Positions 1-64,000 of a stretch of 64,000 bases of DNA are shown one piece after another; position 1 is the first letter of the stretch; each line of letters opens with the position of its first letter. The DNA is taken from positions 24,926 through 88,925 of the forward strand of contig JBMOKT010000012.1 in assembly GCA_049323895.1 (NCBI GenBank). Direction: 5' to 3'. The notes beneath the pieces were generated by a model. It was not told the origin of the DNA and did not search any database. It saw only the letters and a program-made list of their open reading frames with translations. The DNA comes from Bacillota bacterium. Lineage in GTDB: Bacteria > Bacillota > Peptococcia > Peptococcales > BICA1-8. Both the position numbers and the translations under genes were made by a program.

Positions 1-23
1 AAATCTCAGTTTAAGTTTATTGA

Positions 24-85
24 TTCTCAATTCTCCTTCTCCATTCTCAATTGCTATTAGCTATTAGCCATCGAATATTGACGAT
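24..85. repeat. Degenerate heptamer tandem repeat (TTCTCAA / TTAGCTA / TTAGCCA / TTGACGA units)
   Basis: 7-nt periodicity read directly; related units at 53.5 kb and 59.0 kb. Confidence 0.6.
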
Positions 86-93
86 AATAAAAT

Positions 94-113
94 AAACCCA
101 CAGAAGTGGGTTT
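94..113 (-). terminator. Rho-independent terminator after the DRTGG/CBS gene
   Basis: AAACCCAC-agaa-GTGGGTTT hairpin followed by a T-rich tract on the minus strand. Confidence 0.6.
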
Positions 114-133
114 GTTTTATTATCAGTTTTTAT

Positions 134-1444
134 TTATTTCCTAACCACTCTGCAGGTAGTCATGGCTTTAGCCTTTAACTCACTCCCTGCATAAAGGCTT
201 ATTTCTACAGTGCATGATTTTTTGTCTGTTTGAAGAATTTCGGTAAATACCTCTACCCGTTCTCCCACAGTTGGAGGATCCATCTGATAAAGGGTAAAGT
301 TTTCAGTTACCGTATCCCATTTCAAGCTTTTCCGGATAGCGATAAAGGCCGCGGTATTCATAATCATTACCACTGTACCGACACTGGCAGTGCCAAGCTC
401 ACTTACCATAAAGTCGGTTATTTCGCCTTCAAGCTTAACGCCGCCATCCCATTCTCCGAGTTTAAAACCACTAAGGGTTAGATTATCAACAGTTTCCCCT
501 ACCTGGGGTTGTCTTTGTGCCTGCTGAAATGCCTTTAGGATGTCTTGGCGGCTCACTACCCCAACTAGATGTTTGTTGTCATCAACAACGGGGACTAATT
601 CGAAGCCTTCCCAAACTAAAACCCGGGAAAGGTGGGTTACTAAGGTTTTAGGTCCTGCTGTCAATACATCAGGAGTCATGACAGCTAGTATACTCGCATC
701 AGGTTCTACGCCCGCCACATCAACTGCAGATACAATACCGACAACTACACCGTTTTGGTCAACAACGGGAAATCGGCTATGACCCGTTTTTTGGGCAATA
801 TCATGCCATTGGGATACTGTATTCTCAGGAGATAAATGAAAAACATCGCTTACCATAATATCTTCCACTCTGACTAACTCTTTGGAGGTTAATCTTTCAT
901 AAACAGCTCTATTTATCATTGAAGTTGCAATAAAGGTATCAAAGGGGCAGGTTAAGATAGGGATATTTAGTTCTTTACCTTTTTCCAAAACCTTGGTTGA
1001 AACATTGAATCCTCCTGTGACAAGCAGTGCAGCACCCTTTTCTAATCCAAGCATCTGCACTTCCTCCCTGTCACCTACTAAAAGGAGAGCCTGTTTTTGT
1101 TCAATAGATCTCTCTGCAGCTTTTTCTGATGTAGAGCCTATAATAAATTGATCAGGTACTATACCCAGTCTATCGTGACCACAAAGAACTTCCCCTTCTA
1201 CAATCAGAGAGATTTCCCTTAAGCTTAAGTCTTCCAGTTCCTTTTCAGCTTCATCCTCAATTCGAATTGTCCCTACCTTAGGGATAGAACTCACTAAGCC
1301 CTGGGATTCGGCTTCTTTAATTGCTCTATATGCAGTCCCTTCACTTACATCCAGTTCCTTAGCTATTTGGCGGACAGATACTTTTGTGCCGACCTCAAGC
1401 TCTTTAATATATCTAATTATTAATTCGTGCTTTGTTTCCACCAA
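134..1444 (-). CDS. YtoI-like protein: N-terminal HTH + DRTGG + CBS pair + hotdog-fold C-terminus
   Basis: SVRQIAKELDVSEGTAYRAIK HTH; LLVGDR...LLVTGG DRTGG motif; GHSRFPVVD CBS. Confidence 0.85.
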   Translation of the reverse strand: MVETKHELIIRYIKELEVGTKVSVRQIAKELDVSEGTAYRAIKEAESQGLVSSIPKVGTIRIEDEAEKELEDLSLREISLIVEGEVLCGHDRLGIVPDQFIIGSTSEKAAERSIEQKQALLLVGDREEVQMLGLEKGAALLVTGGFNVSTKVLEKGKELNIPILTCPFDTFIATSMINRAVYERLTSKELVRVEDIMVSDVFHLSPENTVSQWHDIAQKTGHSRFPVVDQNGVVVGIVSAVDVAGVEPDASILAVMTPDVLTAGPKTLVTHLSRVLVWEGFELVPVVDDNKHLVGVVSRQDILKAFQQAQRQPQVGETVDNLTLSGFKLGEWDGGVKLEGEITDFMVSELGTASVGTVVMIMNTAAFIAIRKSLKWDTVTENFTLYQMDPPTVGERVEVFTEILQTDKKSCTVEISLYAGSELKAKAMTTCRVVRK

Positions 1445-1544
1445 AAATCACCTCCACACAACAAATTCCTACATATTATACCAGAGTTTCAGCAATTGTA
1501 CTACATCTATAAAATACTAAAGGCTCCTGTTATAAAACAGAAAC

Positions 1545-1736
1545 CTAGAACCATCCCAGCTTACGCATGCGCCTGGTCATAATGCCTCCCAGGCGTCCAG
1601 ATTCCTCTGCTGTCAGCTCAGGCCATCCTCCGCTTTTTATTTTTGGAATTAACCCCATTTCCTCAGCGACTTCCATTTTTAACACATCGCGGGCAAAGTA
1701 CTTCTTCATTTTTTTCTTTTTTTCCATAACAATCAC
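1545..1736 (-). CDS. Small acid-soluble spore protein, alpha/beta (SspF-like) family
   Basis: LKMEVAEEMGL...GWPELTAEESGRLGG pattern. Confidence 0.8.
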   Translation of the reverse strand: MIVMEKKKKMKKYFARDVLKMEVAEEMGLIPKIKSGGWPELTAEESGRLGGIMTRRMRKLGWF

Positions 1737-1787
1737 ACCTGTTTAATATAAGTTTTTATTACATTTTGTAAATAACTATATTAATAT

Positions 1788-2465
1788 TCATTTGGTGTTA
1801 TTTTCTTTTTCAAATTCTTCTGCTATTTTTTGGGCAAAGGGACCTACATCCCCTACAGCAAAAGCTTTCATAGTCCCTGCGGCAACATTGCGGATGGCAG
1901 CTATAATTATTTCTTCCGAAAGCTGCATTTCTCCCAAGACCTTTTTTATTTCCAAAGCGGCAACTATTCCAAATTGGGATGAAATAGTATTAATTTTGGT
2001 AACCATATCTGATTGACCTTTCACGACTGTACCTATATGGCTAAAAACGTCTGCAACCAAGTTGACCCCTGCTTGATCAGTCCCTTCAATTATTATCACA
2101 GGTTTCTCACCTGCGGACATTTCCTTATAATGACCGATAATTTTAGCAGAGACTTTATTTAAGCCTGTTTGCAGTTGGTCATGTCCCAGGGTGGTTGCTA
2201 TATTTACAATTACAGCATCATTTTTTAAGAGCTTCTCTAATTCTAATAAGGCATTGGGCAAAATATCTGTGGCCAAAGCAAGAATCACAACTTCAGCCAT
2301 ATTTAGTTCTTCTTTAGCTACTGCCTTTACCCCACATGTCTCAGCTAGATTTTCAGCATATCGGGGATTTTGATCATAAACATATACCTGATAGGGATCC
2401 GACAATTTACCTGCTAAAAAGCTTCCCATCCTGCCGCAGCCTATGATAGCAATAGTATTTTTCAA
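1788..2465 (-). CDS. NAD(P)-binding Rossmann oxidoreductase (pyrroline-5-carboxylate reductase/prephenate dehydrogenase-like N-domain)
   Basis: IAIIGCGRMG dinucleotide-binding motif. Confidence 0.65.
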   Translation of the reverse strand: MKNTIAIIGCGRMGSFLAGKLSDPYQVYVYDQNPRYAENLAETCGVKAVAKEELNMAEVVILALATDILPNALLELEKLLKNDAVIVNIATTLGHDQLQTGLNKVSAKIIGHYKEMSAGEKPVIIIEGTDQAGVNLVADVFSHIGTVVKGQSDMVTKINTISSQFGIVAALEIKKVLGEMQLSEEIIIAAIRNVAAGTMKAFAVGDVGPFAQKIAEEFEKENNTK

Positions 2466-2506
2466 TTAAAATCACCTCATTTTTAAGATGGTAAATTTTC
2501 ACATAG

Positions 2507-3904
2507 TCAGTGGCTGGTAAAAGTAACGTGTCTGGAAACAAGTGAGCCTAATAATAAGATGCCCAAACTTACCGTTAAACCAACATATAAGGGATCAATA
2601 GTACTATAACCAAAGAAGGCCCAGAGAATCGAAGACAAAGGTGCAATAATTATTGCCCAAATACCCGCCCTTGAATTAATCCTATCACGGAAAAATACTG
2701 CCCCTAGAAGAGGAAAGCATATGGTCGCTCCCCTAAGCCCCATAGATAGAAAACTCCATTTTAAAATAAGAGAATTCATATTGCCGGCAACAAAAAATAG
2801 GGTTAAAAGGGAGACAACCACTATTGAAACCCTGGAAAAGGTAATAATTTGCTTGTCTGAAGCTTGCGGACAAATTTTCCTATAAATGTCCTGTGTAAAC
2901 ATAGTACTTACACCTAAAACCAAGCCGGCTCCCGTTCCAATTACGGAAATCAGAAGGGTTGCCAGTACCACTCCTCCCAACCAATGGGGTAAGTATTGGA
3001 TAACAAACAGAGGTAGGGCATCCCGGGCATTGGTTAAAGGAAAATTGGCTTTCATATATAATCCTATAAAAATTCCAGCTAAACCAATAGGAGGTATGAG
3101 CAAACCCGAAATAAGAGCACCGTTGCGGGAAGCTTGAACATTCCTGCCTGAAAACATAGCCTGCAAATAAGTTTGAGTTGACAAAACCCCTACCAATAGA
3201 GAAAAACCTGCAGCAAAGTCCTTTCCGACACCCCTGCCGAAAAGGCTGAACCAAGGATATGATGCAAATGTTCCTCTAAAACCTGCTAAACCGCCACCAA
3301 GCCTATAAGCTAATAGACCAGCCGCCAGCATGGATACATATAAAAGAACAATCTTTAAGGTACCTACAAATCCCGTACCCCATACTCCACCAAATATAAC
3401 ATAACAAACCACTAAAAAAACTGAAATATTGGCAGCCTGTACGGAAGGTATGCCGGCAATAGAAGTAATCAAAGCCGTAGCAGCAAGAACTTGGGCTATA
3501 ATATTAAGAAATATCCCTAATGAGGAAAAAATACTGGCGAGAGGTCCCGCCTCCCTGCCATAAATATGGGCTAAAAACCCCGGACCGGTTTCAGCCCCGG
3601 AATCACGCAGTGGCTTAGCTAAAAAAATACCGAGAATTACACAGGCCAGCCCTCCGCCCAGGGTAAACCACCAAGCACTGAAACCGTAGACAAATGCCAA
3701 TTGGGATGTACCAATAGTAGATGCGCCACCGACTAATGTTCCTACAATGGTTCCTGCAACAATGGGAGCACCGACTGCCCTTCCGCCCACCGTGAAATCA
3801 TGAGCTGATTTGATTTGTCTTACTGAAAATATACCTGCTCCCATAACTATTAAAAGGGTAAGAGTCAAACTGAAAATGTGCATACCTGATAACATAGGAT
3901 CCAC
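2507..3904 (-). CDS. Sodium:solute symporter family transporter
   Basis: About 13 hydrophobic segments; DFTVGGR, GGASTIG, YVIFGG motifs. Confidence 0.85.
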   Translation of the reverse strand: MDPMLSGMHIFSLTLTLLIVMGAGIFSVRQIKSAHDFTVGGRAVGAPIVAGTIVGTLVGGASTIGTSQLAFVYGFSAWWFTLGGGLACVILGIFLAKPLRDSGAETGPGFLAHIYGREAGPLASIFSSLGIFLNIIAQVLAATALITSIAGIPSVQAANISVFLVVCYVIFGGVWGTGFVGTLKIVLLYVSMLAAGLLAYRLGGGLAGFRGTFASYPWFSLFGRGVGKDFAAGFSLLVGVLSTQTYLQAMFSGRNVQASRNGALISGLLIPPIGLAGIFIGLYMKANFPLTNARDALPLFVIQYLPHWLGGVVLATLLISVIGTGAGLVLGVSTMFTQDIYRKICPQASDKQIITFSRVSIVVVSLLTLFFVAGNMNSLILKWSFLSMGLRGATICFPLLGAVFFRDRINSRAGIWAIIIAPLSSILWAFFGYSTIDPLYVGLTVSLGILLLGSLVSRHVTFTSH

Positions 3905-4044
3905 TTCCTGGAAAAATTTTTTTAGTTAGTTGTTAATTTCAATTAAAATATAATTTATTCCTTTAATTAAAAAAAATTTTTCTTTTAGCATAATTTGTGT
4001 TTTATTATCAAAAGCTAAGTTTAAATTGAAAGGAGGCTAATTAA

Positions 4045-4239
4045 ATGGATAAGATTGCTTTATTGTTGGTTATTATCGGAGCCTTAAACTGGGGACTGAT
4101 AGGATTATTCCAATTTGATCTTGTGGCTTCTTTGTTTGGAGGACAGAACGCACTTTTATCACGTATAATTTATTCTCTTGTGGGGGCTGCCGGCTTGTAT
4201 TCAATTACCTTTCTGCTGGGAAATAGAGTACGGGAATAA
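4045..4239 (+). CDS. DUF378 (YuzA-like) small membrane protein
   Basis: LVIIGALNWGLIGLFQFDLV signature; GGAGG RBS. Confidence 0.9.
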   Translation: MDKIALLLVIIGALNWGLIGLFQFDLVASLFGGQNALLSRIIYSLVGAAGLYSITFLLGNRVRE

Positions 4240-4306
4240 CCTTAACCCCCAATCCCATGGTTTATGATATAATGTAAATGCATAAATGGGTATGGGGGTT
4301 TGAAAA

Positions 4307-4516
4307 TTGGCTTTTTTGTTTCGCAATAGGACTGTAAAAGAGTTAAGGAAAAAGTGGTGCCTGACAACAAGGGAGTTAGCCATGAGAGTAAAAGTTGACA
4401 ATATTGATATTCTTAAGATCGATGAGTTTAAAATAAAAGATGTACCGGAGCCTCTGCGCACAAAACTTCTACCCGTGCTTCGAGGCGATGACTTGGATAA
4501 GATGCCATGGCTGTAG
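4307..4516 (+). CDS. Small HTH-like hypothetical protein
   Basis: VKELRKKWCLTTRELAMRVKV resembles an XRE HTH; ends at a bidirectional terminator. Confidence 0.6.
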   Translation: MAFLFRNRTVKELRKKWCLTTRELAMRVKVDNIDILKIDEFKIKDVPEPLRTKLLPVLRGDDLDKMPWL

Positions 4517-4552
4517 AAAAAAGCTATTAACCAATAAGGTTAATAGCTTTTT
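4517..4552. terminator. Bidirectional intrinsic terminator
   Basis: AAAAAAGCTATTAACC-aataa-GGTTAATAGCTTTTT between convergent genes. Confidence 0.8.
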
Positions 4553-4557
4553 CGTTA

Positions 4558-6198
4558 TTAGGAATTGAGTATTTTCTTTGCTGTTTCATCCATTACATCT
4601 GTGATGAAAGGTATTTTAGTTTCTTTTTCTGTTTCCCTATTACCTGAGTATAGGTCACCTCTGGACAGCTCAGCTATGGAGAATTTCCTTGCTCCGGCCA
4701 TAAACTGCTGCAATCCGGCGGCAAGTTTATCAGCAAGAGTCCAAATGGCAATAGCTCCATAAGGAATATTCTTAATTTCCTCATTACCTACTTTCTTCTG
4801 AACATCGTGGTATCCTGCAAATATTTCCTCAGCAGTCATGCCGTACTGGGTAACGGAAGCAGGAAGTTTATCCCAGTTACCGTTTACTGCCTGTTTGCGT
4901 TCAGGTTTTAGGACACCTTCAATATTGGCTCCTAAGAAACCTGGCACCATCATAGCTCTACCCATACAAACAATTTTTGTAAACGGAGCACCAAGTGCCA
5001 ATGCTTTAAAGATGTGGTCCTCCCTTGCGAAACCGCCACCAAAGGCAAAGTCTACAACCTTTTGTCCCTTAGCTGCTAAAACTGTTGCATATTCATAGGC
5101 CTTAGAGTGAAGTAAGATGGATGGTACACCCCATGTTTCCATCATGTTCCATGGGCTCATGCCTGTACCACCACCTGAACCATCAATTGTCAATAAATCT
5201 AACTTGGCATCGCTGGCAAACTTAATAGCCATAGCAAGGGCTTCCATCCCATAGGAGCCTGTCTTTAAGGTAATGCGTTTAAAGCCTAGACTTCTTAAAT
5301 AGTCAACGGAATTCATAAATTGTTCCCTAACCTGGTCCACATTTGACAAGTCAGTGTAGCCTAATCTGCTGTGCCTTGCAAAGGATTTAATTGCACCTTT
5401 CTTAAATCCTTCTTGAACTTGAGGCAAGGTCGGGTCAGGATCCACTATATAGCCCCTATTTTTTAAGAAAAGGGCATAATCAAGACTGGTGACCTGTATT
5501 TCTCCCCCGATATCCTTTGCTCCTTGACCCCATTTTAGTTCAATAACTACTTTGTCTCCATACTTTTCACTGATATATTCTGCCACACCATTGCGGGTAT
5601 CTTCAACGTTTAACTGAACCAAGATGGCTCCATAACCATCATAATAGCGCAGGTAAGTGTCAATTCTTCTTTCCAATTCCGGTGCTTTACTTATTTTACC
5701 GTTTTCAATCACCGATTCCTTATCAACACCTACTACGTTTTCGCCAATTACTATGGGGAAACCTACTAATGCTGCACCAGCAGCAAAGGATTCCCAGTAT
5801 TTTGCTGCAATAAAGGTTGAGCCCAGGGCGCCAGTCATCATTGGAACCTTGGATTTAGTTTTGACCTCATTGCCAAACTCTGTCTCAACGCTTACATTTG
5901 GAAAAATGCAGTCATCTGCACTATTGGAAAGCCCATTGGGCATACCGCATGCTCCATAGTTATAACCTTGAATCCTTAACGAATTATATGAAACGCCTAC
6001 GTGAGTCGTGTTCTTACTTCCAGATGTCACTATCCCAAAATCTCTTGGATACAGAATCTTTCTGCCACTCATACTAGTTAAAAAAGTCTCACACTTTCCT
6101 GCACAATCAGCTCTGCACAAGGTACATAACCCTGATTCAGCCGGGTTCCCCCTATTAACTGCACCAATTACATCATTAGATTTTGACCACTCAAACAT
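4558..6198 (-). CDS. Stand-alone FMN-binding glutamate synthase family protein with N-terminal Cys cluster
   Basis: CTLCRADCAGKC; ELKWGQGAK; IDGSGGGTGMSP; ALALGA; ATG at 6198 follows an AAGGGG RBS. Confidence 0.85.
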   Translation of the reverse strand: MFEWSKSNDVIGAVNRGNPAESGLCTLCRADCAGKCETFLTSMSGRKILYPRDFGIVTSGSKNTTHVGVSYNSLRIQGYNYGACGMPNGLSNSADDCIFPNVSVETEFGNEVKTKSKVPMMTGALGSTFIAAKYWESFAAGAALVGFPIVIGENVVGVDKESVIENGKISKAPELERRIDTYLRYYDGYGAILVQLNVEDTRNGVAEYISEKYGDKVVIELKWGQGAKDIGGEIQVTSLDYALFLKNRGYIVDPDPTLPQVQEGFKKGAIKSFARHSRLGYTDLSNVDQVREQFMNSVDYLRSLGFKRITLKTGSYGMEALAMAIKFASDAKLDLLTIDGSGGGTGMSPWNMMETWGVPSILLHSKAYEYATVLAAKGQKVVDFAFGGGFAREDHIFKALALGAPFTKIVCMGRAMMVPGFLGANIEGVLKPERKQAVNGNWDKLPASVTQYGMTAEEIFAGYHDVQKKVGNEEIKNIPYGAIAIWTLADKLAAGLQQFMAGARKFSIAELSRGDLYSGNRETEKETKIPFITDVMDETAKKILNS

Positions 6199-6425
6199 AA
6201 AAAACACCCCTTTGTGTTTATTAATTTTAAAATATAATACTTCTCTGTATTATATTAAAAATCACTATTTATTTTTGTTATATAATAACACACAACAAAA
6301 CAAAAAACAGTAGATTAAGGTTATGTATACAGTATATTTTATATATGAAGTTTTGTATTAAGTATACAGTGTCCATTATGCATGCTTGGAGGTATTGGTG
6401 CAAAAATAAAAACGCCTTAAAGGCG

Positions 6426-7031
6426 TTAATATCCCAAATCCTCTTTAATCAAAATAATATGAAACTCTTCTATACCACGAGTTCGTCCCTCATGGATTGT
6501 TAATACTCGGCATTGCTTCGTTGCCACTGTTTGGCAATCATGACATCGACCTGTTTTTTCACAGGGAGTATTAGCTTTCTTTCTCTTATATATTTGCGGT
6601 GCGGCAATATTTTTAGTCCTATAAATTGCCTCTTCTAAATTTTTTGTTATTTTGTTTTTCCCAATAACCGCAATTACTTTTCGAGGACCATAACACATAG
6701 AAGCAATACGGTTGCCTGTCCCATCCAAATTAACAAGCAGACCATCCTCTGTAATTGCATTTAAGCTTGTCAGGATAACATCGGCATTTAATTGTTCCAA
6801 TCTTTTGGTTCTATCGACATTCTCCCAGGTGTCAATTATCTTGTGTCCCAACGTTTTAAAAGATTCTGCTACCCCTAACTGTCGTATTGTAACTGAACCA
6901 GGTATCCCTATACTAGCTCCTGCCGGTATTATCGCTTTTAATATAGGAAGTAATTCTTCCGTTTTATCAAGGACTTTTAGTTGAAAACCTCTATTTGTCA
7001 GATTTTTTTCAAAAACTTCATAATTTTCCAT
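6426..7031 (-). CDS. LUD-domain (lactate utilization protein-like) protein
   Basis: PGSVTI, NAITEDG, NLDGTGNR, GKNKI, PC..TG.C.DC motifs; start moved to ATG 7031 near GAGGAGG. Confidence 0.8.
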   Translation of the reverse strand: MENYEVFEKNLTNRGFQLKVLDKTEELLPILKAIIPAGASIGIPGSVTIRQLGVAESFKTLGHKIIDTWENVDRTKRLEQLNADVILTSLNAITEDGLLVNLDGTGNRIASMCYGPRKVIAVIGKNKITKNLEEAIYRTKNIAAPQIYKRKKANTPCEKTGRCHDCQTVATKQCRVLTIHEGRTRGIEEFHIILIKEDLGY

Positions 7032-7114
7032 TATTTCATATAACCTCCTCTTAATAGTGCAGGATTTGAAATTATTTTGTTTAATTATAATACTAACACA
7101 AAAAATGGGGTGGA

Positions 7115-9262
7115 TTGGAAGTGGAGAAAAGAAAAAGTATTTGCTTTGTTGGAAACCATGAAAAAACTGCCTTAACACTTAGTAAACAGCTTAATTATCT
7201 GCTGGGTCAGTATCTTGATATAAAGTCGTGGTGTCTTCAGTACATGGAAATACCTATAGATTGTTATGACTGCGACGTTTATGTAACTTCCAGTTACACT
7301 GCTTTATCCAGAATTAAAGACAGTATTCCTCCTAACAAAAAAGTTATTGTAGCAGCAAGGACATTGGATACAAGTAATTTAGATAAAGTTTTAGAGCTGT
7401 TACCTGGGACACAAGCCTTAGTAGTTGCTAATTCGGAAGAAACAACAAACATGGCTATTGACCTTATGAAAAGAATGGGCATTGATTACCTTGATTTAAT
7501 ACCTTACTATCCTACAATTACACCTCACCCTGACAAGAATATTTCCCTCGCTATTACAACGGGATTGAGCCATCTTGTACCATCACACATCAAAAGAACT
7601 ATTGATTTAGGAGTTAAAAGTATTGATCTTTCTACCTATGTAGAGTTAATTATAGAAATAGGTCTTCCTAAAGAACTAATTAATAAAATATCCCAGCATT
7701 ATGTTACAGAAATATTTAATCTAAGCAAACGTATTCAAACTTCTGCTCAAATCAATAGTAATCTCAAGAGAAGATTGGAAGTAATAATTGATACAGTGGA
7801 TGAAGCCATTCTTGCCATTGATAAAGAACAACAAATAATTCTAATAAACTCTGCTTTTGAACAACTACTAGGTATCAACAGTTTTTCAGCCATCGGTCAA
7901 AAGCTAAATAAAATTCTGCCCCAGGTTGATTTAACATCGACACTTACCAATACTTTATGTATTGTGGATAAAATTCAACAAATTAAAAACAATTATTATG
8001 TCTTAAATGCCAATCCCATTTTAGATACAAATGGGGTAGTCGAGGGTGTTGTAACTACCTTTAAACCTGTAGGACAAGTACAAGAATTAGAATATAAAGT
8101 ACGCCGCGAATTAAAAAAACAAGGTAATATTGCTAAGTATAGCTTCAGTGATATTATTGGGACATCTTCAGAATTTGAAAAAGTCTCATCTTTAGCCCGC
8201 CAGTTTGCAAAAACAGATCTTACTATACTTATTGAAGGCGAAAGCGGGACCGGTAAAGAGTTATTTGCTCAAGCTATCCATAAAGCCTCAGATCGCAGAA
8301 GCGGACCTTTTGTAGCCATTAATTTTGCTGCACTACCCGACAATTTAATTGAGAGTGAACTTTTTGGCTATGAAGAAGGTGCTTTTACAGGTGCCAAAAA
8401 GGGTGGAAAGCCGGGCTTATTTGAAGAAGCTCATAATGGAACAATCTTTCTTGATGAAATAGGTGATTCCGGCTTAGAAGTGCAAAAAAGGCTTTTAAGG
8501 GTTTTGGAGGAACGGGAAGTGCGCCGGGTGGGAGGTCGAACAATAACACCTATAGATGTCAGGGTAATTGCTGCTACCAACCAAAATTTAACACAATTGG
8601 TTGAGAAAAACATGTTTCGCAGTGATTTGTTTTATAGATTATGTACTCTGCCCCTAAACATCCCTCCATTAAGAGATCGAGAAGGAGACATACTTATTTT
8701 TATCGACTATTTTGCCCATAAATTTTATCAGCGCAAACTGCTGTTAGATGCCCCTGTCAAAGAATTCCTATTAAGATACTACTGGCCCGGAAATATCAGG
8801 GAACTGGAGAATGTCGTAAACTATATGTGCAGTATAGTCCCCAAAGAAGAAACGGCCACTATAAAACATCTGCCAATTTATTTAACAAGAAATATAACAC
8901 CTACAATTGATACTGCTTTTAAACCTTACAATTTTGATAATAAATTTGATGTAAAGGCACAGGAATTAATGAATCGAGATCTCTTAAAAATTGTTTATCT
9001 TACCCTTCTGGAAATCCAAAGTTACTCATCCTTGGATAAAGGTTTGGGCAGGTCAACCTTGGCTAAAAGAATGACTGATTATACCGGCGAAGTATATGCT
9101 GATCATAGGCTAAGGCAGCTATTAAATCTTTTAACAAAGATGGAATTTATCGAATCGGGTAAAACAAAACAGGGTACCAAGATAACCCCTCTCGGCACAG
9201 AATTCCTTAGTTACTTGGAAAAATCAAAGTATCAAAACCTAATCGGAACTGCCGCTAAGTGA
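7115..9262 (+). CDS. Sigma-54-dependent enhancer-binding protein (PAS + AAA+ + C-terminal winged HTH)
   Basis: GESGTGKE Walker [32 protein letters not shown]. Confidence 0.95.
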
Positions 9263-9281
9263 CAGTTCCTACTCATTTATG

Positions 9282-10268
9282 CTAAATCTCTACTTTCTGC
9301 CCTTTATTCATTTGAATTGCCTTATCTAAGGCATGACCGGCCGTAATTAAATCTTGTACAGTAACTCCGCTGGTATCAAAAATAGTTAATTCCCTATCAT
9401 CTGTTCTTCCCTGTTTTTGACCCAAAATGACTTCACCAATTTCTCCGTAAATATTTTCTTTAGAAATCAGACCTTGGTTGAAGGCATGCTGTGTTTCGCC
9501 GATTGTAATACATTGATTTAGATTATCTACTACAATCTTGGCTTTGGTAAATAATTGGGGATCTATCTCCTGTTTGCCTTTAGTATCAGTGCCTATACAG
9601 TTAAGGTGTGTGCCTTCCTTTATCCACTCTGCCTTAACAATGTACTGATAGCTGGGAGTCGTTGTTAATATAACATCGGCATTACTGCAGACACTCTTTA
9701 CATCTTCACTAAATGTTATTTCTTGCTTTATTTGTCCGGCCATTTCCTCAGCCATTTTCTTAGCGGAGTCACTAAAAATATCATACACCTGGACTTGTTC
9801 GATAGAAGGCAAAACCTTTAATGCAGCCAATAATTGGTTTCTGCCTTGCAGTCCTGCTCCAATTACTGTCAATATTTTACTGTCTTTGCGGGCTAAATAT
9901 TTGCAACCCACTGCCCCTAAAGCAGCTGTTCTAATTTTTGTTATATAATTAGCTGCAATTAGTGCCTTAGGTTGACCGGTAAAGGGATTAAATAAAACCA
10001 TAGTGGATTGATGATTTGTTAATCCCTTCTCCATATTTTTTAACCAAAATCCGCCTGCCTTGAAGCCTAAGATTTCATCTTCTGTTAAATAACCGGACTT
10101 TATACCAAAAATCCCTTGATGTTTTTTTATTTCTTCCCTTACTACCGGGAATACCTCGCTTAAGCCATTCTGGAAGTCCGCAAAAGCCTTTTCAACCATG
10201 GTCATTGTTTCCTCAAAGGTTATTAATTCTTCTACATCTTGGTCTGTTAAAATGAAAACTTCAGCCAT
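9282..10268 (-). CDS. Ornithine cyclodeaminase/mu-crystallin family; iminosuccinate reductase (BhcD)-like
   Basis: RTAA, IGAGLQ, GTDTKGKQE, FDTSG..QDL; FPVVRE and KAGGFW...NHQST match BhcD as I recall it. Confidence 0.75.
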   Translation of the reverse strand: MAEVFILTDQDVEELITFEETMTMVEKAFADFQNGLSEVFPVVREEIKKHQGIFGIKSGYLTEDEILGFKAGGFWLKNMEKGLTNHQSTMVLFNPFTGQPKALIAANYITKIRTAALGAVGCKYLARKDSKILTVIGAGLQGRNQLLAALKVLPSIEQVQVYDIFSDSAKKMAEEMAGQIKQEITFSEDVKSVCSNADVILTTTPSYQYIVKAEWIKEGTHLNCIGTDTKGKQEIDPQLFTKAKIVVDNLNQCITIGETQHAFNQGLISKENIYGEIGEVILGQKQGRTDDRELTIFDTSGVTVQDLITAGHALDKAIQMNKGQKVEI

Positions 10269-10285
10269 AAATGCCGCCCTCCTTT

Positions 10286-11395
10286 TTACTGTGATTTGCC
10301 CCTACAGAGTATTGGCAGTTCTTCAACAACCTCTTCATTATCTACCAAATAGATTTTGTCATAAAGATTACAGGTGGGACAAACATGATTAGGTATTATT
10401 TCTACTTTCTCACCAATGGCAAGCCTTTGATTTAGTTCTTGATTATTTATTAAGCCGTGTTCATCATAAAGTTTGTTCAAGCGTATTTCTTCAGTACCTT
10501 TTAATAAACCAAACCCTGGCGTATAACAAATTCCCTTGTTACGAGCAAATGCAGTTAGAGCCTTTACTCCTGTATCCAATACAATTCTTTCCTTAGTAGG
10601 CTTGCTGACAACTGTACCTAATACAGTAACAGCACATTTACTATAGTCTCCTATTGCGTGTCCCTGTGCAGCATCCATTAAAACATACGTGCCGGGCCTT
10701 ATCTCAGTAATACCTGGCAGTATTTGCCCATGCATGATAGAGGGGGTAGCCCCTATACTAACTACCTCTATACTAATACCTGCGTCCCTGATTAATTTTG
10801 CAGCAAGTAAGGTTTCTTCTTGACTTTTTTTGAATAGTTCCGCACATACCTGTGGATTATCAGCACCATAGGTATGTCCTTCATGGGAAAAAATACCCCT
10901 CAACTTAACATTAGGAAGGCTTACTATATATTGAGCCAATTCAACAACTTCCGGTCCTGGAAGCAAACCCGATCTCTCTTCTCCCGTTTCTATCTCGATT
11001 GAGACTTCTATGGGTTTCTCTTCATTTTCGAATATTTGAGATAACAGTGTTACCTGTTCTCTATTATCAACACCTACTGCAACCTTTACTTTTTTTGCAA
11101 CCTCTCTTAATCTTTCCATTTTCTTTACACCGTAGATTTCGTTGGCTATAAATATATCGTCTAAGCCTGCTTCCGCCATGACTTCTGCTTCCCCTACCTT
11201 TGCTACCGTTATGCCTTTAGCGCCAGCTTCCACTTGCAACTTAGCTATGGCTGGTGTTCTGTGGGTTTTTGTATGGGGTCGCAGGTTTACGCCAAACCTG
11301 TCTGCTTTTTTCTGCATTTCCTTTATATTGCTTTCCATCACATTTTTTTGGACAATCAGTGCTGGTGTATCTAAATCCCACATGGTTTTCCTCAT
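10286..11395 (-). CDS. Fold-type III PLP enzyme (DSD1/D-threo-hydroxyaspartate dehydratase/D-threonine aldolase family)
   Basis: LDTPAL, RPHTKTH (PLP Lys), EIRPG, DEHG, PNHVCPT. Confidence 0.85.
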   Translation of the reverse strand: MRKTMWDLDTPALIVQKNVMESNIKEMQKKADRFGVNLRPHTKTHRTPAIAKLQVEAGAKGITVAKVGEAEVMAEAGLDDIFIANEIYGVKKMERLREVAKKVKVAVGVDNREQVTLLSQIFENEEKPIEVSIEIETGEERSGLLPGPEVVELAQYIVSLPNVKLRGIFSHEGHTYGADNPQVCAELFKKSQEETLLAAKLIRDAGISIEVVSIGATPSIMHGQILPGITEIRPGTYVLMDAAQGHAIGDYSKCAVTVLGTVVSKPTKERIVLDTGVKALTAFARNKGICYTPGFGLLKGTEEIRLNKLYDEHGLINNQELNQRLAIGEKVEIIPNHVCPTCNLYDKIYLVDNEEVVEELPILCRGKSQ

Positions 11396-12045
11396 AATAA
11401 AACTCCTCCTGCTGCTTCGTTATTTGCTAGTACAGTATCTTTGATAATATCGGCACATCTCACCTGATTAAAAATTCCACAATAACAGAAATTAGCCAGC
11501 TTTATAGCAGCTTCATCTTCCGTTAATCTTCCTTTGGTTACTTGGTCAATCATATGCTCCACAAATTTTGGGGGAATCATATGGTGACCGCACATAGTAG
11601 TTATAGAAAGTGTTGCGTCGTCAGGCAAGTTATCTTTTTTACCCCAGACACCTAGAGAATAGTTAATGGAATGGGGCATAACTCCCGCTTCTTTGCAAGC
11701 AGGCAAAACTTCTTCCAATACTCCTGTCACAACTACCGACTGACCTAAGTCTTTTTCTTTTATGCGTTTTAGAAACTCTACCACCTGTTCTCTTTTGGTA
11801 AAAACCCCTCTAATTCTTGATTTATCAGTAATTTTTTCTTGAATTTCTTCAACAGAGTATTGTGTTTTTGGTCCAGTCTTAACATCACCCCAGTTTTCAG
11901 AGCCAACAGCTTCTGCTGCAGCAATAAATTCCAAAGCCTTGGGTTTAATATTCACGTCATTTACGCCTTTTGTCTGATACATAAACCAGTTAAAATCTTT
12001 TTTTTGAGACTCTATTGGACCGGAACGGTGTAATGAATGTGTCAT
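11392..12045 (-). CDS. Uncharacterised His/Cys-motif protein, module copy 1
   Basis: MTHSLHR N-terminus, TMCGH, CYCGIFN; paralogs at 35579 and 38145. Confidence 0.85.
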   Translation of the reverse strand: MTHSLHRSGPIESQKKDFNWFMYQTKGVNDVNIKPKALEFIAAAEAVGSENWGDVKTGPKTQYSVEEIQEKITDKSRIRGVFTKREQVVEFLKRIKEKDLGQSVVVTGVLEEVLPACKEAGVMPHSINYSLGVWGKKDNLPDDATLSITTMCGHHMIPPKFVEHMIDQVTKGRLTEDEAAIKLANFCYCGIFNQVRCADIIKDTVLANNEAAGGVLL

Positions 12046-12057
12046 GTAATTTACCCC

Positions 12058-12792
12058 CTATGCTAATGATAAAGGTTTGCCCAAACCAACATTTACTTTA
12101 CCCCGGTGCGGTCTGGCAATGCCTAATTCATCCAAACAATCCAAAGTTTTGTTTTCTCCATTTTCATCCACCCGCAGGATTAAACCCAGAGAAAATACTG
12201 TATCAATTTCCTTTTCTACCTTTTGCAAGGCTTCTAATATTTGTTTCAATTCATTTTCCTGGCACTTTGCCTCTACAATAACTGAAAGCAAATGGTAGTT
12301 TAAGCATTCCTCAACAAGTTTGCCGGCTTTTAAGTCGGGTATTAAGGCTGCTAACGGGGTATGTTCAGCAGGAGCTAATTTTGCACCTGCTGCAGCAATA
12401 GCCATTGCTACTTTTTCGGCATCCCTTAAATAAACCCCCATCCCTGGTCTACCCATATCTATTGCTATACCGACTTCACCTTTTTTAATCCGTCCCGATA
12501 CATCATTAGTTTTAACCTCTTCAGTACCTCTTCCTGTCACACCTGTAACACCATGATTTTCTACTGGATCACTAATAACATGTTGGAATTGCTTATAAAA
12601 GTTATTTAATTCAATAGGTTCAATGGCACCCTTGGGACAAACTTTCTGGCGCAGACAGACATAACACTCTGTACATCTATCTTGGTCAATATAACATTTT
12701 TTTTCATCGTTGGAATAGAAAATAGCATCCACAGTACAATACTTATGACAAATTTTGCATCCTGTACATAAATCGGCATTTATTATTGTCAT
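12058..12792 (-). CDS. 2x[4Fe-4S] ferredoxin-domain protein with unknown C-terminal domain, module copy 1
   Basis: CTGCKICHKYC and CTECYVC...CP; GRGTEEVKTNDV. Confidence 0.85.
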   Translation of the reverse strand: MTIINADLCTGCKICHKYCTVDAIFYSNDEKKCYIDQDRCTECYVCLRQKVCPKGAIEPIELNNFYKQFQHVISDPVENHGVTGVTGRGTEEVKTNDVSGRIKKGEVGIAIDMGRPGMGVYLRDAEKVAMAIAAAGAKLAPAEHTPLAALIPDLKAGKLVEECLNYHLLSVIVEAKCQENELKQILEALQKVEKEIDTVFSLGLILRVDENGENKTLDCLDELGIARPHRGKVNVGLGKPLSLA

Positions 12793-12845
12793 TATTAGAT
12801 AGCTCCTTTCAGATAAAATCCCTGAAAAAATTCAGGGATAAAAAT

Positions 12846-14354
12846 TTATGCACTAATATTTGTATTTATATCAACAGGCTTTTTAAGGTTTTGATATGTA
12901 GTTCCAACAAAGGCAAGAATAGCAAGAATTATTAATGTAGTACTAATACCTGAGTTAAATAGTGCATCGTACCAGTTCCCTTTAGAAATAAGCAAGGCCC
13001 GTCGTAAATTTGCTTCCATAATAAACCCCAAAACGAAACCTAGTACTGTTGCTGTGTAAGGAATGGAAAACTTTTTCATTAGATAACCCAATAAACCGAA
13101 ACCGATAGTAACAAGGATACTAAAGGTTTCTCCACTATAAGCAAAAGAACCGGTGAAAACAAGGGCCATTATACTTGCAAATAAAACAGGTTTAGAAATT
13201 TTAGTAACCTTGATGGCAAGCTTAACAATGAAATAACCCATAATTAACATAAAAATGTTAGCAACCAACAAAGAAATAAAAATACTATAAGGTATTTCCG
13301 GCTGTTTGGTGAAAAGCAGAGGACCAGGCTGAACGTTATGAATCATTAGGGCCCCAAGCATTATTGCCGTTGAGTTAGAACCAGGTATACCTAAAGCTAA
13401 TAACGGAACCAAGGCACCACCGGTAACAGCGTTATTGGCAGCTTCCGGAGCGGCAACCCCTTTGATATTTCCTTTACCAAAGGTATCACCATCTTTACAC
13501 CATCTTTTTGCTTCACTATAAGCTACCCAACAGGCAGTGGATGCACCTACACCAGGCATGGCGCCAATAAGAACACCCATTAAGGAGCTAACAAATGAAA
13601 CGGGCAAAAATGTCTTAATAATATCCCAGCCCGGAAGGCTAGTATCAACCTTACCAACAATATTAAATTCAGAATCACCAGTTAATTCCTGAGCTTGACT
13701 TAAGAGTTCTGAGACGGCAAAAAGACCCATCATTAAGGCAATCATTTCAAAGCCATCTGCAAGATGCAAAGAACCAAGAGTATATCGGGGAATACCATTC
13801 ATAGGGTCATATCCTATTGTGGCTACGAAAATACCAAGAGCCCCTGCCAATAGCCCTTTAAATACATTACGACCCCCCAGCGAGCAAATCAAGGTTAAAC
13901 CGGCAATAGCTAAAGCAAAGTATTCAGAAGGACCAAATTTTAAAGCGACAGTTGAAAGTGGTATTGCTACAAACATTAAAACTAGGGCACTTAGAAATCC
14001 ACCTGTACATGATGAAATCAAAGAAGTCCCCAATGCGATACCTGCTTTACCCTGTTTATTTAGTTCATAACCATCAATAGTAGTTGCAGCAGCAGCAGTA
14101 GTACCAGGTGTACCAATCAAAATAGCAGGAATAGAACCGCCGTATTCGCCGCCACAGTATACCCCTGCCAACAATAATAGTGCATTAACAGGTTCCATTC
14201 CCCAGGTAAAAGGAAGGAGCAAGGCCATAGCGATAGTAGCATTAATACCGGGAATCATGCCGCCGATAATCCCCCACAGCACCCCAAGAGCTATGGCTGC
14301 TAAGGAGGACCAGTCAAATACATTTTCAACACCAATAAGTAAACCTTCTAACAT
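12846..14354 (-). CDS. tctA: Tripartite tricarboxylate transporter large permease
   Basis: GGSIPAILIGTPGT, DGY, APEAANNA, LGIPGS, PGPLLF. Confidence 0.92.
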   Translation of the reverse strand: MLEGLLIGVENVFDWSSLAAIALGVLWGIIGGMIPGINATIAMALLLPFTWGMEPVNALLLLAGVYCGGEYGGSIPAILIGTPGTTAAAATTIDGYELNKQGKAGIALGTSLISSCTGGFLSALVLMFVAIPLSTVALKFGPSEYFALAIAGLTLICSLGGRNVFKGLLAGALGIFVATIGYDPMNGIPRYTLGSLHLADGFEMIALMMGLFAVSELLSQAQELTGDSEFNIVGKVDTSLPGWDIIKTFLPVSFVSSLMGVLIGAMPGVGASTACWVAYSEAKRWCKDGDTFGKGNIKGVAAPEAANNAVTGGALVPLLALGIPGSNSTAIMLGALMIHNVQPGPLLFTKQPEIPYSIFISLLVANIFMLIMGYFIVKLAIKVTKISKPVLFASIMALVFTGSFAYSGETFSILVTIGFGLLGYLMKKFSIPYTATVLGFVLGFIMEANLRRALLISKGNWYDALFNSGISTTLIILAILAFVGTTYQNLKKPVDINTNISA

Positions 14355-14364
14355 TTTTAACCTC

Positions 14365-14856
14365 CTAGCCTAAGAATATTTCAAAAAGCCCTAGCGGTAA
14401 CTTAACCTGTAAACCTAAAGCAAATACAGTATAAAGGATTGCTGTCATAGTAACACTTATTTTGACCAATGAAGAAATTTTCCTAATCTGAACTATCCAA
14501 AGTAATGCTGCAATTAAAATTGGTGTCATTATTAAATAACCGATAGTATTCAAAAGGGCTGCATATAGTACACTTACAAGACAGGAATAAATAACCGCTT
14601 TATATTCTGCAAAAAGATCCTGCACTTTCTTTTTTTTGGGTCTTTCGAGTAAAGCTTTATTGGCATACAACGACCCACCCACAAGCACTATCCCGATTAT
14701 GATCATTATATAAGCCATTAAATCAGGTAAAGCCGTTGGTCCAGCAGGGTCGATAGACATTACTATTTGTCCTTCAATCATCTCGCCCTGTGCGATTATG
14801 AGCAAACCAAGGAGAATTGACACTATGCCTACAATATAATCATTGTGTTTGAACAC
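14365..14856 (-). CDS. tctB: Tripartite tricarboxylate transporter small permease
   Basis: 4-5 TM segments, GP..P motif, C-terminal L.V.LP.G; lies between tctC and tctA. Confidence 0.85.
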   Translation of the reverse strand: MFKHNDYIVGIVSILLGLLIIAQGEMIEGQIVMSIDPAGPTALPDLMAYIMIIIGIVLVGGSLYANKALLERPKKKKVQDLFAEYKAVIYSCLVSVLYAALLNTIGYLIMTPILIAALLWIVQIRKISSLVKISVTMTAILYTVFALGLQVKLPLGLFEIFLG

Positions 14857-14913
14857 TTTTTCGTATCCTCCTTTATTAAGAAGGCGGGATAAAATCCCGC
14901 CTCTATTAAACTA

Positions 14914-15900
14914 CTATTTCATAAATGCTCTAATTTGCTTGTCTTGTTCTTCCATAACTTTTACAAAATCAGCCGGCTTTTTGAATACAACATTTAGTTT
15001 CAAGTTTTCATAATATTGCTTAAATCCTGGGTCTTGCAAAGCAGCTTCACAAGCTTTTATCCATTGTTCAACAACTGCATCTGGTGTGTCAGGATGAGCT
15101 ACTACGCCTCTAAATTTCTCAACCAGGAAATTATAACCTTTATCATCAACGGTTGGAATATCCACGCCGGATACTTTATTGAATGCTATTAAAGCTTTTA
15201 ATTCTCCGGCATCTAATTGAGCTACAGCTTCACCGTATTCGCCAATAGCTCCGTCAACATGTCCGCCAAGCACAGCTACTGTAGCATCTGCTCCGCCTTC
15301 AAAGGGAACAACATTAATATTTATGTTGGCTTTTTCTTGTAAAAGCTTAGCAGCAACAAAGCCTAATTCTCCTGGAATACCACCGGCAATGTTAAATTTG
15401 CCAGGGTTTGCTTGGGCATCCTTCACAAAATCTTCCCAATTGTCCCAAGGAGCATCACTTCTAACAAATAATATCATGGGGTCAACAAACATCATGGCAA
15501 CAGGCTTGAAGCTCTTGTAGTCAAATTCCATTTTGTTCATAATTGGAGCAGTAATTATTGTCGAAGATACGCCCAAGAACGTGTGACCATCTTTGGCATC
15601 TAAAGCAGCTTTCCAAGCAGTAGCACCGGCTGCACCAGGCTTATTGTCAACTATAACGGATTTTCCAAAACCTGGTTCCAAAGCTTTAGCTAATGCTCTT
15701 AAAAACATATCTCCACCGGAACCTGCTTTAGAATGGTAAATCAAAGAAATGTCTTTTGTTGGCCAAGCTGCTGCTTTGGGTTCCTCTTTTTTAGGTTCTT
15801 CCTTGGGAGCTTCCTGTTTTGCACCACAGCCTACAACTGCAACCATAACAAATACCAAACATAATGCTAATAGAATCTTTACCTTTTTGGGTCTGAACAT
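14914..15900 (-). CDS. tctC: Tripartite tricarboxylate transporter substrate-binding lipoprotein
   Basis: Lipobox VVGC; WP.K.I, AGSGGD, NKPGAAG, VPFEGG, LGGHVD. Confidence 0.9.
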   Translation of the reverse strand: MFRPKKVKILLALCLVFVMVAVVGCGAKQEAPKEEPKKEEPKAAAWPTKDISLIYHSKAGSGGDMFLRALAKALEPGFGKSVIVDNKPGAAGATAWKAALDAKDGHTFLGVSSTIITAPIMNKMEFDYKSFKPVAMMFVDPMILFVRSDAPWDNWEDFVKDAQANPGKFNIAGGIPGELGFVAAKLLQEKANININVVPFEGGADATVAVLGGHVDGAIGEYGEAVAQLDAGELKALIAFNKVSGVDIPTVDDKGYNFLVEKFRGVVAHPDTPDAVVEQWIKACEAALQDPGFKQYYENLKLNVVFKKPADFVKVMEEQDKQIRAFMK

Positions 15901-15919
15901 TTTTCTTTTCCCCCTTTTA

Positions 15920-16420
15920 TTATTTTAATTGTTTTTCTAAATACGGTATTAATCCACCTAACTCAATATACTCCACTAAAAAATCAGGCGGCTTAATAAA
16001 CTCGTATTTTTTCCCAGTAGTTAAATTTGTTATTATGCCTTGAGTATAGTTAATCTCAATTTCATCACCCTGGTTGACATCTAAAACAAAATGGGGTGCT
16101 GTGATGGCAGGTAGTCCAACATTATAGCAGTTTCGGTAAAAGATACGGGCAAATGATTTTGCTACTACCGCACCAATTTGAGCACATTTGATTGCCTGTG
16201 GTGCCTGCTCACGGCTGGAACCATAACCAATATTCTCCCCGGCAACAATAATGTCGCCTGGTTGAATCTTAGAGGAAAATTCAGGATCAGCCCCTTTCAT
16301 GCAATTAGCTGCCAACTCCTGTGGTTCCACATGGGTCATATAGCGGGAAGGTAAAATATGGTCTGTGCTTATATTGTCACCGAACTTCCAAACTTTTCCC
16401 TTTAAAATATAGTCAGCCAT
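15920..16420 (-). CDS. LeuD/HacB-type hydro-lyase small subunit (pair 1)
   Basis: [28 protein letters not shown]. Confidence 0.9.
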   Translation of the reverse strand: MADYILKGKVWKFGDNISTDHILPSRYMTHVEPQELAANCMKGADPEFSSKIQPGDIIVAGENIGYGSSREQAPQAIKCAQIGAVVAKSFARIFYRNCYNVGLPAITAPHFVLDVNQGDEIEINYTQGIITNLTTGKKYEFIKPPDFLVEYIELGGLIPYLEKQLK

Positions 16421-16421
16421 A

Positions 16422-17681
16422 TTAATTGCTACCTCCCAATTTACGAGGATCGGTAATTTTACCCATTACCGCTGATGCAGCAACTGTACTGGCGCCTGCT
16501 AAATATATTAATCCGCCGGGACCCATCCTGCCATCCATATTTCTGGTCGTGGTTGAAATGCATGTTTCGTTTGGTGCCAATACTCCAACTTCATATCCTC
16601 CACAGGTACCGCATGCTGGGGAGCTAAAGATGGCCCCTGCTTCTACCAATGCAGTAATCAGACCTAATCGCGCTGCTTTTTCAACTACCCTGGAACTATT
16701 TGGTACTATAATAAATCTAACATTGGGATGCACTTTTCTTCCTTTTAACACCTGGCATGCTGCTTCTAAATCATGAAGAAATGCACCAGAACAAGACCCT
16801 AAAGTAGCCTGGTTAATTTCAACACCTTCAACCTGATTAACCACAACACCATTGGTCGGCAGCCCGGGAGTCGCCACAATAGGCTCTAATTCCGAAACAT
16901 TAAAATGCAATTCTGATGCATAAACAGCACCATCATCTGCTTGAAAAATCTTTTCAGTTTGTTCTGTTCCGTTAATATAATTAAGGGTTTTCTCATCTAC
17001 TGGCATTATTGCATTTTTTACTCCCATTTCCAGACACATAATAGTAATTGCCATTCTTTCTTCAACAGTCAAGGAAGCTACCAAAGGACCGGTTATCTCC
17101 ACTGCAGCATAATTTAAAAAGGACGGACCAAAGTGTTTTAGTAAAAAAAGTGCAACGTCCTTAGGTGTAATATATGGTCCTAGCTTTCCATCAAGGAAAA
17201 TCTTTACGGTTTCAGGAACTTGAAGCCAAATACTGCCCGTGGCTAAAACAGCAGCCATTTCTGTTGAACCGATACCAGTGGCCAAACATCCAAAGATACC
17301 AAGACCAACTGTATGGGAATCAGTGCCGAGTATTATTTTTCCAGGTCGCGCATAACCCTCTTCTGCAACTACCGGATGTGAAACACCCCTGCCAACTTCC
17401 GATACCTTAATATTATATTTTTTAGCAAAATCTCTAATGTTTTGATGATGCTGTGCAGCTCTTAAGGTTGTTGAAGGAGAATGATGATCCAAAACAAACA
17501 TTACTTTTGAGCTATCCCAGACACTGGCGTTAGGTAACCGTGAAAATTGCCTGATAGCTATTGGTGCATTATTATCATGGAAAAAGGCAAAATCTACCGG
17601 AACTTGTACTATCTGTCCTGGTTTAACCTGTGGCAAATTCGCTTTATCGGCAATTATTTTTTCCGTTACTGTCATACCCAT
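16422..17681 (-). CDS. LeuC/HacA-type [4Fe-4S] hydro-lyase large subunit (pair 1)
   Basis: MGMTVTEKII, DSHT, GSC, CGTC, RNMDGRMG. Confidence 0.9.
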   Translation of the reverse strand: MGMTVTEKIIADKANLPQVKPGQIVQVPVDFAFFHDNNAPIAIRQFSRLPNASVWDSSKVMFVLDHHSPSTTLRAAQHHQNIRDFAKKYNIKVSEVGRGVSHPVVAEEGYARPGKIILGTDSHTVGLGIFGCLATGIGSTEMAAVLATGSIWLQVPETVKIFLDGKLGPYITPKDVALFLLKHFGPSFLNYAAVEITGPLVASLTVEERMAITIMCLEMGVKNAIMPVDEKTLNYINGTEQTEKIFQADDGAVYASELHFNVSELEPIVATPGLPTNGVVVNQVEGVEINQATLGSCSGAFLHDLEAACQVLKGRKVHPNVRFIIVPNSSRVVEKAARLGLITALVEAGAIFSSPACGTCGGYEVGVLAPNETCISTTTRNMDGRMGPGGLIYLAGASTVAASAVMGKITDPRKLGGSN

Positions 17682-17765
17682 ATAGTTACCTCCACTCCCT
17701 TTATAGAAACTATCTGGCCTCCCTCCTTAATTGTATTTGGGAAGATTTACAACAATAAATATAAA

Positions 17766-17781
17766 TGCAAATTCTATGCCA
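17766..17781 (-). promoter_or_regulatory. Sigma-54 -24/-12 promoter for the LeuCD1-tctCBA-FeS module-PLP-BhcD operon
   Basis: Minus strand TGGCATAGAATTTGCA (GG-N10-GC), 85 bp upstream of the start. Confidence 0.85.
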
Positions 17782-17889
17782 ATATATTCCTCTTTAAAAT
17801 ATTCAGAAAATTGCTTAAAAAATAATATGAAAAATCTTTATTTCTAACCTATATGGTGCCTAATCTACTATTTTTAACCTAAAAAACAC

Positions 17890-18972
17890 CTAATATTTTC
17901 TTAAAACCTGACAAATAGCATCTCCCATTTGAAAAGTGGAAGCTTTTCCTCCTAAATCAGGAGTTACATTGACCCCTTCTTTTAGTATATCTTCGATAGC
18001 ATTTTTGATATTATCTGCAGCCTTTACTGCTGCTTCATCTTTTTTAAGGTTGCCAAGCCAGGAAAGCATCATTTGTCCTGACATAATCATGGCATATGGA
18101 TTGGCAATTTGTTTTCCGGCTATATCCGGGGCAGAGCCATGGGTTGCCTGGGCCATCACATATTTAGGTCCAACACATAGTCCTGGAGCCATACCCAGTC
18201 CTCCTACTAAACCTGCAGCTAAATCTGTGAGAATATCGCCAAACATATTTGTTGAAACAACTACATCAAAGTTTTGGGGACGCATTGCCAATTGCATAGC
18301 AAAAGTATCTACCACAACAGTTTCAAAGGTAATATCTGGATATTCAACAGCAATTTCCTTACATCCTTCAAGGAATAAACTGCATCCTAATTTAAAGACA
18401 GTATTTTTATGTATGGCAGTAACTTTTTTCTTGCCATTTCTCTGTCTGGCCAATTCAAAAGCTGATCTGGCAACCATCTGAGAATTGCGCCGGGTAATTA
18501 CCCTGACTGACATGGCTATATCAGGTGTAGGCATAAATTCTCCTGTTCCTTTATGCATATTGCGGTCAGGCTGAAAACCCTCATTGTTTTCTCTGATAAT
18601 AACAACATCTACATTCTTATGTAATGATGGTACAGCCTCATATGACTTAGCGGGTCTGATATTACTTACTAAATCAAACTCACGCCGCAGGATTGGATGG
18701 GGGTTAACTGCTTTAGGATCATCTTTTGGATAAGCCATATGACCAATGGGTCCTAATATCCAACCGTCTAATTCAAATAATGTATTTAATGTTTGTTGGG
18801 GTAAGGTTTCACCGTTTTCCCGATAAGAGGGCATCCCTACCGGCAGTTCTATCCACTCTATATCAATACCTGAGTAGGGTTTTACAGCCTCTTTTAAAAC
18901 TTTTACTGTTTCCGGGACTACTTCAAGACCAATGTCATCTCCTTGCAGAATTCCTAACCTGTACTTTGCCAT
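17890..18972 (-). CDS. Isocitrate/isopropylmalate/tartrate dehydrogenase family (beta-decarboxylating dehydrogenase)
   Basis: GDDIGLEV, IRENNEG, HKNTV, NMFGDILTD, HGSAPDIAG. Confidence 0.9.
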   Translation of the reverse strand: MAKYRLGILQGDDIGLEVVPETVKVLKEAVKPYSGIDIEWIELPVGMPSYRENGETLPQQTLNTLFELDGWILGPIGHMAYPKDDPKAVNPHPILRREFDLVSNIRPAKSYEAVPSLHKNVDVVIIRENNEGFQPDRNMHKGTGEFMPTPDIAMSVRVITRRNSQMVARSAFELARQRNGKKKVTAIHKNTVFKLGCSLFLEGCKEIAVEYPDITFETVVVDTFAMQLAMRPQNFDVVVSTNMFGDILTDLAAGLVGGLGMAPGLCVGPKYVMAQATHGSAPDIAGKQIANPYAMIMSGQMMLSWLGNLKKDEAAVKAADNIKNAIEDILKEGVNVTPDLGGKASTFQMGDAICQVLRKY

Positions 18973-18994
18973 TAAATTCGACCGCCTTTCGTAG

Positions 18995-19510
18995 TTAGTT
19001 TTTATTTAAATTCAATTCCTTTTTAGTGAAAGGAATAATACCGCCTTCGGCAAAAATATCCAACATTACTTTATGGGGAAGGTCAAATTCATATTCTTTC
19101 CCTTGGGTATGATTAATTACTTTTCCCTCCTGTAAGTTAATAGTAACTTTATCACTTTCACTAAACTCATCTACTTCTTGCAGTGTTATAGCAAATAGTC
19201 CTATATTTATTGCATTTCGATAAAAGATTCTGGCAAAGGATTTTGCAATAACTGCACTAATACCCGAGAACTTTATTGCTTTAGGGGCATGCTCTCGGCT
19301 GGAACCTGTTCCAAAATTCTTGCCGGCAACAATAATATCTCCTATCTCAACCTTGCTTTTAAATTGTGGAGCTACTTCTTCAAAAACATGGGATGCAAGT
19401 TCGTCGGGATCAGTTAAGACTACATATTTGCCAGGAATTATTTGACCGGTATCAACATCATCGCCAAACTTAAACACCTTTCCACCTAAGCTTTTTTTCA
19501 TTTGTTCCAC
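18995..19510 (-). CDS. LeuD/HacB-type small subunit (pair 2)
   Basis: [26 protein letters not shown]. Confidence 0.9.
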
Positions 19511-19512
19511 CT

Positions 19513-20772
19513 CTATAAATATTTTCTTGGATCTGTCAGCTTGCCTTCAATTGCGGAAGCTGCAGCAGTTGCAGCATTTGATAAATATATGTGTGCACCA
19601 GGAGCACCCATTCTTGCTACAAAGTTTCTGCTGCCCGTTGTAATTGTGCTTTCATCTTCAGCTACAACTCCCATACCGTAGGCCCCGCAAGGACCGCAAC
19701 AGGGAACATTAACCATCGCCCCAGCTTTCAAAAAAGTTTCTATAATACCTTCTTGGGTACACTTTAACATTAGTTCTTTTGTGGCAGGGACAATCAACAT
19801 TCTTGTCCCCGTCTTAACCTGTCTACCCGCCAGTATCTCTGCTGCAACTTTTAGATCTTCATACCTTGCACCGGTACAAGTCCCTATCACAGACTGGTTT
19901 AACTCATATACTTTATTACCTAATTGGCTTACAGTTCGGACATTATCCGGCGAGAAAGGAAAAGCAATTAGTGGTTCCAACTGATCCAGATCTACAACTA
20001 TTTCACTAATATACTCTGCATCATCATCAGGATATAGCTCCTCAACATCTAATCCTTTCTCCTTATAATATTCAACGGTAGTCTTATCAACAGGGAAAAT
20101 AGCTGTTTTAGCACCCATTTCAAGACACATATTACAAAGGGACATACGACTTGCTATACTTACAGATTCAACACCCGGTCCAACAAATTCCAAGACCTTA
20201 TAATCTGCACCACCTGTTTTAATGATTTCCAATAACTTCAAGGCTATATCTTTACCATAAACACCTTTTTGCAGCGTTCCTTTTAACACCACTTTGATGG
20301 TCTCGGGTATTTTTAACCATACCTTGCCGGTGGCAAAAATAGATGCCATCTCACTAGAACCAACACCTGTGGCAAAAAGCCCAAGGGCACCTTCAGTAAC
20401 TGTATGGGAATCTGTAGCTATGTAAATCATTTCAGGTCTAACCAGGGCTTTCTCAGCAACTAAATCGTGACATACACCTTCACCAACATCAAAAAACTTT
20501 GTTACCCCATACTTCTTGGCAAACTTTCTTAATTTTTGGTGGTTTTCTACAGCAACCAGTGTTTGGGAAGGTGTTCTATGATCCATAACAAAGATAACTT
20601 TATCAGGATTCCATAAGCGCTCTGCCCCAATGTTTTCAAATTCTTTGATAGTCATAGGTCCTTGATGGTCATGGGTCATGACTAAATCAGGCTCAATGTA
20701 TACAATTTCCCCGACCTTAACCTGGCGGCTTAATTTCTTCATAAATATTTTTGTTAATAAATTACTTCCCAA
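19513..20772 (-). CDS. LeuC/HacA-type large subunit (pair 2)
   Basis: DSHT, GTCTG, CCGPC, RNFVARMG. Confidence 0.9.
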   Translation of the reverse strand: MGSNLLTKIFMKKLSRQVKVGEIVYIEPDLVMTHDHQGPMTIKEFENIGAERLWNPDKVIFVMDHRTPSQTLVAVENHQKLRKFAKKYGVTKFFDVGEGVCHDLVAEKALVRPEMIYIATDSHTVTEGALGLFATGVGSSEMASIFATGKVWLKIPETIKVVLKGTLQKGVYGKDIALKLLEIIKTGGADYKVLEFVGPGVESVSIASRMSLCNMCLEMGAKTAIFPVDKTTVEYYKEKGLDVEELYPDDDAEYISEIVVDLDQLEPLIAFPFSPDNVRTVSQLGNKVYELNQSVIGTCTGARYEDLKVAAEILAGRQVKTGTRMLIVPATKELMLKCTQEGIIETFLKAGAMVNVPCCGPCGAYGMGVVAEDESTITTGSRNFVARMGAPGAHIYLSNAATAAASAIEGKLTDPRKYL

Positions 20773-20819
20773 GGTGTCTCTCTCCTTTAACCTGTTATAT
20801 TTACACGTTTTTATATAGT

Positions 20820-20835
20820 TGCAATATTAATGCCA
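20820..20835 (-). promoter_or_regulatory. Sigma-54 promoter for the LeuCD2-dehydrogenase operon
   Basis: Minus strand TGGCATTAATATTGCA (GG-N10-GC). Confidence 0.85.
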
Positions 20836-20986
20836 GCAAAAATTAGGTTAGATAAGGGTATTTTAATTTTTTTGGGCTTATTTTGGGTTGTCAATTATAC
20901 CCAAAATAATTATTAGGCTTTTGCAACTCTATCCTTTGGTAGTTTTCAAATAATCTTTTATTGCTTTTTTATCCAAATCTCAGTAT

Positions 20987-21002
20987 TGGCATGAAAATTG
21001 CA
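20987..21002 (+). promoter_or_regulatory. Sigma-54 promoter for the MmgE/PrpD gene
   Basis: TGGCATGAAAATTGCA (GG-N10-GC), 39 bp before ATG 21041. Confidence 0.85.
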
Positions 21003-21040
21003 TGATTATCGTTAATATAAAGAAAATTGTGGAGGTATGT

Positions 21041-22390
21041 ATGAAAAACGCAACTGCAACTTTAGCAGAAAATATAGTTGATTTTTCCCTGGTGCTAATC
21101 GCTGATGAAGCCATTGCCGAAGCAAAACGCAGCTTTTTAAACTGGCTGGGAGTTGCTATAGGAGCTTCCCGCCATTCTTCCGTTGATATGGTATTGGAAT
21201 TGGCTGGGGAAATAGGGGGTCCCCCCCAGGCAACCATCCTGGGGAGGAATATCAAGACCGATATACAATTTGCGACTCTCATAAACGGAATGTCATCCCA
21301 CATTTTTGATTTTGACGATACCTTGTTGAATACTGTTTTGCATCCTAGTGCTCCTGTCTGGCCTGCAATCCTGGCGACTGCAGAGAAGTATAATTTTACA
21401 ACAAGGGAAATTCTAGAAGCCTTTGTAATTGGCTGCGAGGTAGAACAACGAATCGCCTTAGCTATTTGCCCCAGTCACTATGAGAGAGGATGGCATGTTA
21501 CAGGAACTGTGGGCGCTTTTGGTGCAGCAGCTGCAGTCGGAAAGCTGCTTAGACTCAACAATCTGCAAATGGCTAATGCACTAGGTCTAGCTGCTGCACA
21601 GCCAACAGGTTTAAGAGAAATGTTCGGTACAATGACTAAACCCTTCCATCCCGGAAAAGCTGCTGCCAATGGATTATTAAGTGCTCTGCTGGCACAGAGG
21701 GGATTCACCAGTTCCCTGGCATCTTTGGAAGCAAGAAGAGGATTCGCTCAGGTATTATCCGATAAGCAGGATTATGATATTCTTCTGGAACCCTGGGGAA
21801 GCAGATGGCATATCCTCGAAAATAGCTATAAGCCCTTTGCCTGTGGTATTGTTACCCACCCCGGGATTGAAGCAGGTATAAATTTAAAAAACAAGCATAA
21901 TATTAGCCCCCCTGAAATAGAAGAAATAGTAATAGAAGTTCATCCATTAGTCCTAGAACTGACAGGGAAGGAATCGCCCAAAAATCAATTAGAGGCTAAG
22001 TTTAGTATCTATCATTGTGTTGCCGCCGGTATTATTTTTGGCAAAGCCGGTGAAGACCAGTTTGCAAATGAAATTGTCCGAAGGGATGATGTAATTAATT
22101 TGCGCAGCAAAATAAAAGCACAAATAAATACTTCATTAGCAGAAGACCAAGCTTTACTTCATGCTGAACTTAAAAACGGGCAAACACTGAAAATCTACAT
22201 AGAACATGCTATAGGCAGTAAAGATAATCCTATGACCAACTTACAATTGGAAGAAAAGTTTACTGAGCTTACTGCTCCTATCCTACAGGGAAAAGAGAGA
22301 GAATTACTTAATAAGGTCAGGGAAATGGATAAAAATCTCCCTATCGAAGAGATAACTAAATTATGTTATTCTAACCCCCTCCTCCCATAA
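21041..22390 (+). CDS. MmgE/PrpD family protein (2-methylcitrate dehydratase/iminodisuccinate epimerase-like)
   Basis: SHIFDFDD...HPS, GWHVTG, TKPFHPG, KPFACG, AKFS; ATG 21041 after GGAGG. Confidence 0.9.
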   Translation: MKNATATLAENIVDFSLVLIADEAIAEAKRSFLNWLGVAIGASRHSSVDMVLELAGEIGGPPQATILGRNIKTDIQFATLINGMSSHIFDFDDTLLNTVLHPSAPVWPAILATAEKYNFTTREILEAFVIGCEVEQRIALAICPSHYERGWHVTGTVGAFGAAAAVGKLLRLNNLQMANALGLAAAQPTGLREMFGTMTKPFHPGKAAANGLLSALLAQRGFTSSLASLEARRGFAQVLSDKQDYDILLEPWGSRWHILENSYKPFACGIVTHPGIEAGINLKNKHNISPPEIEEIVIEVHPLVLELTGKESPKNQLEAKFSIYHCVAAGIIFGKAGEDQFANEIVRRDDVINLRSKIKAQINTSLAEDQALLHAELKNGQTLKIYIEHAIGSKDNPMTNLQLEEKFTELTAPILQGKERELLNKVREMDKNLPIEEITKLCYSNPLLP

Positions 22391-22392
22391 AT

Positions 22393-22434
22393 AAAATACC
22401 ATGGCTCCTGGTCACCCAGGAGCCATGGTATTTT
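22393..22434. terminator. Bidirectional terminator
   Basis: AAAATACCATGGCTCCTGG-tcac-CCAGGAGCCATGGTATTTT perfect inverted repeat between convergent genes. Confidence 0.85.
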
Positions 22435-22876
22435 AATCCGTGCGCAATATTTCCTCAAGAACTTCTATAGAAGTTTCTATTAAACCAGGGCAAATTGTCT
22501 TAAATAGATTATTTTCCCTGGCATATTTTATACCCTCTTCGGTGTTTAAATCACAGCCTAACAACTCTTTACACTTTATTGAACCTTTCCTCTGTTTATA
22601 AATCTGGGCAAATTCGCTTACAAGACCGTAGGTTTTACCCTTTGCAACCTTATCATCAATACTTATTTTTCCGTACTTTAACCCGATAACCATAAAAGCA
22701 CCAGTTATAGCACCACAGGTTTCACCTAAATTGCCCATTCCTCCCCCAAAACCTCCGGCGACTCTTAAGGCTGTTGTTTTATCCAGGTTATACTCCGATG
22801 CAAAGACCGACAGGACTCCTTGGGAACAATTAAACCCTTCCATAAAAAGACTGACAGCTTCCTCTTTTTTGTTCAC
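22433..22876 (-). CDS. C-GCAxxG-C-C family putative redox protein
   Basis: FNCSQ, GFGGGMG, CGAITGA, C..L, C; GTG 22876 follows GAGGAGG. Confidence 0.85.
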   Translation of the reverse strand: MNKKEEAVSLFMEGFNCSQGVLSVFASEYNLDKTTALRVAGGFGGGMGNLGETCGAITGAFMVIGLKYGKISIDDKVAKGKTYGLVSEFAQIYKQRKGSIKCKELLGCDLNTEEGIKYARENNLFKTICPGLIETSIEVLEEILRTD

Positions 22877-22877
22877 T

Positions 22878-23381
22878 TTAACCCTCCTCACCTATCCTTT
22901 TCAGATAATTTACCAGCCCTCCGCACTCTAATATCTCCCATAAAGATTCGGGAACAGGTCTAAAGTTTAAGCTCTGGTTATTATCTAAGTTAACGGTACC
23001 TTTCTTAAGGTCAACTTTAATTATATCACTTTCATTAATTAAATCTGTATCACATTCTATTACCGGCAAACCAATATTAATACAGTTTCTATAAAAAATG
23101 CGGGCAAAAGATTTAGCCAGGATAGCTTCAATACCTAAGGCTTTAACTAAGGTTGCTGCATGTTCCCTTGATGACCCTAAACCAAAATTTTCCCCTGCAA
23201 CTAAAATATCCCCCTGAGCAACTGTTTTTGCAAAACCCGGTCTGATTTCATGAAAAACATATTCCTTTAAATCCAGAACATTTTCTGCCTTAGCTCTATG
23301 CTTTCCAGCAAATATATAGTCAGCTGTAATATCATCTCCGAATTTGTGAACCCTCCCGTTAAGTTGAGTTTTGAGAGCCAT
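22878..23381 (-). CDS. LeuD/HacB-type small subunit (pair 3)
   Basis: [27 protein letters not shown]. Confidence 0.9.
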   Translation of the reverse strand: MALKTQLNGRVHKFGDDITADYIFAGKHRAKAENVLDLKEYVFHEIRPGFAKTVAQGDILVAGENFGLGSSREHAATLVKALGIEAILAKSFARIFYRNCINIGLPVIECDTDLINESDIIKVDLKKGTVNLDNNQSLNFRPVPESLWEILECGGLVNYLKRIGEEG

Positions 23382-24641
23382 CTAACACACCTCCCGAGGA
23401 TCAATCATTGCTCCAGTTAATGCAGCCGCAGCCGCTGTAAGAGGTGAGGCTAAATAAAGTTCCGAATCCTGACTACCCATGCGACCAGTAAAGTTCCGAT
23501 TAGTTGTAGCCAGTACTACTTCCTTAGCACCAACTAAACCTCCATGATATCCGCCACAAGGTCCGCAGCCCGGAGTTATAATCATACCCCCAGCCCTTAC
23601 TAATGCTTCCATAGTGCCATCTGCTAAAAGTTCTTCTAAAACCGTCTTCGAAGCGGGTAGTAAAACCAGTCTTACTCCTTTTGCCACCTTTTTGCCGGCA
23701 AGAAACTTTGCGGCTTCCCGAAAATCACTTGACCTTCCATTTGTACAGGAGCCTAATACTACCTGATCAACCTTTTTACCTTGCAACTGGCGGACAGGTA
23801 CTACTTGATTAACCATAGGAGGATATGCTACTAAAGGTTCAAGTTGGTCAGCATCAAGTTCATATTCTTTAAAATATTCTGCACCTTTATCTGCCACAGC
23901 AGGTTCGTAGTTTCTTATTCTAGGCCTCTTTGCAAGCCAAGTATCTAAAAGGCTGTCAGGAGGCATTAGAGCAGCTTTTGCACCTGCTTCAATACCCATG
24001 TTGCAAATAGTAAGACGCTCATCAATAGAAAGCTGGGGTATTAAGTTGCCAGAGAACTCTAAGGTGCGATAAATAGCCTGACGCAAACCTATTTGTTCAA
24101 CGGTTCGCAAAGCCACATCCTTTGCAGTAACACCAGGGGGGAGTGACCCACTCCAGTTAATACGAATGGTCTCAGGAACTCTAAACCAAATTTTACTGTA
24201 GGCGAGTATGCCTGCTGCTTCCGTGGAGCCAACCCCTGTGCCTAACGCATTAAGGGCCCCGTATGTACAACTGTGGGAATCAGTACCTACTGCTATTTCT
24301 CCGGGAAATACGTGTCCCTGTTCACACATGAGCTGATGACCGACTCCATCTCCTACTTCATAAAGGGTCAAGTCTTGCCCAGCCGCAAACTGACGCATCT
24401 TAATATGCATGTTTGCCGCTGCCTCCGTTGAGCTGGGGGAAAAATGATCCATTACCATGACTACATCAGTTCCAGGAAGAATTTTCTTTTTTTCAAATTT
24501 TTTAAATGCCTCTACCGTAGTAAAAGCATTACTATCATGGATCATTAATGCATTAACCGACACTGTTGCAAAATCACCTGCATAAAGGGATTTGCCGGCT
24601 TTGCGGCTCAATATTTTTTCCGCGATGGTCATGGGCTTCAT
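23382..24641 (-). CDS. LeuC/HacA-type large subunit (pair 3)
   Basis: MTIAEKIL, DSHSCT, GSCTNGR, CGPC, NRNFTGRMG. Confidence 0.9.
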   Translation of the reverse strand: MKPMTIAEKILSRKAGKSLYAGDFATVSVNALMIHDSNAFTTVEAFKKFEKKKILPGTDVVMVMDHFSPSSTEAAANMHIKMRQFAAGQDLTLYEVGDGVGHQLMCEQGHVFPGEIAVGTDSHSCTYGALNALGTGVGSTEAAGILAYSKIWFRVPETIRINWSGSLPPGVTAKDVALRTVEQIGLRQAIYRTLEFSGNLIPQLSIDERLTICNMGIEAGAKAALMPPDSLLDTWLAKRPRIRNYEPAVADKGAEYFKEYELDADQLEPLVAYPPMVNQVVPVRQLQGKKVDQVVLGSCTNGRSSDFREAAKFLAGKKVAKGVRLVLLPASKTVLEELLADGTMEALVRAGGMIITPGCGPCGGYHGGLVGAKEVVLATTNRNFTGRMGSQDSELYLASPLTAAAAALTGAMIDPREVC

Positions 24642-24648
24642 AGTTTAA

Positions 24649-26574
24649 TCAATCCTTCCGCTCCAGTTTGTTTTTAACATAATTTAATAAACCTCCCGCC
24701 AAGATAATTTCTATTTCCCTTCCGGATAAACTGCACTGGCTTTTAAAAGTAATCCCTTTTGACTGGTTAATAATAACTATGTTTTGTTTCCTAATCTGTT
24801 CTTGTACATCTTCAACTAAAAGTATATCACCAATAGAAATTCTATCGTAATCGGAACTATTGACAAAAGCAAGGGGAAGCACCCCATAGTTAATAAGATT
24901 TTTTCTGTATATTCTTGCAAAGGATTTTACTAATACAACCTTCATTCCAATGGACATAGGAACCATTACAGCATGTTCTCTGCTGGACCCCTGACCGTAA
25001 TTTTCACCGCCGACAACAACCCATGCCTTAGGCAGCTGGTCAATTTTTCCGGAAAATTCTTTGTCAACTCTAGAGAACACATAAGGAACAGAAGCTGGAA
25101 TATTTGACCTTAAGGCTAACATATTTGCACCACCAGGTAAGATATCATCCGTACTTACATTATCACCCGCCAGCAGTGCGACTTGTAATTCTAAATTTTT
25201 TTTCAGAGGCTCACCTACAGGCATAGGCTTTATATTTGGTCCTTTAATAACCACTTGATCCCCTTTCCAATTTTGAGCAGCAACAAATAAATTGCCATTA
25301 TCAAATAAATCCTCCGGTATTTCAATTTCAGGGTAGATTCCCATTTCCCGGGGATCACTTATGTATCCAAATATTGCAGAAACTGCCGCAGTTTCCGGGC
25401 TGGCTAAAAAGACATTGGCATCCTTTGTTCCACTTCTCCCTTGATAATTTCTATTATAAGTCCTTAGGGAATTGGTTCCAGCTGCCGGTGCCTGCCCAAC
25501 ACCATTACAGGGACCGCAGGTCGCTTCCAAAATTCTAGCTCCTGCATCAACTAAGTCCTTTAATATACCGGTCTCTGACATCTTCGATAATATCCGGCGG
25601 GAACCAGGTGAAATAACAAGGCTGACATTTTCAGCAACTTTTTTGCCTTTAAGGATACTTGCTGCTACTGCCATATCTTTATATGAAGAATTAGTACAAC
25701 TGCCTATGGCCACCTGAAAAAGAGGAGTACCCGTTACTTCCGATACCTTTTTAACATTATCAGGACTGTGGGGCAGTGCTGCCATAGGTTCTATTTGGGA
25801 AAGGTCAATTTCTATTATTTTCTCATATTGAGCATACAAATCAGCCTCTAATTCCACCCAGTCTTGTTCACGACCTAGGCTTTTTAAATAGGCAAAAGTT
25901 ATTTCATCACTGGGGAATAAGGAACTGGTAGCTCCCATTTCTGCACCCATATTGCAAATAGTGGCCCTTTCATAAACGGAAAGGGTTTTTACTCCTTCTC
26001 CGAAATATTCAAATACCTTTCCTACACCGCCTTTGACTGTTACATTTTTTAAAATAGTTAAAATTATATCCTTTGCCGAACTCCAGGGCGGAAGGCATCC
26101 GACCAATTTTACCCCAACCACCTCGGGTTTAGGGACATAATAGGCTTCTCCGGCAATTGCCACGGCTACATCCAAACCTCCTGCACCGATACCCAGCATT
26201 CCGGCACCACCTGCAGTAGGTGTATGACTATCGGAACCTAGGAGTATACCGCCTGGCTTTACAAAGTTCTCCAAATGCACCTGATGGCAGATACCATTTC
26301 CCGGCCTAGACAAATGGGCACCTATTTTCTTAGCTATACCCTGCAGATATAGGTGATCATCCGGGTTTTTATTATCAATCTGCAAAGTATTATGGTCAAG
26401 ATAACTAACAACAAAAGGTTTTACCTTATTCAGCCCCATAGCCTCCACCTGTAAAAATACAGGTGTCCCAGTAGCATCCTGTGTCAGTACCTGATCTGGA
26501 ACCAATGCCAGTTCTTCTTCATTTATATCGATTCTATGGCTTATCAGTATCTTTTCAAATATATTAAGCCCCAT
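24649..26574 (-). CDS. Aconitate hydratase (short single-chain type)
   Basis: QDATG, GNGICHQ, DSHT, GSCTN, CGPC, NRNYQGR, NYGQGSSREHA; ATG 26574 after GGAGG. Confidence 0.88.
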   Translation of the reverse strand: MGLNIFEKILISHRIDINEEELALVPDQVLTQDATGTPVFLQVEAMGLNKVKPFVVSYLDHNTLQIDNKNPDDHLYLQGIAKKIGAHLSRPGNGICHQVHLENFVKPGGILLGSDSHTPTAGGAGMLGIGAGGLDVAVAIAGEAYYVPKPEVVGVKLVGCLPPWSSAKDIILTILKNVTVKGGVGKVFEYFGEGVKTLSVYERATICNMGAEMGATSSLFPSDEITFAYLKSLGREQDWVELEADLYAQYEKIIEIDLSQIEPMAALPHSPDNVKKVSEVTGTPLFQVAIGSCTNSSYKDMAVAASILKGKKVAENVSLVISPGSRRILSKMSETGILKDLVDAGARILEATCGPCNGVGQAPAAGTNSLRTYNRNYQGRSGTKDANVFLASPETAAVSAIFGYISDPREMGIYPEIEIPEDLFDNGNLFVAAQNWKGDQVVIKGPNIKPMPVGEPLKKNLELQVALLAGDNVSTDDILPGGANMLALRSNIPASVPYVFSRVDKEFSGKIDQLPKAWVVVGGENYGQGSSREHAVMVPMSIGMKVVLVKSFARIYRKNLINYGVLPLAFVNSSDYDRISIGDILLVEDVQEQIRKQNIVIINQSKGITFKSQCSLSGREIEIILAGGLLNYVKNKLERKD

Positions 26575-26590
26575 TATTAAGAATCCTCCC

Positions 26591-27682
26591 TTATACTTTA
26601 TAAGCAGCAAGTCTTTCTTCATCAATTTCTAGTCCCAAACCTATGCCATCTGGAACGATAACTTGCCCATCACTAATTTTTAACCCTACTGCTACGTCAT
26701 TCTTTATCCACTGGGGTGATTTTATTTCATTGTAGACCACATTGCCGGTTGAAGCTAAAAAATGAGCAGTGGCAGTATCCAGTAAGGTATTCTGCACAGT
26801 ACAGCCAGCCATACAATCCATATTTGCCGCTTCAGCCAGAGCAGCAATTTTTTTCGCAGGGTATAAACCCCCGGATTTAACCAGTTTTAGATTAAAAAGA
26901 TCTACCGCCTGATATTTTATCAGACGAAGAGCATCACTTAAACTTTTTATACTCTCATCTGCCATTACCTCTACCTGGGGACAGTTGTTCTTGACAGCTA
27001 TTAACCCTTCTATATCATCCATATGTACAGGCTGTTCTATTACATTAACTCCTAGTTCGGCAAATTGTTGGGTTAAATATATTGCCTGCTTCCCTTTCCA
27101 GGCTTGATTGGCATCGACCTTTAACGGTATGCCTTTAATTACCTTACTTACTGCTTCTACCCTTCGTAAATCCAAATCTGGATTAGGACCTACTTTAACT
27201 TTAAACTCTTGATAACCTAATTCTAACTGTTGTGCTGCCTTGGCAGCCGCCTCTTCCGGCGAAACTAGACCTATTAGATCAAAGGCGGGCATTTGTTTAC
27301 GATACATTCCACCTAAAAGCTGAAAGACAGGCACTCCTAAATATTTTCCCATTAAGTCATATAAAGCAATATCAATTGCTGCCTTTGCCGCAGTATTACC
27401 TTTAATTGCATGATCCATTTTATGGTGAATCTTCTCAAGGCTAAAGGGATCTTCTCCTAATACAGCAGGAATAAGTCTGTTCTTTAATACAGCAATTACT
27501 GTTTCCTGTGTTTCACCAGTAATATAGTATTTAGGGGCAGTTGCTCCGAAGCCTGCTGCATCTTCATCTGTAACAATTTTAATATAGATATCTTCAGTAA
27601 TTTGATATCGTGTATGGGCACTGTGAATTTCGCCCCTCAATTCTAAATTTGTTTTATATACCTCAATGTTCTTAATTTTCAT
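26591..27682 (-). CDS. Enolase superfamily, muconate cycloisomerase/dipeptide epimerase subgroup
   Basis: KVKVG, VDANQ, IEQP, MADES, NLKLVKSGG. Confidence 0.88.
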   Translation of the reverse strand: MKIKNIEVYKTNLELRGEIHSAHTRYQITEDIYIKIVTDEDAAGFGATAPKYYITGETQETVIAVLKNRLIPAVLGEDPFSLEKIHHKMDHAIKGNTAAKAAIDIALYDLMGKYLGVPVFQLLGGMYRKQMPAFDLIGLVSPEEAAAKAAQQLELGYQEFKVKVGPNPDLDLRRVEAVSKVIKGIPLKVDANQAWKGKQAIYLTQQFAELGVNVIEQPVHMDDIEGLIAVKNNCPQVEVMADESIKSLSDALRLIKYQAVDLFNLKLVKSGGLYPAKKIAALAEAANMDCMAGCTVQNTLLDTATAHFLASTGNVVYNEIKSPQWIKNDVAVGLKISDGQVIVPDGIGLGLEIDEERLAAYKV

Positions 27683-28947
27683 TCTTCCACCTCAAGAATT
27701 ACTCCACAGAGGTCTGGTACTACTAAAACCTCCGCTCCTTTACCCTTTTTTGCAATTGCTGTATCAATAGCTTCTTGAACCTCAGTAAAAAACTGGATGG
27801 GCAGGTGGGGCATGTCAATTTTACTGATGCCTTTACTGACAATAAAGATGTCAGCTTGCTCCATAACTCGATTTAAACGCCAAGCCTTCATAAAAGGAGT
27901 GCTAAAGGTTTGGTCTAAATCTTTAAAAGCTTCCGACATTTCTTCCCTAGTGCATTTCATTGCTTCTGCCCAGCGGGGTTCTCCCATGCCTAACGAACAT
28001 TCTGCTACCATTATTACTATACCGCCTTGTTTAACCGCAGGACTAACCCTGGTAAATCCTTTGCCTTCAGTTTGATAAAACTCCCTGTCCCGTGGATATC
28101 CCCCTGGATTGGCAATTAAAATATCTACTGGTTTTATTTTGTGGGTAACGTATTCCGCAAAAAATTTAGCACCTTCTCGATGAGCCGTAATAAAATGACC
28201 GGCAAATACTTTGGCAATTTCCCTTTCCTCTGTATGAACAGTATTAACTATAAAATCAATACCGGGTTTGGAAGCAGCCTCTTCCAACTCCTCTCGAAAA
28301 CGGTTCCCTTCTAAGCGTCCCAATTGGGAAGTGGGATGTCTAAACAATCTATGATGAATATAAACAGATTTTCTGCTGGAAATACCAGGCAGTATGTTTT
28401 TTGCTCCACCACTCCAGCCAGCCTGGTGGTGGGGGTCAATAGCACTGATAGATATTTTTATGTCGGCATCACAGTATGCTTTTAATACTTCAATGGGTGT
28501 ACCTTGTTTTGTTGCACCAAAGCTATAGTATGCTTCAGTGTTATCAGGCTCATTGCTGATAAATTTAATACGGTTCATTATATCCTGCCCTAAGAGTTCA
28601 ATTCCTTCTTCTCTAGTGGCAGCATTATGCATACCTGTTGCCGCAATAATTGTTATATTTTCATCAGAGATACCACAATTATTTAGTTCTTCAATTACAT
28701 TTTTAGCAACAGGTTCAATAGGAACAGGTCTTGAACGATCAACGATTACTATTGCTGCTGTTTTTTTGCCTACAGCTAACTCTGAGAGTTTTTGAGTACC
28801 AATGGGATTGGCCAAAGCTCTTCTTATTTCCCCATCAGTATCTGCAACTGCCTTTAGTTCTTTTTTGCGCCTTAATATACCTGCTAAATTTGCTTCAGGA
28901 ACATCTAAGTATATTTCCGATTTTCCATATGGTATATTTATTCTCAT
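27679..28947 (-). CDS. larA: LarA-family nickel-pincer racemase/epimerase
   Basis: RRALANPIG, D.SRP, ATGMH, PHH.AGWSGGAK.ILPG, GGYPRD..FYQ. Confidence 0.85.
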   Translation of the reverse strand: MRINIPYGKSEIYLDVPEANLAGILRRKKELKAVADTDGEIRRALANPIGTQKLSELAVGKKTAAIVIVDRSRPVPIEPVAKNVIEELNNCGISDENITIIAATGMHNAATREEGIELLGQDIMNRIKFISNEPDNTEAYYSFGATKQGTPIEVLKAYCDADIKISISAIDPHHQAGWSGGAKNILPGISSRKSVYIHHRLFRHPTSQLGRLEGNRFREELEEAASKPGIDFIVNTVHTEEREIAKVFAGHFITAHREGAKFFAEYVTHKIKPVDILIANPGGYPRDREFYQTEGKGFTRVSPAVKQGGIVIMVAECSLGMGEPRWAEAMKCTREEMSEAFKDLDQTFSTPFMKAWRLNRVMEQADIFIVSKGISKIDMPHLPIQFFTEVQEAIDTAIAKKGKGAEVLVVPDLCGVILEVEE

Positions 28948-29240
28948 TGTTTTCCCCCCTTTAAGTCTCCTCTGCCTCTAATACTGCTTAAATTATGGGT
29001 ATGTACATGCTCCCCTTTTTCAATATCTTTAGTTGCAACGCCTATTACTTCATTATATTTAATAATTTTTTCACCCTTTGCCAAATCGCTTAAAGCTATC
29101 TTATGCCCAAAAGGAATATTATTTTTAGCTGTTAATCGAATATCCTTTTTAATAACTCCACAAACCTCATTCATACTTACATCTTCTATAACAACAGCTA
29201 CATTATCCTTAGCACCTAACATAATCCCCTTTTGTTCCAT
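28944..29240 (-). CDS. UxaA/SuyA-type SAF-domain small subunit
   Basis: DNVAV, IPFGHKIA, IKY..IG, GEHVHTHN. Confidence 0.9.
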   Translation of the reverse strand: MEQKGIMLGAKDNVAVVIEDVSMNEVCGVIKKDIRLTAKNNIPFGHKIALSDLAKGEKIIKYNEVIGVATKDIEKGEHVHTHNLSSIRGRGDLKGGKQ

Positions 29241-29263
29241 GATTATCCCTTCCCCCTTTATTT

Positions 29264-30415
29264 TTATACAGTCAGACCTATACGACTAATGGCAAATTCG
29301 CTATGTTTAAGAGCCTCAGACTTGGTAATTTTGCCCGATGCAACCTTAAGCAAAAAGGAGAATAAATGCTCTCCGGCTTCATCTATATCCATTTGGCCTT
29401 TTAAAACTGCTGATATATCAAGATCGATATTTTCAGGCGCCGCACTTACTGTCCGATGATTCCCGGTAACTTTTATTACTGGTCCTAAAACATGTCCTAC
29501 AGGATTTCCTTTTCCTGTTGTAAAAATTGTTATTTGGGCTCCACAGGCAAAAAATCCTGTATTAGACTCTGCTCCTGCAGGTGAAGAATACATGTGGTAT
29601 AAACCTTTGCCTGCCGGCGCTTCGCCGTAACTTATAACCCTCTCAACAGGATGAGAACCTGCTTTGGCAATGTTGCCGAGAGCCTTTTCTTCAACGGTTG
29701 TTAATCCTCCCTCAATATTATCAGGCTTAGGTTGATTGCCTCGGATATCTATCCCCAAACTCAGTACGTAATCCTCCACTTCTTTAACTATTTCCAACAG
29801 CCTTCTTCCTACTTCCGGACTGCTGCGACGGGCTAGAATATGCTCTGCCCCCATAATCTCTGCAGTTTCTCCAAAAATAGCTGTTCCACCAAGGTTTATC
29901 AGCTTATCACATACATAACCGGTTGCCGGGTTGGCTACAATACCTGATGTTGCATCAGATGCACCACAATTAACAGCAATCAATAGTTTATCAATGGGTG
30001 CTTTTTCCCTTTTCAACCCCGATGCTTCCACTAACATATCTAAAGCAATTCTGGCTCCCTGTTCAATAGCCTTAAGAGTACCCTGTCCCATAATAGTTAC
30101 AATTTCAACTTTCTTATTACTTTTTTCCCTGACCAGTTTATAAATTTTTTGGGCCTCAACGGGTTCCCAGGCAACTATTACTGCTCCATACACATTGGGG
30201 TTTAGTATGGTTCCAGCCAAGGTTCTGCTTTGCTGCCGGGCATCCGGTCCTATTTGCCCTCTGCCATAAGGGTGTATGACGGGATATACCCCATGTACGA
30301 TTGAAGCAATAGCTTCCACCACTGTATTCCCATATCCCTGTGCCGCAACAATTGCCACATGATTTCTCACTCCCACGGTACCGTTATCTCTTAAAAAACC
30401 ATCAAAACTAATAAT
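29264..30415 (-). CDS. UxaA/GarD/SuyB-type dehydratase large subunit (probable ATT start)
   Basis: F.GF.R.NG.VGVRN, CGASD, NPA.G, GETAE, NIEGGLTTVEEKALG, FTTGKG; the conserved N-terminus extends upstream of the called GTG to an ATT 6 nt after GGGGAG. Confidence 0.85.
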   Translation of the reverse strand: MISFDGFLRDNGTVGVRNHVAIVAAQGYGNTVVEAIASIVHGVYPVIHPYGRGQIGPDARQQSRTLAGTILNPNVYGAVIVAWEPVEAQKIYKLVREKSNKKVEIVTIMGQGTLKAIEQGARIALDMLVEASGLKREKAPIDKLLIAVNCGASDATSGIVANPATGYVCDKLINLGGTAIFGETAEIMGAEHILARRSSPEVGRRLLEIVKEVEDYVLSLGIDIRGNQPKPDNIEGGLTTVEEKALGNIAKAGSHPVERVISYGEAPAGKGLYHMYSSPAGAESNTGFFACGAQITIFTTGKGNPVGHVLGPVIKVTGNHRTVSAAPENIDLDISAVLKGQMDIDEAGEHLFSFLLKVASGKITKSEALKHSEFAISRIGLTV

Positions 30416-30459
30416 AAATATCTCCCCTCTCAGTAATTTACAACCTAACTACTTGGATA

Positions 30460-30475
30460 TGCAAAAATAATGCCA
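30460..30475 (-). promoter_or_regulatory. Sigma-54 promoter for the UxaA-larA-enolase-aconitase-LeuCD3 operon
   Basis: Minus strand TGGCATTATTTTTGCA (GG-N10-GC). Confidence 0.85.
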
Positions 30476-30597
30476 ATAGAAAAATTTCTTCCCTTGAACA
30501 AAATTTAGATATTTATTAAATTTTGGTATTAACACAATGAAATCTCCTAACCTAATAGTTACCTAAATAGAACCAAGAATTATTAGAAAAAACTTAT

Positions 30598-30635
30598 AAA
30601 GTTATACTTATTACCTTGTAAAAGTTATACTTTCT
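30598..30635. repeat. 38-bp intergenic element, copy 1 (copy 2 at 55624-55662)
   Basis: AAAGTTATACTTATTACCTTGTAAAAGTTATACTTTCT vs AAAGTTATGCTTATTACCTTGTAAAAAGCTTTACTTTCT. Confidence 0.75.
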
Positions 30636-30645
30636 TTAAGACCAA

Positions 30646-30684
30646 AAAAAATGCTTTGGCAGTAACTCTGCCAAAGCATTTTTT
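30646..30684 (-). terminator. Intrinsic terminator after the DapA-family gene
   Basis: AAAAAATGCTTTGGCAG-taact-CTGCCAAAGCATTTTTT. Confidence 0.85.
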
Positions 30685-31573
30685 ATATCAATTCTGCTTT
30701 TCTCATTATTTCGTCTAATTTCAACTCTTCCTCTGCAGTTAATGGTAACAATGGTCTTCTTGTTGGTCCCCCTATATATCCTCTTTTTTCCATGACATAT
30801 TTAAGTCCGGGTATACCATAAGTACCGGTAACTGCATTATTCACAGGAATCATTTTCAATTGCAGTTCTTTTGCTTCTTCATTTTTCCCGGCATTATATA
30901 AATTATAAATTTCAAGGCATTTATCGGGGCAGCAGGTAGCTAAAGCCATCACTCCACCGTTGGCACCAAGAGCTAAGCCTGGGTATAATACACCTGCTGT
31001 TCCAACCAAAACGTTAAAGTCAGATGGAGACATAGAGATAATTTGGGCTAATTGAGTAATATTAGCAGCACTGTCTTTTATACCAACAATATTAGGGTGT
31101 TGGGCTAATTCAGCCACCAAATCTGGTTCAAAGTTGATACCAGTATTTTTGGGGACATTGTAAAGAAGGATAGGAATATCTGCTGCATCAGCTACTGCAT
31201 TAAAATGCGCCTTAAGTACCTTTCTATTCATAGACCCCTTGTAAAAATTCGGGTTCACTATTAAGGCATAATTTGCACCTAATTTAGCAGATTTATTGGT
31301 TAATTCAATTGTATCTCGGGTTGTTTCACAACCTGCTCCAACTATTATTTTTTTCCCTGCTCCTGCATTTTCAATACAAACTTTTACTATTTCTAGTTTT
31401 TCTTGTTCATTCAAAAATGCATATTCACCATTAGAGCCGAAAATAACATAACCCGCTAAATCTGTCTCATTCCATTTCTCAATATTTTTTTCTAATGCCA
31501 AAAAGTTAATGTTCTCCTGTTCATCAAAAGGTGTAGTAATAGGTGGATAAACACCTCTGATATCTATCTTCAT
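30683..31573 (-). CDS. DapA-family class I aldolase, 4-hydroxy-2-oxoglutarate aldolase-like
   Basis: PPITTPF, GSNGE, LYNVPKNTG, GIKDS; ATG 31573 after AAGGGGG. Confidence 0.8.
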   Translation of the reverse strand: MKIDIRGVYPPITTPFDEQENINFLALEKNIEKWNETDLAGYVIFGSNGEYAFLNEQEKLEIVKVCIENAGAGKKIIVGAGCETTRDTIELTNKSAKLGANYALIVNPNFYKGSMNRKVLKAHFNAVADAADIPILLYNVPKNTGINFEPDLVAELAQHPNIVGIKDSAANITQLAQIISMSPSDFNVLVGTAGVLYPGLALGANGGVMALATCCPDKCLEIYNLYNAGKNEEAKELQLKMIPVNNAVTGTYGIPGLKYVMEKRGYIGGPTRRPLLPLTAEEELKLDEIMRKAELI

Positions 31574-31613
31574 ATAGGTAACCCCCTTATAATGGTTGCC
31601 AATCTCATTTGCT

Positions 31614-32342
31614 TCATCTACCTTCCTGCTGATTATGTTGACTGCTTGAAACAACTGTTTCAATAGCCTCCAAATGATTAAGCATAGCTTGTTGTGCTGC
31701 GTGAGGGTCCTTGTTTCTAATGGCTTGTAAGATAGCCTTATGACCTTCAACAGAATCTAATTTTCTCCCGGGAAGCTGAACTGTAACCTTTCTGGCTTCG
31801 GTAAGGATATCCCACAAGGACTCCATTATACGGAATAAAACCTTAGAACCGGTACTTTTGGCAAGAATCATGTGGAATCTAAGATTCGCCTCCGATAAGT
31901 TGTCAGAGTTTGCCATACCACTTGCCACTAATTCATCCGAACGGTAAACAGCCTCTTCCATTTTAAGCAGGTCTTCAGCAGTGGCATTTTCTGCCGCCCA
32001 GGCAGCAGCATGGGTTTCCAATAGTTTCCTAACCCTAACAATATCTAATAGGTCGTCTTCCCGCTGAACCAATATTGGTGAAATTTGGTTAATAATATAA
32101 CCTGCATCTAATTGTTCTACATAAATCCCCAGACCTCTTTTTATTTTTAAAAAGCCTAAACCAGAGAGAATTTTTACTGCTTCCCTAATGGAAGTCCTGC
32201 TTACATTAAACATATCACATAACTCATTTTCCGATGGGAGCTTATCCCCGGGTTTTAATTTACCGGAAAAAATCATATCTTTTATTTGACCAACAATTTT
32301 GTCAGATAAGCTTATGTGGGTTTCAATGACAGGTTTAAACAT
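31614..32342 (-). CDS. GntR/FadR family transcriptional regulator
   Basis: LKPGDKLPSE.EL...VSRTSIREA; FCD domain FH...H. Confidence 0.92.
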   Translation of the reverse strand: MFKPVIETHISLSDKIVGQIKDMIFSGKLKPGDKLPSENELCDMFNVSRTSIREAVKILSGLGFLKIKRGLGIYVEQLDAGYIINQISPILVQREDDLLDIVRVRKLLETHAAAWAAENATAEDLLKMEEAVYRSDELVASGMANSDNLSEANLRFHMILAKSTGSKVLFRIMESLWDILTEARKVTVQLPGRKLDSVEGHKAILQAIRNKDPHAAQQAMLNHLEAIETVVSSSQHNQQEGR

Positions 32343-32405
32343 ATCTCACCCTCCGGCACTTTCTCCCCTAATAATGCCATAATTAACACAAAGTTCAAGA
32401 ATCTT

Positions 32406-33920
32406 TTAAGCAGCAATTTTTTTTGTTTTACCTTTTTGCAGCATATTCTTAATCACTGGTATAAATATGGCTCCAAAAGCAATAATCATGAGAATTGTAG
32501 AAATTGGTCTGGCAAAGAAAATGCCAAAACTTCCTTCAGATAAAATAAGCGACTGTCTCATGGATGTTTCTAATAATTGACCCAAAACAAGTGCTAGTAC
32601 CAGTGGCGCTCCGGGATATTTAAGCTTTTTCATGAAATATCCAACAAAGCCAAAACCAATGGTAAGATAAACATCAAACATGGAATTGTTTAAGCTATAG
32701 GCGCCCACCAGGATAAATGCCAAAACAACAGCATTTAGGGTAGCTTTGGGAACCTGTAAAATACGGACGAAAACCGGTACAAACAGTAGTACCATTAATA
32801 TTAAAATTACATTACCCACATACATGCTGGCTATTAGACCCCAAACAAAATCAGGGTTTCTCTCGAAAAGCATTGGTCCTGGTCTTAAACCAAACATCAT
32901 TAATGCACCCATTAAGATGGCTGTACTGGCTGAACCTGGTACACCAAGAGTTAATAACGGTACAAAGGCACCGACAGAGGCTGCATTATTTGCACATTCA
33001 GGTGCAGCTACCCCTTCAATTGCCCCTTTGCCAAATTCTTCGGGATTTTTAGATGCCTTTTTGGCCATTCCATAGGAGATAAATGAGGCAATTGTTGCCC
33101 CGGCACCAGGCAACATTCCGATAAAGAAACCAACCGCTGTTCCTCTGGCAATAGTCCATTTGGATCTAGCCCAATCCATTGCTGATGGAAACAGTTTTCT
33201 CCAACGGAGGTCAGCATTTTTAAGACCATCAATATTCACTTTTTCTTCCGAAGCCAGTATTATTTCAGCAATACCAAAAACACCCATAGCCACTGGAATA
33301 AAATCAATACCGCTGAACAATTCTATCATACCAAAGGTAAAACGAGGCATGCCCGTAACTAAATCTAAGCCAATTATTGCTAAGAATAAACCGACTAAAG
33401 CACTAATGAAACCTTTGACAGGATTTTCACCCGTCATTCCGGCTAGTGTTGTTAACCCAAGAACCATTAGGGCAAAATATTCTGGAGGACCAAAACTTAG
33501 GGCAGCCTTAGCTAAGGCTGGTGCTAAAAAAGTAAAAGCAATTACGGAAACTGTTCCGCCGATAAAGGAGCTAAATGCAGCCATACCCATGGCAGGACCT
33601 GCTTTGCCCTGTTGTGCCAAAGGGTAGCCATCCAAAGTAGTCATAACCGCCGCGGAATCCCCAGGAGTATTAATGAGGATAGAAGTTATAGAACCCCCGT
33701 ACATAGCACCATAATAGATTCCCGCTAACATAATAATTCCCGAAACAGGGTCTGACCCAAAGGTGATTGGCAGCAGTACTGCCAAACCGGCAGAAGGTCC
33801 CAAACCTGGCAGTGCACCGATAATGGTTCCAGAAACAACTCCTATTAAACAGTAGAGGATATTCATTGGAGTAATAGCTACTGTAAATCCGTATAAAAGA
33901 TTCGTAAGTGTTTCAAACAT
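32406..33920 (-). CDS. tctA: Tripartite tricarboxylate transporter large permease (second system)
   Basis: GALPGLGP, YGGSITSILINTPG, LDGY, APECANNA, PGPMLF. Confidence 0.92.
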   Translation of the reverse strand: MFETLTNLLYGFTVAITPMNILYCLIGVVSGTIIGALPGLGPSAGLAVLLPITFGSDPVSGIIMLAGIYYGAMYGGSITSILINTPGDSAAVMTTLDGYPLAQQGKAGPAMGMAAFSSFIGGTVSVIAFTFLAPALAKAALSFGPPEYFALMVLGLTTLAGMTGENPVKGFISALVGLFLAIIGLDLVTGMPRFTFGMIELFSGIDFIPVAMGVFGIAEIILASEEKVNIDGLKNADLRWRKLFPSAMDWARSKWTIARGTAVGFFIGMLPGAGATIASFISYGMAKKASKNPEEFGKGAIEGVAAPECANNAASVGAFVPLLTLGVPGSASTAILMGALMMFGLRPGPMLFERNPDFVWGLIASMYVGNVILILMVLLFVPVFVRILQVPKATLNAVVLAFILVGAYSLNNSMFDVYLTIGFGFVGYFMKKLKYPGAPLVLALVLGQLLETSMRQSLILSEGSFGIFFARPISTILMIIAFGAIFIPVIKNMLQKGKTKKIAA

Positions 33921-33936
33921 TCATATCCCTACCTTT

Positions 33937-34395
33937 CTATAACCCAAAGAAGCCTTTGGGGAATGGAACATCTAAACCTATCCGGAATATTAAATAAAGA
34001 ACCAGAGGCAGAATAACCATCATACCGATGGAAGTAAAAATTTTACGTTCCTCTGCCAAAAAGGTAACTAAAAAGCCAGCTAATAAGCCCATGGAAATAA
34101 TCATACCTAAGAAATTTACTAGCAGCCCTGCAATTACTGCACTGCCAATTAAGGTAATCAGCAGCTTAAACCCTTCTTTTGAAAACACTTCCGTTTCTGT
34201 TTTAGAACCGGCTTTAAAAGTTTGGTATAACAATATAACTGAAGTTAAAGCTAAAAGGAGACCAACACAAAAAGGTACAAATCCCGGACCCGGACCTTCA
34301 TCTCCCCACCAAAGTTCCAAGGAAACTCCGCTAATGAGGATATAAATAGAAAGGGCTAATAACATTGCACCAGCTATCCTATCTGCTTTTTTCAC
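33937..34395 (-). CDS. tctB: Tripartite tricarboxylate transporter small permease (second system)
   Basis: GPGPGFVP, C-terminal LDVPFPKG. Confidence 0.85.
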   Translation of the reverse strand: MKKADRIAGAMLLALSIYILISGVSLELWWGDEGPGPGFVPFCVGLLLALTSVILLYQTFKAGSKTETEVFSKEGFKLLITLIGSAVIAGLLVNFLGMIISMGLLAGFLVTFLAEERKIFTSIGMMVILPLVLYLIFRIGLDVPFPKGFFGL

Positions 34396-34476
34396 TTACA
34401 TACCACCCCTTCTCTTAATCAGTGACAAATACTTGTTTTTAAGGGGAGAGTCCCCCTCTCCCCTTAAATTAAAATA

Positions 34477-35505
34477 CTATTTTGCAGCACCAATTTGTTT
34501 AAAGATATCTGCATACATATCGCTTAATTCTACTATAGCTTTGCTAAACTCTTCGGAACCCAAGAAACGCGGAGTGATGGAGTTTTTCTTAATATAATCT
34601 TCCTGCCATGCACCACTCTCGTGCAGCTTTCTAAGCACGTCTTCCCAATACTTAACTGCCTCTGCAGGAGCATCTTTTGGTAAAACAACTCCTCTGAACT
34701 GAGCCAAACTTGCGTTTACTCCTTCTTCGATCAAAGTTGGTACATTATCAAAGCCCGGAATTCTTTCCTTACTTGCTACTACTATTGCTCTTGCCTTGCC
34801 GCCTTCAACCTGGTTTAACGCTTCACCAGGGTTAGCCCAAACTAGGTCTACGTGTCCACCTAAAAGGGCTGTCATTGCTTGACCACCACTCTCAAAAGGA
34901 ACATATTTTAATTCTATACCCGCCTTGTCCTGAAGTACGCGATACATAACAGCGTCATCGGAAGTACCACTTGTACCACCAACTGCCAGACTCTTAGGCT
35001 TAGCTTTTGATTTTTCAATTACTTGTTTTACACTGGTAATTTCAGAATCTTCCCTAACAAATAAAGCTAAAGTATCCATTGCCAACCCTGCAACAGGTGT
35101 GAAATCCTTATAGGAAACAGGTGAATTTCCTAAAAGAGGCGCTGTGTAGAAACTGGAACTAACTGATGCCATATAATATGGATTACCTTTTTTTTCTGCT
35201 ACATAAGCATAACCAATGGATCCACTGCCGCCTGGCTTGTTAACAACGTTAATAGGCTGGCTTACCCATTTGCTGTCAGTAATAACTTTTACCATTGATC
35301 TAGCCATGATGTCACTACCACCACCGGCACCGAAAGGAACTATGAACTCGATAGCTCTTTCAGGATAAGCAGGTTTTGGTGGTTCAGCCTTTGGTTGTTC
35401 CTTAGGAGTTTCCTTAGGTGCTGATGAGCAGCCTCCTACCAAAGTGACTACTAACATAACCGCCAAAAGTAAAGCCAATATCTTTCTCATTTTCATAAAA
35501 TCCAC
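34477..35505 (-). CDS. tctC: Tripartite tricarboxylate transporter substrate-binding lipoprotein (second system)
   Basis: Lipobox VGGC; YPERAIEFIVPFGAGGGSD, NKPGGSG, LLGGHVD. Confidence 0.9.
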   Translation of the reverse strand: MDFMKMRKILALLLAVMLVVTLVGGCSSAPKETPKEQPKAEPPKPAYPERAIEFIVPFGAGGGSDIMARSMVKVITDSKWVSQPINVVNKPGGSGSIGYAYVAEKKGNPYYMASVSSSFYTAPLLGNSPVSYKDFTPVAGLAMDTLALFVREDSEITSVKQVIEKSKAKPKSLAVGGTSGTSDDAVMYRVLQDKAGIELKYVPFESGGQAMTALLGGHVDLVWANPGEALNQVEGGKARAIVVASKERIPGFDNVPTLIEEGVNASLAQFRGVVLPKDAPAEAVKYWEDVLRKLHESGAWQEDYIKKNSITPRFLGSEEFSKAIVELSDMYADIFKQIGAAK

Positions 35506-35578
35506 CTCCGTTTTTTAATTAACACTTCTTCAAACCCCCGGGGAAAACTTTCTCTTCCTTCCACCTCCTTAAAACATG

Positions 35579-36226
35579 TTAGGCTTTATCTGCTTCTGCT
35601 TCTTGAGGTACATATTTTTCCAGAAGTTTTTCTGCTCTATCTGGGTTATAGATACCGCACACACAGGGGTGTGATATCTTAACAGCAGCATCTTTAACGG
35701 TCATACGACCTTTCTTTACTTTCTCAATACAATCTTCAACTAATCCGGAGGAAATCAGGCCATGTCCGCACATAGTTACTAACTCCAATACCTCTTCTGA
35801 AGGCAGTTTTTCAACGTTACCCCACACTTCTAAAGAAAGGTTTACGCAATGGGGCTTGATATCCAATTCCCGGGCAATATCCAATACTTCATCGGTCAAT
35901 CCGCTAACAGTAACAGACAAGCCCTGGTCTAATTCCACAATTCTTTTCAATACCTCTTTCATCTTTTCCTTAGAAGAAAAGGCACATCTAACTCTAGGAA
36001 CATCATTTAATGCATCGCGTATTTCCTGAATGTCAACACCTGATAAAATTGTCCCTGTGTCATACGACCCGATATTACTGGGTCCTAAATCAAATACTTC
36101 ATCTAATACCTTTCTCATCTTATCCTTGGAACCCTCATGGTTAAATCCATAAGCTGAAGTGACCAGTAAAACGTAATCATCTTTTAAACTTTCTTCAGTT
36201 CCTCTGCGGTGCAGTGAATGTGTCAT
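35579..36226 (-). CDS. Uncharacterised His/Cys-motif protein, module copy 2
   Basis: MTHSLHRRG, TMCGH, CVCGIYN. Confidence 0.85.
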   Translation of the reverse strand: MTHSLHRRGTEESLKDDYVLLVTSAYGFNHEGSKDKMRKVLDEVFDLGPSNIGSYDTGTILSGVDIQEIRDALNDVPRVRCAFSSKEKMKEVLKRIVELDQGLSVTVSGLTDEVLDIARELDIKPHCVNLSLEVWGNVEKLPSEEVLELVTMCGHGLISSGLVEDCIEKVKKGRMTVKDAAVKISHPCVCGIYNPDRAEKLLEKYVPQEAEADKA

Positions 36227-36238
36227 TTAGTTCCCCCC

Positions 36239-36967
36239 CTATTTTGTCACTAAAGGTCTGCCAAGACCTAAGTTAACTTTAGAATTTTTACGTACCCTTA
36301 TTCCCATTTCTTCCAATACAGGAAGGATAGGCAATGAACCATCTTCGCTAAAGCGATATATCATATCCAGGGAAAAAACAGTGTCTAATTCACTGGCAAC
36401 TTTTTTGATGACATCCATCACCGGCACTAATTGGGATTCAGGGATACCAAACTCAATAATACAGGAAACCATCTTTTCATTCATATATTCCGGTTTGATT
36501 GTCCCTTTTTCCCTGTCAGCCATTAAATGGGTTAGCGGATTCATCTCTTCAAATTCAATCCCCAGCTTCCCTAGGGCAGTAGTCATTTTCTGTACTTGTT
36601 CCATATTTGTGCCTAAGCAAGGACGACCCATTTCAATAGCAATTCCGATTTGTCCACGGACAACCCTGCCTGTAACATCATTTGTTTTTACTTCCTCAGT
36701 ACCTCTTCCAGGAATTTTAGTTACTGAGTGGGTAGTCATAGGGTCACTAAAGAACTTCCTCGCAGCTCTTGTTCCCTCATAGAGTCCTGGCTGCTCAAAA
36801 AATGCCTTTTTGGGACACCTAACAACTCTAATACGGCTGCAGTTTCCGCATTCAAAACATGCATCTTCATCAATACTAGCTTTTTTATCAACTACTGTAA
36901 TCGCATTGGCAGGGCAATAAGGCACACATATACCACAGCCGCTGCATTTTTCTTGATCAATTCTCAT
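36239..36967 (-). CDS. 2x[4Fe-4S] protein, module copy 2
   Basis: CSGCGICVPYCP, CFECGNC...CP, GRGTEEVKTNDV, EMGRP. Confidence 0.85.
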   Translation of the reverse strand: MRIDQEKCSGCGICVPYCPANAITVVDKKASIDEDACFECGNCSRIRVVRCPKKAFFEQPGLYEGTRAARKFFSDPMTTHSVTKIPGRGTEEVKTNDVTGRVVRGQIGIAIEMGRPCLGTNMEQVQKMTTALGKLGIEFEEMNPLTHLMADREKGTIKPEYMNEKMVSCIIEFGIPESQLVPVMDVIKKVASELDTVFSLDMIYRFSEDGSLPILPVLEEMGIRVRKNSKVNLGLGRPLVTK

Positions 36968-36987
36968 TTATTTACCTCCTAGTTAAC

Positions 36988-38052
36988 TTAGATAATTGAC
37001 TCCGGTAAAGGAACCGAAAATTTAACTGACAGCTGTTCAAATTTTTCTAATAATTCTTTGCCTAGGGAAATACCCCTTGCATAATTGGTTTTGGCTAACT
37101 CCCTTTCCCTTTCCCCAGGCATTCTTATTTCATCATAACCATATGCTTTGGGGAGACTCTTCATTTCACCAATCATGGCATCCATTCTGGATCTAATTTC
37201 CTCTAAGTCTAAAAATCCCTGAGGATTTATCGCAATCATTAGATGCCCCACATTACTTGGGTCTAAGGAGTCACTGTATTGCCAGATGACACCTTTGCCA
37301 TAACCTGCCCCGGTTAGTAAGCCCGACAACATTTCAATTGCCATTGCCAGAGCAGCACCTTTATGTGCTCCCATGGGCAGAATGCATCCTTTTAAGGCTT
37401 CTTTAGCATCGGCAGTGGGTTTACCCTCACTGTCCAAGGCCCAGTCCGGACCAATAGGTTCGCCCTCTTGAGCAGCCTTTATAATTTTGCCCCGTGCAAC
37501 TATACTGGTTGCCATATCGATTGAAATTGGTCCAAAATCCGATCCTCCCGGAATAGATATTGCCAAGGGATTTGTTCCAAAATAGGCCTCCCGTCCTCCC
37601 CAAGGCGGGATAGCAGGTGGTCCATTTGCAATTACAATACCTACTAAATTTTCTTCTAGCGCCATATTGGCATAATAGGAAGCAGCACTGAAATGATTGC
37701 TGTTTTTAACACCTACTGCAGCAATACCAAACTCTTTTGCCTTCTTTATTACAGTTTTCATTGCCTCATATGCTGCTACATGACCCAGTCCATTATCCGC
37801 ATCAACTATGGCCAGAGCAGGAAAATTAAAAACAGTCTTAATAACAGGCTCTTTGTTTATCAATCCCTTTTCCAGCCTCTCCAAATAGACAGGCAGCCTG
37901 GTCAATCCATGGGACCCAACACCCTCCAAATCTGCTTGGATAAGGACCTTGACCACTATTTGGGCATCTTCCTTTTTTATTCCCGAATTAATGAGCAGCT
38001 TTTCTGAAAAGTCAATTAATTCCGGAACCGAAAACAAATTATTACTCTTCAT
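36988..38052 (-). CDS. Ldh_2 family (malate/L-lactate/sulfolactate/ureidoglycolate dehydrogenase-like) oxidoreductase
   Basis: GVGSHG, DADNGLG, NSNHF, GTNPLA, DMATS, HKG, RMPG. Confidence 0.9.
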   Translation of the reverse strand: MKSNNLFSVPELIDFSEKLLINSGIKKEDAQIVVKVLIQADLEGVGSHGLTRLPVYLERLEKGLINKEPVIKTVFNFPALAIVDADNGLGHVAAYEAMKTVIKKAKEFGIAAVGVKNSNHFSAASYYANMALEENLVGIVIANGPPAIPPWGGREAYFGTNPLAISIPGGSDFGPISIDMATSIVARGKIIKAAQEGEPIGPDWALDSEGKPTADAKEALKGCILPMGAHKGAALAMAIEMLSGLLTGAGYGKGVIWQYSDSLDPSNVGHLMIAINPQGFLDLEEIRSRMDAMIGEMKSLPKAYGYDEIRMPGERERELAKTNYARGISLGKELLEKFEQLSVKFSVPLPESII

Positions 38053-38144
38053 TTATATCCCACCAGTTTATTTAATTAAAGAAGGATAAGGAAAGGGCAG
38101 CGGGGAACAAATCCCTAACCCTATCCTCCCAGGGGGTTAACTAG

Positions 38145-38801
38145 TTATTCAGAAGCAGCTGCAGCTTCTTTCTCTGCTGCTTTTCCAACTGTCTCGGTTA
38201 TAATTTCTGCACATCTGACCTGGTTAAAAATACCGCAATAGCAGAAGTTAGCCAGTTTTATAGCTGCTTCATCCTCTGTTAAACGTCCTTTTCTAACTTG
38301 ATCAAACATATGCTCTACGAATTTAGGTGGAATCATATGGTGCCCACACATAGTAGTAATAGATAGTGTAGTGTCATCAGGCAAATTGTCTTTTTTACCC
38401 CAAACTCCTAGTGAATAATTAATTGAATGAGGCTTTACCCCAGCTTCTTCACAAGCAGGTAAAACTTCACTTAATACTCCTGTTATTACAACTGACTGGT
38501 CTAAATCCTTTGCCTTGATTTGCTTTAAAAATTCAACAACCTGTTCCTTTTTAGTAAATACACCCCTAATCCGGGACTTATCTATAATGCGTTCTTTGAT
38601 ATACTCGCTAGGATACTGGGTGATAGGTCCAGTCTTAACATCACCCCAATTTTCTGAACCCAAGGCCTCTGCAACTGCGATAAACTCTAATGCCTTGACC
38701 TTAATATTGGTATCATTAACACCTTTTGTTTGATACATAAACCAGTTAAAGTCCTTTTTCTGTGACTCAATGGAACCTGAGCGATGCAGTGAATGGGTCA
38801 C
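38145..38801 (-). CDS. Uncharacterised His/Cys-motif protein, module copy 3
   Basis: GTG start; THSLHRSG, TMCGHH, CYCGIFN; near-identical to copy 1. Confidence 0.85.
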   Translation of the reverse strand: MTHSLHRSGSIESQKKDFNWFMYQTKGVNDTNIKVKALEFIAVAEALGSENWGDVKTGPITQYPSEYIKERIIDKSRIRGVFTKKEQVVEFLKQIKAKDLDQSVVITGVLSEVLPACEEAGVKPHSINYSLGVWGKKDNLPDDTTLSITTMCGHHMIPPKFVEHMFDQVRKGRLTEDEAAIKLANFCYCGIFNQVRCAEIITETVGKAAEKEAAAASE

Positions 38802-38815
38802 TTAACCTTCCTCCT

Positions 38816-39550
38816 TTACGCTAATGATAATGGTTTGCCAAGACCCACATTTACCTTTCCGCGGTAGGGCTGGGGTATTCCCAGTTCATCAAGGCATTCC
38901 AGGGCTTTTGTTTGTCCCTTTTCATCTGTTCTAAGTATTAAACCTAAGGAAAAGACAGTATCTATTTCCTTTTCTACCTTCTGTAAAGCTTTAAGTATGG
39001 TAGGCAGTTCCGCTTCTTTGCATTTTGCTTCGACGATAACAGATAATAGATGGTAATCCAAGCAATCTTCCTCTAATTTTCCCGTTTTTAAATCAGGCAT
39101 CAATGCTGCAAGGGGGGTGTGCTCTGCAGGGGCTAATTCGGCACCAACAGCTGCAATTGCCATAGCTACCTTTTCGGCATCCCTTAAAAATACTCCCATG
39201 CCGGGACGCCCCATATCAATTGCTATCCCTACTTCTCCCTTTTTTGTACGACCGGAAACATCATTTGTCTTTACCTCTTCCGTTCCCCTGCCGCTGACAC
39301 CGGTTACCCCGTGGCTTTCCACCGGATCGCTGATAACATGCTGGAACTGCTTATAAAAAGTATCTAACTCAATAGGCAGTATTGCTCCTTTGGGGCAAAC
39401 CTTCTGCCGAAGGCAAACATAGCACTCTGTACACCTTTGTTGGTCAATCCAGCACTTTTTATCCTCAGCGGAGTAATGAATAGCATCAACTGTACAATAT
39501 TTGTTACAAATTTTACAGCCATTGCACAAATCCTTATTGATAATTGTCAT
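38816..39550 (-). CDS. 2x[4Fe-4S] protein, module copy 3
   Basis: CNGCKICNKYC, CTECYVC...CP, GRGTEEVKTNDV; ATG 39550 after AAGGAG aligns with the copy 1 start. Confidence 0.85.
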   Translation of the reverse strand: MTIINKDLCNGCKICNKYCTVDAIHYSAEDKKCWIDQQRCTECYVCLRQKVCPKGAILPIELDTFYKQFQHVISDPVESHGVTGVSGRGTEEVKTNDVSGRTKKGEVGIAIDMGRPGMGVFLRDAEKVAMAIAAVGAELAPAEHTPLAALMPDLKTGKLEEDCLDYHLLSVIVEAKCKEAELPTILKALQKVEKEIDTVFSLGLILRTDEKGQTKALECLDELGIPQPYRGKVNVGLGKPLSLA

Positions 39551-39811
39551 ATTCCGACTCCTTTCATAATCATTTTTAGTTAACATACAGATGACATCAT
39601 ACATGTGATATTAAAAAATATTTCGAATTTTATTGATATATTCGTTACATCAAAATCATTACCTAGTTTATTTCATATATTTCAATAATTTTTAGAAGTC
39701 TTGAAATTAGAAATAACTATGGTTAATTAGAAAACACGTCTTGCGCCGAGCCTTTGGCGACTGCAAAGGTATAAAAAAAGCCCAAAGGATTTGGGCTATA
39801 CAACTTTCGAA

Positions 39812-40372
39812 TTATTCCTGGCTTTTCACCACTAAATCTTCATGCCAGTATTCAACTTGTTTGTGCTGGTTTACATCCTGATACATTTCCAAAAGGTGGG
39901 AATATTTGAAAGCAAAGCTGAAAAATAACTGAATTTCCGGCTTTGTTCTATCACAGGAACGGAGAATGACCTTATCAGGATAAAAATAGTATAGGTAATC
40001 GGCATCCCGCCATGTTAATTGAACATTGCCCAAATATAATACCACATTACCCCATTCCTCTATGTGAAAATCACTCAACAGTCCTCTCCCAACCTGGAAT
40101 TGACCAACCTTGTAGCCCAGGGTATGATCCAGCTTGCCCATAAAGGTGGTAAAATGCTCTAAGATAAACCTGCATGGAAGGCTTATTTCTTCTATCAACC
40201 TCCGCTCAGTGGTTAATCTTCGTTTAATAATATTTAGCCTTTCCAGACTGGGCAGGTTTTTCGGAATTTCTTTTAGGGATTCCTGCAACTGCCAAAAAGC
40301 CATATTTAAATCTTCATAGGTCTCTAAAAGTTTTTGGTCTAAATTTTTCCTGCTTTCCTGCATTAAGGTCAT
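39812..40372 (-). CDS. Hypothetical protein
   Basis: 186-aa ORF with AGGAAGG RBS and a downstream hairpin; no recognised motif. Confidence 0.6.
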   Translation of the reverse strand: MTLMQESRKNLDQKLLETYEDLNMAFWQLQESLKEIPKNLPSLERLNIIKRRLTTERRLIEEISLPCRFILEHFTTFMGKLDHTLGYKVGQFQVGRGLLSDFHIEEWGNVVLYLGNVQLTWRDADYLYYFYPDKVILRSCDRTKPEIQLFFSFAFKYSHLLEMYQDVNQHKQVEYWHEDLVVKSQE

Positions 40373-40500
40373 CCTTCCTAAAAAAACTTACTTTATATAC
40401 TTCCAGGTTCAATTCCTAAGTATACCATTTTTCTTAAATTATGCAATTTTCCACTGAACAAAAAAAATCCCCATTAATGTAGGGGATTTTTCTGTATGGC

Positions 40501-40577
40501 TGGTCGGGGTGACAGGATTTGAACCTGCGGCCTCTGCGTCCCGAACGCAGCGCTCTACCAAGCTGAGCCACACCCCG
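40501..40577 (-). tRNA. tRNA-Pro (anticodon CGG)
   Basis: CGGGGTG acceptor stem, anticodon arm CTGCG-TTCGGGA-CGCAG, GGTTCAAATCC T-loop, encoded CCA; followed by terminator 40461-40491. Confidence 0.97.
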
Positions 40578-40689
40578 ATAGGTTTAATTATAGCTATTTT
40601 TTCATCAGGGCGCAAATATATCTTGCTGATAAGTATAACAAACAAAATAGCAGGTAAACCTTTCTTTTACCGCTGCTACATATAAAAAA

Positions 40690-41832
40690 TTACATTTTAA
40701 TGCCCAGCATTATTGTTCTCATGACATTAGCTGCTGTCCTTTCAGCTAAAGCTTTCCCTTCTTTCATACATTCGTTAAGGGTTAGCGGTCTTTCAACAAT
40801 TGAGAAAACGGCGTCAATGCCTTTTCCATATAAAACATCTATTCCCGAGCCAATACTGCCAACTATGGCAATGACAGGAATATTCTTTTTTTTGGCTGCC
40901 TGGGCCACCCCATATGGAGTTTTCCCATGTACAGTCTGAAAATCAATCTGTCCTTCGCCAGTTATTACTAAATCGGCATCCGCTGCTTTTTCCTCAAGTT
41001 TTGTAGCTTCTATGACCAGTTCTATCCCTCTTTGCAGCTTAGCCCCACAAAAAGCCATAAGTCCTGCCCCTAGTCCCCCTGCTGCACCAGCACCAGGTTG
41101 GTCTTTTACATCCTTGCCTAAATCTCCCAGTATCATATCAGCCAGGTGTTCTAAGCTTTCATCGAGAAATTCAACCATTTCCGGTGTAGCACCCTTTTGA
41201 GGACCAAATACATGGGACGCTCCCCTAGGACCACATAAGGGATTGTCAACATCACAGGCCACTTTAAATAAACTGTTTTTAACTCTAGGGTCAATTTGAG
41301 CCATATCTATTTTAACAATGTCTTTTAAACAGCCCCCCCCAAAACCAATTTCTCTGCCTTCTTTATTCAAAAATTTAACACCTAAGGCCTGGGCCATTCC
41401 AACTCCGCCATCGTTTGTTGCACTGCCCCCAATTCCAATAATAAATTCTCTGCATCCTTTATCCAAAGCAGTCTTAATAATCTGCCCTGTACCATAGGTG
41501 GTAGTAATCAAGGGGTTCCTTTTATCAGAAGGAAGCATGGTTAAACCGGAGGCTAAGGCCATTTCAATCACTGCTGTCCTTCCATCACCCAAAATGCCAA
41601 AATAGGATTCCACCTCTGAACCTAAAGGGTCAAGAACCTTGATGGATACAATCTGCCCCATAGTGGCATCTACCAAGGTCTCTACAGTGCCTTCCCCGCC
41701 ATCTGCCATAGGAATCTTTAGCACCTCCGCATCGGGTAAGACGCTTTTAATGCCTTTTTCCATTGCATCAGCAGCCTCTTTGGCTGTCATGCTGCCTTTA
41801 AAGGAATCCGGTGCAATGATTATCTTTCCCAT
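40690..41832 (-). CDS. Glycerate kinase (GlxK/GarK family)
   Basis: IAPDSFKGS, ADGGEGT, GGSATNDGG, GAGAAGG, TGEG. Confidence 0.93.
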   Translation of the reverse strand: MGKIIIAPDSFKGSMTAKEAADAMEKGIKSVLPDAEVLKIPMADGGEGTVETLVDATMGQIVSIKVLDPLGSEVESYFGILGDGRTAVIEMALASGLTMLPSDKRNPLITTTYGTGQIIKTALDKGCREFIIGIGGSATNDGGVGMAQALGVKFLNKEGREIGFGGGCLKDIVKIDMAQIDPRVKNSLFKVACDVDNPLCGPRGASHVFGPQKGATPEMVEFLDESLEHLADMILGDLGKDVKDQPGAGAAGGLGAGLMAFCGAKLQRGIELVIEATKLEEKAADADLVITGEGQIDFQTVHGKTPYGVAQAAKKKNIPVIAIVGSIGSGIDVLYGKGIDAVFSIVERPLTLNECMKEGKALAERTAANVMRTIMLGIKM

Positions 41833-41878
41833 ATCATACCTCCAAAATAAACCCTGCCGAAAGGCAGGGCTTAATAGA

Positions 41879-42727
41879 TTAGTTTAGATACTTATAGGCT
41901 TCTAAAGTATTCTGCATTAACATGGCAATTGTCATAGGTCCTACACCGCCGGGAACAGGTGTTATCCAGCCGGCAGTTTCCAAACATGAATCAAACTCTA
42001 CGTCACCCACTAGTTTACCGTCATCCAACCTGTTTATTCCAACATCAATTACAACTGCACCAGGTTTAATCATATCTCCGGTAATAAAATTCGGTTTTCC
42101 TACAGCAGCTACGACTACATCTGCATCTTGAAGTTCTTTCTTCAAATCCTGTGTACGGGAATGGCAAATAGTAACGGTTGCGTTTTCATTTAGCAGTAAA
42201 ATACTAACCGGTTTTCCAACAATATTGCTTCTGCCAACAACTACTGCTTTTTTGCCTTTCAAGTCAAATCCGATTTCCTTTATCAAATGAATACAGCCTT
42301 TAGGTGTGCAAGGAACTAGGCTCTTTTCTCCGACAAATAAAGCACCAGCACTTAAAGGGTGGAAACCGTCTACATCTTTTTTGTAAGATATCTTATTTAT
42401 AACCTCTTTTTCATCCAAATGTTTTGGAAGAGGAAGCTGAACTAAAATGCCATGTATTTTCTGGTCGTTATTTAGCTTCTCTATTAAATCTAAGAGTTCT
42501 GTTTGAGCGGTATCGGCAGGGAGCCTATATACCTCAGAATGAAACCCTACTTCCTTACAGGCCTTTTCTTTATGACCAACATAAACCTGTGAAGCCGGGT
42601 CACTTCCAACTAGTACCACAGCTAAACCAGGAGCAATTCCTGCCTCTTTAATTTTTTCCACTTCAACTTTAATATTTTCCCTCAGCTTTTTTGCAACTTC
42701 CTTACCATCAATCAACTTAGCAGACAT
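41879..42727 (-). CDS. folD: Methylenetetrahydrofolate dehydrogenase/cyclohydrolase
   Basis: [33 protein letters not shown]; ATG 42727 after AGGAGG. Confidence 0.96.
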
Positions 42728-42890
42728 TAAACAACCTCCTTGTTTTGTATTGTCGCACACTATTTATAATAGCCGAACTTATTATATATAATTTCGTTAT
42801 TAAGCCTTTAATTTCCTGCAAAGTATAAGATTTTTTTAGAATACCGAAACTTTACGGTCTGGTATTTCGCACAGTTCCCTAGTGTTTATG

Positions 42891-43181
42891 CTACATTATC
42901 TCCGATGAAATATTTATTATTTCATATTCATTTCCCACTTCAATAAATGAAATTATCCTGGAAATTTGCTGGTGAAGAATTTTTGTTTCATTACTTATGA
43001 GTGCTACGCCTATTTCCGCCACCTGCCACTGTTCAAGCTCACCAACCTCTGCTGCTGAAACATTAAATTTATTTTGCAGGCGTGTTATCAGACTTTTGAC
43101 TACCCTTCTCTTATCTTTTAGGGAATGGGAGGCAGGAATAAATAGTTTGACTGAAATTACACCCACCAACACAACAATCAC
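42891..43181 (-). CDS. DUF503 (YlxP-like) protein
   Basis: SLKDKRRVVKS...KFNVSAAEV. Confidence 0.88.
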   Translation of the reverse strand: MIVVLVGVISVKLFIPASHSLKDKRRVVKSLITRLQNKFNVSAAEVGELEQWQVAEIGVALISNETKILHQQISRIISFIEVGNEYEIINISSEIM

Positions 43182-43186
43182 CTACT

Positions 43187-44383
43187 TTATCCCATTTTAA
43201 TACTATCTAAGTCTTCACCATTACCTTCGTTTGCTAAGAACTTTTTTGATGCAACAATCTTCCAGGCTTCCTGAATGGTATTAACTGCAGAATTAGGTCT
43301 TTTTAAATATGCAGCCATTTCTTTCATATGCCTTAGACGCAAACTGTTAGAGCAGAGGCTGTTCAACTCCCGGATCAGATATTCCATCTTTTTAACTTTT
43401 ATAGCAACACCCTTATTGATAAAATAGTCAGTATTGCGCTCCTCTTGACCAGGCAGAGGAGATATGATAGCCATAGGAAGTTCCATGGCCAGTGCTTCAG
43501 CACAGGTAATACCACCCGGTTTTGTAACAATCAAATCAGCACAAGCCATAATTTCCGCTACATTTTCTACAAAACCTAGAACATGCAGCCTATTATCCCT
43601 TTTTAATAATTCCAAATTGTTCTTTAACTTTTGATTGGAACCAGCAATAACTATTATTTGCAAATGGGTTTCGTGCAAAAGTTTATACACTGCTTCCTCA
43701 ATTTTGCCCAAACCTAATCCGCCGCCCATAACTAATACTGTTTGTCTTTCGAGTAAGCCTAGCTTCTCCCGGGAGGTTTTTTTATCAGGAATATTACGGA
43801 ATTGGCTGCGAATGGGAATCCCGAAGGGTTTTACTTTGTCTAAATTTATTCCTTCATCAACGAAAGGATTGATAAGATCATCTTGTGGTATAACAAACAA
43901 ATCCACCTGGGGGTGAATCCAAAAACTATGTACCGTAAAATCAGTAATACAGGAAATTATAGGCTGTTTAAAATTCTTCTTATTCTTTAAGACAGATAAT
44001 ATTCCCACAGGAAACGCATGGGTACATATTAGCACATCGGGTCGGAAATCCATTAGTAGTTGATCCAGCTTCGGAGACAGAAGTTTGGAAAGAATTTGTC
44101 CTGTATCAACCAGCCTTTCCCCATCCTCAGCCTGTTCATATAGATACCCCCATACCTTGGGTGTAAATTTTATTGTTTCCATATAACTGCCAACAACTAC
44201 CTTGTTAAGAATGGAATTTATATATTTAAAGGTATCAACAATTAATACTTGGGAATCGGGAGCTTGTGTTTTAATATCCTGGGCTAAAGCATTAGCAACA
44301 CTATCATGACCAGAACCTATCGAGACTGAAAATATTAATATTTTTAGAGGGGCTAATACCATTTTTTTACTCCTTTCCATCAT
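43187..44383 (-). CDS. MGDG synthase/UgtP-like glycosyltransferase
   Basis: GSGH, ITDF..H..W, GIPIR, MGGGLG, TKPGG, PGQEERN. Confidence 0.9.
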   Translation of the reverse strand: MMERSKKMVLAPLKILIFSVSIGSGHDSVANALAQDIKTQAPDSQVLIVDTFKYINSILNKVVVGSYMETIKFTPKVWGYLYEQAEDGERLVDTGQILSKLLSPKLDQLLMDFRPDVLICTHAFPVGILSVLKNKKNFKQPIISCITDFTVHSFWIHPQVDLFVIPQDDLINPFVDEGINLDKVKPFGIPIRSQFRNIPDKKTSREKLGLLERQTVLVMGGGLGLGKIEEAVYKLLHETHLQIIVIAGSNQKLKNNLELLKRDNRLHVLGFVENVAEIMACADLIVTKPGGITCAEALAMELPMAIISPLPGQEERNTDYFINKGVAIKVKKMEYLIRELNSLCSNSLRLRHMKEMAAYLKRPNSAVNTIQEAWKIVASKKFLANEGNGEDLDSIKMG

Positions 44384-44413
44384 GCCAAATCATGTAATGG
44401 GAATAGTTAAGTG

Positions 44414-45094
44414 TTATTCTGCTACTATACTATAATTAGTTTTACTGATAACTTCTCCATCTATCTCTATTATTACCCAATAATCACCCATTGCATCAGG
44501 CAGTTTGTCCTGCCCCAATGCTCTTTTGGTAAGCCCCAGCATGGAATAGATGGCAATCTTACCGTCCACTGCTGTTAATTCCATTCTTTCCTCCTTAAAG
44601 ACCAACTGTTCCCGGGCATCTTTCCAGGAAATTTCTGCAATTACCGATTGTTTATTGGGGCTATAATAAGCAGCATAAAGATGTACAAAGTGATCCTGTC
44701 CAACAATGAATTTTTCCTTATGGGTGCCCATCCTATCTTCCTTCTTTTCATTTGATAAGAGTAAATAGTTAATGAAACCCTTACCCTCTTCTACTTGTGT
44801 TGGTTTTTCCTGCACTGTTTCAGTTGCTGTTTCTTCTAATAGTGAAAGACTTTCTTCTTCCTTTGGGGTATCTAGTTGCTCTGCCTGAGTCTCTAAATTT
44901 TCCTCCTCTTTATTTGCTTCACCTTCTGCCTCCTCGGGTATTTCTTCTCCATGTGCATTTTTGCTTTCAGCATCTGACTCTGCCTCTGTTTTGGCATCAA
45001 TACGCTTTACTTGGAATACCTTTTCACAACCGGTTAAGGAAAAAAATATACCCATAATAATAAAAAATATAATAATTTTCTTATTATTTCCCAT
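44414..45094 (-). CDS. Hypothetical lipoprotein
   Basis: Lipobox LTGC followed by an acidic low-complexity linker. Confidence 0.7.
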   Translation of the reverse strand: MGNNKKIIIFFIIMGIFFSLTGCEKVFQVKRIDAKTEAESDAESKNAHGEEIPEEAEGEANKEEENLETQAEQLDTPKEEESLSLLEETATETVQEKPTQVEEGKGFINYLLLSNEKKEDRMGTHKEKFIVGQDHFVHLYAAYYSPNKQSVIAEISWKDAREQLVFKEERMELTAVDGKIAIYSMLGLTKRALGQDKLPDAMGDYWVIIEIDGEVISKTNYSIVAE

Positions 45095-45224
45095 ATCCCC
45101 ACCTCAATTCTTTCTACCTTACTATCTCTTTAAACTAATCTTAACAAAAATAAACATACAAATATAGTGAAAATCGCTCATAGTGGCGAGTTACTAGTGG
45201 CTGGAAAGTAGATATTTCCTGAAA

Positions 45225-45863
45225 TTAGTTCGTGTTTATGGGTAGGTTTTTATTATTATAATCACATAGTAAACCTAATTTACACTTACTGCATTCAGGT
45301 TTTCTAGCCTTGCATACCAGTCTCCCATGCCAGATTAACCAGTGGTGGGCATCAGCCCAATCCTTTTCCGGTATAGTCACCATTAGCTGTTTTTCTGTTT
45401 CTAAAGGATCTTTGCTGTCAGCTAAACCTAGCCTGTTTGCCACACGAAAAACATGGGTATCAACGGCTATGGCGGGAATACCAAAAGCATTGCTTAACAC
45501 CACATTAGCCGTTTTTCTCCCTACACCGGGCAACTGCATTAACTCTTCTCGTGTTTGCGGAACACTACCCTCATATTTCTCAATAAGTATTTGGCAAGCA
45601 GCAACTATGTTCTTACTCTTATTCTTGTAGAGACCAATACTTTTTATTTCCTCAGACAATTGTTCAGAGGAAAGTCTTGCAAAGGAATAGGGAGCAGGAT
45701 ATTTTTTAAATAACTGTGCTGTCACTTTATTGACTTGTTTATCAGTAGACTGAGCGGAAAGAATTGTTGCTATCAGTAGTTCAAAAGGATTGTTGAATCT
45801 CAAAGCCGTTCCCACTCTGGGATAATTCTTTTTAAGTTCAGTAAGTATTGCTTTTTCCTTCAT
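45225..45863 (-). CDS. nth: Endonuclease III
   Basis: LSAQSTD, LPGVGRKTAN, VDTHV, C..RKP.C..C....C. Confidence 0.96.
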   Translation of the reverse strand: MKEKAILTELKKNYPRVGTALRFNNPFELLIATILSAQSTDKQVNKVTAQLFKKYPAPYSFARLSSEQLSEEIKSIGLYKNKSKNIVAACQILIEKYEGSVPQTREELMQLPGVGRKTANVVLSNAFGIPAIAVDTHVFRVANRLGLADSKDPLETEKQLMVTIPEKDWADAHHWLIWHGRLVCKARKPECSKCKLGLLCDYNNKNLPINTN

Positions 45864-45930
45864 ATCGTACTCCTTTTCTAAGTACAAAAATAAAAGGATC
45901 CCATTAGAAGCTAGGATCCTTCCCATTTAA

Positions 45931-46548
45931 TTATAAACCGGCCATCTTTGTTACTGCATCTTTTTGTATCATTATTTTGCCATGCTCCATTAAATAGGCT
46001 TCAGATAAATGAACCAAATTACTGTATTCACCCAGCATTCCTAATGAATGGTCAGTAAGGTTGTCAGGATCTATAAAAGTAAGGTAAAACACATTCCCCA
46101 TTTTATACATGTTTGACCTTCCCAGGTAGTCACCGTTAATGAGTTTGCATAGCTGTACCACATCTTCGAAACTTTTGAACATATAAACCAGTTCATCACT
46201 AGCTAGTTCAGCAAGTTCCTCATCATCCAATTCATTGTAGGCATCTTCAAGATCTTCATCATAATCTGTATCTAAAATATCCTTTTCACTCTGCTTGACC
46301 TTTGTCAATGTAATAACTAAGCTGTCCGTCGTCATTGGATATGCTTCAACCATTAGTTGGGTATCGGAATCAACTTCAAAACCACATTCCTCATAAGCTT
46401 GATCCAACATCTCCTGAAATAACTCCTGAGCCTTAGGACTAGAGGGCATTAAATCCCATTTTTTTACATCCCGCTTCTCTAAGTCTTCACTACTGACAAT
46501 TATTTGTACTTTGTCATCACTTAAACGCTTAAACTTCATGGTAACCAC
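45931..46548 (-). CDS. mecA: ClpC adaptor protein MecA
   Basis: MKFKRLSDDK...DLEKR N-domain; F..FEDV and L.EHG C-domain. Confidence 0.85.
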   Translation of the reverse strand: MVTMKFKRLSDDKVQIIVSSEDLEKRDVKKWDLMPSSPKAQELFQEMLDQAYEECGFEVDSDTQLMVEAYPMTTDSLVITLTKVKQSEKDILDTDYDEDLEDAYNELDDEELAELASDELVYMFKSFEDVVQLCKLINGDYLGRSNMYKMGNVFYLTFIDPDNLTDHSLGMLGEYSNLVHLSEAYLMEHGKIMIQKDAVTKMAGL

Positions 46549-46635
46549 CTCCTATTTGAAGGGGAATGTACAATTATTATAAGTTATACCTACCCAAAGT
46601 CAATAGGATAAAAACAAAAAAATATTTTAATCATT

Positions 46636-47154
46636 TTAGGCTAGGAATCCCGCCTTATTCAATTCCTGATGTATTTTATCCAAAACTCCTTGAGAAGGTG
46701 CCTCAATTGTATGCAAATGAATCCCCTTGGTTAAAGCAGATAATGGTTCTGCCTTAGAAAGCTTCATGTTTTCCAAAAATTGTTGTACATCACTATGTTT
46801 TTCCAGCATCAGATTTCCTTTCAGTTCACCATATAAAGGATGCTCAACAATGACATCTAATACTTTACCCCCATTATCTACAATGATCGTTAATTCTTCT
46901 GCCATACCTTTACTATCATGCTGGCATGCAAATATTCTGCTTTGCTTAGCAACATGCGCTGAATTATTAAGTAGAAGGTACCCCTGTGGTGTTGCAACAA
47001 TAGACTCTCCTTCTGCCCGCAAAAGCGCAATGTCCTGCACAATTATCTGGCGGCTAACCCCTAATATCTCCGATAACTTGCCGCCTTTTACCGGCTCAGG
47101 TGTATTGATCAATATCTCTAATATCTGTTGTCTGCGACTCTGGGGCATTGACAT
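46636..47154 (-). CDS. niaR: NiaR/NadR-type repressor (HTH_11 + 3H domain)
   Basis: VSRQIIVQDIALLRA, EHPLYG, LT.GIHLH. Confidence 0.9.
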   Translation of the reverse strand: MSMPQSRRQQILEILINTPEPVKGGKLSEILGVSRQIIVQDIALLRAEGESIVATPQGYLLLNNSAHVAKQSRIFACQHDSKGMAEELTIIVDNGGKVLDVIVEHPLYGELKGNLMLEKHSDVQQFLENMKLSKAEPLSALTKGIHLHTIEAPSQGVLDKIHQELNKAGFLA

Positions 47155-47380
47155 ATACCTCCTTACTAAGAGATTATGCAGGAAACTATATTAATTTGCA
47201 AACAGTAATAAAATTTTTTTACTTTAAAATATTGCCATATAGGGTATTACTTGTATATCGTACCTAATTCAGGTTTGTATTTTATATATTGTATAGATAT
47301 ACTACCTTTCTTGTTAATAAAATCATACCACATTATTTTGGAAAATAATTAAAAACCCTGTCCAAAGACAGGGATTTTAA

Positions 47381-47569
47381 TTATTTTTCTTTAATTGCTT
47401 CAGTAGGGCAGCTGTCCATTCCGTCGGCAGCAGTTTCTTCCATATCAGATGGTACTTCATCAACAATTACATCAGCTTTTCCATCATCATTCCAATCGTA
47501 GACTTCGGGACATAGGCTGATGCATGCACCACAAGCAATACATAAATCTTGGTCAACAAAAACCTTCAT
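47381..47569 (-). CDS. Monocluster ferredoxin
   Basis: CIACGAC...CP...CPTEAI. Confidence 0.92.
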   Translation of the reverse strand: MKVFVDQDLCIACGACISLCPEVYDWNDDGKADVIVDEVPSDMEETAADGMDSCPTEAIKEK

Positions 47570-47625
47570 CTAAAAACCACCTTTCCTGTAATAATAATAC
47601 AACTAATAATTTACCCATTTTTTTA

Positions 47626-47925
47626 CTATTTAATCTTTTTTTCTAGGACGGCAGAAATTTTTCCTTCCATTGTTAAGTTCTTATCTCTTCTGTCATCGAT
47701 GCGCAAAAGGGTAGAAACCCTTTGAGCACCTTGATTAAATGGAACCTCATGCATTTTTTTAACAACATCCAAAATTTCATCCAATTGTCCCTCTATAACA
47801 GTACCCATGGGGGTTAATTGGTATTTTAGACCTGATCCATCAATAACCTGATGGCACTGGGCTACATACTTACTAATACTGGTGCCTGTACCCAGAGGTG
47901 AAATCACAACTTCCGCAATAACCAA
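47626..47925 (-). CDS. MTH1187/thiamine-binding family protein
   Basis: PLGTGTS.S.YV, TPMGT.IEG, RV...RIDDRRDK. Confidence 0.88.
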
Positions 47926-47954
47926 TTTTATCCTCTCCTGTAAAAAATAAATTT

Positions 47955-49118
47955 TTAATAATATTCATTTATATAATTATTACATTTAGGAAACAGCTTG
48001 TCTAATAACTCTATATCAGAGACCGTTCCAACTATTTTTCCCTGCCCCAACAATTCTCCTGCCGAGAGCCTCCCAAATACAAGCTGGGTTAATGCTCCAA
48101 TGTCCATGGAAATTATGGGTGGTTTGTTAACTGCAGCAATCTGCCCCTTTCCGTTTTTTACAGCTATATGAAAGGTCTGGTTGTTCCATGGTGCAATCTC
48201 ATCTTTTACACTCAGGCATGTCTCCCCTAATATGCTTGCCGGATAACAAACCTCAGTAAGCAGCTTTTCGACATTAATTATCCTTGCCATTAAAAAAGGA
48301 TATAGACTAATTCCTTCCTTTGCATCGTTTAAAAAGAAAAAGGCTGTATCGTCCAAGGGAGCATGCCATTCTAAATCTTTTACCTGAGACCTATGGTTGT
48401 ATATAAAATTAAATAACGACCTTTGGGCATCCCAGCCGGTATATGCCATTTCCCTGATCGTAAACTTATCATCTTTAAGATAATAGAGTATATACCCCCT
48501 GGGAAGTCCTGCTGCTTTTAGCAGATACCCAAAACCTTTCTCACCTTCGTGTTCCTCCATCATTAACTGCCACTTTCTATTGTCTCTAACAACATAACCA
48601 TGCTTTCCTTTAACAAAATCTTTATAGATAATATCCATTTCTTCTACTTTTTCTAAACCCTTTATCTGCTCAAAATCTCCGTAAGCAGAGGATATTGGTT
48701 TTAGATCATCCAATGGAATATTATACTTATAGTGATGATAACAAAATTGCCATTGGTAGGGATAATAGAAGCCGGCATTAAAGGGCATCAGCAAACTTAT
48801 ACTCTGCCCCCGGTTCTTCATTTCCTTAATTGAAGCTTCAAGCAGCCTACCAGCTGATTTTTCGTTGCGTGCATTTGGGAAAGTGGCCACCCCAACTACA
48901 TAAGAGGTTGGCAAAACCTGACCCCGGAGATAAATATCATAGGGAATCAATTGCAAACAGGACAACATCCTGTCTTCTTTAAATATTGCCAGGGTATTTT
49001 CCGAAGAATAGTATTCCTGAAAATACCAACTGTAAAAGGGCTCATGGCTTTCAAAACAATAAATCCAAAGCTTTTTAACTTCTTCAATATCCTTTTGGGT
49101 GAGTATCCTTATTTCCAT
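47955..49118 (-). CDS. Eis-like GNAT acetyltransferase
   Basis: GVAT.P.AR, LMPF..FY, MARIINV, SCP2-like C-terminus ending INEYY. Confidence 0.85.
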
Positions 49119-50025
49119 GCTGTACCTCACTTTTTAGCAGAGCTTGATATTTTGTGATAAGTTGGGTTGGATAGTAGGATAGTTTGGCCTGTCTTAAACC
49201 CTCAATTCCTAAATCTTCTTCCCGATTCACATATTTCATATGGGTCCAATGATTTGCTAAGTATTCTTGATTTATAGTCTGATAAAGTCCATTAATATTT
49301 TGGTTAGCTTTTTCCGCATGAATTATTACAGTATCATTATTTAGTGCTTCCCCAAAGGTGAATGCCTCTACATTTCCATCAATTAGAATTACCCCTCCTA
49401 TATAATTAAGAGTATTGAAGGCCTCAAAGGCGGCAATGATTGCATCCCTTTCACACAATAAACTGCTGTCATCCTCACATCCCTTCTCAATGCACCATTC
49501 CTCAAGGCGAATTTGACAAGGAATAATTAAATCTTTGGTAAGTGGCAGATACTGATATTGGGGATAGGACTTCCTGAAATTCTTAATATGATTCCTTTTT
49601 TTTGAGTATTTTCTTCCCTTTAATCCAACTAAGTCTTCTAATAAATATACATAATCAAATACATCCCGTTCCTCGATGAATTCAAACTGACAGGGACTAA
49701 GTTTTTCTAACACATCCTTAAACTCGGGCGAGATTCCCCGCATCATAAAGGGATATCCACTTTCTTCAAAATATCCTATCAATTTGTCTATAACTTTATT
49801 CAGCCCCGCTTCACTTGATCCATAGGGCGGAAGTACATAAACATCTCCCTTCATCTCCGGCTTTATACATAAGAAACTATCAAGTATAGCCCACTCTATT
49901 TTATAGCATTCTTTCCACATAAATAGATTGGTAAAGCTACTTTCCGACCCTTCATACCTTTTAGAGGTGAAATACTCATCAAATATTTTTTTATGTTCTA
50001 ATTTTACTGGCTGAAAATTAATCAT
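49084..50025 (-). CDS. DUF2156 family protein
   Basis: SFTNLFMW, DYVY..L..LKGRKYSKKRNH, HAEKA, NREEDLG..GLR.AKLSY.P. Confidence 0.88.
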   Translation of the reverse strand: MINFQPVKLEHKKIFDEYFTSKRYEGSESSFTNLFMWKECYKIEWAILDSFLCIKPEMKGDVYVLPPYGSSEAGLNKVIDKLIGYFEESGYPFMMRGISPEFKDVLEKLSPCQFEFIEERDVFDYVYLLEDLVGLKGRKYSKKRNHIKNFRKSYPQYQYLPLTKDLIIPCQIRLEEWCIEKGCEDDSSLLCERDAIIAAFEAFNTLNYIGGVILIDGNVEAFTFGEALNNDTVIIHAEKANQNINGLYQTINQEYLANHWTHMKYVNREEDLGIEGLRQAKLSYYPTQLITKYQALLKSEVQHGNKDTHPKGY

Positions 50026-50194
50026 GCTACTCTCCTATTTAGTATTAAATGTTATTATTATATACCATTTTTTATAATATCATAAAACTGAAAGAATTGA
50101 GAAAAGTTACTTATAAATATTATTTCCTTTATTCAAGAAATATTAATATTTTAATTATTTTTGGTATTAAACTAAAAAACCGGCTTAAGCCGGT

Positions 50195-50467
50195 TTAATG
50201 CTGGGGATGTACCTTCATATTCTCTTGGCAGGTTACTTGACATGCTAAACGGTAACCCATTTTTATATCATGTTCATCTAATAATTGTTTCTCACTCTCA
50301 GTAATAGGTTGTTGCTCATCCCCCAGTATCCTTACCTTGCAAGTTCCGCAAGTACCCTGTCCGTTACAGGTATGTTGAATATGCATTCCGTTATCTAAAG
50401 CCGCCTCAAGTACCGATTGGTTTTTTTGAACTTCCACACTTTCGCCGGGAATAAAACTGATTTTCAT
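50195..50467 (-). CDS. [2Fe-2S] ferredoxin-like protein
   Basis: CNGQGTCGTC...RLAC. Confidence 0.9.
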   Translation of the reverse strand: MKISFIPGESVEVQKNQSVLEAALDNGMHIQHTCNGQGTCGTCKVRILGDEQQPITESEKQLLDEHDIKMGYRLACQVTCQENMKVHPQH

Positions 50468-50647
50468 AGTAGATACCTCCGTCCAATTTTTTAGATGCTA
50501 TATACATATTTTCTTTAACCTGACAGGTTTTATTCATTTTTTTATTTTCAGTTTAAATAATACTAAAAAGGTGTATAACTTAATTGAAAATACATTAATC
50601 TGTTGGTATTTTCATATAATATACTATAACATTTTGGAGGTTTAGAG

Positions 50648-51133
50648 ATGAATACAGACAAAAACTTGAAAGAAGCGTTTGCAGGAGAATCCCAGGCAAA
50701 CCGCAAGTATTTAGCTTTTGCTAAAAAAGCTGAGGATGAAGGATATGCAAGTGCGGCAAAATTATTCAGAGCTGCTGCAGAGGCTGAAACAATCCATGCC
50801 CATAACCATTTAAAAGCTTTAGGTGCTGTAAAATCTACAGCAGAAAATCTGCAGGAAGGAATCAGCGGAGAAACTTTCGAGTTTGAAAACATGTACCCCC
50901 CCATGATTGAGGAAGCAAAAAAGGACGGTCGCAGCGATGCTCAGCGCAGTTTCTATTTTGCCAGCGAAGCGGAGAAAGTGCATGCTAAATTATATAAGGA
51001 AGCATTGGAAAGTTTGGCATCGAAAGAAGTGCGGGACTACTACCTCTGTCCTGTTTGCGGAAATATTGAGAAGGCTGTGCCCGAAAAATGCGTTATCTGC
51101 GGAGCTAAAGGAGAAGTGTTTATTAAGTATTAA
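50648..51133 (+). CDS. rbr: Rubrerythrin
   Basis: AFAGES.A, EAETIHA, EKVH, CPVCG...CVICG. Confidence 0.92.
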   Translation: MNTDKNLKEAFAGESQANRKYLAFAKKAEDEGYASAAKLFRAAAEAETIHAHNHLKALGAVKSTAENLQEGISGETFEFENMYPPMIEEAKKDGRSDAQRSFYFASEAEKVHAKLYKEALESLASKEVRDYYLCPVCGNIEKAVPEKCVICGAKGEVFIKY

Positions 51134-51248
51134 CAGTCAGATTCTATAGTGGCTACAGGAATACAGGGAATCCAAAAAAAGCCCCCAAACCAGAGTCGTA
51201 ATACGTCTTAGGTTTTGGGGTTTTATTTTTAAATTTTCCTTTAAATAA

Positions 51249-51665
51249 TCAGGAAGATACATTAATATCCGCACACCACTCTTCATCAGAAACTACTTTA
51301 AACCCTTTTTGTCTAAGAAGTGCAAAGGTAACTCCATTGTATCCGCAAGATGGACTGCGTGATTTAAGTATAATTAATGTTGGTTTAACCATCTCCGCTA
51401 TTTTTAGTGTTTCATAGGCACCTTTTAGGAAGCCCTCGGTAACTTCCTGTCCACCTTTATCATAAACCCTCTCCTGGTCCAATAATACATCTTCACCTGA
51501 GTTTATATCTACAGGCAGACGGGGAGTAGCAAATCCTCCTAATTGTTCAGGACAAAGGGGAATTGCCTTCTTTTCTTTAACTAACTCCATTAAAGTAATA
51601 TTTTTTTTATTACCACCATCATATCTGCAATTTAACCCAGCCAAGCATCCGCTGATTATATACAA
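51249..51665 (-). CDS. DUF523 (2-thiouracil desulfurase-like) protein
   Basis: SGCLAG..CRYDG, CPEQLGG..PR, KSRSPSCG. Confidence 0.85.
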   Translation of the reverse strand: MYIISGCLAGLNCRYDGGNKKNITLMELVKEKKAIPLCPEQLGGFATPRLPVDINSGEDVLLDQERVYDKGGQEVTEGFLKGAYETLKIAEMVKPTLIILKSRSPSCGYNGVTFALLRQKGFKVVSDEEWCADINVSS

Positions 51666-52556
51666 TTAACTATCCCTCCTTACAAAAATCCTAATTTTCT
51701 TAGGAACGCAGGTAATGTCCAAGGGAAAATCAGGACCTTTTTCTCCATCTAAATCTGTTATTAATTTTGTACTACAAGCTATCTTCAACTCTTTTTCCTG
51801 AAGGTAATCTATGTAAGGACTGGATAGATGCTCGCCTTTTACTACCTTTATGAAAAGGGTTACTAATTCAGGCAAAGGACAGGGCTTAAAGAGCAGTACC
51901 TCCAAAAGTCCATCCTGCATATTTGCTTTAGGGGCTACCCTAGGGAATCCACCCGCTGACTTTCCATTCATTATTAAGAAGAAATAAACTTGCCCCTGAT
52001 ATGAGAAATTTTTGCTTTTTACATTTATATTTAAAGGGTGGAAATGGGGCAGCTGTTCTATCCCTTTTAGATAGTACGCCAACTTACCCAAGCTATTTTT
52101 TAAATTTATGTCGGTTTTCTGGGAGACATCGGTTAATAGCCCTGCACTGGCAATATTGAGAAAAAACTGGTCATTTACTTTCCCTAAATCAAAATAATTC
52201 GAATGGCCCTCTAAAATTATATCACACGCTTCTTTTATGCTTCTCGGAATACTTAAATAATTAGCTAAGTCATTAGCTGTTCCAGAAGGAATTATTCCCA
52301 GTGGGACATCCAAACCCTTTTGAAGCAAACCATTAACAACCTGATTAATCGTCCCGTCTCCTCCTGCGGCAATCACCATCGTATATTCATCAAAATTTGC
52401 CTGGGAGGCTGCGGAATATGCATCAAAACTATTAGTTGTTCTATAGGGAACAATCTGCAGGTTTTTTTCCTGAAATCTTTGCACAATATAATCCAGGTTA
52501 TTTTTAAAATTTGCAAAACCAGAAACAGGATTATAAATAAACTTAACTTTTTCCAT
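51666..52556 (-). CDS. YegS/BmrU family lipid (diacylglycerol) kinase
   Basis: NPVSG, GGDGT, PSGTAND, DGE; ATG 52556 after GGAAGG. Confidence 0.9.
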   Translation of the reverse strand: MEKVKFIYNPVSGFANFKNNLDYIVQRFQEKNLQIVPYRTTNSFDAYSAASQANFDEYTMVIAAGGDGTINQVVNGLLQKGLDVPLGIIPSGTANDLANYLSIPRSIKEACDIILEGHSNYFDLGKVNDQFFLNIASAGLLTDVSQKTDINLKNSLGKLAYYLKGIEQLPHFHPLNINVKSKNFSYQGQVYFFLIMNGKSAGGFPRVAPKANMQDGLLEVLLFKPCPLPELVTLFIKVVKGEHLSSPYIDYLQEKELKIACSTKLITDLDGEKGPDFPLDITCVPKKIRIFVRRDS

Positions 52557-52674
52557 TATAGTTCCTTCCAAATCCCTAATAATCTTGTTAATTAAAAATA
52601 TACCATAAATTGGACAAACCAGCAAAAGAAACCAGCATTGCTGGTTTCTTAAAATAGGCTTTATTATGTTGTTA

Positions 52675-53106
52675 TTACATTAACGGGCGGCTGGGTTGGG
52701 AAATCTCACTTAAGGCCTGACCTGCTTCATCAACAAAAATATTATTAGTTGCAAGGTCTCCGATAGAAACAATGCCTGTCAACCTATTATTCTCTACTAC
52801 AGGAAGCCTTCTTATTTGGTGTTGTGACATGATTTTAGCAGCTTCTTCTGCTTCCATGTCTGGGCTGCCAAGGGTAAGACCGGTGGACATTACATTATTA
52901 ACATCTATTTCCTTAGGGTCTTTACCCTCTGCAACAATACGGATAACAATATCCCTGTCGGTTAATATCCCTTTTACCTGTTGATTATTGTCACAAACAG
53001 GTATGCAGCCAACATTTCTTTGCTGCATTATCTTAGCAGCTTCAATAATAGAGTCTTGAGGGGATACTGCAGATACATCCTTGGTCATGATATTTCTTAA
53101 CTTCAT
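52675..53106 (-). CDS. CBS-pair protein (YhcV/YlbB-like)
   Basis: GILTDRDI, IRRLPVV, GIVSIGDLA. Confidence 0.88.
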   Translation of the reverse strand: MKLRNIMTKDVSAVSPQDSIIEAAKIMQQRNVGCIPVCDNNQQVKGILTDRDIVIRIVAEGKDPKEIDVNNVMSTGLTLGSPDMEAEEAAKIMSQHQIRRLPVVENNRLTGIVSIGDLATNNIFVDEAGQALSEISQPSRPLM

Positions 53107-53142
53107 AAGGTTACACCATCCTTTTAATATTTTTATATTATT

Positions 53143-53364
53143 TTAAAATTCCGGCAGTCTATCCAGATTATTTTCCGCAGTACCATCAGGATAGGTTCGC
53201 AAATACTGCCTGCCGTTTCGGTCTACAACCTGGACACCCTTAAGGTTGCCGGTTTCAACCTGCATTATAGCTTGTTCCAAACGATAGACCTGCCCACCAT
53301 CGGTTTTAACAGAGACTATGTTTCCATCGGGATCTTTATTAACCGCTATAACTTTTTCAGGCAT
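53143..53364 (-). CDS. DUF3892-like small protein
   Basis: YLRT.PDG...NNLD.LPEF C-terminus. Confidence 0.75.
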   Translation of the reverse strand: MPEKVIAVNKDPDGNIVSVKTDGGQVYRLEQAIMQVETGNLKGVQVVDRNGRQYLRTYPDGTAENNLDRLPEF

Positions 53365-53473
53365 TGTATTCCTCCTTTTAGAGCCTTATTCTAGATTAGT
53401 TTCCCTTTATTTTTCAGTCATTATTCCTGACAAATTTAGAAAAAATATAAATAAGAAATGCCAAGGGCATTTT

Positions 53474-53557
53474 AAGTGGCTAGTGGCTAGTAAAAAACGA
53501 TATAGTCTTTGGTGGTTTGGGATGGTCAATGGTCAATGGCTGATAGCTGATGGTTAA
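53474..53557. repeat. Heptamer tandem repeats (TAGTGGC; GATGGTC/AATGGTC/AATGGCT/GATAGCT/GATGGTT)
   Basis: Direct 7-nt periodicity in intergenic DNA. Confidence 0.65.
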
Positions 53558-53642
53558 TTAAAGTTGCAAGTAAAGGGTGAAAAGGTGGTGAGTAGAAGGA
53601 CTTGCGTAGTTTGAGTTATTATATTTAAAAAGGAGGCTTATT

Positions 53643-53888
53643 ATGAAAAAAAATGTTGGGGATTTAGATGCAATGCTGCGTATTTGGGGTGGTTTATTTC
53701 TATTAGCAAGTGGGATTAATAGAGACTCCGAGATGATGATGGCATTAGGTGCAGGTAAAGTTGCGGAAGGAATCACTAGATTTTGCCCTATGCTATATTA
53801 TTTAGGGCTTTCTACGAGAGAAGAAAATTCACCAACAGTAAGGGAAGAAAGAAGAAGTGCAACTCCACAGGTACAGGTAGAACAATAA
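53643..53888 (+). CDS. DUF2892/YgaP-like membrane protein
   Basis: KNVG.LD..LR...G, GITRFCP.L...G.ST. Confidence 0.8.
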   Translation: MKKNVGDLDAMLRIWGGLFLLASGINRDSEMMMALGAGKVAEGITRFCPMLYYLGLSTREENSPTVREERRSATPQVQVEQ

Positions 53889-53908
53889 AACCGCCTAAGG
53901 GCGGTTTT
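53887..53908. terminator. Bidirectional terminator
   Basis: AAAACCGCC-taag-GGCGGTTTT between convergent genes. Confidence 0.75.
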
Positions 53909-55571
53909 ATTTACTATGATGAAAACAGCTTTGACCGATAAATTCCCTAAGAATAGAATTATATGGCACATCTTCACAACCTGCAGGCAGCACATAGCTT
54001 AAAAACCGCAGTAAGCGCTGGGCTTCCAGATATTCTTCATATTCAGGACCAATTGCATTGAGAAGGCTCTCCGCATAAGGTTTAAGTATTGCCAATTCGT
54101 AAATGAGGGCAGAATTGAACATAATATCTGCTTCTTCCTGGAAGGGAAAAATATTTTTATCCTCTCCTCTGCGGACTGAAGGCCAAAAACGGATCGTTTT
54201 TATTGCATCGGTTCCTCGAAATTGGTTATCTCGTACCATTCGTCTAATCTTTCTAGCATCGGTAGTAGGTATCCTATTATGATTATCGATATTCAATTGA
54301 GTTAAAGCGGAGACATAAATCTTGTATTTATGATCCTTAGGAATTGAAAAAGTCAGTTTTTCATTTAAACCATGAATACCCTCAATAATAACTGGTTGAT
54401 CTTGGCGAATTTTTAATTTGTTACCGATATATTCTTTAACTCCTTTTCTAAAGTTATAGGAGGGTATTTCTACTTCCTGTCCCTGAATTAATTTTGTTAA
54501 GTGATCATTAAACAATTCTAAATCTATAGCCTCTAAAGCTTCAAAATCATACTCACCATTTTCATCCTTTGGAGTCCTGTCCCTATCTACAAAATAATCA
54601 TCAACAGAAATAGATACGGGCTTTAAGCCATGAACCATAAGCTGAATCATCAGCCTTTGTGCAAAGGTAGTTTTTCCGGAGGAAGAAGGTCCTGCAATCA
54701 GGATAACATTTCCCCTGTCTTTGTGATTATATATTTCATCGGCGATATTGGCAATTTTCTTTTCATGCAGAGCCTCTGCCACTCTTATTAAGGTTGGCAG
54801 CTTGCCATCCACCACAGAATCATTCAAGGCAGCAATTGTATCTACCTCCATTATTTCGCCCCAACGTTCTGTCTCATAAAAAATACTTGCTAACTTTGGT
54901 TGTGGTACAAAGGTGGGAATTTTCGCAGGCTCATGGGCAAGGGGGTATTGAATTATCACTCCTGGCAAATGAAACTGTAATGCAAAATATTTCAAGTACC
55001 CCGTACTTGGTACTAAATAGCCATAAAAAAAGTCATATAACCAGCCGCATTTGTATATATTACCTCTTGGCTTTGATAAGTATTTTAAAATCCTAACCTT
55101 ATCCAATTGTTTATCTTTATTAAAAATATCGATAGCTTCTTTTTTAGAAACTTTCCTCTTTTCAAAGGGTTCATCATTATTTATTATCTGCTGCATTCTG
55201 TTTTCGATTTTTTTAATAGTTTCTAGGGTTAACTTTTCATCCTTTATCTCACAATACAAACCATTTGCCAAAGAGTGTTCAATAGTAACATCTGTACACC
55301 CTTCGATTATTTCCCGAGCAGCCCTTATAAATACAAAAGACAGGCTTCGAACATAAATCCTTATTCCTATTTCGGTAGTAATATCAAAAAATTTAATAGA
55401 AGCAGGTTCGTTAATCTGGTAGGTAAGTTCTTTTAATTCATTATTAACTTGAGCCGCTACAATAATTGGGTCACCCTTTTTATCAAACATGTTAACTACT
55501 TCTTCAAGGCTAATTCCCTGTTCAACTTCTATTTTCTTTCCATTTTCCAGTATTAAAGGTATTTTTGTCAT
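53907..55571 (-). CDS. Nucleoside (uridine) kinase with ThrRS-like N-terminal domains
   Basis: AGPSSSGKTT P-loop, DDYF, IEGIHGLN, RRMVRD; ATG 55571 after GAGGAGG. Confidence 0.88.
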   Translation of the reverse strand: MTKIPLILENGKKIEVEQGISLEEVVNMFDKKGDPIIVAAQVNNELKELTYQINEPASIKFFDITTEIGIRIYVRSLSFVFIRAAREIIEGCTDVTIEHSLANGLYCEIKDEKLTLETIKKIENRMQQIINNDEPFEKRKVSKKEAIDIFNKDKQLDKVRILKYLSKPRGNIYKCGWLYDFFYGYLVPSTGYLKYFALQFHLPGVIIQYPLAHEPAKIPTFVPQPKLASIFYETERWGEIMEVDTIAALNDSVVDGKLPTLIRVAEALHEKKIANIADEIYNHKDRGNVILIAGPSSSGKTTFAQRLMIQLMVHGLKPVSISVDDYFVDRDRTPKDENGEYDFEALEAIDLELFNDHLTKLIQGQEVEIPSYNFRKGVKEYIGNKLKIRQDQPVIIEGIHGLNEKLTFSIPKDHKYKIYVSALTQLNIDNHNRIPTTDARKIRRMVRDNQFRGTDAIKTIRFWPSVRRGEDKNIFPFQEEADIMFNSALIYELAILKPYAESLLNAIGPEYEEYLEAQRLLRFLSYVLPAGCEDVPYNSILREFIGQSCFHHSK

Positions 55572-55623
55572 GTCATTCCTCCTCTCTTGATTATATACCC
55601 AAATAAAGATAATTAAAAAACTA

Positions 55624-55662
55624 AAAGTTATGCTTATTACCTTGTAAAAAGCTTTACTTTCT
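55624..55662. repeat. 38/39-bp intergenic element, copy 2
   Basis: 35 of 38 positions identical, plus one gap, to 30598-30635. Confidence 0.75.
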
Positions 55663-55736
55663 AAAATAAGTATTAAAAATAACACCTGTGATGGGTGTTA
55701 TTTTTGCTTATACAGTTAGATTTGATAACTATTACA

Positions 55737-56411
55737 TTAATTATTGAACGTCTTTACCTTATATTCCTCAAGTTCCGCGACTATATGGTAATCCTGTGCA
55801 ACAAATTCCTGTTTAATAAGCCCCAGTCCTGGCTTATAGTAAATAAAACTTTTGGAATTATACTCTTCTGCTTCCACGGAAATCTTTATGCAATCCTTAA
55901 ATTGACCTGCAGGTGTATCAACTGTTGTATCCACACTTTCAATAATATACTTCTTGTCACCTGATTCCCAGGAGTTGCCAACTTTGATAGGTTCCTGCAA
56001 TATTACCTCAGCCATTTCGTTTTCCCTGTCAAGAATGTTTTCCTCTTCATAGAACTCCTCTTGACTATAAACCACTACCAGTTTATCTCCCTGGAACTCA
56101 TAAATAATTCCCATCACAGTACCACCGGTAGCATTCTGTATCTGTATGCGCTCACCTTCCCGGAAAAGGACTTTTTGCTCAAAAGATGCATATTCATTTC
56201 CGGTCCCGGCAAATTTCCAGTAATCGCCTTGATTCAAGGGATAAACATCCTTAACAGTCAGTTCTTTTTTTGCATGCTCTTCCTTAGGCTGCTCATTTGG
56301 TTTAGGTTCTTCTTTCGGTATATTACTATCACCTTTAGAGCATCCCGCTCCAATAATCAAAATAACAACAATAAAAACAATAATGAAAAGCTTCTTTTTG
56401 TTATTGCCCAT
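55737..56411 (-). CDS. Hypothetical lipoprotein
   Basis: Lipobox GAGC; G.GNEYA, PIKVGNSW, TPAG.F, Y..GLGLIK. Confidence 0.75.
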   Translation of the reverse strand: MGNNKKKLFIIVFIVVILIIGAGCSKGDSNIPKEEPKPNEQPKEEHAKKELTVKDVYPLNQGDYWKFAGTGNEYASFEQKVLFREGERIQIQNATGGTVMGIIYEFQGDKLVVVYSQEEFYEEENILDRENEMAEVILQEPIKVGNSWESGDKKYIIESVDTTVDTPAGQFKDCIKISVEAEEYNSKSFIYYKPGLGLIKQEFVAQDYHIVAELEEYKVKTFNN

Positions 56412-56531
56412 AGTTATCCTCCTTTATATTTACCTAGGGCTTTTACAGCAACTATATCTAGTATTATAATAAAACTCTTCAATTATTTCGCTTCAATAAA
56501 AAAAAATCCTGCCCTAAGGCAGGAATTAAAG

Positions 56532-57260
56532 CTAACCTTTTTTCATCCAGAATTTATTGACATCCCGGATTAAGTTTTCGATATGCTCCAGCATTGCACT
56601 TTCGGCACCAGCAGAATCCCTATTGATTATAGCTTCCATGATTTTAACATGGTCCACAGCAATAGAACTGTTTACCTGTTTACGAATATATTCCAGGGCA
56701 GGAATTAACTGTGCATCCTGTCTAATCATATGAAGCATGGTTTCCAATACCCTGTTGCCGGCGGCTTTGGCTATTAGTTCATGAAAGAGGACATCATGAT
56801 GGCTGGTACTTTGTGTGTTATTCAACAATTTCTGCTGCGTTATCATCTCGACCATTTGGCTTTCGATATCTGGTGTCAAGTTCTCCGCAGCCAGCCGTGC
56901 AATCTCCCTTTCAATAGCCCTTCTGGCAATAAGCACATCTATTAATTCCTTTTCACTTTTTCCATCAAGTATCTTAAAAAACTCTTCTCCATATTCCATA
57001 CGGTCGTGGCGCAATTGCATTTCCTTTAGTTGTTTAATTCCCAGTTCCGTCAGGACCCGTCCTTTATAGCCGTCCCGAATGGTTAAACCTTCCTTATCTA
57101 ATTCTATAAGAAGGCGCCCTGCAGTTGCTTCACTAATAGTTATTCCCAGTTCAGCTAATTGGTTTCTTACAAAATTTGCACCAACAGGCATTTCACTAGT
57201 TTGAATTATTTCCAACACATGGAATATTTTTCTTTCTCGTCGAGTTAGCAAGTAACCCAC
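56532..57260 (-). CDS. Transcriptional regulator: winged HTH + FCD domain
   Basis: SEATAGRLL..LD..G.T...G..GR.LT..G; ARRAIE, FHELIA, H..I..AI. Confidence 0.85.
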   Translation of the reverse strand: MGYLLTRRERKIFHVLEIIQTSEMPVGANFVRNQLAELGITISEATAGRLLIELDKEGLTIRDGYKGRVLTELGIKQLKEMQLRHDRMEYGEEFFKILDGKSEKELIDVLIARRAIEREIARLAAENLTPDIESQMVEMITQQKLLNNTQSTSHHDVLFHELIAKAAGNRVLETMLHMIRQDAQLIPALEYIRKQVNSSIAVDHVKIMEAIINRDSAGAESAMLEHIENLIRDVNKFWMKKG

Positions 57261-57290
57261 ACCTTTAACTTAATGTTATACTATTTCTAA

Positions 57291-58682
57291 TTATATTAAA
57301 AAGATTGCAACAATGGTAGTAACCAGGAATCCAATTACAACAGGTATAAAGTTTCTACGGGCTAATTCCATAGGCTCTACACCACAGATAGCAGCTACAG
57401 GAATCAGACCCCATGGAATAATAGTTCCTCCTCCAACCCATACGGAGCTGATTTGACCTAAAGCAGCAATTACACCTACATTGCCATCAATAGCAGTACC
57501 AAAGGTTTGAGCTAAAGAACCTACAAGGGGAAGTCCAGAGAAACCAGACCCATCAAGTCCTGTGATAGCACCAATTATCAAAGTAATAAAGGCGACAGGA
57601 GCAGTGCTCAATGGAACATTTTGTGCCAAGAAGTTACCCAAGTCACTTAATAAGCCAGTAGCTTCAGGTCCAAGGATAGCTTTTGCTGTTCCTTCACTAC
57701 CCAAGAAGAAGAAGGCACCGATAACAATAACAGGAGCAAAGATTTTAATACCGAAAAGAAAACCATCTCTCACGTAGTCTGTTACCTTTTCCAAGGATTC
57801 TCCTTTAAACTCAGCCATTGCCAGGGCAGCAGTAAGAATAAGAGCAGTACCACCGATTAATGAAGTTGCGTCCCCACCTTTTAGATCAAAAATCAACATG
57901 GCTGCAACGTCGGCAACAAAAGCAATTGGAATAAGGAAGGCGAAAATATAAGAAACAGTGCTGTACTTGCGTTTTTCGTTCTTATTATCGAGGGTTGCTT
58001 CTTTTAATTCTTTATCATACTTGGCAGCATTTTGCTTTAAATCTTTGTGCAGCATATAGAACGCTACAGCAACGGTTACAACTGACATCACGATAAAGAG
58101 AGGAGCACCAGGGTAAGTTACCGCTGTGGCATCAGCTAAACCAGCTGCCTTAGATGTAATGCCGGGTGCCCCTTGAATAATCCAGTCACTGGATAAAGCA
58201 ACACCGTGACCAAACAGGTTCATAGCTACCGCTGCCCCTACTGCAGGCAGACCAGCGCGGATTGCAACGGGTAAAAGCAACGCACCTATTAAAGCTACTG
58301 CTGGAGAAGGCCATACAAACCAAGCAACAATCATCATGGCAAAACCCATTGAGAAGAAGGCAATATTTCTATTAACCATAATTTTAGCAGCAGGACGCAT
58401 AACTAAATAGTCCGTACCAGTGTCTGCCATCGCTTTACTCATTGCCACAACAAGGGAAATAACTACTATTAGTCCTAAAAACTCTCCGCCGGCAGCCATC
58501 AAAGCATTAAATACTACTTGAATAGCGCCAACTAGACTTCCTTTTGCAGCTAAACCAATAACAAAAAGTCCAATAATACAAGGCAAAACTGTGTCACGTC
58601 TAGCAGCCATAACGCCAATAACTAAAATTACAACTGCAAAGTAAATAAAATGAAGTGTCGTTAATGTTACTTGTCCCTCCAA
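57291..58682 (-). CDS. Multi-pass membrane transporter (ion transporter superfamily-like), substrate unknown
   Basis: About 12 TM segments; WPSPAVAL, GLDGSGFSGLP, WVGGGT. Confidence 0.75.
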   Translation of the reverse strand: MEGQVTLTTLHFIYFAVVILVIGVMAARRDTVLPCIIGLFVIGLAAKGSLVGAIQVVFNALMAAGGEFLGLIVVISLVVAMSKAMADTGTDYLVMRPAAKIMVNRNIAFFSMGFAMMIVAWFVWPSPAVALIGALLLPVAIRAGLPAVGAAVAMNLFGHGVALSSDWIIQGAPGITSKAAGLADATAVTYPGAPLFIVMSVVTVAVAFYMLHKDLKQNAAKYDKELKEATLDNKNEKRKYSTVSYIFAFLIPIAFVADVAAMLIFDLKGGDATSLIGGTALILTAALAMAEFKGESLEKVTDYVRDGFLFGIKIFAPVIVIGAFFFLGSEGTAKAILGPEATGLLSDLGNFLAQNVPLSTAPVAFITLIIGAITGLDGSGFSGLPLVGSLAQTFGTAIDGNVGVIAALGQISSVWVGGGTIIPWGLIPVAAICGVEPMELARRNFIPVVIGFLVTTIVAIFLI

Positions 58683-58727
58683 AATAAGCCCTCCCTATAA
58701 TTTAATGTTTGTTTAGGTGCACCACTC

Positions 58728-58745
58728 CCCCTCATTGATGAGGGG
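58728..58745. promoter_or_regulatory. Palindrome upstream of the transporter-FCD regulator operon (candidate operator)
   Basis: CCCCTCA-ttga-TGAGGGG about 45 bp upstream of the start. Confidence 0.4.
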
Positions 58746-58971
58746 TATTTTCCGGTAATGCTATTTTACGACAGGGTTAAACATATTTCAACACATATTT
58801 TTTGAATATTTTCAATTGTGCAACACAAATGAAAACTATTATCATTAACCTGTTTGCCGTAGTTTCTTGATTAACAAATTGTTTAGAGAAATATTACACA
58901 TTTTAATAATTAAATTGAGAAGTATTATCATAAGGTAATTTATTACAAATAAAAACCTCAGGTTAATATTA

Positions 58972-59065
58972 TAGAGGCTAATGGTCAATAGCTAATAGCT
59001 AATGGAAAATTCCTAATACAGCCACAAGGTTTTAACTATCGTTATCGACTATTAGACATTGACCA
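58972..59065. repeat. Two heptamer arrays in inverted orientation
   Basis: TGGTCAATAGCTAATAGCTAATGG vs reverse complement of the second arm TGGTCAATGTCTAATAGTCGATAACGATAG. Confidence 0.65.
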
Positions 59066-59099
59066 AATTAAAAGAGCAGGCGCTTCTGCGTCCGCTCTT

Positions 59100-60458
59100 T
59101 TAATTTTCTTCCATCCAGTTTGGTTTTTTTAAAGATAACGGCCTTTTACCGTATAAATAGTCATCCGCTTTAAGGAAAAAGTACCTGGCAATTTGAGACC
59201 TTCTAATAGACCACCTTACAAATTTATGGAGGAGGGTATTAGGTTTACTATAGGGGCAGGTGCTCATACAAACGCCACAGTCCGTGCCGGCCTTTCGCCA
59301 AAAGGTGTAGCATTTTTCTTGATTTATTCTCCATCTTTTTACATCTTCTACCAATTCTTTATCTCCATGAGGAATTGACTGGGAAGGACAGGTTTGTGCA
59401 CATTTTTTACAAATATAACAAAAGTTCTGAATACCCAAATTAACAGGAATATCCGGTTCTAATGGCAAATCAGTTGTAACAACTCCTAGCCTAACCCGCG
59501 GACCAAACTGGTCCGTTAGTAAAATACCCATTCTGCCTATTTCACCTAATCCAGCATCTTGAGCCAGTAGAGGGGCAACCACCAGGTAATTGCCGTCCAT
59601 GTGATTTCGTGCTTCATATCCTAGCTGCCTGATATAATAAGAGAGAATCATGCCTATCTTTGCCCCTTCAACGTATTGTTTTGCCGATTCTGCAACTACC
59701 TGTATCTGAGGAGCACCTTTCATAACTTCATAATCCATTTCTACTGTGAACACTAATGCATATTTATGGTGGGTGTTTATTTCTTGACCATAAATTTCCT
59801 CATGACGACCCCGATGTGAATAATAATGGTATGGTTTTAGTTCAGTAATTCCCACCAATTGTGCTCCGTAGTAACGTGCCAGTCCCTTTAAACGCCTGCT
59901 TATTGCTTCGGGTTCGACCTTTATTGCTTCTATTCCTTTTTCTCCTTCAGCTAAATGTCTAATATCTGAAAGAAAATGAAATGCAGCATCAGCCGCCGCT
60001 GCATATAAGGGATGGTAAGTAAAGGTCCCCGGGCTGCAAAGGTTGGGCATCTTTCTAATTTCATCGTCGACTTCTTGTAATTCAGGACGACGTTGATAAT
60101 ATTCCGTATAACTTTCTGCGCCAGGCTTATATCCCGCTCTGGCAAACATAATATCCCTTTCGTCCAGCTGTTTGTCGGGGTTTGGTCTACCCTGTTCATG
60201 GATTCGACCGTTAGGCAATATTAAAGTTAGTATAAATATAAAAATGATTAGCTCCGCCCATAAAAGCAGATAGATTTTTCCAGGGAAATCTATTAGCAAA
60301 ATATAGCTGCTTATTCCGGCAAGTAATGAACTAGGAAACAGCACCCTTCCGATTCTTTTTTCTTCACCCTCATGTTTTAGGGTTACTATTGTCATTAAAA
60401 CTAATATAATAAAGCTTAGGACAAAAAACCAACCTATGAAATTTAAGATTACTAACAC
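59100..60458 (-). CDS. Reductive dehalogenase-like cobalamin/2x[4Fe-4S] protein with N-terminal TM helices
   Basis: AGLGEIGRMG, GPRVR..VTTDLPL, FCYICKKCAQTCPS, C..FW...CGVCMSTCPY; three hydrophobic N-terminal segments; no RRxFxK Tat motif. Confidence 0.8.
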   Translation of the reverse strand: MLVILNFIGWFFVLSFIILVLMTIVTLKHEGEEKRIGRVLFPSSLLAGISSYILLIDFPGKIYLLLWAELIIFIFILTLILPNGRIHEQGRPNPDKQLDERDIMFARAGYKPGAESYTEYYQRRPELQEVDDEIRKMPNLCSPGTFTYHPLYAAAADAAFHFLSDIRHLAEGEKGIEAIKVEPEAISRRLKGLARYYGAQLVGITELKPYHYYSHRGRHEEIYGQEINTHHKYALVFTVEMDYEVMKGAPQIQVVAESAKQYVEGAKIGMILSYYIRQLGYEARNHMDGNYLVVAPLLAQDAGLGEIGRMGILLTDQFGPRVRLGVVTTDLPLEPDIPVNLGIQNFCYICKKCAQTCPSQSIPHGDKELVEDVKRWRINQEKCYTFWRKAGTDCGVCMSTCPYSKPNTLLHKFVRWSIRRSQIARYFFLKADDYLYGKRPLSLKKPNWMEEN

Positions 60459-60473
60459 GTGTCCTCCTTAGAA

Positions 60474-60965
60474 CTACCGATAATTTGTAAATTGAAGTTC
60501 AATATTATAATCCTTTTCTCTTAGAAAACTGATAACCATTTGCAGATCATCCCGATTCTTCCCTGTTACCCTTACTTGGTCATCCATTATCTGGGCCTGT
60601 ACCTTTATCTTTAAATCTTTAATATCCTTGACAATTCTCTTTGCCAGCTCGGTTTCAATCCCTTGTTTAATTTTGATTACTTGGCGGACCAAACCTCCAC
60701 TAGCCTCCTCAATTTTGCCATAATCCAGGTTTTTTATAGATACCTGCCTTTTTATTAATTTACTTTGCAGGATATCAATTACACTGCGAAGTTTAAAATC
60801 ATCATCTGCAATAATTTTAACTTCCTCACCTTCTAATGTAACCTTTGACTTACTATTTTTAAAATCGTAGCGCTGGCTTATTTCTTTAGTGGTTTGATTG
60901 ACTGCATTATCAACCTCCTGCATATTTACCACTGAAACTACGTCAAATGATGCATCTTTAGACAA
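60474..60965 (-). CDS. yajQ: YajQ family nucleotide/c-di-GMP-binding protein
   Basis: [37 protein letters not shown]. Confidence 0.95.
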
Positions 60966-61073
60966 AAAAAGCCCCTCCTTTAATATTTTTAATACTAGTA
61001 TATCCTTAATAGAGTGGGAATTAAATATTTATACAAATATATGTAATTATTATTTTCATTCTTACTAAATATC

Positions 61074-61102
61074 TTGCTAATATTAGACAGAAGCTATATA
61101 CT
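61074..61102 (+). promoter_or_regulatory. SigA-type promoter for the zinc-ribbon gene
   Basis: TTGCTA-N17-TATACT. Confidence 0.6.
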
Positions 61103-61109
61103 AAAAGCG

Positions 61110-61216
61110 TATGTACCGACTGTTATTAAAGAACTGTTCTTAAATCTCCTCTTGGTGGTTTATTTGTTCCATATATAACAGGATTCGGTAAATCCACCAA
61201 AAAGGAGGTTACCCAA
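61110..61216 (+). promoter_or_regulatory. Structured 5' leader with alternative stems, one sequestering the SD
   Basis: 61114-61126 pairs with 61175-61190; 61146-61162 pairs with 61189-61207 (contains AGGAG). Confidence 0.55.
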
Positions 61217-61498
61217 ATGGCTTTTAATGACAAGACTTTATCATGTAAGGACTGTGGTGCTGATTTCGTGTTTTCTGCCAGTGAGCAAGAATTCTATGCA
61301 GAAAAAGGTTTTCAAAACGAACCACAAAGATGTCCTTCCTGCCGTAAGGCAAGAAAACAACGCACTAATAATTCCGGTAACAGAGGACAAAGGCAAATGT
61401 TTGCTGCAACATGTTCCAGTTGTGGTGTAGAAACACAGGTGCCTTTCAAACCCAATGGTTCCAAGCCGGTTTATTGCCGTGACTGCTTCCAAAGATAA
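61217..61498 (+). CDS. Zinc-ribbon + CxxC-x17-CxxC domain protein
   Basis: DKTL.CKDCG..F.FS..EQ.FY..KGF.N.P.RC..CR; C..CG....VPF.P....PVYC.DCF. Confidence 0.92.
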   Translation: MAFNDKTLSCKDCGADFVFSASEQEFYAEKGFQNEPQRCPSCRKARKQRTNNSGNRGQRQMFAATCSSCGVETQVPFKPNGSKPVYCRDCFQR

Positions 61499-61500
61499 GT

Positions 61501-61527
61501 AAAAACTCGCCTAAGGCGAGTTTTTTT
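61501..61527 (+). terminator. Intrinsic terminator (probably bidirectional)
   Basis: AAAAACTCGCC-taa-GGCGAGTTTTTTT. Confidence 0.8.
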
Positions 61528-61548
61528 CTTTCGGCAGGTAATTTACAC

Positions 61549-63156
61549 CTAATTCCTATATAGAGGTAAATATATAAATACTTGCGTACCTTTTTTCTCC
61601 TGGGAAATTATTTCCATCCTCCCATTGTGGTTTTTGATAATTCGTTCTGAAACAGCCAGCCCCATACCAGTACCACTTTCCTTCGTGGAGTAAAAAGGGG
61701 TGCCCACTTTTCTCAACACTTCAGGCGACATACCGCTCCCATTGTCTTTAATGGAAACACATACCTCGGTTCTGGCTAACCTAAGGCCTATTTCAATTAA
61801 CCCCTCATCTTTTACTGCCTCAACAGCATTTTTAATGATATTCAAGAGAACTTGTTTTAAGTGGTTCTCATTTCCCAAAATAGGCACTTCCTTGTCTGTT
61901 TTTTCAGTGTCCCATTTAATAATAGTATTTCTTTTATCCGCTTCAACTTGAATTAAAGATATAATGTCGTTTAGAATAAGTCCTATATCCAATTTAAGAA
62001 ATTCAGTTTTATTGGTTCTTGCCAAGGACATAAACTCATTAAGAATTTTTTCTATCCTGCCAATCTCATCCAGTATCAAACGAATGCTGTTTTCACCTAG
62101 AGTAGAAGCTGGTTTTAACTTCTCCAACTGGACAAACCCCTTAATAGGCACTAAAGGATTTTTAATTTCATGGGCTAATCCCGCAGCAACCTGGGCAACT
62201 ACCTCCAACCTTTCATTATTCAAATGCGTTTGTAAAAGCCTCTTCTCCTTTTGTTCCAAGTTATAAAGCAAATACATAAAAACAAAGAGCAAGGCCAATA
62301 AGGATCCATTTTTCAACCAGATTGTATAAATAGAAGTTTTATATTCATTTATGGGCTGCATAATAAAAACCATCCAATTGACTATTTGCAAAGGCATATA
62401 GGTCATGTATTTTACCTGGTTATCAAAGGAAGAAACCTTTATGACATGGTCCGATTTGGGTAATAAAGATACATCTAGGAATTTGTAGTTTTTCCCCCTG
62501 ATTTCCTTAATCTTGGGGTGGGCGATGGTATCACCCAAACTATCCCTAATAAGGGCGTACCCCTGCTCCCCCACTTTTACATCCTGTATTAAATCTTGGA
62601 AAGCCTGTGTACTAACAGTTTGAAATATTGCACCAGTTATTTCACCACTTTCAAATAAGGGAATTCCTAAAGTAATTACTTCCTCGGAAATATTCTTGTC
62701 GTGAATTAAGTCAGAAATATATCTTTCCCCTAGTAATGGATACTGCAAATATGGAAGCAAATAACTTTTAAATAGTTTGTCCTGTTCCCTCTTATCCAAT
62801 TGTTTATGCATTTGCTTTAGTATTTCCCCTTGCTCGTTGACAATTACTAATGACCTCAAATATTCATCCCTATAAAGTAAATAAGAAAGGTGAGAGTCAA
62901 TATTATAATTCTCCACATTCCAATACCCATCTAGGAAATCGGCCACCATTTCCATAGTTAAAAACTTTGTCTTAATTAATTGCTCTATATCCTTTGAAAC
63001 ATTCATTGTAAGTTCTAAGTTGTTAGCGATAATTCTCTTTTGTTCCTCATGGGCATTTTCAAAGGTTACAAAATAAGTTAAAAGAGAAAATATTATAATT
63101 ATAAACAATAACAGGGTTTTTCGTTTTAGCAAGTAACTCACTCCCGCAAACCACAT
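61549..63156 (-). CDS. Membrane sensor histidine kinase with Cache domain (orphan in this window)
   Basis: AHEIKNPL H-box, NIIKNA N-box, DNGSGM, GTGMGL; two TM segments. Confidence 0.9.
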   Translation of the reverse strand: MWFAGVSYLLKRKTLLLFIIIIFSLLTYFVTFENAHEEQKRIIANNLELTMNVSKDIEQLIKTKFLTMEMVADFLDGYWNVENYNIDSHLSYLLYRDEYLRSLVIVNEQGEILKQMHKQLDKREQDKLFKSYLLPYLQYPLLGERYISDLIHDKNISEEVITLGIPLFESGEITGAIFQTVSTQAFQDLIQDVKVGEQGYALIRDSLGDTIAHPKIKEIRGKNYKFLDVSLLPKSDHVIKVSSFDNQVKYMTYMPLQIVNWMVFIMQPINEYKTSIYTIWLKNGSLLALLFVFMYLLYNLEQKEKRLLQTHLNNERLEVVAQVAAGLAHEIKNPLVPIKGFVQLEKLKPASTLGENSIRLILDEIGRIEKILNEFMSLARTNKTEFLKLDIGLILNDIISLIQVEADKRNTIIKWDTEKTDKEVPILGNENHLKQVLLNIIKNAVEAVKDEGLIEIGLRLARTEVCVSIKDNGSGMSPEVLRKVGTPFYSTKESGTGMGLAVSERIIKNHNGRMEIISQEKKGTQVFIYLPLYRN

Positions 63157-63365
63157 TATGTCGACGTTTCCCCTCTTAATTTATAACCTTCCTGCAGCAA
63201 AACTATTTTTGCACAGGAGGCAATTTTCCTGTCAAACTGGGTATCATTGTTTTTATCCAGCTGTTCTAATACAAGTCAGGGCTGCCGGCTGCCCGATAGG
63301 GACGGGAGGAGGTCATTGCATCAACAGCATCTGCAACAGCCAAAATTTTCACCAGTATATCAATT

Positions 63366-64000
63366 TCATCCCAGTACAGCACCTATTCCCTCTCCCCAAA
63401 TTAATAATTCCTCATCCTGCCAAAATCGGGAACAGAGCTGCAAACCAAAGGGCAGTTGATTTTTATCTTTTCCTCCGGGAACACTTAAAACAGGCATACC
63501 GGCATGGGTCCAGGGAAGGTTCATGATAGGATTGCCCGTACTGCTTAATCCTTTCGGCGCGGTATTTGTGGCTGAAGGGCTTAACCATAAATCTATTCCT
63601 TCCAAATCCATTATTGTTTTTAATTCTTCACGCAATTGCAAGCCTCTAGTTTGAAGATTTGCCAGTTCATCATCACTAATTTTGGTTCCTTTATTATAAA
63701 CATCCTTACTGTGTATACTATATAAGTGTGAATAAGCATCAAACCATTGCCGGTGTATACGGACCATTTCCCCTGCACCCAAGGCACGGTGCCTTTCATT
63801 TATCTCTTCAATATTATAGAAAACAGGAATTCTCTTTACCCTATATCCTGCATCCTCCAGAAGTTTTATTTGACCCTCAAAGCTTTCCAAGGCTTCTTGT
63901 TCTGCTTGTAAAAGGTATGGTCCTTCAGGTATACCTAAAACGGGAAGTTTGCTGATATTATCTTTCGCTAACTGCCAATCCTGACACAACAGAGATGCTG
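63366..64000 (-). CDS. Amidase signature family protein, C-terminal part (5' end outside the window)
   Basis: PSA...AP.GL..TG.P.MN.PWT..G.P.LSVP...LPFGLQ...DE.LL. Confidence 0.8.
   Translation of the reverse strand, partial: ASLLCQDWQLAKDNISKLPVLGIPEGPYLLQAEQEALESFEGQIKLLEDAGYRVKRIPVFYNIEEINERHRALGAGEMVRIHRQWFDAYSHLYSIHSKDVYNKGTKISDDELANLQTRGLQLREELKTIMDLEGIDLWLSPSATNTAPKGLSSTGNPIMNLPWTHAGMPVLSVPGGKDKNQLPFGLQLCSRFWQDEELLIWGEGIGAVLG

Follow-up and report, generated by a model that had tools for sequence, protein, structure and literature searches.

A conserved locus for the putative catabolism of substituted di- and tricarboxylic acids in an anaerobic Peptococcales bacterium

The window, the whole stretch of 64,000 nucleotides analysed here, contains a 33 kb polycarboxylate catabolic block (6426..39550) organized in five transcription units. 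We estimate at about 60% the probability that this locus serves to import and degrade several related hydroxy- or amino-substituted di- and tricarboxylic acids, that it is divided into two regulatory parts, and that it is conserved within its lineage. The gene families listed in a first-pass annotation were all recovered in place with Pfam and NCBIfam and are ones known to act on hydroxy- and amino-di- and tricarboxylates, and the five units that it proposed agree with the promoters and terminators identified here. The main additions made here are a putative sigma-54 regulon marked by the word TTAGGY, a fifth unit that is probably separate, the conserved and non-mobile nature of the locus, and a family of Fe–S gene pairs.

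The genes of the locus do not arise by chance, since they are long open frames with E-values of 1e-14 to 1e-170. On the right the block ends (39550) at the start codon of its final Fe–S gene, and the boundary is set by the terminator (39779..39797; all features are on the minus strand unless marked (+)) of an upstream gene of no assigned function. A glycerate kinase that had been linked to the block as its neighbour cannot be tied to it because this terminator, the gene that it ends and a tRNA-Pro gene intervene. The genome encodes DsrA (551 bits, above the cut-off) and DsrB; judging by these genes the host is a sulfite-reducing, Peptococcaceae-like anaerobe, in keeping with the anaerobic host assumed earlier.

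Enzymes and transporters of the locus

The block is a genuine orphan catabolic locus. Among its enzymes the aconitase alone scores above the cut-off of a curated equivalog model of known function, and the LeuCD proteins pass subfamily-level models. For the LarA, UxaA, PrpD, PLP, enolase, Iso_dh and Ldh_2 proteins, the best E-values to proteins of solved structure are only 1e-47 to 1e-73. A literature search found no described pathway that matches the locus, as the first-pass annotation had stated.

Part A (7115-30475) encodes a tripartite tricarboxylate-type uptake system, TctA1-TctB1-TctC1 (12846..15900; TctA 8e-146, TctB 9e-17, TctC 8e-39), in which TctC1 has no close characterized relative, the best solved TctC proteins reaching only 2e-37. 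A hairpin with a T tail between TctA1 and the first Fe–S pair (12818..12839) is a possible attenuator or module boundary. Three aconitase-family hydro-lyases are present, LeuD1/LeuC1 (15920..17681), LeuD2/LeuC2 (18995..20772) and LeuD3/LeuC3 (22878..24641). The first belongs to the archaeal-type isopropylmalate isomerase (IPMI)/homoaconitase subfamily, passing subfamily cut-offs and missing equivalog cut-offs (NF001614 473 bits, TIGR02087 192 bits). They are accompanied by an aconitate hydratase of 658 residues and the 650-aa type (24649..26625; NF005558 846 bits, cut-off 612; TIGR01342 785 bits, cut-off 719), of which the genome carries three full-length copies. The beta-decarboxylating dehydrogenase (17890..18972; Iso_dh 8e-84) misses all equivalog cut-offs of the curated models and resembles NAD-IDH (PDB 6lky, 8e-68), homoisocitrate dehydrogenase (3asj, 4e-66) and tartrate dehydrogenase (3flk, 2e-54). 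The MmgE/PrpD-family protein (21041..22390, (+)) is 75–79% identical in relatives. Its true start is the ATG at 21041 and not 21002, which was rejected because it falls within the promoter. The protein is nearest to iminodisuccinate epimerase, its best solved relative (2hp3, 8e-48), and to bacterial IRG1/cis-aconitate decarboxylase homologues. Assignment as a 2-methylcitrate dehydratase was rejected, with PrpD equivalogs at 41–48 bits against cut-offs of 458–950.

Unit 4 includes a split UxaA/GarD/SuyAB-type dehydratase (28944..30376; GD_AH_C 7.5e-83, SAF 4.5e-9), consisting of a large subunit (29264-30376) followed by a 98-residue SAF small subunit (28944-29240). The dehydratase matches GarD (6u7l, 4e-48) and has homologues at 100, 90 and 68% identity and then at no more than 49%. 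The LarA-family nickel-pincer (NPN) 2-hydroxyacid racemase/epimerase (27679..28947; Lar_N 1e-56, with LarA_C) is nearest to malate racemases (LarAH6 381 bits, cut-off 500; Mar2, PDB 6d6z, 8e-72), and LarC, for the NPN cofactor, is encoded in the genome. An MR/MLE enolase-superfamily enzyme of the MLE subgroup (26591..27682; MR_MLE_C 1.3e-52) is nearest to epimerases of dipeptides and N-acyl-amino acids (2p88, 7e-71; L-Ala-D/L-Glu epimerase 1jpm, 3.5e-64). The last gene of the unit encodes a C_GCAxxG_C_C putative redox-active protein (22433..22891; Pfam 2.2e-33).

At the left of part A lie a fold type III PLP enzyme (10286..11395; Ala_racemase_N and D-ser_dehydrat) and an OCD/mu-crystallin NAD(P)H imine reductase or cyclodeaminase-like protein (9282..10268; OCD_Mu_crystall 9e-78). 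The former had been called a PLP dehydratase. It is a PLP enzyme of the group of D-threonine aldolase, D-threo-3-hydroxyaspartate dehydratase and BhcC, but dehydratase activity is uncertain, its best solved relative being D-threonine aldolase (4v15, 2.3e-50) ahead of D-threo-3-hydroxyaspartate dehydratase (3wqc, 4e-38), with 190 bits to the BhcC model (cut-off 690). The OCD protein is BhcD-like and below threshold (NF045643 317 bits, cut-off 500). A LutC-like LUD-domain protein (6426..7178; LUD_dom 8.5e-38), divergent from the activator gene described below, has no LutA or LutB partner in the locus.

Part B (30683-39550) corresponds to unit 5, which ends in a strong intrinsic terminator with a 17-bp stem (30646..30684). 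It encodes a DHDPS-family lyase/aldolase (30683..31573; DHDPS 5.6e-59; dapA 196.6 bits, just under the cut-off of 206), a GntR/FCD regulator (31614..32342; FCD 5e-29, GntR 3e-19), a second uptake system, TctA2-TctB2-TctC2 (32406..35505), and an Ldh_2-family 2-hydroxyacid dehydrogenase (36988..38052; Ldh_2 1.7e-122) nearest to L-sulfolactate and type-2 malate dehydrogenases. The OCD, Ldh_2, DHDPS and enolase families are versatile and have members in hydroxyproline and peptide metabolism, so the side modules may extend beyond what the term polycarboxylate covers.

Regulatory signals

Four perfect TGGCAY-N5-TTGCW sites occur in the window, against 0.21 expected and a number reached in none of 100 shuffles. 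All are intergenic, correctly oriented and serve units spanning 9282-30475. The whole genome, which encodes rpoN, contains 30 such sites compared with 3 for the reversed-pattern control. The sigma-54 promoter of unit 1 (17766-17781; TGGCATAGAATTTGCA) is preceded by TTAGGY words, among them a tandem TTAGGT-N5-TTAGGT that starts at 17893 (element 17766..17893), and its GG-N10-GC core is retained in the relatives G008 and G006. Divergent promoters serve LeuC2-LeuD2-Iso_dh (20820-20835) and PrpD (20987-21002, (+)), with TTAGGY words between them, and orthologues of this pair (20820..21002) are present in relatives. The promoter of unit 4 (30460-30475), with a tandem TTAGGT-N5-TTAGGT enhancer starting at 30566, is conserved in G008, G006 and G005.

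Across 2,805 nt of sequence preceding 17 promoter matches in the window and its orthologous loci, TTAGGY was counted 38 times compared with 4.1 expected, an enrichment whose P-value overstates the case since orthologous regions are not independent. Within the window the word is found in all three sigma-54 intergenic regions (2, 2 and 3 matches) and in none of the nine others, and it is absent upstream of five unrelated sigma-54 promoters of the genome. The 64 kb contain two copies of the tandem form, each of them upstream of a sigma-54 promoter of the locus. Alongside lies the window's one gene for a sigma-54 enhancer-binding activator, of 18 in the genome (7115..9262, (+); PAS and AAA+ sigma-54 interaction domains; Sigma54_activat 2.1e-67). 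Its product is 85–87% identical in G008 and G006, where a LUD copy of 57–67% identity adjoins it, and its N-terminal 220 residues have no Pfam match. Because they have sigma-54 promoters, a common and private TTAGGY word and one activator gene alongside, units 1–4 are taken to be a single regulon as judged by these signals, and the position of the activator makes it the candidate regulator that would bind TTAGGY. Co-induction, which had been proposed for the whole block, is thereby favoured for units 1–4 but not for unit 5, in which neither the sigma-54 promoter nor the TTAGGY signals were found. Unit 5 is probably under separate control, with a different ligand as its probable signal.

Conservation, proposed function and alternatives

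Gene order is conserved, as far as the contigs reach, in three genomes from two other genera of the family (G008, G006 and G005), with 73–94% protein identity for the catabolic genes, and a search independently returned three named MAG contigs. In the five remaining genomes of the family and in the rest of the 88-genome class sample, no orthologue of the locus was found. LarA and UxaA large-subunit orthologues fall in the same four genomes. The block had been termed an island. It is a lineage-conserved chromosomal locus rather than a mobile one, its GC content being unremarkable and neither an integrase family nor an att-like repeat being found at it. The relatives differ in detail. In G006 the Fe–S/PLP/OCD module is relocated behind a GG-N10-GC promoter of its own, accompanied by the same TTAGGY words. 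In G005 Na+-pumping oxaloacetate-decarboxylase genes are inserted in unit 4, and a four-rhodanese-domain protein with its own sigma-54 promoter lies inside the regulon. G008 has an additional DASS di/tricarboxylate carrier and a third TctCBA, which like the oxaloacetate-decarboxylase genes of G005 give a hint of the products. It also encodes two M29-like peptidase homologues, in a sigma-54 unit that carries the TTAGGY words as well. One relative carries a paralogous cluster of GntR, split UxaA (47%), Ldh_2, activator, TctBAC and LarA (40%), beside which lie ComA, ComB, TctCBA and a LarA (37% by tblastn, 36% by BLASTP).

We infer from these sequences the following scheme, in all its reactions and substrates. 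In part A, the PAS-containing activator would bind TTAGGY repeats 60–115 bp upstream of four -24/-12 promoters, and TctCBA1 would take up the acids. The three LeuCD-type hydro-lyases and the aconitase would shift hydroxyls along substituted malate- or citrate-type skeletons, while stereocentres would be inverted by the LarA homologue at the C2 hydroxyl and by the enolase-superfamily epimerase at the C-alpha hydrogen. The split UxaA-type dehydratase may convert vicinal hydroxy acids to 2-oxo acids, the PrpD-family protein may isomerize or decarboxylate aconitate-like intermediates, and the Iso_dh enzyme would carry out oxidative beta-decarboxylation. A side module of Fe–S pair 1, an enzyme for D-beta-hydroxy-amino acids (the PLP protein) and the OCD imine reductase could turn a compound resembling 3-hydroxyaspartate into an ordinary amino or oxo acid. 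Central 2-oxo acids (oxaloacetate, 2-oxoglutarate and pyruvate) would be the end products. Part B would be a separate GntR/FCD-associated operon comprising TctCBA2, the Ldh_2 dehydrogenase, the DHDPS-type lyase and two Fe–S pairs. The Fe–S pairs would be heterodimeric redox enzymes from a family not yet described, acting on the imported acids. Tartrate-, isocitrate- or hydroxycitrate-like acids, 3-hydroxyaspartate and sulfolactate are candidate substrates that each fit in part.

Sulfolactate is also the basis of a different and rather unlikely reading, in which the right-hand genes (Ldh_2, TctCBA2, split UxaA and LarA) form a 3-sulfolactate organosulfonate module. After uptake by a TTT system, (S)-sulfolactate would be converted to the (R)-form by LarA, or by a ComC-like Ldh_2 through oxidation and reduction, and a SuyAB-like sulfo-lyase would yield pyruvate and sulfite, the latter respired by DsrAB. 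A TTT carrier and ComC are known from Chromohalobacter. The split SAF and UxaA architecture is that of SuyAB, some UxaA homologues (42–43% identity) are automatically named (2R)-sulfolactate sulfo-lyase subunit beta, and the paralogous cluster with the ComA, ComB, LarA and TctCBA genes beside it, the rhodanese-domain protein of G005 and the presence of DsrA and DsrB all point the same way. In Desulfovibrio sp. DF1 sulfolactate lysis is reported to feed sulfite respiration (PMC6278857). The best solved relative of Ldh_2 is L-sulfolactate dehydrogenase (2x06, 7e-73), yet the protein scores 332 bits with the sulfolactate dehydrogenase model (cut-off 500). The names of UxaA homologues at 41–48% identity are divided among altronate dehydratase, UxaA hydrolase and SuyB and do not discriminate. 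The order in suyAB is the reverse of large subunit before small, which is the order seen here. Neither a sulfite exporter nor other sulfonate families appear in the Pfam results for the locus, UxaA and LarA (unit 4) are regulated differently from Ldh_2 and TctCBA2 (unit 5), and the aconitase, three LeuCD pairs, Iso_dh, PrpD and enolase genes of the regulon would be left unexplained.

A further reading treats units 1–4 as a single linear route for one complex substrate that has several stereocentres, each handled by its own isomerase or epimerase; the substrate might be an aminopolycarboxylate (iminodisuccinate-, opine- or siderophore-type) or hydroxycitrate with its lactone. One regulon, one activator and one transporter would suit such a route, as would the similarities of the PrpD-family protein to iminodisuccinate epimerase, of the enolase member to epimerases of N-acylated amino acids and dipeptides, and of the OCD protein to BhcD (below cut-off), OCD-family enzymes being able to process secondary amines or imines; the peptidase homologues of G008 share the enhancer words. 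We nevertheless consider it improbable, as four aconitase-family hydro-lyases are hard to fit into one linear route, the independent movement of the Fe–S/PLP/OCD module in G006 argues for modules, no C–N lyase or amidase family was found by Pfam among the window genes, and the literature search gave no match. That the LeuCD, Iso_dh and aconitase genes serve biosynthesis, lengthening 2-oxoacid chains on the way to an amino acid, cofactor or secondary metabolite, is very improbable. The best-matching family models are those for archaeal-type isopropylmalate isomerase, homoaconitase and homoisocitrate dehydrogenase, and homoisocitrate dehydrogenases are among the solved relatives of Iso_dh, but Pfam detects no condensing enzyme in the locus (IPMS, homocitrate or citramalate synthase; HMGL-like) and the genes are transcribed together with an uptake system, in a regulon that also includes racemases and dehydratases. 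The genome has nine Aconitase_C genes, including housekeeping LeuD and aconitase paralogues outside the locus. By coordinates, two of the three LeuD-type genes outside the locus (of six in total) also have TctC, UxaA-paralogue or activator genes within 20 kb, and the third is ∼8 kb from an activator gene. There is equally little to recommend a chance juxtaposition of unrelated operons: the signals common to the other units are missing from unit 5, and relatives have modules rearranged or added to, but units 1–4 have an enhancer word common and private to them, gene order is kept across three genera, and the LarA and UxaA orthologues occur together in the same four genomes.

The Fe–S gene pairs

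The three Fe–S modules noted in the first-pass annotation are present, each being in fact a two-gene pair, and by sequence comparison they are paralogues of one uncharacterized family. Pair 1 (11392..12792) encodes a 244-residue protein with a 2x[4Fe-4S] ferredoxin domain (12058-12792) and a 217-residue Cys/His-rich partner (11392-12045). Pair 2 (35579..36967; 36239-36967 and 35579-36226) is 38–41% identical to it, and pair 3 (38145..39550; 38816-39550 and 38145-38801), which comprises the first genes of unit 5, shares with it 85% protein and 70–81% DNA identity. The partner has no match in Pfam, in the PDB or by fold. The two proteins are predicted to form a heterodimer, with a complex score of 0.91 against 0.00 for the best of three controls, a partner pLDDT of at least 88 and agreement between runs in at least 85% of contacts. 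Among 157 solved complexes 116 attain the mark used, and so do 2 of 215 mismatched pairs, counts that serve as a rough guide given the custom-made alignments used here. A natural fusion of the pair also exists (P0267). Fe–S pairs usually adjoin carboxylate transporters. At 29 loci in other genomes the neighbours include TTT (10), TRAP (3) and 2HCT (1) systems, together with Zn-ADH (5), Pyr_redox_2 (4) and 2-oxoacid:ferredoxin oxidoreductase (2) genes.

Gene content and predicted sigma-54 control of the locus

Listing of ORFs combined with Pfam and NCBIfam scans recovered every component that the first-pass annotation had listed for the 33-kb catabolic block at 6426–39550, each where it had been placed, and the end coordinate 39550 coincides exactly with the start of the last Fe–S gene. 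The three Fe–S modules that it had counted are present, each as a pair of genes (a 2×[4Fe-4S] ferredoxin subunit and a Cys/His-rich small subunit). The minus strand holds all genes of the locus but two, an activator gene and a PrpD-family gene. The latter starts at ATG 21041 with a GGAGG site ahead of it, position 21002 lying inside the promoter, and 31573 is the start of the DHDPS-family gene. Two genes encode the split UxaA homologue, the large part (29264–30376) preceding a 98-residue SAF part (28944–29240). There are two complete tripartite tricarboxylate transporter (TTT) sets, each of adjacent TctC, TctB and TctA genes, with every member above its Pfam cut-off.

Five transcription units, U1 to U5, are delimited by the mapped sigma-54 promoters and terminators. 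U1 contains LeuC1D1, TctCBA1, Fe–S pair 1, a PLP enzyme and an OCD-family gene, with a hairpin (12818–12839) between TctA1 and Fe–S pair 1. U2 contains LeuC2D2 and an Iso_dh-family gene, and U3 the PrpD-family gene. U4 comprises the UxaA large subunit, the SAF subunit, LarA, an enolase-superfamily gene, an aconitase, LeuC3D3 and a C_GCAxxG gene. U5 comprises Fe–S pair 3, Ldh_2, Fe–S pair 2, TctCBA2, a GntR gene and the DHDPS-family gene, after which it is closed by an intrinsic terminator with a 17-bp stem (30646–30684). A terminator at 39779–39797 parts the locus from the gene on its right, 39812–40372 (−), which encodes 186 residues and matches no Pfam family at E values up to 0.1; neither this ORF nor one of 226 residues at 44414–45094 (−) has a Pfam or NCBIfam family at the thresholds used. 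This terminator, the 186-residue gene and a tRNA-Pro gene separate the locus from the glycerate kinase gene that had been proposed to take up glycerate from tartrate decarboxylation, and a link between the two is not supported.

The sigma-54 promoter pattern TGGCAY-N5-TTGCW has four perfect matches in the 64-kb window against 0.21 expected, and none of 100 shuffles gave four. All four are intergenic and each is aimed at the first gene of a unit: 17766–17781 (−) before LeuC1, 20820–20835 (−) before LeuC2, 20987–21002 (+) before PrpD and 30460–30475 (−) before the UxaA large subunit. The whole genome (3.9 Mb) has 30 perfect matches against 3 with a reversed control pattern, an rpoN gene scoring above its cut-off (452 bits) and 18 genes for sigma-54 activators, one of them in the window (7115–9262). 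The organism relies heavily on sigma-54 for catabolic operons. Several of its promoter matches or activator genes have a TctC, LeuD-type or split-UxaA gene no more than a few kb away.

The regions upstream of the U1–U4 promoters have in common a candidate enhancer word, TTAGGY, often in tandem with 11-bp spacing at −60 to −115. The window and the orthologous loci of three relatives together have 17 perfect promoter matches, and the 170-nt stretches ahead of these (2,805 nt in all) hold 38 copies of the word where 4.1 would be expected (background 179,184 nt), an enrichment whose nominal P value is too strong because orthologues and divergent promoters share DNA. All four promoters in the window have it upstream, as do 12 of the 13 matches from the relatives. 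Within the window the three sigma-54 intergenic regions hold it 2, 2 and 3 times, it is absent from all nine other intergenic regions of at least 80 nt, and the tandem form occurs only twice, both times upstream of U1–U4 sigma-54 promoters. No copy is present at five control sigma-54 promoters, four from the same genome and one from a paralogous cluster of a relative. In two of the relatives (G008 and G006) the LeuC1 promoter keeps its GG-N10-GC core with one mismatch and has TTAGGY words upstream. The module of Fe–S, PLP and OCD genes is relocated in G006, where it has a GG-N10-GC promoter of its own, again with TTAGGY words ahead of it.

Since U1–U4 have in common sigma-54 promoters preceded by a TTAGGY word that the control promoters lack, we conclude that these units form one predicted regulon. 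The adjacent activator (7115–9262), whose N-terminal 220 residues match no Pfam family at E values up to 0.1, would by its position be the regulator. U5 has no sigma-54 promoter match, has no TTAGGY in 39551–39811 and contains a GntR/FCD gene, and is therefore probably under separate regulation. A palindrome, TTTGGG-N12-CCCAAA (20882–20905), was also considered as a common enhancer and was rejected since it occurs once. With so clear a promoter and enhancer signature, the regulon gives a direct handle on function through the activator, a reporter or a ligand screen.

Conservation of the locus within one lineage

The first-pass annotation had called the locus an island. In the sense of a mobile element this does not hold, since the GC content is ordinary (0.34–0.42 inside the locus and 0.35–0.42 outside), no integrase or transposase family was detected among the 41 ORFs scanned, and synteny extends to two other genera. 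At 40501–40577 (−), 0.9 kb past the right end of the locus, is a tRNA-Pro(CGG) gene followed by a terminator of its own; integration at this gene was considered and rejected, there being no att-like direct repeat of any part of the tRNA in 1–41000.

Three relatives from two other genera of the family (G008, G006 and G005) carry the same genes in the same order, with 73–94% protein identity for the catabolic genes and 57–67% for the LUD protein, in a comparison that was confined to the fetched contigs and takes in left-flank genes outside 6426–39550. An independent search for related loci returned three metagenome-assembled genome (MAG) contigs with LarA 87–89% identical, belonging to Peptococcaceae bacterium BICA1-8, Peptococcaceae bacterium Bins.048 and Clostridiaceae bacterium BRH_c20a. 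The same LarA query found matches of at most 38% identity in the other five of eight family genomes. Among 88 genomes of the class, orthologues of the UxaA large subunit above 90% identity occur only in those three, the next best match being 47%, and among 5.8 billion clustered proteins its relatives go from 100, 90 and 68% identity straight to 49% or less. Composition, synteny and this narrow distribution together identify the locus as a rare accessory locus that is conserved within one lineage and is not a recognizable mobile element. The available portion of the Opalinus Clay MAG paper gives BRH_c20a only as a MAG of a new genus and does not mention the locus (PMC5067608).

The relatives also carry insertions that bear on function. 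G005 has genes for a Na+-pumping oxaloacetate decarboxylase (OAD) inside U4, between LarA and the enolase-superfamily gene (contig G005:C40, locus L032, 3040–8276), in the order alpha subunit, carboxyltransferase, gamma subunit, biotin carrier and beta subunit, and a gene for a 549-residue protein with four rhodanese domains between PrpD and LeuC2, with its own sigma-54 promoter (15610–17259 of the same locus). G008 has a DASS-family carrier gene after PrpD and an extra sigma-54 unit with a third TctCBA set and two M29-like proteins. The OAD insert and the DASS carrier fit fermentation of di- and tricarboxylates.

In the left flank (134–6207), an SpxR-like regulator of CBS/DRTGG/GntR type (318 bits, cut-off 600) is accompanied by a ProC/F420-oxidoreductase-like gene, a sodium:solute symporter and a 549-residue protein with only a partial Glu_synthase domain. 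The regulator and the ProC/F420-like gene adjoin the locus in G008 and G006 also, the symporter is found in G006 only, and the Glu_synthase-like gene is absent from the fetched parts of all three relatives.

Enzyme families and candidate substrates

The aconitase is the only enzyme of the locus to pass an equivalog cut-off (846 bits against 612 for NF005558). For the LeuC and LeuD proteins the models passed are at subfamily level only (NF001614, TIGR02086 and TIGR02087), with LeuC1–3 at 398–455 bits against 611 for TIGR02083, LeuD1–3 at 154–187 bits against 246 for TIGR02084, and scores of 359–417 bits against 550 for the HacA equivalog; no equivalog cut-off was reached for LeuC/D, HacA/B, LeuB, AksF, IDH or tartrate dehydrogenase. 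The Iso_dh-family protein has as its best solved relatives NAD-IDH (E=8e-68), homoisocitrate dehydrogenase (4e-66) and tartrate dehydrogenase (2e-54). The PrpD-family protein scores 41–48 bits against cut-offs of 458–950 for the 2-methylcitrate dehydratase PrpD equivalogs, and its best solved relatives are iminodisuccinate epimerase and Bacillus subtilis IRG1 (E about 1e-47). The genome has nine Aconitase_C genes, three for aconitases and six of LeuD type. Of the three LeuD genes outside the locus, two map no more than 20 kb from TctC, UxaA-paralogue or activator genes, and the third maps ∼8 kb from an activator gene. From these counts the three LeuCD pairs are extra copies in an organism in which such families are expanded. 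The genome also has 12 TctC, 4 LarA and 4 split-UxaA genes, and 12 TctC genes seem unusual for a Firmicute. The LeuD specificity loops of pairs 1–3 read YMTH, YVVL and HRAK, and when set beside YLRT and YLV(Y/M), which we take to be the motifs of homoaconitase and isopropylmalate isomerase, they hint at different substrates, a hint to which we give no weight.

Both Lar_N and LarA_C are present in the LarA homologue, and the genome encodes LarC, which serves synthesis of the nickel-pincer cofactor. Its best solved relative is the malate racemase Mar2 (PDB 6d6z, E=8e-72), and it falls below the malate-racemase equivalogs (381 bits against 500 for LarAH6 and 325 against 462 for the other LarAH5/H6 model). 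It has orthologues (87–89%) in only three other genomes, the next relatives being at most 40% identical. Desguin et al. 2020 (PMC7583248) name tartrate or similar acids as possible true substrates of Mar2-type enzymes. The UxaA large subunit is closest to galactarate dehydratase among solved structures (E=4e-48), and its homologues at 41–48% identity carry mixed automatic names. The best solved relatives are D-threonine aldolase (2e-50) and D-threo-3-hydroxyaspartate dehydratase (4e-38) for the PLP enzyme, 2p88 (7e-71) and L-Ala-D/L-Glu epimerase (3.5e-64) for the enolase-superfamily member, and uncharacterized TTT binding proteins (2e-37) for TctC1.

Several described systems resemble parts of the locus. 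Two-subunit hydro-lyases adjoining an Iso_dh-family beta-decarboxylating dehydrogenase recall the LeuCD–LeuB, HacAB–AksF and aconitase–IDH modules. However, the locus has no condensing enzyme and places three pairs and an aconitase in one regulon, and the linkage of the LeuCD and Iso_dh genes to an uptake system, racemases and a sigma-54 activator argues for a catabolic context. The fold-type-III PLP enzyme and the OCD-family reductase, encoded side by side, have BhcC and BhcD of the beta-hydroxyaspartate cycle as their best NCBIfam models, but they score far under the cut-offs (190 against 690 bits and 317 against 500), the locus has no BhcA aminotransferase or BhcB (Ser/Thr-dehydratase) family, and the two genes are preceded by an Fe–S pair and are sigma-54 controlled. 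A LUD-domain (LutC-like) gene and Fe–S proteins in a hydroxy-acid locus recall LutABC, whereas no LutA (CCG) or LutB (DUF3390) domain is present and the Fe–S pairs are a different, unnamed family that in other genomes usually occurs without a LUD gene. Enterobacterial tartrate and citrate fermentation operons combine anaerobic uptake, dehydration to oxaloacetate and a Na+-pumping oxaloacetate decarboxylase. The locus is like them in its predicted di- and tricarboxylate uptake and in the OAD genes within U4 of G005, but its dehydratase is UxaA-type and not of the class-I fumarase type (TtdAB), and the Pfam scan found no citrate lyase family in it; the OAD genes (OAD beta) of the window's own genome are on another contig.

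From its gene content, regulon and conservation, the locus is best read, with a probability of about 0.6, as a two-part catabolic locus for several related hydroxy and amino di- and tricarboxylates, its reactions being predicted from family chemistry. The earlier observation is confirmed, and its interpretation, that several stereoisomeric polycarboxylates are funnelled into central metabolism, is in part supported and sharpened. The main rival holds that the UxaA/LarA/Ldh_2/TctCBA2 part handles 3-sulfolactate in a sulfite reducer. The genome encodes DsrA/DsrB, the two-subunit architecture of SAF and UxaA-C is that of the (2R)-sulfolactate sulfo-lyase SuyAB, the best solved relative of Ldh_2 is L-sulfolactate dehydrogenase (E=7e-73), and split SAF/UxaA, Ldh_2 and TTT genes recall sulfolactate degradation by SuyAB, ComC/SlcC and a TTT system. 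A paralogous cluster in G006 (loci L091/L092, G006:C57:78000-117999) contains GntR, split UxaA, Ldh_2 (in two ORFs and possibly broken), a sigma-54 activator with PrpR_N, TctBAC and LarA, and continues with genes resembling 2-oxoacid:ferredoxin oxidoreductase and succinyl-CoA ligase, followed by GntR, ComA, ComB, a pyruvate-kinase-like gene, LarA and TctCBA. With phosphosulfolactate synthase and phosphatase genes beside it, the LarA homologue there may be a sulfolactate racemase, and because the paralogous cluster adjoins ComA, ComB, LarA and TTT genes, the set of split UxaA, Ldh_2, TTT and LarA is linked to sulfolactate in this lineage. However, the cut-offs for sulfolactate enzymes are not reached, homologues are variously named, the components fall in two units under different regulation and the greater part of the regulon would be left unexplained, so that this rival is unlikely. 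The order of the subunit genes in suyAB is the reverse of that in the locus.

That one pathway serves one complex substrate, for instance an aminopolycarboxylate or hydroxycitrate, is about as improbable as the sulfolactate reading; in the open-access literature no matching cluster for hydroxycitrate degradation appears among the matches listed. Less probable still are a biosynthetic role, given the catabolic context of the LeuCD and Iso_dh genes, and a set of unrelated operons that merely lie side by side, given the promoters and enhancer word common to U1–U4. To the preferred reading of a two-part catabolic locus we add a tentative joint proposal, possible at best, in which U1–U4 would encode an undescribed anaerobic route for collecting stereoisomers and the Fe–S pair would represent a heterodimeric metallo-oxidoreductase of a new class. 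The route would act on a family of tricarboxylic or dihydroxy-dicarboxylic acids, for example the diastereomers of isocitrate or hydroxycitrate with their lactones, or the tartrates, or on an aminopolycarboxylate. A nickel-pincer LarA epimerase and the enolase-type epimerase would bring these to a single configuration, the SuyAB-like dehydratase and the LeuCD-type hydro-lyases would convert them to 2-oxo acids of the oxalosuccinate or oxaloacetate type, and these would then be decarboxylated.

All enzyme families of the locus but one are known, and the whole is an orphan catabolic gene cluster. No described pathway of this composition was found in the open-access full-text literature searched, including the available parts of the LarA papers PMC7583248 and PMC11770544; among the matches listed there is no cluster for anaerobic tartrate use with LarA, dehydratase and epimerase, and nothing joins isopropylmalate isomerase, tripartite tricarboxylate transporter and lactate racemase. 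Subsurface sulfate-reducing Firmicutes have expanded sets of orphan LeuCD-like, LarA-like, split-UxaA and PrpD-like paralogues. If the substrates were identified, these paralogues would gain functions and the organic acids that support such organisms would become clear.

The paired Fe–S proteins

The most novel element of the locus is the Fe–S pair, which consists of a 2×[4Fe-4S] protein of ∼240 residues and a Cys/His-rich protein of ∼210 residues that starts MTHSLHR. Five copies are present in the genome, three in the window (11392–12792, 35579–36967 and 38145–39550) and two elsewhere (C33:4388-5754, locus L006, and C32:4873-6222, locus L007). Protein identity between pairs 1 and 3 is 85% and DNA identity 70–81%; pair 2 is 38–41% identical to pair 1. 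Of 401 genomes sampled from the phylum, 29 have the pair, in as many as 7 copies; the family comprises 475 representative clusters at 50% identity (E values up to 0.001), and all 812 word-indexed relatives have the source name 'hypothetical protein'.

The small subunit (217 residues) has no PDB sequence match at E values up to 1 and only sub-threshold noise in Pfam. Its structure was modelled with a mean pLDDT of 96, and fold searches gave no significant match with Foldseek (best E 0.07), only generic ferredoxin-like alpha/beta domains with VIA-align (best Z 6.5) and only 'hypothetical protein' clusters in the ESM Atlas. In an alignment of 103 members, residues R7, C152, G153, H154, C187, C189 and N193 are invariant, and M1, H3, H6, H125 and others nearly so. 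Only the N-terminal 2×[4Fe-4S] domain of the ferredoxin subunit is recognized (Z about 8), the C-terminal alpha/beta domain giving generic matches (Z about 6) and the Atlas only unnamed clusters or plain ferredoxin names. The monomer model of this subunit is poor in the two loops with the highest conservation (79–98 and 229–244).

Complex prediction gave a score of 0.91 for the pair against 0.00 for the best of three controls, with partner pLDDT of at least 88 and at least 85% of contacts in agreement between runs. Among solved complexes 116 of 157 came up to this mark, and among mismatched pairs 2 of 215; both counts apply only roughly here, since our own alignments were used. Hence the pair is predicted to form a heterodimer. 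The predicted interface contains precisely the conserved loops of the large subunit, together with the N-terminal end and the Cys/His motifs of its small partner. On the tentative joint proposal above, the active site would lie at this interface, with the invariant N-terminal His-x-x-His-Arg, Cys-Gly-His and Cys-x-Cys motifs contributed by the small subunit and a GRGTEExKTN loop by the ferredoxin subunit, and would act on imported organic acids. A natural fusion of the ferredoxin subunit and the small subunit exists (P0267), and P0192 and P0212 have extra Fe–S domains, these being three forms longer than 380 residues that were checked among the 150 representatives listed; the word-indexed search scored no longer fused forms of the small subunit, which is weak evidence.

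In many anaerobes the pair is a neighbour of carboxylate transporters. Across 29 loci from other genomes, the ferredoxin gene almost always precedes that of the small subunit, with an upstream gene before the two and a downstream gene after them, and among the flanking transporters are TTT components (10), TRAP DctM (3) and a 2-hydroxycarboxylate transporter (1). We read the pair as a heterodimeric redox enzyme that works on imported organic acids. It matters apart from the locus as an unnamed family that has no Pfam family, no structural relative and a confident fold prediction. Other genes that flank the pair in the same 29 loci include Zn-dependent dehydrogenases (5), Pyr_redox_2 flavoproteins (4, of which three come with a Prismane-like gene), 2-oxoacid:ferredoxin oxidoreductase (2), GntR/FCD (3) and DHDPS (1).

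Follow-up and report, generated by a model that had tools for sequence, protein, structure and literature searches.

A gene pair of carboxylate operons in a Bacillota bacterium appears to encode a previously undescribed two-subunit iron–sulfur enzyme

Two adjacent genes of a Bacillota bacterium, A and B, appear to encode a previously undescribed two-subunit iron–sulfur enzyme. We give a probability of roughly 0.5 to A–B being an obligate heterodimeric Fe–S oxidoreductase, which has a metal site at the subunit interface and acts on an imported di- or tricarboxylate; here we infer the metal site, the redox catalysis and the substrate class. An earlier, sequence-only reading of the same DNA had proposed a new heterodimeric Fe–S protein family located in carboxylate operons, and this proposal is supported by the novelty of the two proteins, by the co-occurrence and adjacency of their genes, and by a predicted complex. 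The DNA analysed, referred to as the window, is a stretch of 64,000 nucleotides (GCA_049323895.1 JBMOKT010000012.1:24926-88925).

Gene pairs and operons in the window

There are three A–B pairs in the window, all on the minus strand. The first consists of the open reading frames (ORFs) A1 (12058–12792; 244 amino acids, with a ferredoxin domain in residues 1–60 followed by a family-specific C-terminal domain) and B1 (11392–12045; 217 amino acids, belonging to no known family). The second consists of the divergent paralogs A2 (36239–36967; 42% identity to A1) and B2 (35579–36226; 38% identity to B1). The third consists of A3 (38816–39550) and B3 (38145–38801; start codon GTG), which have 85% identity to A1 and B1, respectively; the ORF of A3 is open up to 39604, and the start at 39550 is preferred by homology. 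The gaps between A and B in copies 1, 2 and 3 are 12, 12 and 14 bp. The three ordered pairs described in the sequence-only reading, 12–14 bp apart, are all present, and each of the motifs it listed for A and B is kept in all three copies. The number of paralogous pairs given there holds for the window but not for the genome, which has five, the other two being on contigs C33 and C32. The same motifs are near-invariant in 142 A genes and 147 B genes of other genomes, i.e., their conservation is far above chance.

The first genes of the copy-1 unit encode a LeuCD-type hydro-lyase of the aconitase family (large subunit 16422–17681, small subunit 15920–16420; minus strand). Directly upstream of A1 are the genes for a TTT transporter, also on the minus strand: TctC (14914–15900), TctB (14365–14856) and TctA (12846–14354), with Pfam E-values of 8e-39, 9e-17 and 8e-146, respectively. 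Downstream in the unit, on the same strand, are a fold-type-III PLP enzyme (Ala_racemase_N + D-ser_dehydrat; 10286–11395) and an OCD/mu-crystallin NAD(P) enzyme (9282–10268). The whole order, AcnL-AcnS-TctCBA-A-B-PLP-OCD, recurs in loci L058, L060 and L064, and the PLP and OCD genes are kept after B in L058, L060 and L109. A sigma-54 enhancer-binding protein (PAS + AAA+; 7115–9262, plus strand) is convergent on this unit, and its gene is at the equivalent position in L058, L060 and L062. The intergenic region upstream of the unit has a candidate sigma-54 promoter, TGGCAT-N5-TTGCA, with one mismatch (17766–17781, minus strand), which stays a candidate because the number of such matches across the window is not above chance.

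Between pairs 3 and 2 is a gene for an Ldh_2-family NAD(P) dehydrogenase (36988–38052, minus strand; Pfam E 1.7e-122). The order A-B-Ldh2-A-B recurs in L059, L063 and L067, and also in L069, there without the second B. Directly downstream of B2 is a second TTT transporter on the minus strand (TctC 34477–35505, TctB 33937–34395, TctA 32406–33920); a GntR/FCD regulator (31614–32342) and a DHDPS-family aldolase/lyase (30683–31750), both on the minus strand, are kept after TctCBA in L059, L063 and L067. Upstream of A3, on the same strand, are genes for a glycerate kinase (40690–41832) and a 186-amino-acid protein without a family (39812–40372), and the order GlyK-u185-A-B is kept in L059, L067 and L069.

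Gene neighbourhood in other genomes

Besides this bacterium, many other anaerobes have the pair next to organic-acid transporters. The main neighbours of A–B across genomes are TTT/TRAP carboxylate transporters, LeuCD-type hydro-lyases, and dehydrogenases of the isocitrate dehydrogenase family and other NAD(P)-dependent families (MDR-ADH, Ldh_2, PdxA, Iso_dh, KARI, 3-HIBDH-like, OCD). By hand tally, 24 of 33 pairs have a carboxylate transporter within five genes, and of 80 loci, 51 include a TctA gene. Within one subfamily (57–95% identical) there are six operon architectures. Such diversity of neighbours fits poorly with a single substrate, and a generic electron-transfer accessory would fit it too. 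In architecture VI, the transporter and A–B are alone, without a partner enzyme.

In Thermodesulfobacteriota, A–B is accompanied by an extra cassette (CooF-like, CooS-like and flavoprotein genes). The arrangement Fer4_11 + CooS-like + A + B + Pyr_redox_2 is found in L040 and L050, and in about 13–18 of 80 loci. The CooS-like protein of these cassettes is truncated, and its N-terminal 90 residues match CO dehydrogenase (E 9e-18). None of the CooS, CooF-type or FNOR-type families was found among the 38 window ORFs scanned (1–47 kb). In the source genome no CooS-like gene is near any of the five pairs; its sole CooS-like match is a 678-amino-acid frame on another contig.

Distribution and co-evolution of A and B

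Homology searches gave 812, 686 and 3068 clusters (the last from the A2 search), and the family comprises 475 representatives at 50% identity. Of 401 genomes, 30 have B and 29 the A C-terminal domain, all of the latter being within the 30; in the sole genome with B and without A, the B gene is a fragment lying where a contig ends. Thus, the co-occurrence of A and B homologs in other genomes, on which the proposal depended, is near-perfect, and the two genes are adjacent as well: A adjoins B in 33 of 33 pairs, and in 104 of 114 in a second sample, where four of the ten non-adjacent cases are cut by contig ends. Copy numbers reach 7–8 per genome among the genomes surveyed. The 114-case sample also has three extra B genes without an A of their own; such genes, and operons consisting of the transporter and A–B only, are counted against the oxidoreductase reading.

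The divergence of A is correlated with that of B (r = 0.972 over 129 pairs; none of 500 shuffles reaches this value), and also in 35 comparisons between paralogs of the same locus (r = 0.966). Natural fusions are also found: A with B in P0387, and B with Fer4_11 in P0312. In locus L135, A and B are in one in-frame ORF.

The two proteins

Residues 3–58 of A match Fer4, Fer4_7 and related Pfam models and have two CxxCxxCxxxC(P) motifs; for A1, Fer4-type models are the only Pfam matches at E ≤ 1. Of 142 A genes, 139 retain the full set of eight ferredoxin Cys and the other three are truncated ORFs; the motifs of A are invariant in 139–141 of the 142. VIA-align assigns this domain to the ferredoxin fold (Z 8.4–9.6, rmsd 1.4–2.0 Å, 55–63 aligned residues). 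In its motifs and fold, A residues 1–60 resemble AprB of APS reductase, PorD/OorD and the C-terminal domain of dihydropyrimidine dehydrogenase, in which the ferredoxin domain is likewise joined to a catalytic partner. In contrast, A residues 62–244 and the whole of B match none of the catalytic subunits of these enzymes. The invariant polar non-ligand residues of A are R88, E91, E92, K94, N96, R115, E174 and K232.

The invariant features of B are C152-G-H154, C187-x-C189-G..N193 and the N-terminal T-H-S-L-H-R. C152, H154 and C187 are present in 147 of 147 genes and C189 in 146; there are exactly three invariant Cys. The invariant polar non-ligand residues are R7, N193, S103 and S130. Profile comparison of A with B gives no significant match (hhalign probability 3.6%).

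The sequence-only reading recognised no characterised enzyme with these motifs, and the wider searches agree. No characterised enzyme matches the A C-terminal domain or B in Pfam (2025), NCBIfam release 20 (2026), PDB sequences, profiles and folds to 2026, Foldseek, VIA-align or the ESM Atlas; more broadly, the A C-terminal domain has no family match in Pfam, NCBIfam, PDB sequences and profiles, Foldseek or the ESM Atlas, and B has neither a Pfam or NCBIfam family nor a PDB sequence match. Among 48,161 solved chains, none reaches Z ≥ 5 against the B fold. The sole fold likeness of the A C-terminal domain is to ACT/ferredoxin-like α+β domains (Z 5.5–5.9, VIA-align), a weak likeness shared by the N-terminal half of B (Z 4.0–4.7), whereas the C-terminal half of B, which bears the Cys/His set, has no structural match. 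Both match the same β-α-β-β-α-β entries (1wuu, 3c1m, 5m27, 1u0s), with scores in the range of this common arrangement and no Pfam match to ACT. As ACT-like folds are often regulatory, this likeness counts against the oxidoreductase reading.

Hundreds of homologs are named in their sources only "hypothetical protein" or after the ferredoxin domain. Of the source names given to some homologs, indolepyruvate/2-oxoacid:ferredoxin oxidoreductase alpha does not apply to A (no POR_N or TPP_enzyme_C at Pfam E ≤ 1), DUF362, given to some A2 homologs, does not apply (PF04015 matches none of A1, A2 or A3 at E ≤ 1), and in the case of dihydropyrimidine dehydrogenase PreA only the ferredoxin domain matches, without the dihydroorotate-dehydrogenase-like FMN barrel. 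Neither A nor B has a TPP, flavin, molybdopterin or siroheme domain in Pfam or NCBIfam.

The predicted complex

A and B are predicted to form a complex, with ipSAE values of 0.94, 0.93 and 0.93, compared with 0.00 for the best of three controls. Of 80 solved complexes, 58 pass the threshold applied, as do 2 of 110 mismatched pairs; the score is the model's own confidence, obtained from alignments made for this analysis. The predicted interface has 251–266 contacts, at least 90% of which agree between runs, and the pLDDT of the partners is 90–91. When folded alone in AF2, B1 has a pLDDT of 95.9 and A1 of 85.1, and the best-conserved loops of A are its lowest-confidence parts (pLDDT 60–71 and 53–59), as expected if such segments order only on binding.

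According to the model, the interface is built by the invariant motifs of both proteins. Conserved residues of B are at the predicted interface in 13 of 21 cases (7.0 expected, p = 0.004), and those of the A C-terminal domain in 28 of 46 (16.1 expected, p = 3e-5). C152, H154, C189, H3, H6 and H125 of B are all within its predicted A-facing interface, as is the N-terminal R7.

Proposed function and alternatives

As an oxidoreductase, A–B would work as follows. The N-terminal 2×[4Fe–4S] domain of A would exchange electrons with an external partner, either ferredoxin or, in some lineages, the adjacent NAD(P)H flavoprotein and CooF-like polyferredoxin. The A C-terminal domain and B would wrap round each other, with the catalytic site at their interface. 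To this site B would contribute Cys152, His154, Cys187 and Cys189 together with His3, His6, Arg7 and His125, and A its invariant polar loops (GRGTEE-K-ND, GRP and the K-x-N-x-GLG tail). The Cys/His set of B would most likely hold either a third Fe–S cluster, one site of which is open or coordinated by something other than Cys, or a metal centre of a different kind; alternatively, this Cys3His set with its CxC could bind zinc in a purely structural role. As substrate, the adjacent TTT/TRAP transporter would import a small di- or tricarboxylate, which could be a hydroxy, oxo, amino or unsaturated acid, and the LeuCD-type hydro-lyases and NAD(P) dehydrogenases would take the product of A–B or supply its substrate. 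The five paralogs of the genome would differ in substrate or in step.

An aconitase-like open-iron cluster on B, proposed in the sequence-only reading, and the choice between dehydration and redox chemistry are also matters on which we infer. In aconitase/LeuCD, L-serine dehydratase, class I fumarase and the reductive enzymes IspG/IspH, a [4Fe–4S] cluster held by three Cys has a substrate-binding iron; IspG/IspH need a supply of electrons. A–B resembles these in the three invariant Cys of B, in being located in organic-acid operons and, like IspG/IspH, in its electron supply. It differs in having no sequence or fold similarity to them, in that two of the Cys form a CxC, in its several invariant His, and in the predicted position of the site at a subunit interface. 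Neither A nor B matches the families of aconitase-type and other Fe–S hydro-lyases (no Aconitase, SDH_alpha/beta, Fumerase or similar match, Pfam/NCBIfam E ≤ 1).

Nevertheless, A–B could be a non-redox Fe–S hydro-lyase of the same kind as aconitase, serine dehydratase or class I fumarase, working as a dehydratase, hydratase or isomerase. The three Cys of B would then hold an open-iron [4Fe–4S] cluster that binds a hydroxy-carboxylate, and the clusters of A would be structural or would only keep the catalytic cluster reduced. The operons are rich in such chemistry (LeuCD-like, PrpD, GD_AH, DHDPS aldolases, glycerate kinase), and architecture VI would suit a single step to a central metabolite. 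Yet Fe–S hydro-lyases are not known to have a dedicated 2×[4Fe–4S] domain, and the retention of all eight ferredoxin Cys in A, the fusion of B to another polyferredoxin domain, the many loci in which a polyferredoxin gene and an NAD(P)H flavoprotein gene flank A–B, and the lack of likeness to any hydro-lyase family make this unlikely. Redox rather than simple dehydration is favoured because of the invariant 2×[4Fe–4S] domain and the flavoprotein and polyferredoxin neighbours.

If A–B converted no substrate, it could be an electron-transfer adaptor, a three-cluster ferredoxin-like heterodimer through which the various dehydrogenases or CooS-like proteins encoded nearby are connected with ferredoxin or a flavoprotein. 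This would suit one conserved module beside very diverse dehydrogenases, in several copies per genome, and the loci with a cassette resembling the CooS/CooF/FNOR clusters of Ni-CO dehydrogenase (architecture V, L040, L050). At these loci A–B does have the neighbours of a CooS/CooF/FNOR accessory, but in the window it does not; most pairs, including all five of this genome, are without these genes, and A and B are homologous to none of the three. Moreover, the neighbouring dehydrogenases are from NAD(P)-dependent families that do not need an Fe–S partner, the many invariant polar non-ligand residues of A and B point to a pocket for a small molecule and not to a wire, and architecture VI offers no partner enzyme. 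This explanation is somewhat less probable than the previous one.

It is improbable that A–B belongs to an already characterised family missed by the searches, e.g., one published recently or in a subscription journal. CooS/FNOR contexts include unnamed "functionally unknown proteins" [Inoue et al. 2019, PMC6344411], and the available parts of this paper and of a second on CooS/CooF/FNOR clusters [eLife 2026, PMC13056359] do not describe the A–B pair. Against a missed family are the empty searches of Pfam, NCBIfam, PDB sequences and folds and the ESM Atlas, the names of the homologs, and a literature search (most subscription journals being outside its scope) that did not find the pair described. 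Least probable of all is a regulatory role, in which A–B would sense metabolites or redox state or would regulate the TTT/TRAP transporter as an accessory, with ACT-like ligand binding and Fe–S redox sensing: the A C-terminal domain and the N-terminal half of B resemble ACT/ferredoxin-like folds only, and in L052 and L053 A–B is embedded in the transporter operon with TctB and TctA flanking, but the fold in question is very common and is matched only weakly (Z < 6), A–B has no domain for DNA binding or signalling, the operons have regulators of their own (GntR/FCD, LysR, sigma-54 activators), and about 9 of 33 pairs (hand tally) have no transporter nearby.

Implications

Within the oxidoreductase reading, a bolder and more tentative proposal, to which we give clearly less than even odds, is that A–B represents a new class of metalloenzyme. 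It would combine an undescribed interface cluster (Cys3, several His and the N-terminus of the protein) with two subunits of new fold and an in-built two-cluster wire, and would carry out ferredoxin- or NAD(P)H-driven redox chemistry on tri- and dicarboxylates, a reaction without a known enzyme in anaerobes. Were this so, examples of such a reaction would be reductive dehydroxylation or deamination, or the interconversion of saturated and unsaturated acids (aconitate, tricarballylate), and in some lineages A–B may work jointly with the truncated CooS-like proteins.

Gene pairs in the window and in the genome

Each pair comprises gene A, which encodes a ferredoxin domain followed by a family-specific C-terminal domain, and gene B, which encodes the putative partner subunit. 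In the window there are three pairs, all of them ORFs on the minus strand at the positions proposed by a sequence-only reading: A1 (12058-12792) with B1 (11392-12045), A2 (36239-36967) with B2 (35579-36226), and A3 (38816-39550) with B3 (38145-38801). The short spacing described in that reading is present as well (intergenic gaps of 12, 12 and 14 bp). A1 and A3 share 85% identity, as do B1 and B3; the second pair is much more divergent (42% for A2 and 38% for B2), and comparison of the copies bears out the earlier observation that copy 2 is the most divergent and still has all the motifs listed for the family. The count of three holds for the window, but the genome has five pairs, not three, the remaining two being on contigs C33 and C32. 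Of the sequencing runs listed, none that contains this DNA is of RNA, and the single run with it is a metagenome, which may be its source.

Protein families and predicted folds

Pfam and NCBIfam scans of the six proteins identify residues 1-60 of A as a 2x[4Fe-4S] ferredoxin domain and give, at E<=1, chance-level matches only for the rest of A and the whole of B (for B, weak matches to FeoC, SUS_N and TPR_14, E 0.009-0.2, were judged to be chance). Sequence searches of the PDB with A return ferredoxins only, and neither single-sequence nor profile searches give anything credible for B or the C-terminal domain of A, the weak leads being XPA (E 0.011 over 26 residues) and 2b8n, a “putative glycerate kinase” (E 0.009 over 55 residues). 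The predicted fold of B, from a 104-sequence alignment, has a pLDDT of 95.9 and a pTM of 0.91, and that of A has a pLDDT of 85.1; neither has a Foldseek match at E<=0.001. In a wide VIA-align search with B, none of 48,161 PDB representative chains reaches Z>=5, the best match (Z 4.7) being a generic alpha+beta fold over the N-terminal half. The ferredoxin domain of A, which matches known ferredoxin domains with Z up to 9.6, is the sole part of A above 6; the C-terminal domain, searched within the full-length model of A, scores Z 5.5-5.9 against ACT/ferredoxin-like domains. The C-terminal domain of A and the N-terminal half of B were also compared as possible paralogs, with a non-significant hhalign probability of 3.6%, and the single local alignment in that comparison (A 178-236 with B 84-132) is a lead only.

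The ESM Atlas holds “hypothetical protein” clusters only, and the source names of A and B homologs are either “hypothetical protein” or derived from the ferredoxin domain. The latter names (indolepyruvate ferredoxin oxidoreductase alpha, DUF362, PreA) are wrong, because the domain content does not fit them. Ferredoxin-less forms of A, of 196 aa, begin within the ferredoxin domain and are therefore truncated gene calls. Thus, Pfam, NCBIfam, the PDB and the ESM Atlas yielded no family model or solved structure for B or the C-terminal domain of A, in agreement with the sequence-only reading, which recognised no characterised enzyme. In terms of protein family and predicted architecture, we regard the A-B module as categorically new.

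A and B as a unit

The pair recurs together in other genomes. Among 401 genomes sampled from the phylum, B is present in 30 and the C-terminal domain of A in 29, all of which are among the 30; in the genome with B alone, which is 84% complete, B is a fragment located at the end of a contig. The copy numbers of A and B run parallel (e.g. 7/8, 7/8, 6/6 and 5/5). In a first survey, each of the 33 B genes lies immediately next to an A gene, with A preceding B in 32 cases, and in 80 named loci A lies directly upstream of B in 104 of 114 cases. The ten exceptions comprise four cuts at contig ends, two gaps of 235-287 nt, one in-frame A-B ORF and three extra B genes that follow an A-B-A-B run. These three (L078 9709-10356, L100 9642-10289 and L104 9716-10336) are third B genes of normal length lacking an A gene of their own, in loci from some Thermodesulfobacteriota, giving two A to three B. 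Natural fusions occur both of A to B (homolog P0387) and of B to a Fer4_11 polyferredoxin domain (homolog P0312).

Pairwise identities among A proteins correlate with those among B proteins (r=0.972 over 129 pairs; none of 500 label shuffles reaches this value), and the same holds for comparisons of paralogs at the same locus (n=35; r=0.966). The second value is the more telling, because shared ancestry inflates such correlations. Thus, the pair duplicates and diverges as a unit.

Conservation and the predicted complex

At 90% identity, there are 812 homolog clusters for B1, 686 for the C-terminal domain of A1 and 3068 for that of A2; an exhaustive search gives 475 representatives of B at 50% identity. 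The copy-1/3 subfamily retains 57-95% identity among records from Bacillota, Thermodesulfobacteriota, Synergistota, Myxococcota, Spirochaetota and Chloroflexota, and the carriers of A-B include gut and rumen bacteria. Among the organisms named as sources of homologs are Desulfitobacterium hafniense, Sporolituus thermophilus, Acetonema longum and Anaerosolibacter carboniphilus. In B, C152, G153, H154 and C187 are kept in all 147 genes, C189 and N193 in 146, H3 and R7 in 145, H6 in 144 and H125 in 142. In A, the eight ferredoxin cysteines are complete in 139 of 142 genes (the three exceptions being truncated ORFs), G87-R-G-T90, E92, K94, G114-R-P116 and E174 are present in 141, and K232 in 139. 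The module is among the more conserved protein pairs met in this analysis, yet no family model, structure or published function was found for it.

A complex of the two subunits is predicted, with ipSAE values for A1+B1 of 0.94, 0.93 and 0.93, compared with no more than 0.00 in any of three controls (of 80 solved complexes, 58 reach the ipSAE mark used, as do 2 of 110 mismatched pairs). The prediction, made with alignments built in this analysis, has 251-266 contacts, at least 90% contact agreement among runs and a partner pLDDT of 90-91. Since no similar complex is known, the score is unlikely to come from the memory of the model, and the ipSAE supports binding of A1 to B1 at the level of a prediction. 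On the A side, the predicted interface comprises residues 16-22 and 43-49, beside the ligands of one cluster, together with 75-77, 91-99, 114-119, 196-212 and the C-terminal tail (228-242); on the B side, it comprises 2-7, 99-111, 122-137, 152, 154-161, 186 and 188-189. Conserved positions are over-represented there, both in B (13 of 21, 7.0 expected, p=0.004) and in the C-terminal domain of A (28 of 46, 16.1 expected, p=3e-5). When A is modelled alone, its two most conserved segments have the lowest model confidence, which fits a picture in which they would become ordered only upon binding B.

Gene context in the window and in other genomes

The copy-1 unit consists of LeuC-like and LeuD-like genes, TctC, TctB and TctA (a TTT carboxylate transporter), A1, B1, a fold-type-III PLP enzyme and an OCD/mu-crystallin enzyme, and is followed by a convergent sigma-54 activator. 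A scan of the window for sigma-54 promoters gave 34 matches where 31.4 were expected, so that such matches are not enriched overall, and only the four intergenic sites with one mismatch are kept as candidates: 17766-17781, for the copy-1 unit, and three more of the form TGGCAT-N5-TTGCA, at 20820-20835 (minus strand, upstream of a LeuCD-IsoDH unit), 20987-21002 (plus strand, upstream of PrpD) and 30460-30475 (minus strand, upstream of a GD_AH dehydratase gene). Copies 3 and 2 share a unit comprising glycerate kinase, a 186-aa protein, A3, B3, Ldh_2, A2, B2, TctCBA, GntR/FCD and DHDPS. Downstream of copy 4 lie TctC, PdxA, TctB and TctA, and copy 5 stands alone.

The 186-aa protein (u185; 39812-40372, minus strand), directly upstream of A3, has no Pfam family; a homolog occupies the same place, GlyK-u185-A-B, in loci L059, L067 and L069, and the protein might be an additional component of the copy-3 type of module, or its regulator. 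As listed, the GntR/FCD (31614-32342) and DHDPS (30683-31750) ORFs, both on the minus strand, have 137 nt in common; the Pfam match of DHDPS begins at residue 64, and its true start is therefore probably further downstream.

Positions 15920-28947 form a dense organic-acid island, with three LeuC/LeuD-like aconitase-family pairs (16422-17681/15920-16420, 19513-20772/18995-19510 and 23382-24641/22878-23381), a fused aconitase-family protein of 658 aa (24649-26625), Iso_dh (17890-18972), PrpD (21002-22390, plus strand), a C_GCAxxG_C_C protein (22433-22891), an MR_MLE enolase-superfamily enzyme (26591-27682) and a LarA-like protein (27679-28947). Elsewhere in the window, a 549-aa protein with a partial Glu_synthase domain match only (4558-6207, minus strand) lies beside a LUD-domain protein (6426-7178, minus strand).

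In the first survey, by hand tally, a carboxylate transporter lies within five genes of 24 of the 33 pairs (TTT 19, TRAP 3, 2HCT 1, CitMHS 1) and an NAD(P) dehydrogenase near about 22. Over 80 loci of the copy-1/3 subfamily, the most frequent neighbour clusters are TctA (51), TctC (40), LeuC-like (20), GntR/FCD (19), a protein of about 490 aa termed U492 (18), a Pyr_redox_2 flavoprotein (17), a DUF1932/NAD_binding_2 dehydrogenase (16), Iso_dh (15), DHDPS (14) and Fer4_11 (13). Six architectures recur in this subfamily: I, AcnL-AcnS-TctCBA-A-B-PLP-OCD, that of window copy 1 (AcnL and AcnS being LeuC- and LeuD-like hydro-lyase subunits); II, GlyK-u185-A-B-Ldh2-A-B-TctCBA-GntR-DHDPS, that of window copies 3 and 2; III, LysR divergent from A-B-IsoDH-TctCBA; IV, IsoDH-AcnL-AcnS-A-B-M29-TctCBA; V, TctBA-Fer4_11-U492-flavoprotein-A-B-A-B-dehydrogenase-DHDPS; and VI, GntR-TctCBA-A-B alone.

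Two loci, L041 and L043, differ from the transporter-linked ones in having a context of ureide/oxamate type, with A-B beside an amidohydrolase, an M42 peptidase, an FdrA-like CoA-ligase-fold protein and AllG (oxamate carbamoyltransferase subunit). At L052, a 422-aa Ldh_2-family ORF (5816-7084, plus strand) is extended at the N-terminus and carries a Fer4_7 match there (residues 54-80); either this Ldh_2 is fused to a ferredoxin or the start of the ORF is over-extended.

CooS-like cassettes

The first 90 residues of U492 match Ni-CO dehydrogenases (E 9e-18). U492 is a truncated CooS-like protein and, therefore, architecture V resembles the known CooS/CooF/FNOR type of cluster, as do loci L040 and L050, in which the A-B genes are flanked on one side by the CooS-like gene and on the other by the flavoprotein gene. 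The truncated family (about 490-520 aa) has a clear Ni-CODH match in the N-terminal 90 residues only, the Pfam Prismane match being weak or absent; its genes, at L071, L074, L078, L081, L084, L086, L092, L095, L099, L100, L103-L105 and L136, and also at L040 (7198-8715) and L050 (6411-7976), occur in clusters that also contain A-B pairs and genes for a CooF-like protein and a Pyr_redox_2 flavoprotein. The genome of the window has no CooS-like gene near any A-B pair, its sole such frame being a full-length CooS type on another contig that adjoins no pair.

In their main-text parts on such contexts, Inoue et al. (2019, PMC6344411) mention “functionally unknown proteins”, an eLife 2026 survey (PMC13056359) pools neighbours under “FeS proteins”, and neither describes the A-B pair. 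The pair is undescribed in the literature as far as found; the supplementary tables of these two CODH context papers might list such genes under “FeS” or “unknown”.

Proposed function

We propose, at a probability of about one half, that A-B is an obligate heterodimeric Fe-S oxidoreductase with a metal site at the interface and a di- or tricarboxylate as substrate. The two clusters of A would join a catalytic metal site to an external electron donor or acceptor: ferredoxin, or an NAD(P)H flavoprotein together with a polyferredoxin in certain lineages. The putative site would be formed by the Cys3/His set and N-terminus of B and the invariant polar loops of A. The substrate would be imported by the neighbouring transporter. 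Several observations count against the oxidoreductase: the Cys3His site could be a structural zinc, the ACT-like domains are the sole (predicted) fold resemblance, and the neighbours are varied for one highly conserved subfamily. A non-redox hydro-lyase, catalysing plain dehydration, is rather unlikely, as redox chemistry fits better with the invariance of the ferredoxin domain, the fusion of B to a polyferredoxin and the cassettes with a flavoprotein. An electron-transfer adaptor, that is, a simple electron wire, is doubtful too, the many invariant polar residues that are not ligands favouring an enzyme. It is improbable that A-B belongs to a known family missed by the searches, and a sensor or transporter accessory is the least credible reading.

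For the proposed oxidoreductase, neighbouring genes led us to consider hydroxyaspartate/iminosuccinate, pyrroline-2-carboxylate, tartrate/glycerate, aldarates and aconitate/tricarballylate as substrates, all with too little support to propose. The sequence-only interpretation is supported in the parts that were tested; the metal site that it places in B, with A as an electron relay, is a candidate one.

Significance

Sequence clusters of the module number in the hundreds to thousands, with carriers in Bacillota, Thermodesulfobacteriota, Synergistota and other phyla. With the subunits, candidate ligand residues and interface now defined, its function is directly testable, and the ligands of the adjacent solute-binding proteins, encoded at 14914-15900 and 34477-35505, would name its substrate. 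A-B may bring to light a metal centre of a new type. Because it sits in operons for the consumption of organic acids by anaerobes, it probably stands for a reaction still missing from the known carboxylate metabolism of anaerobes.
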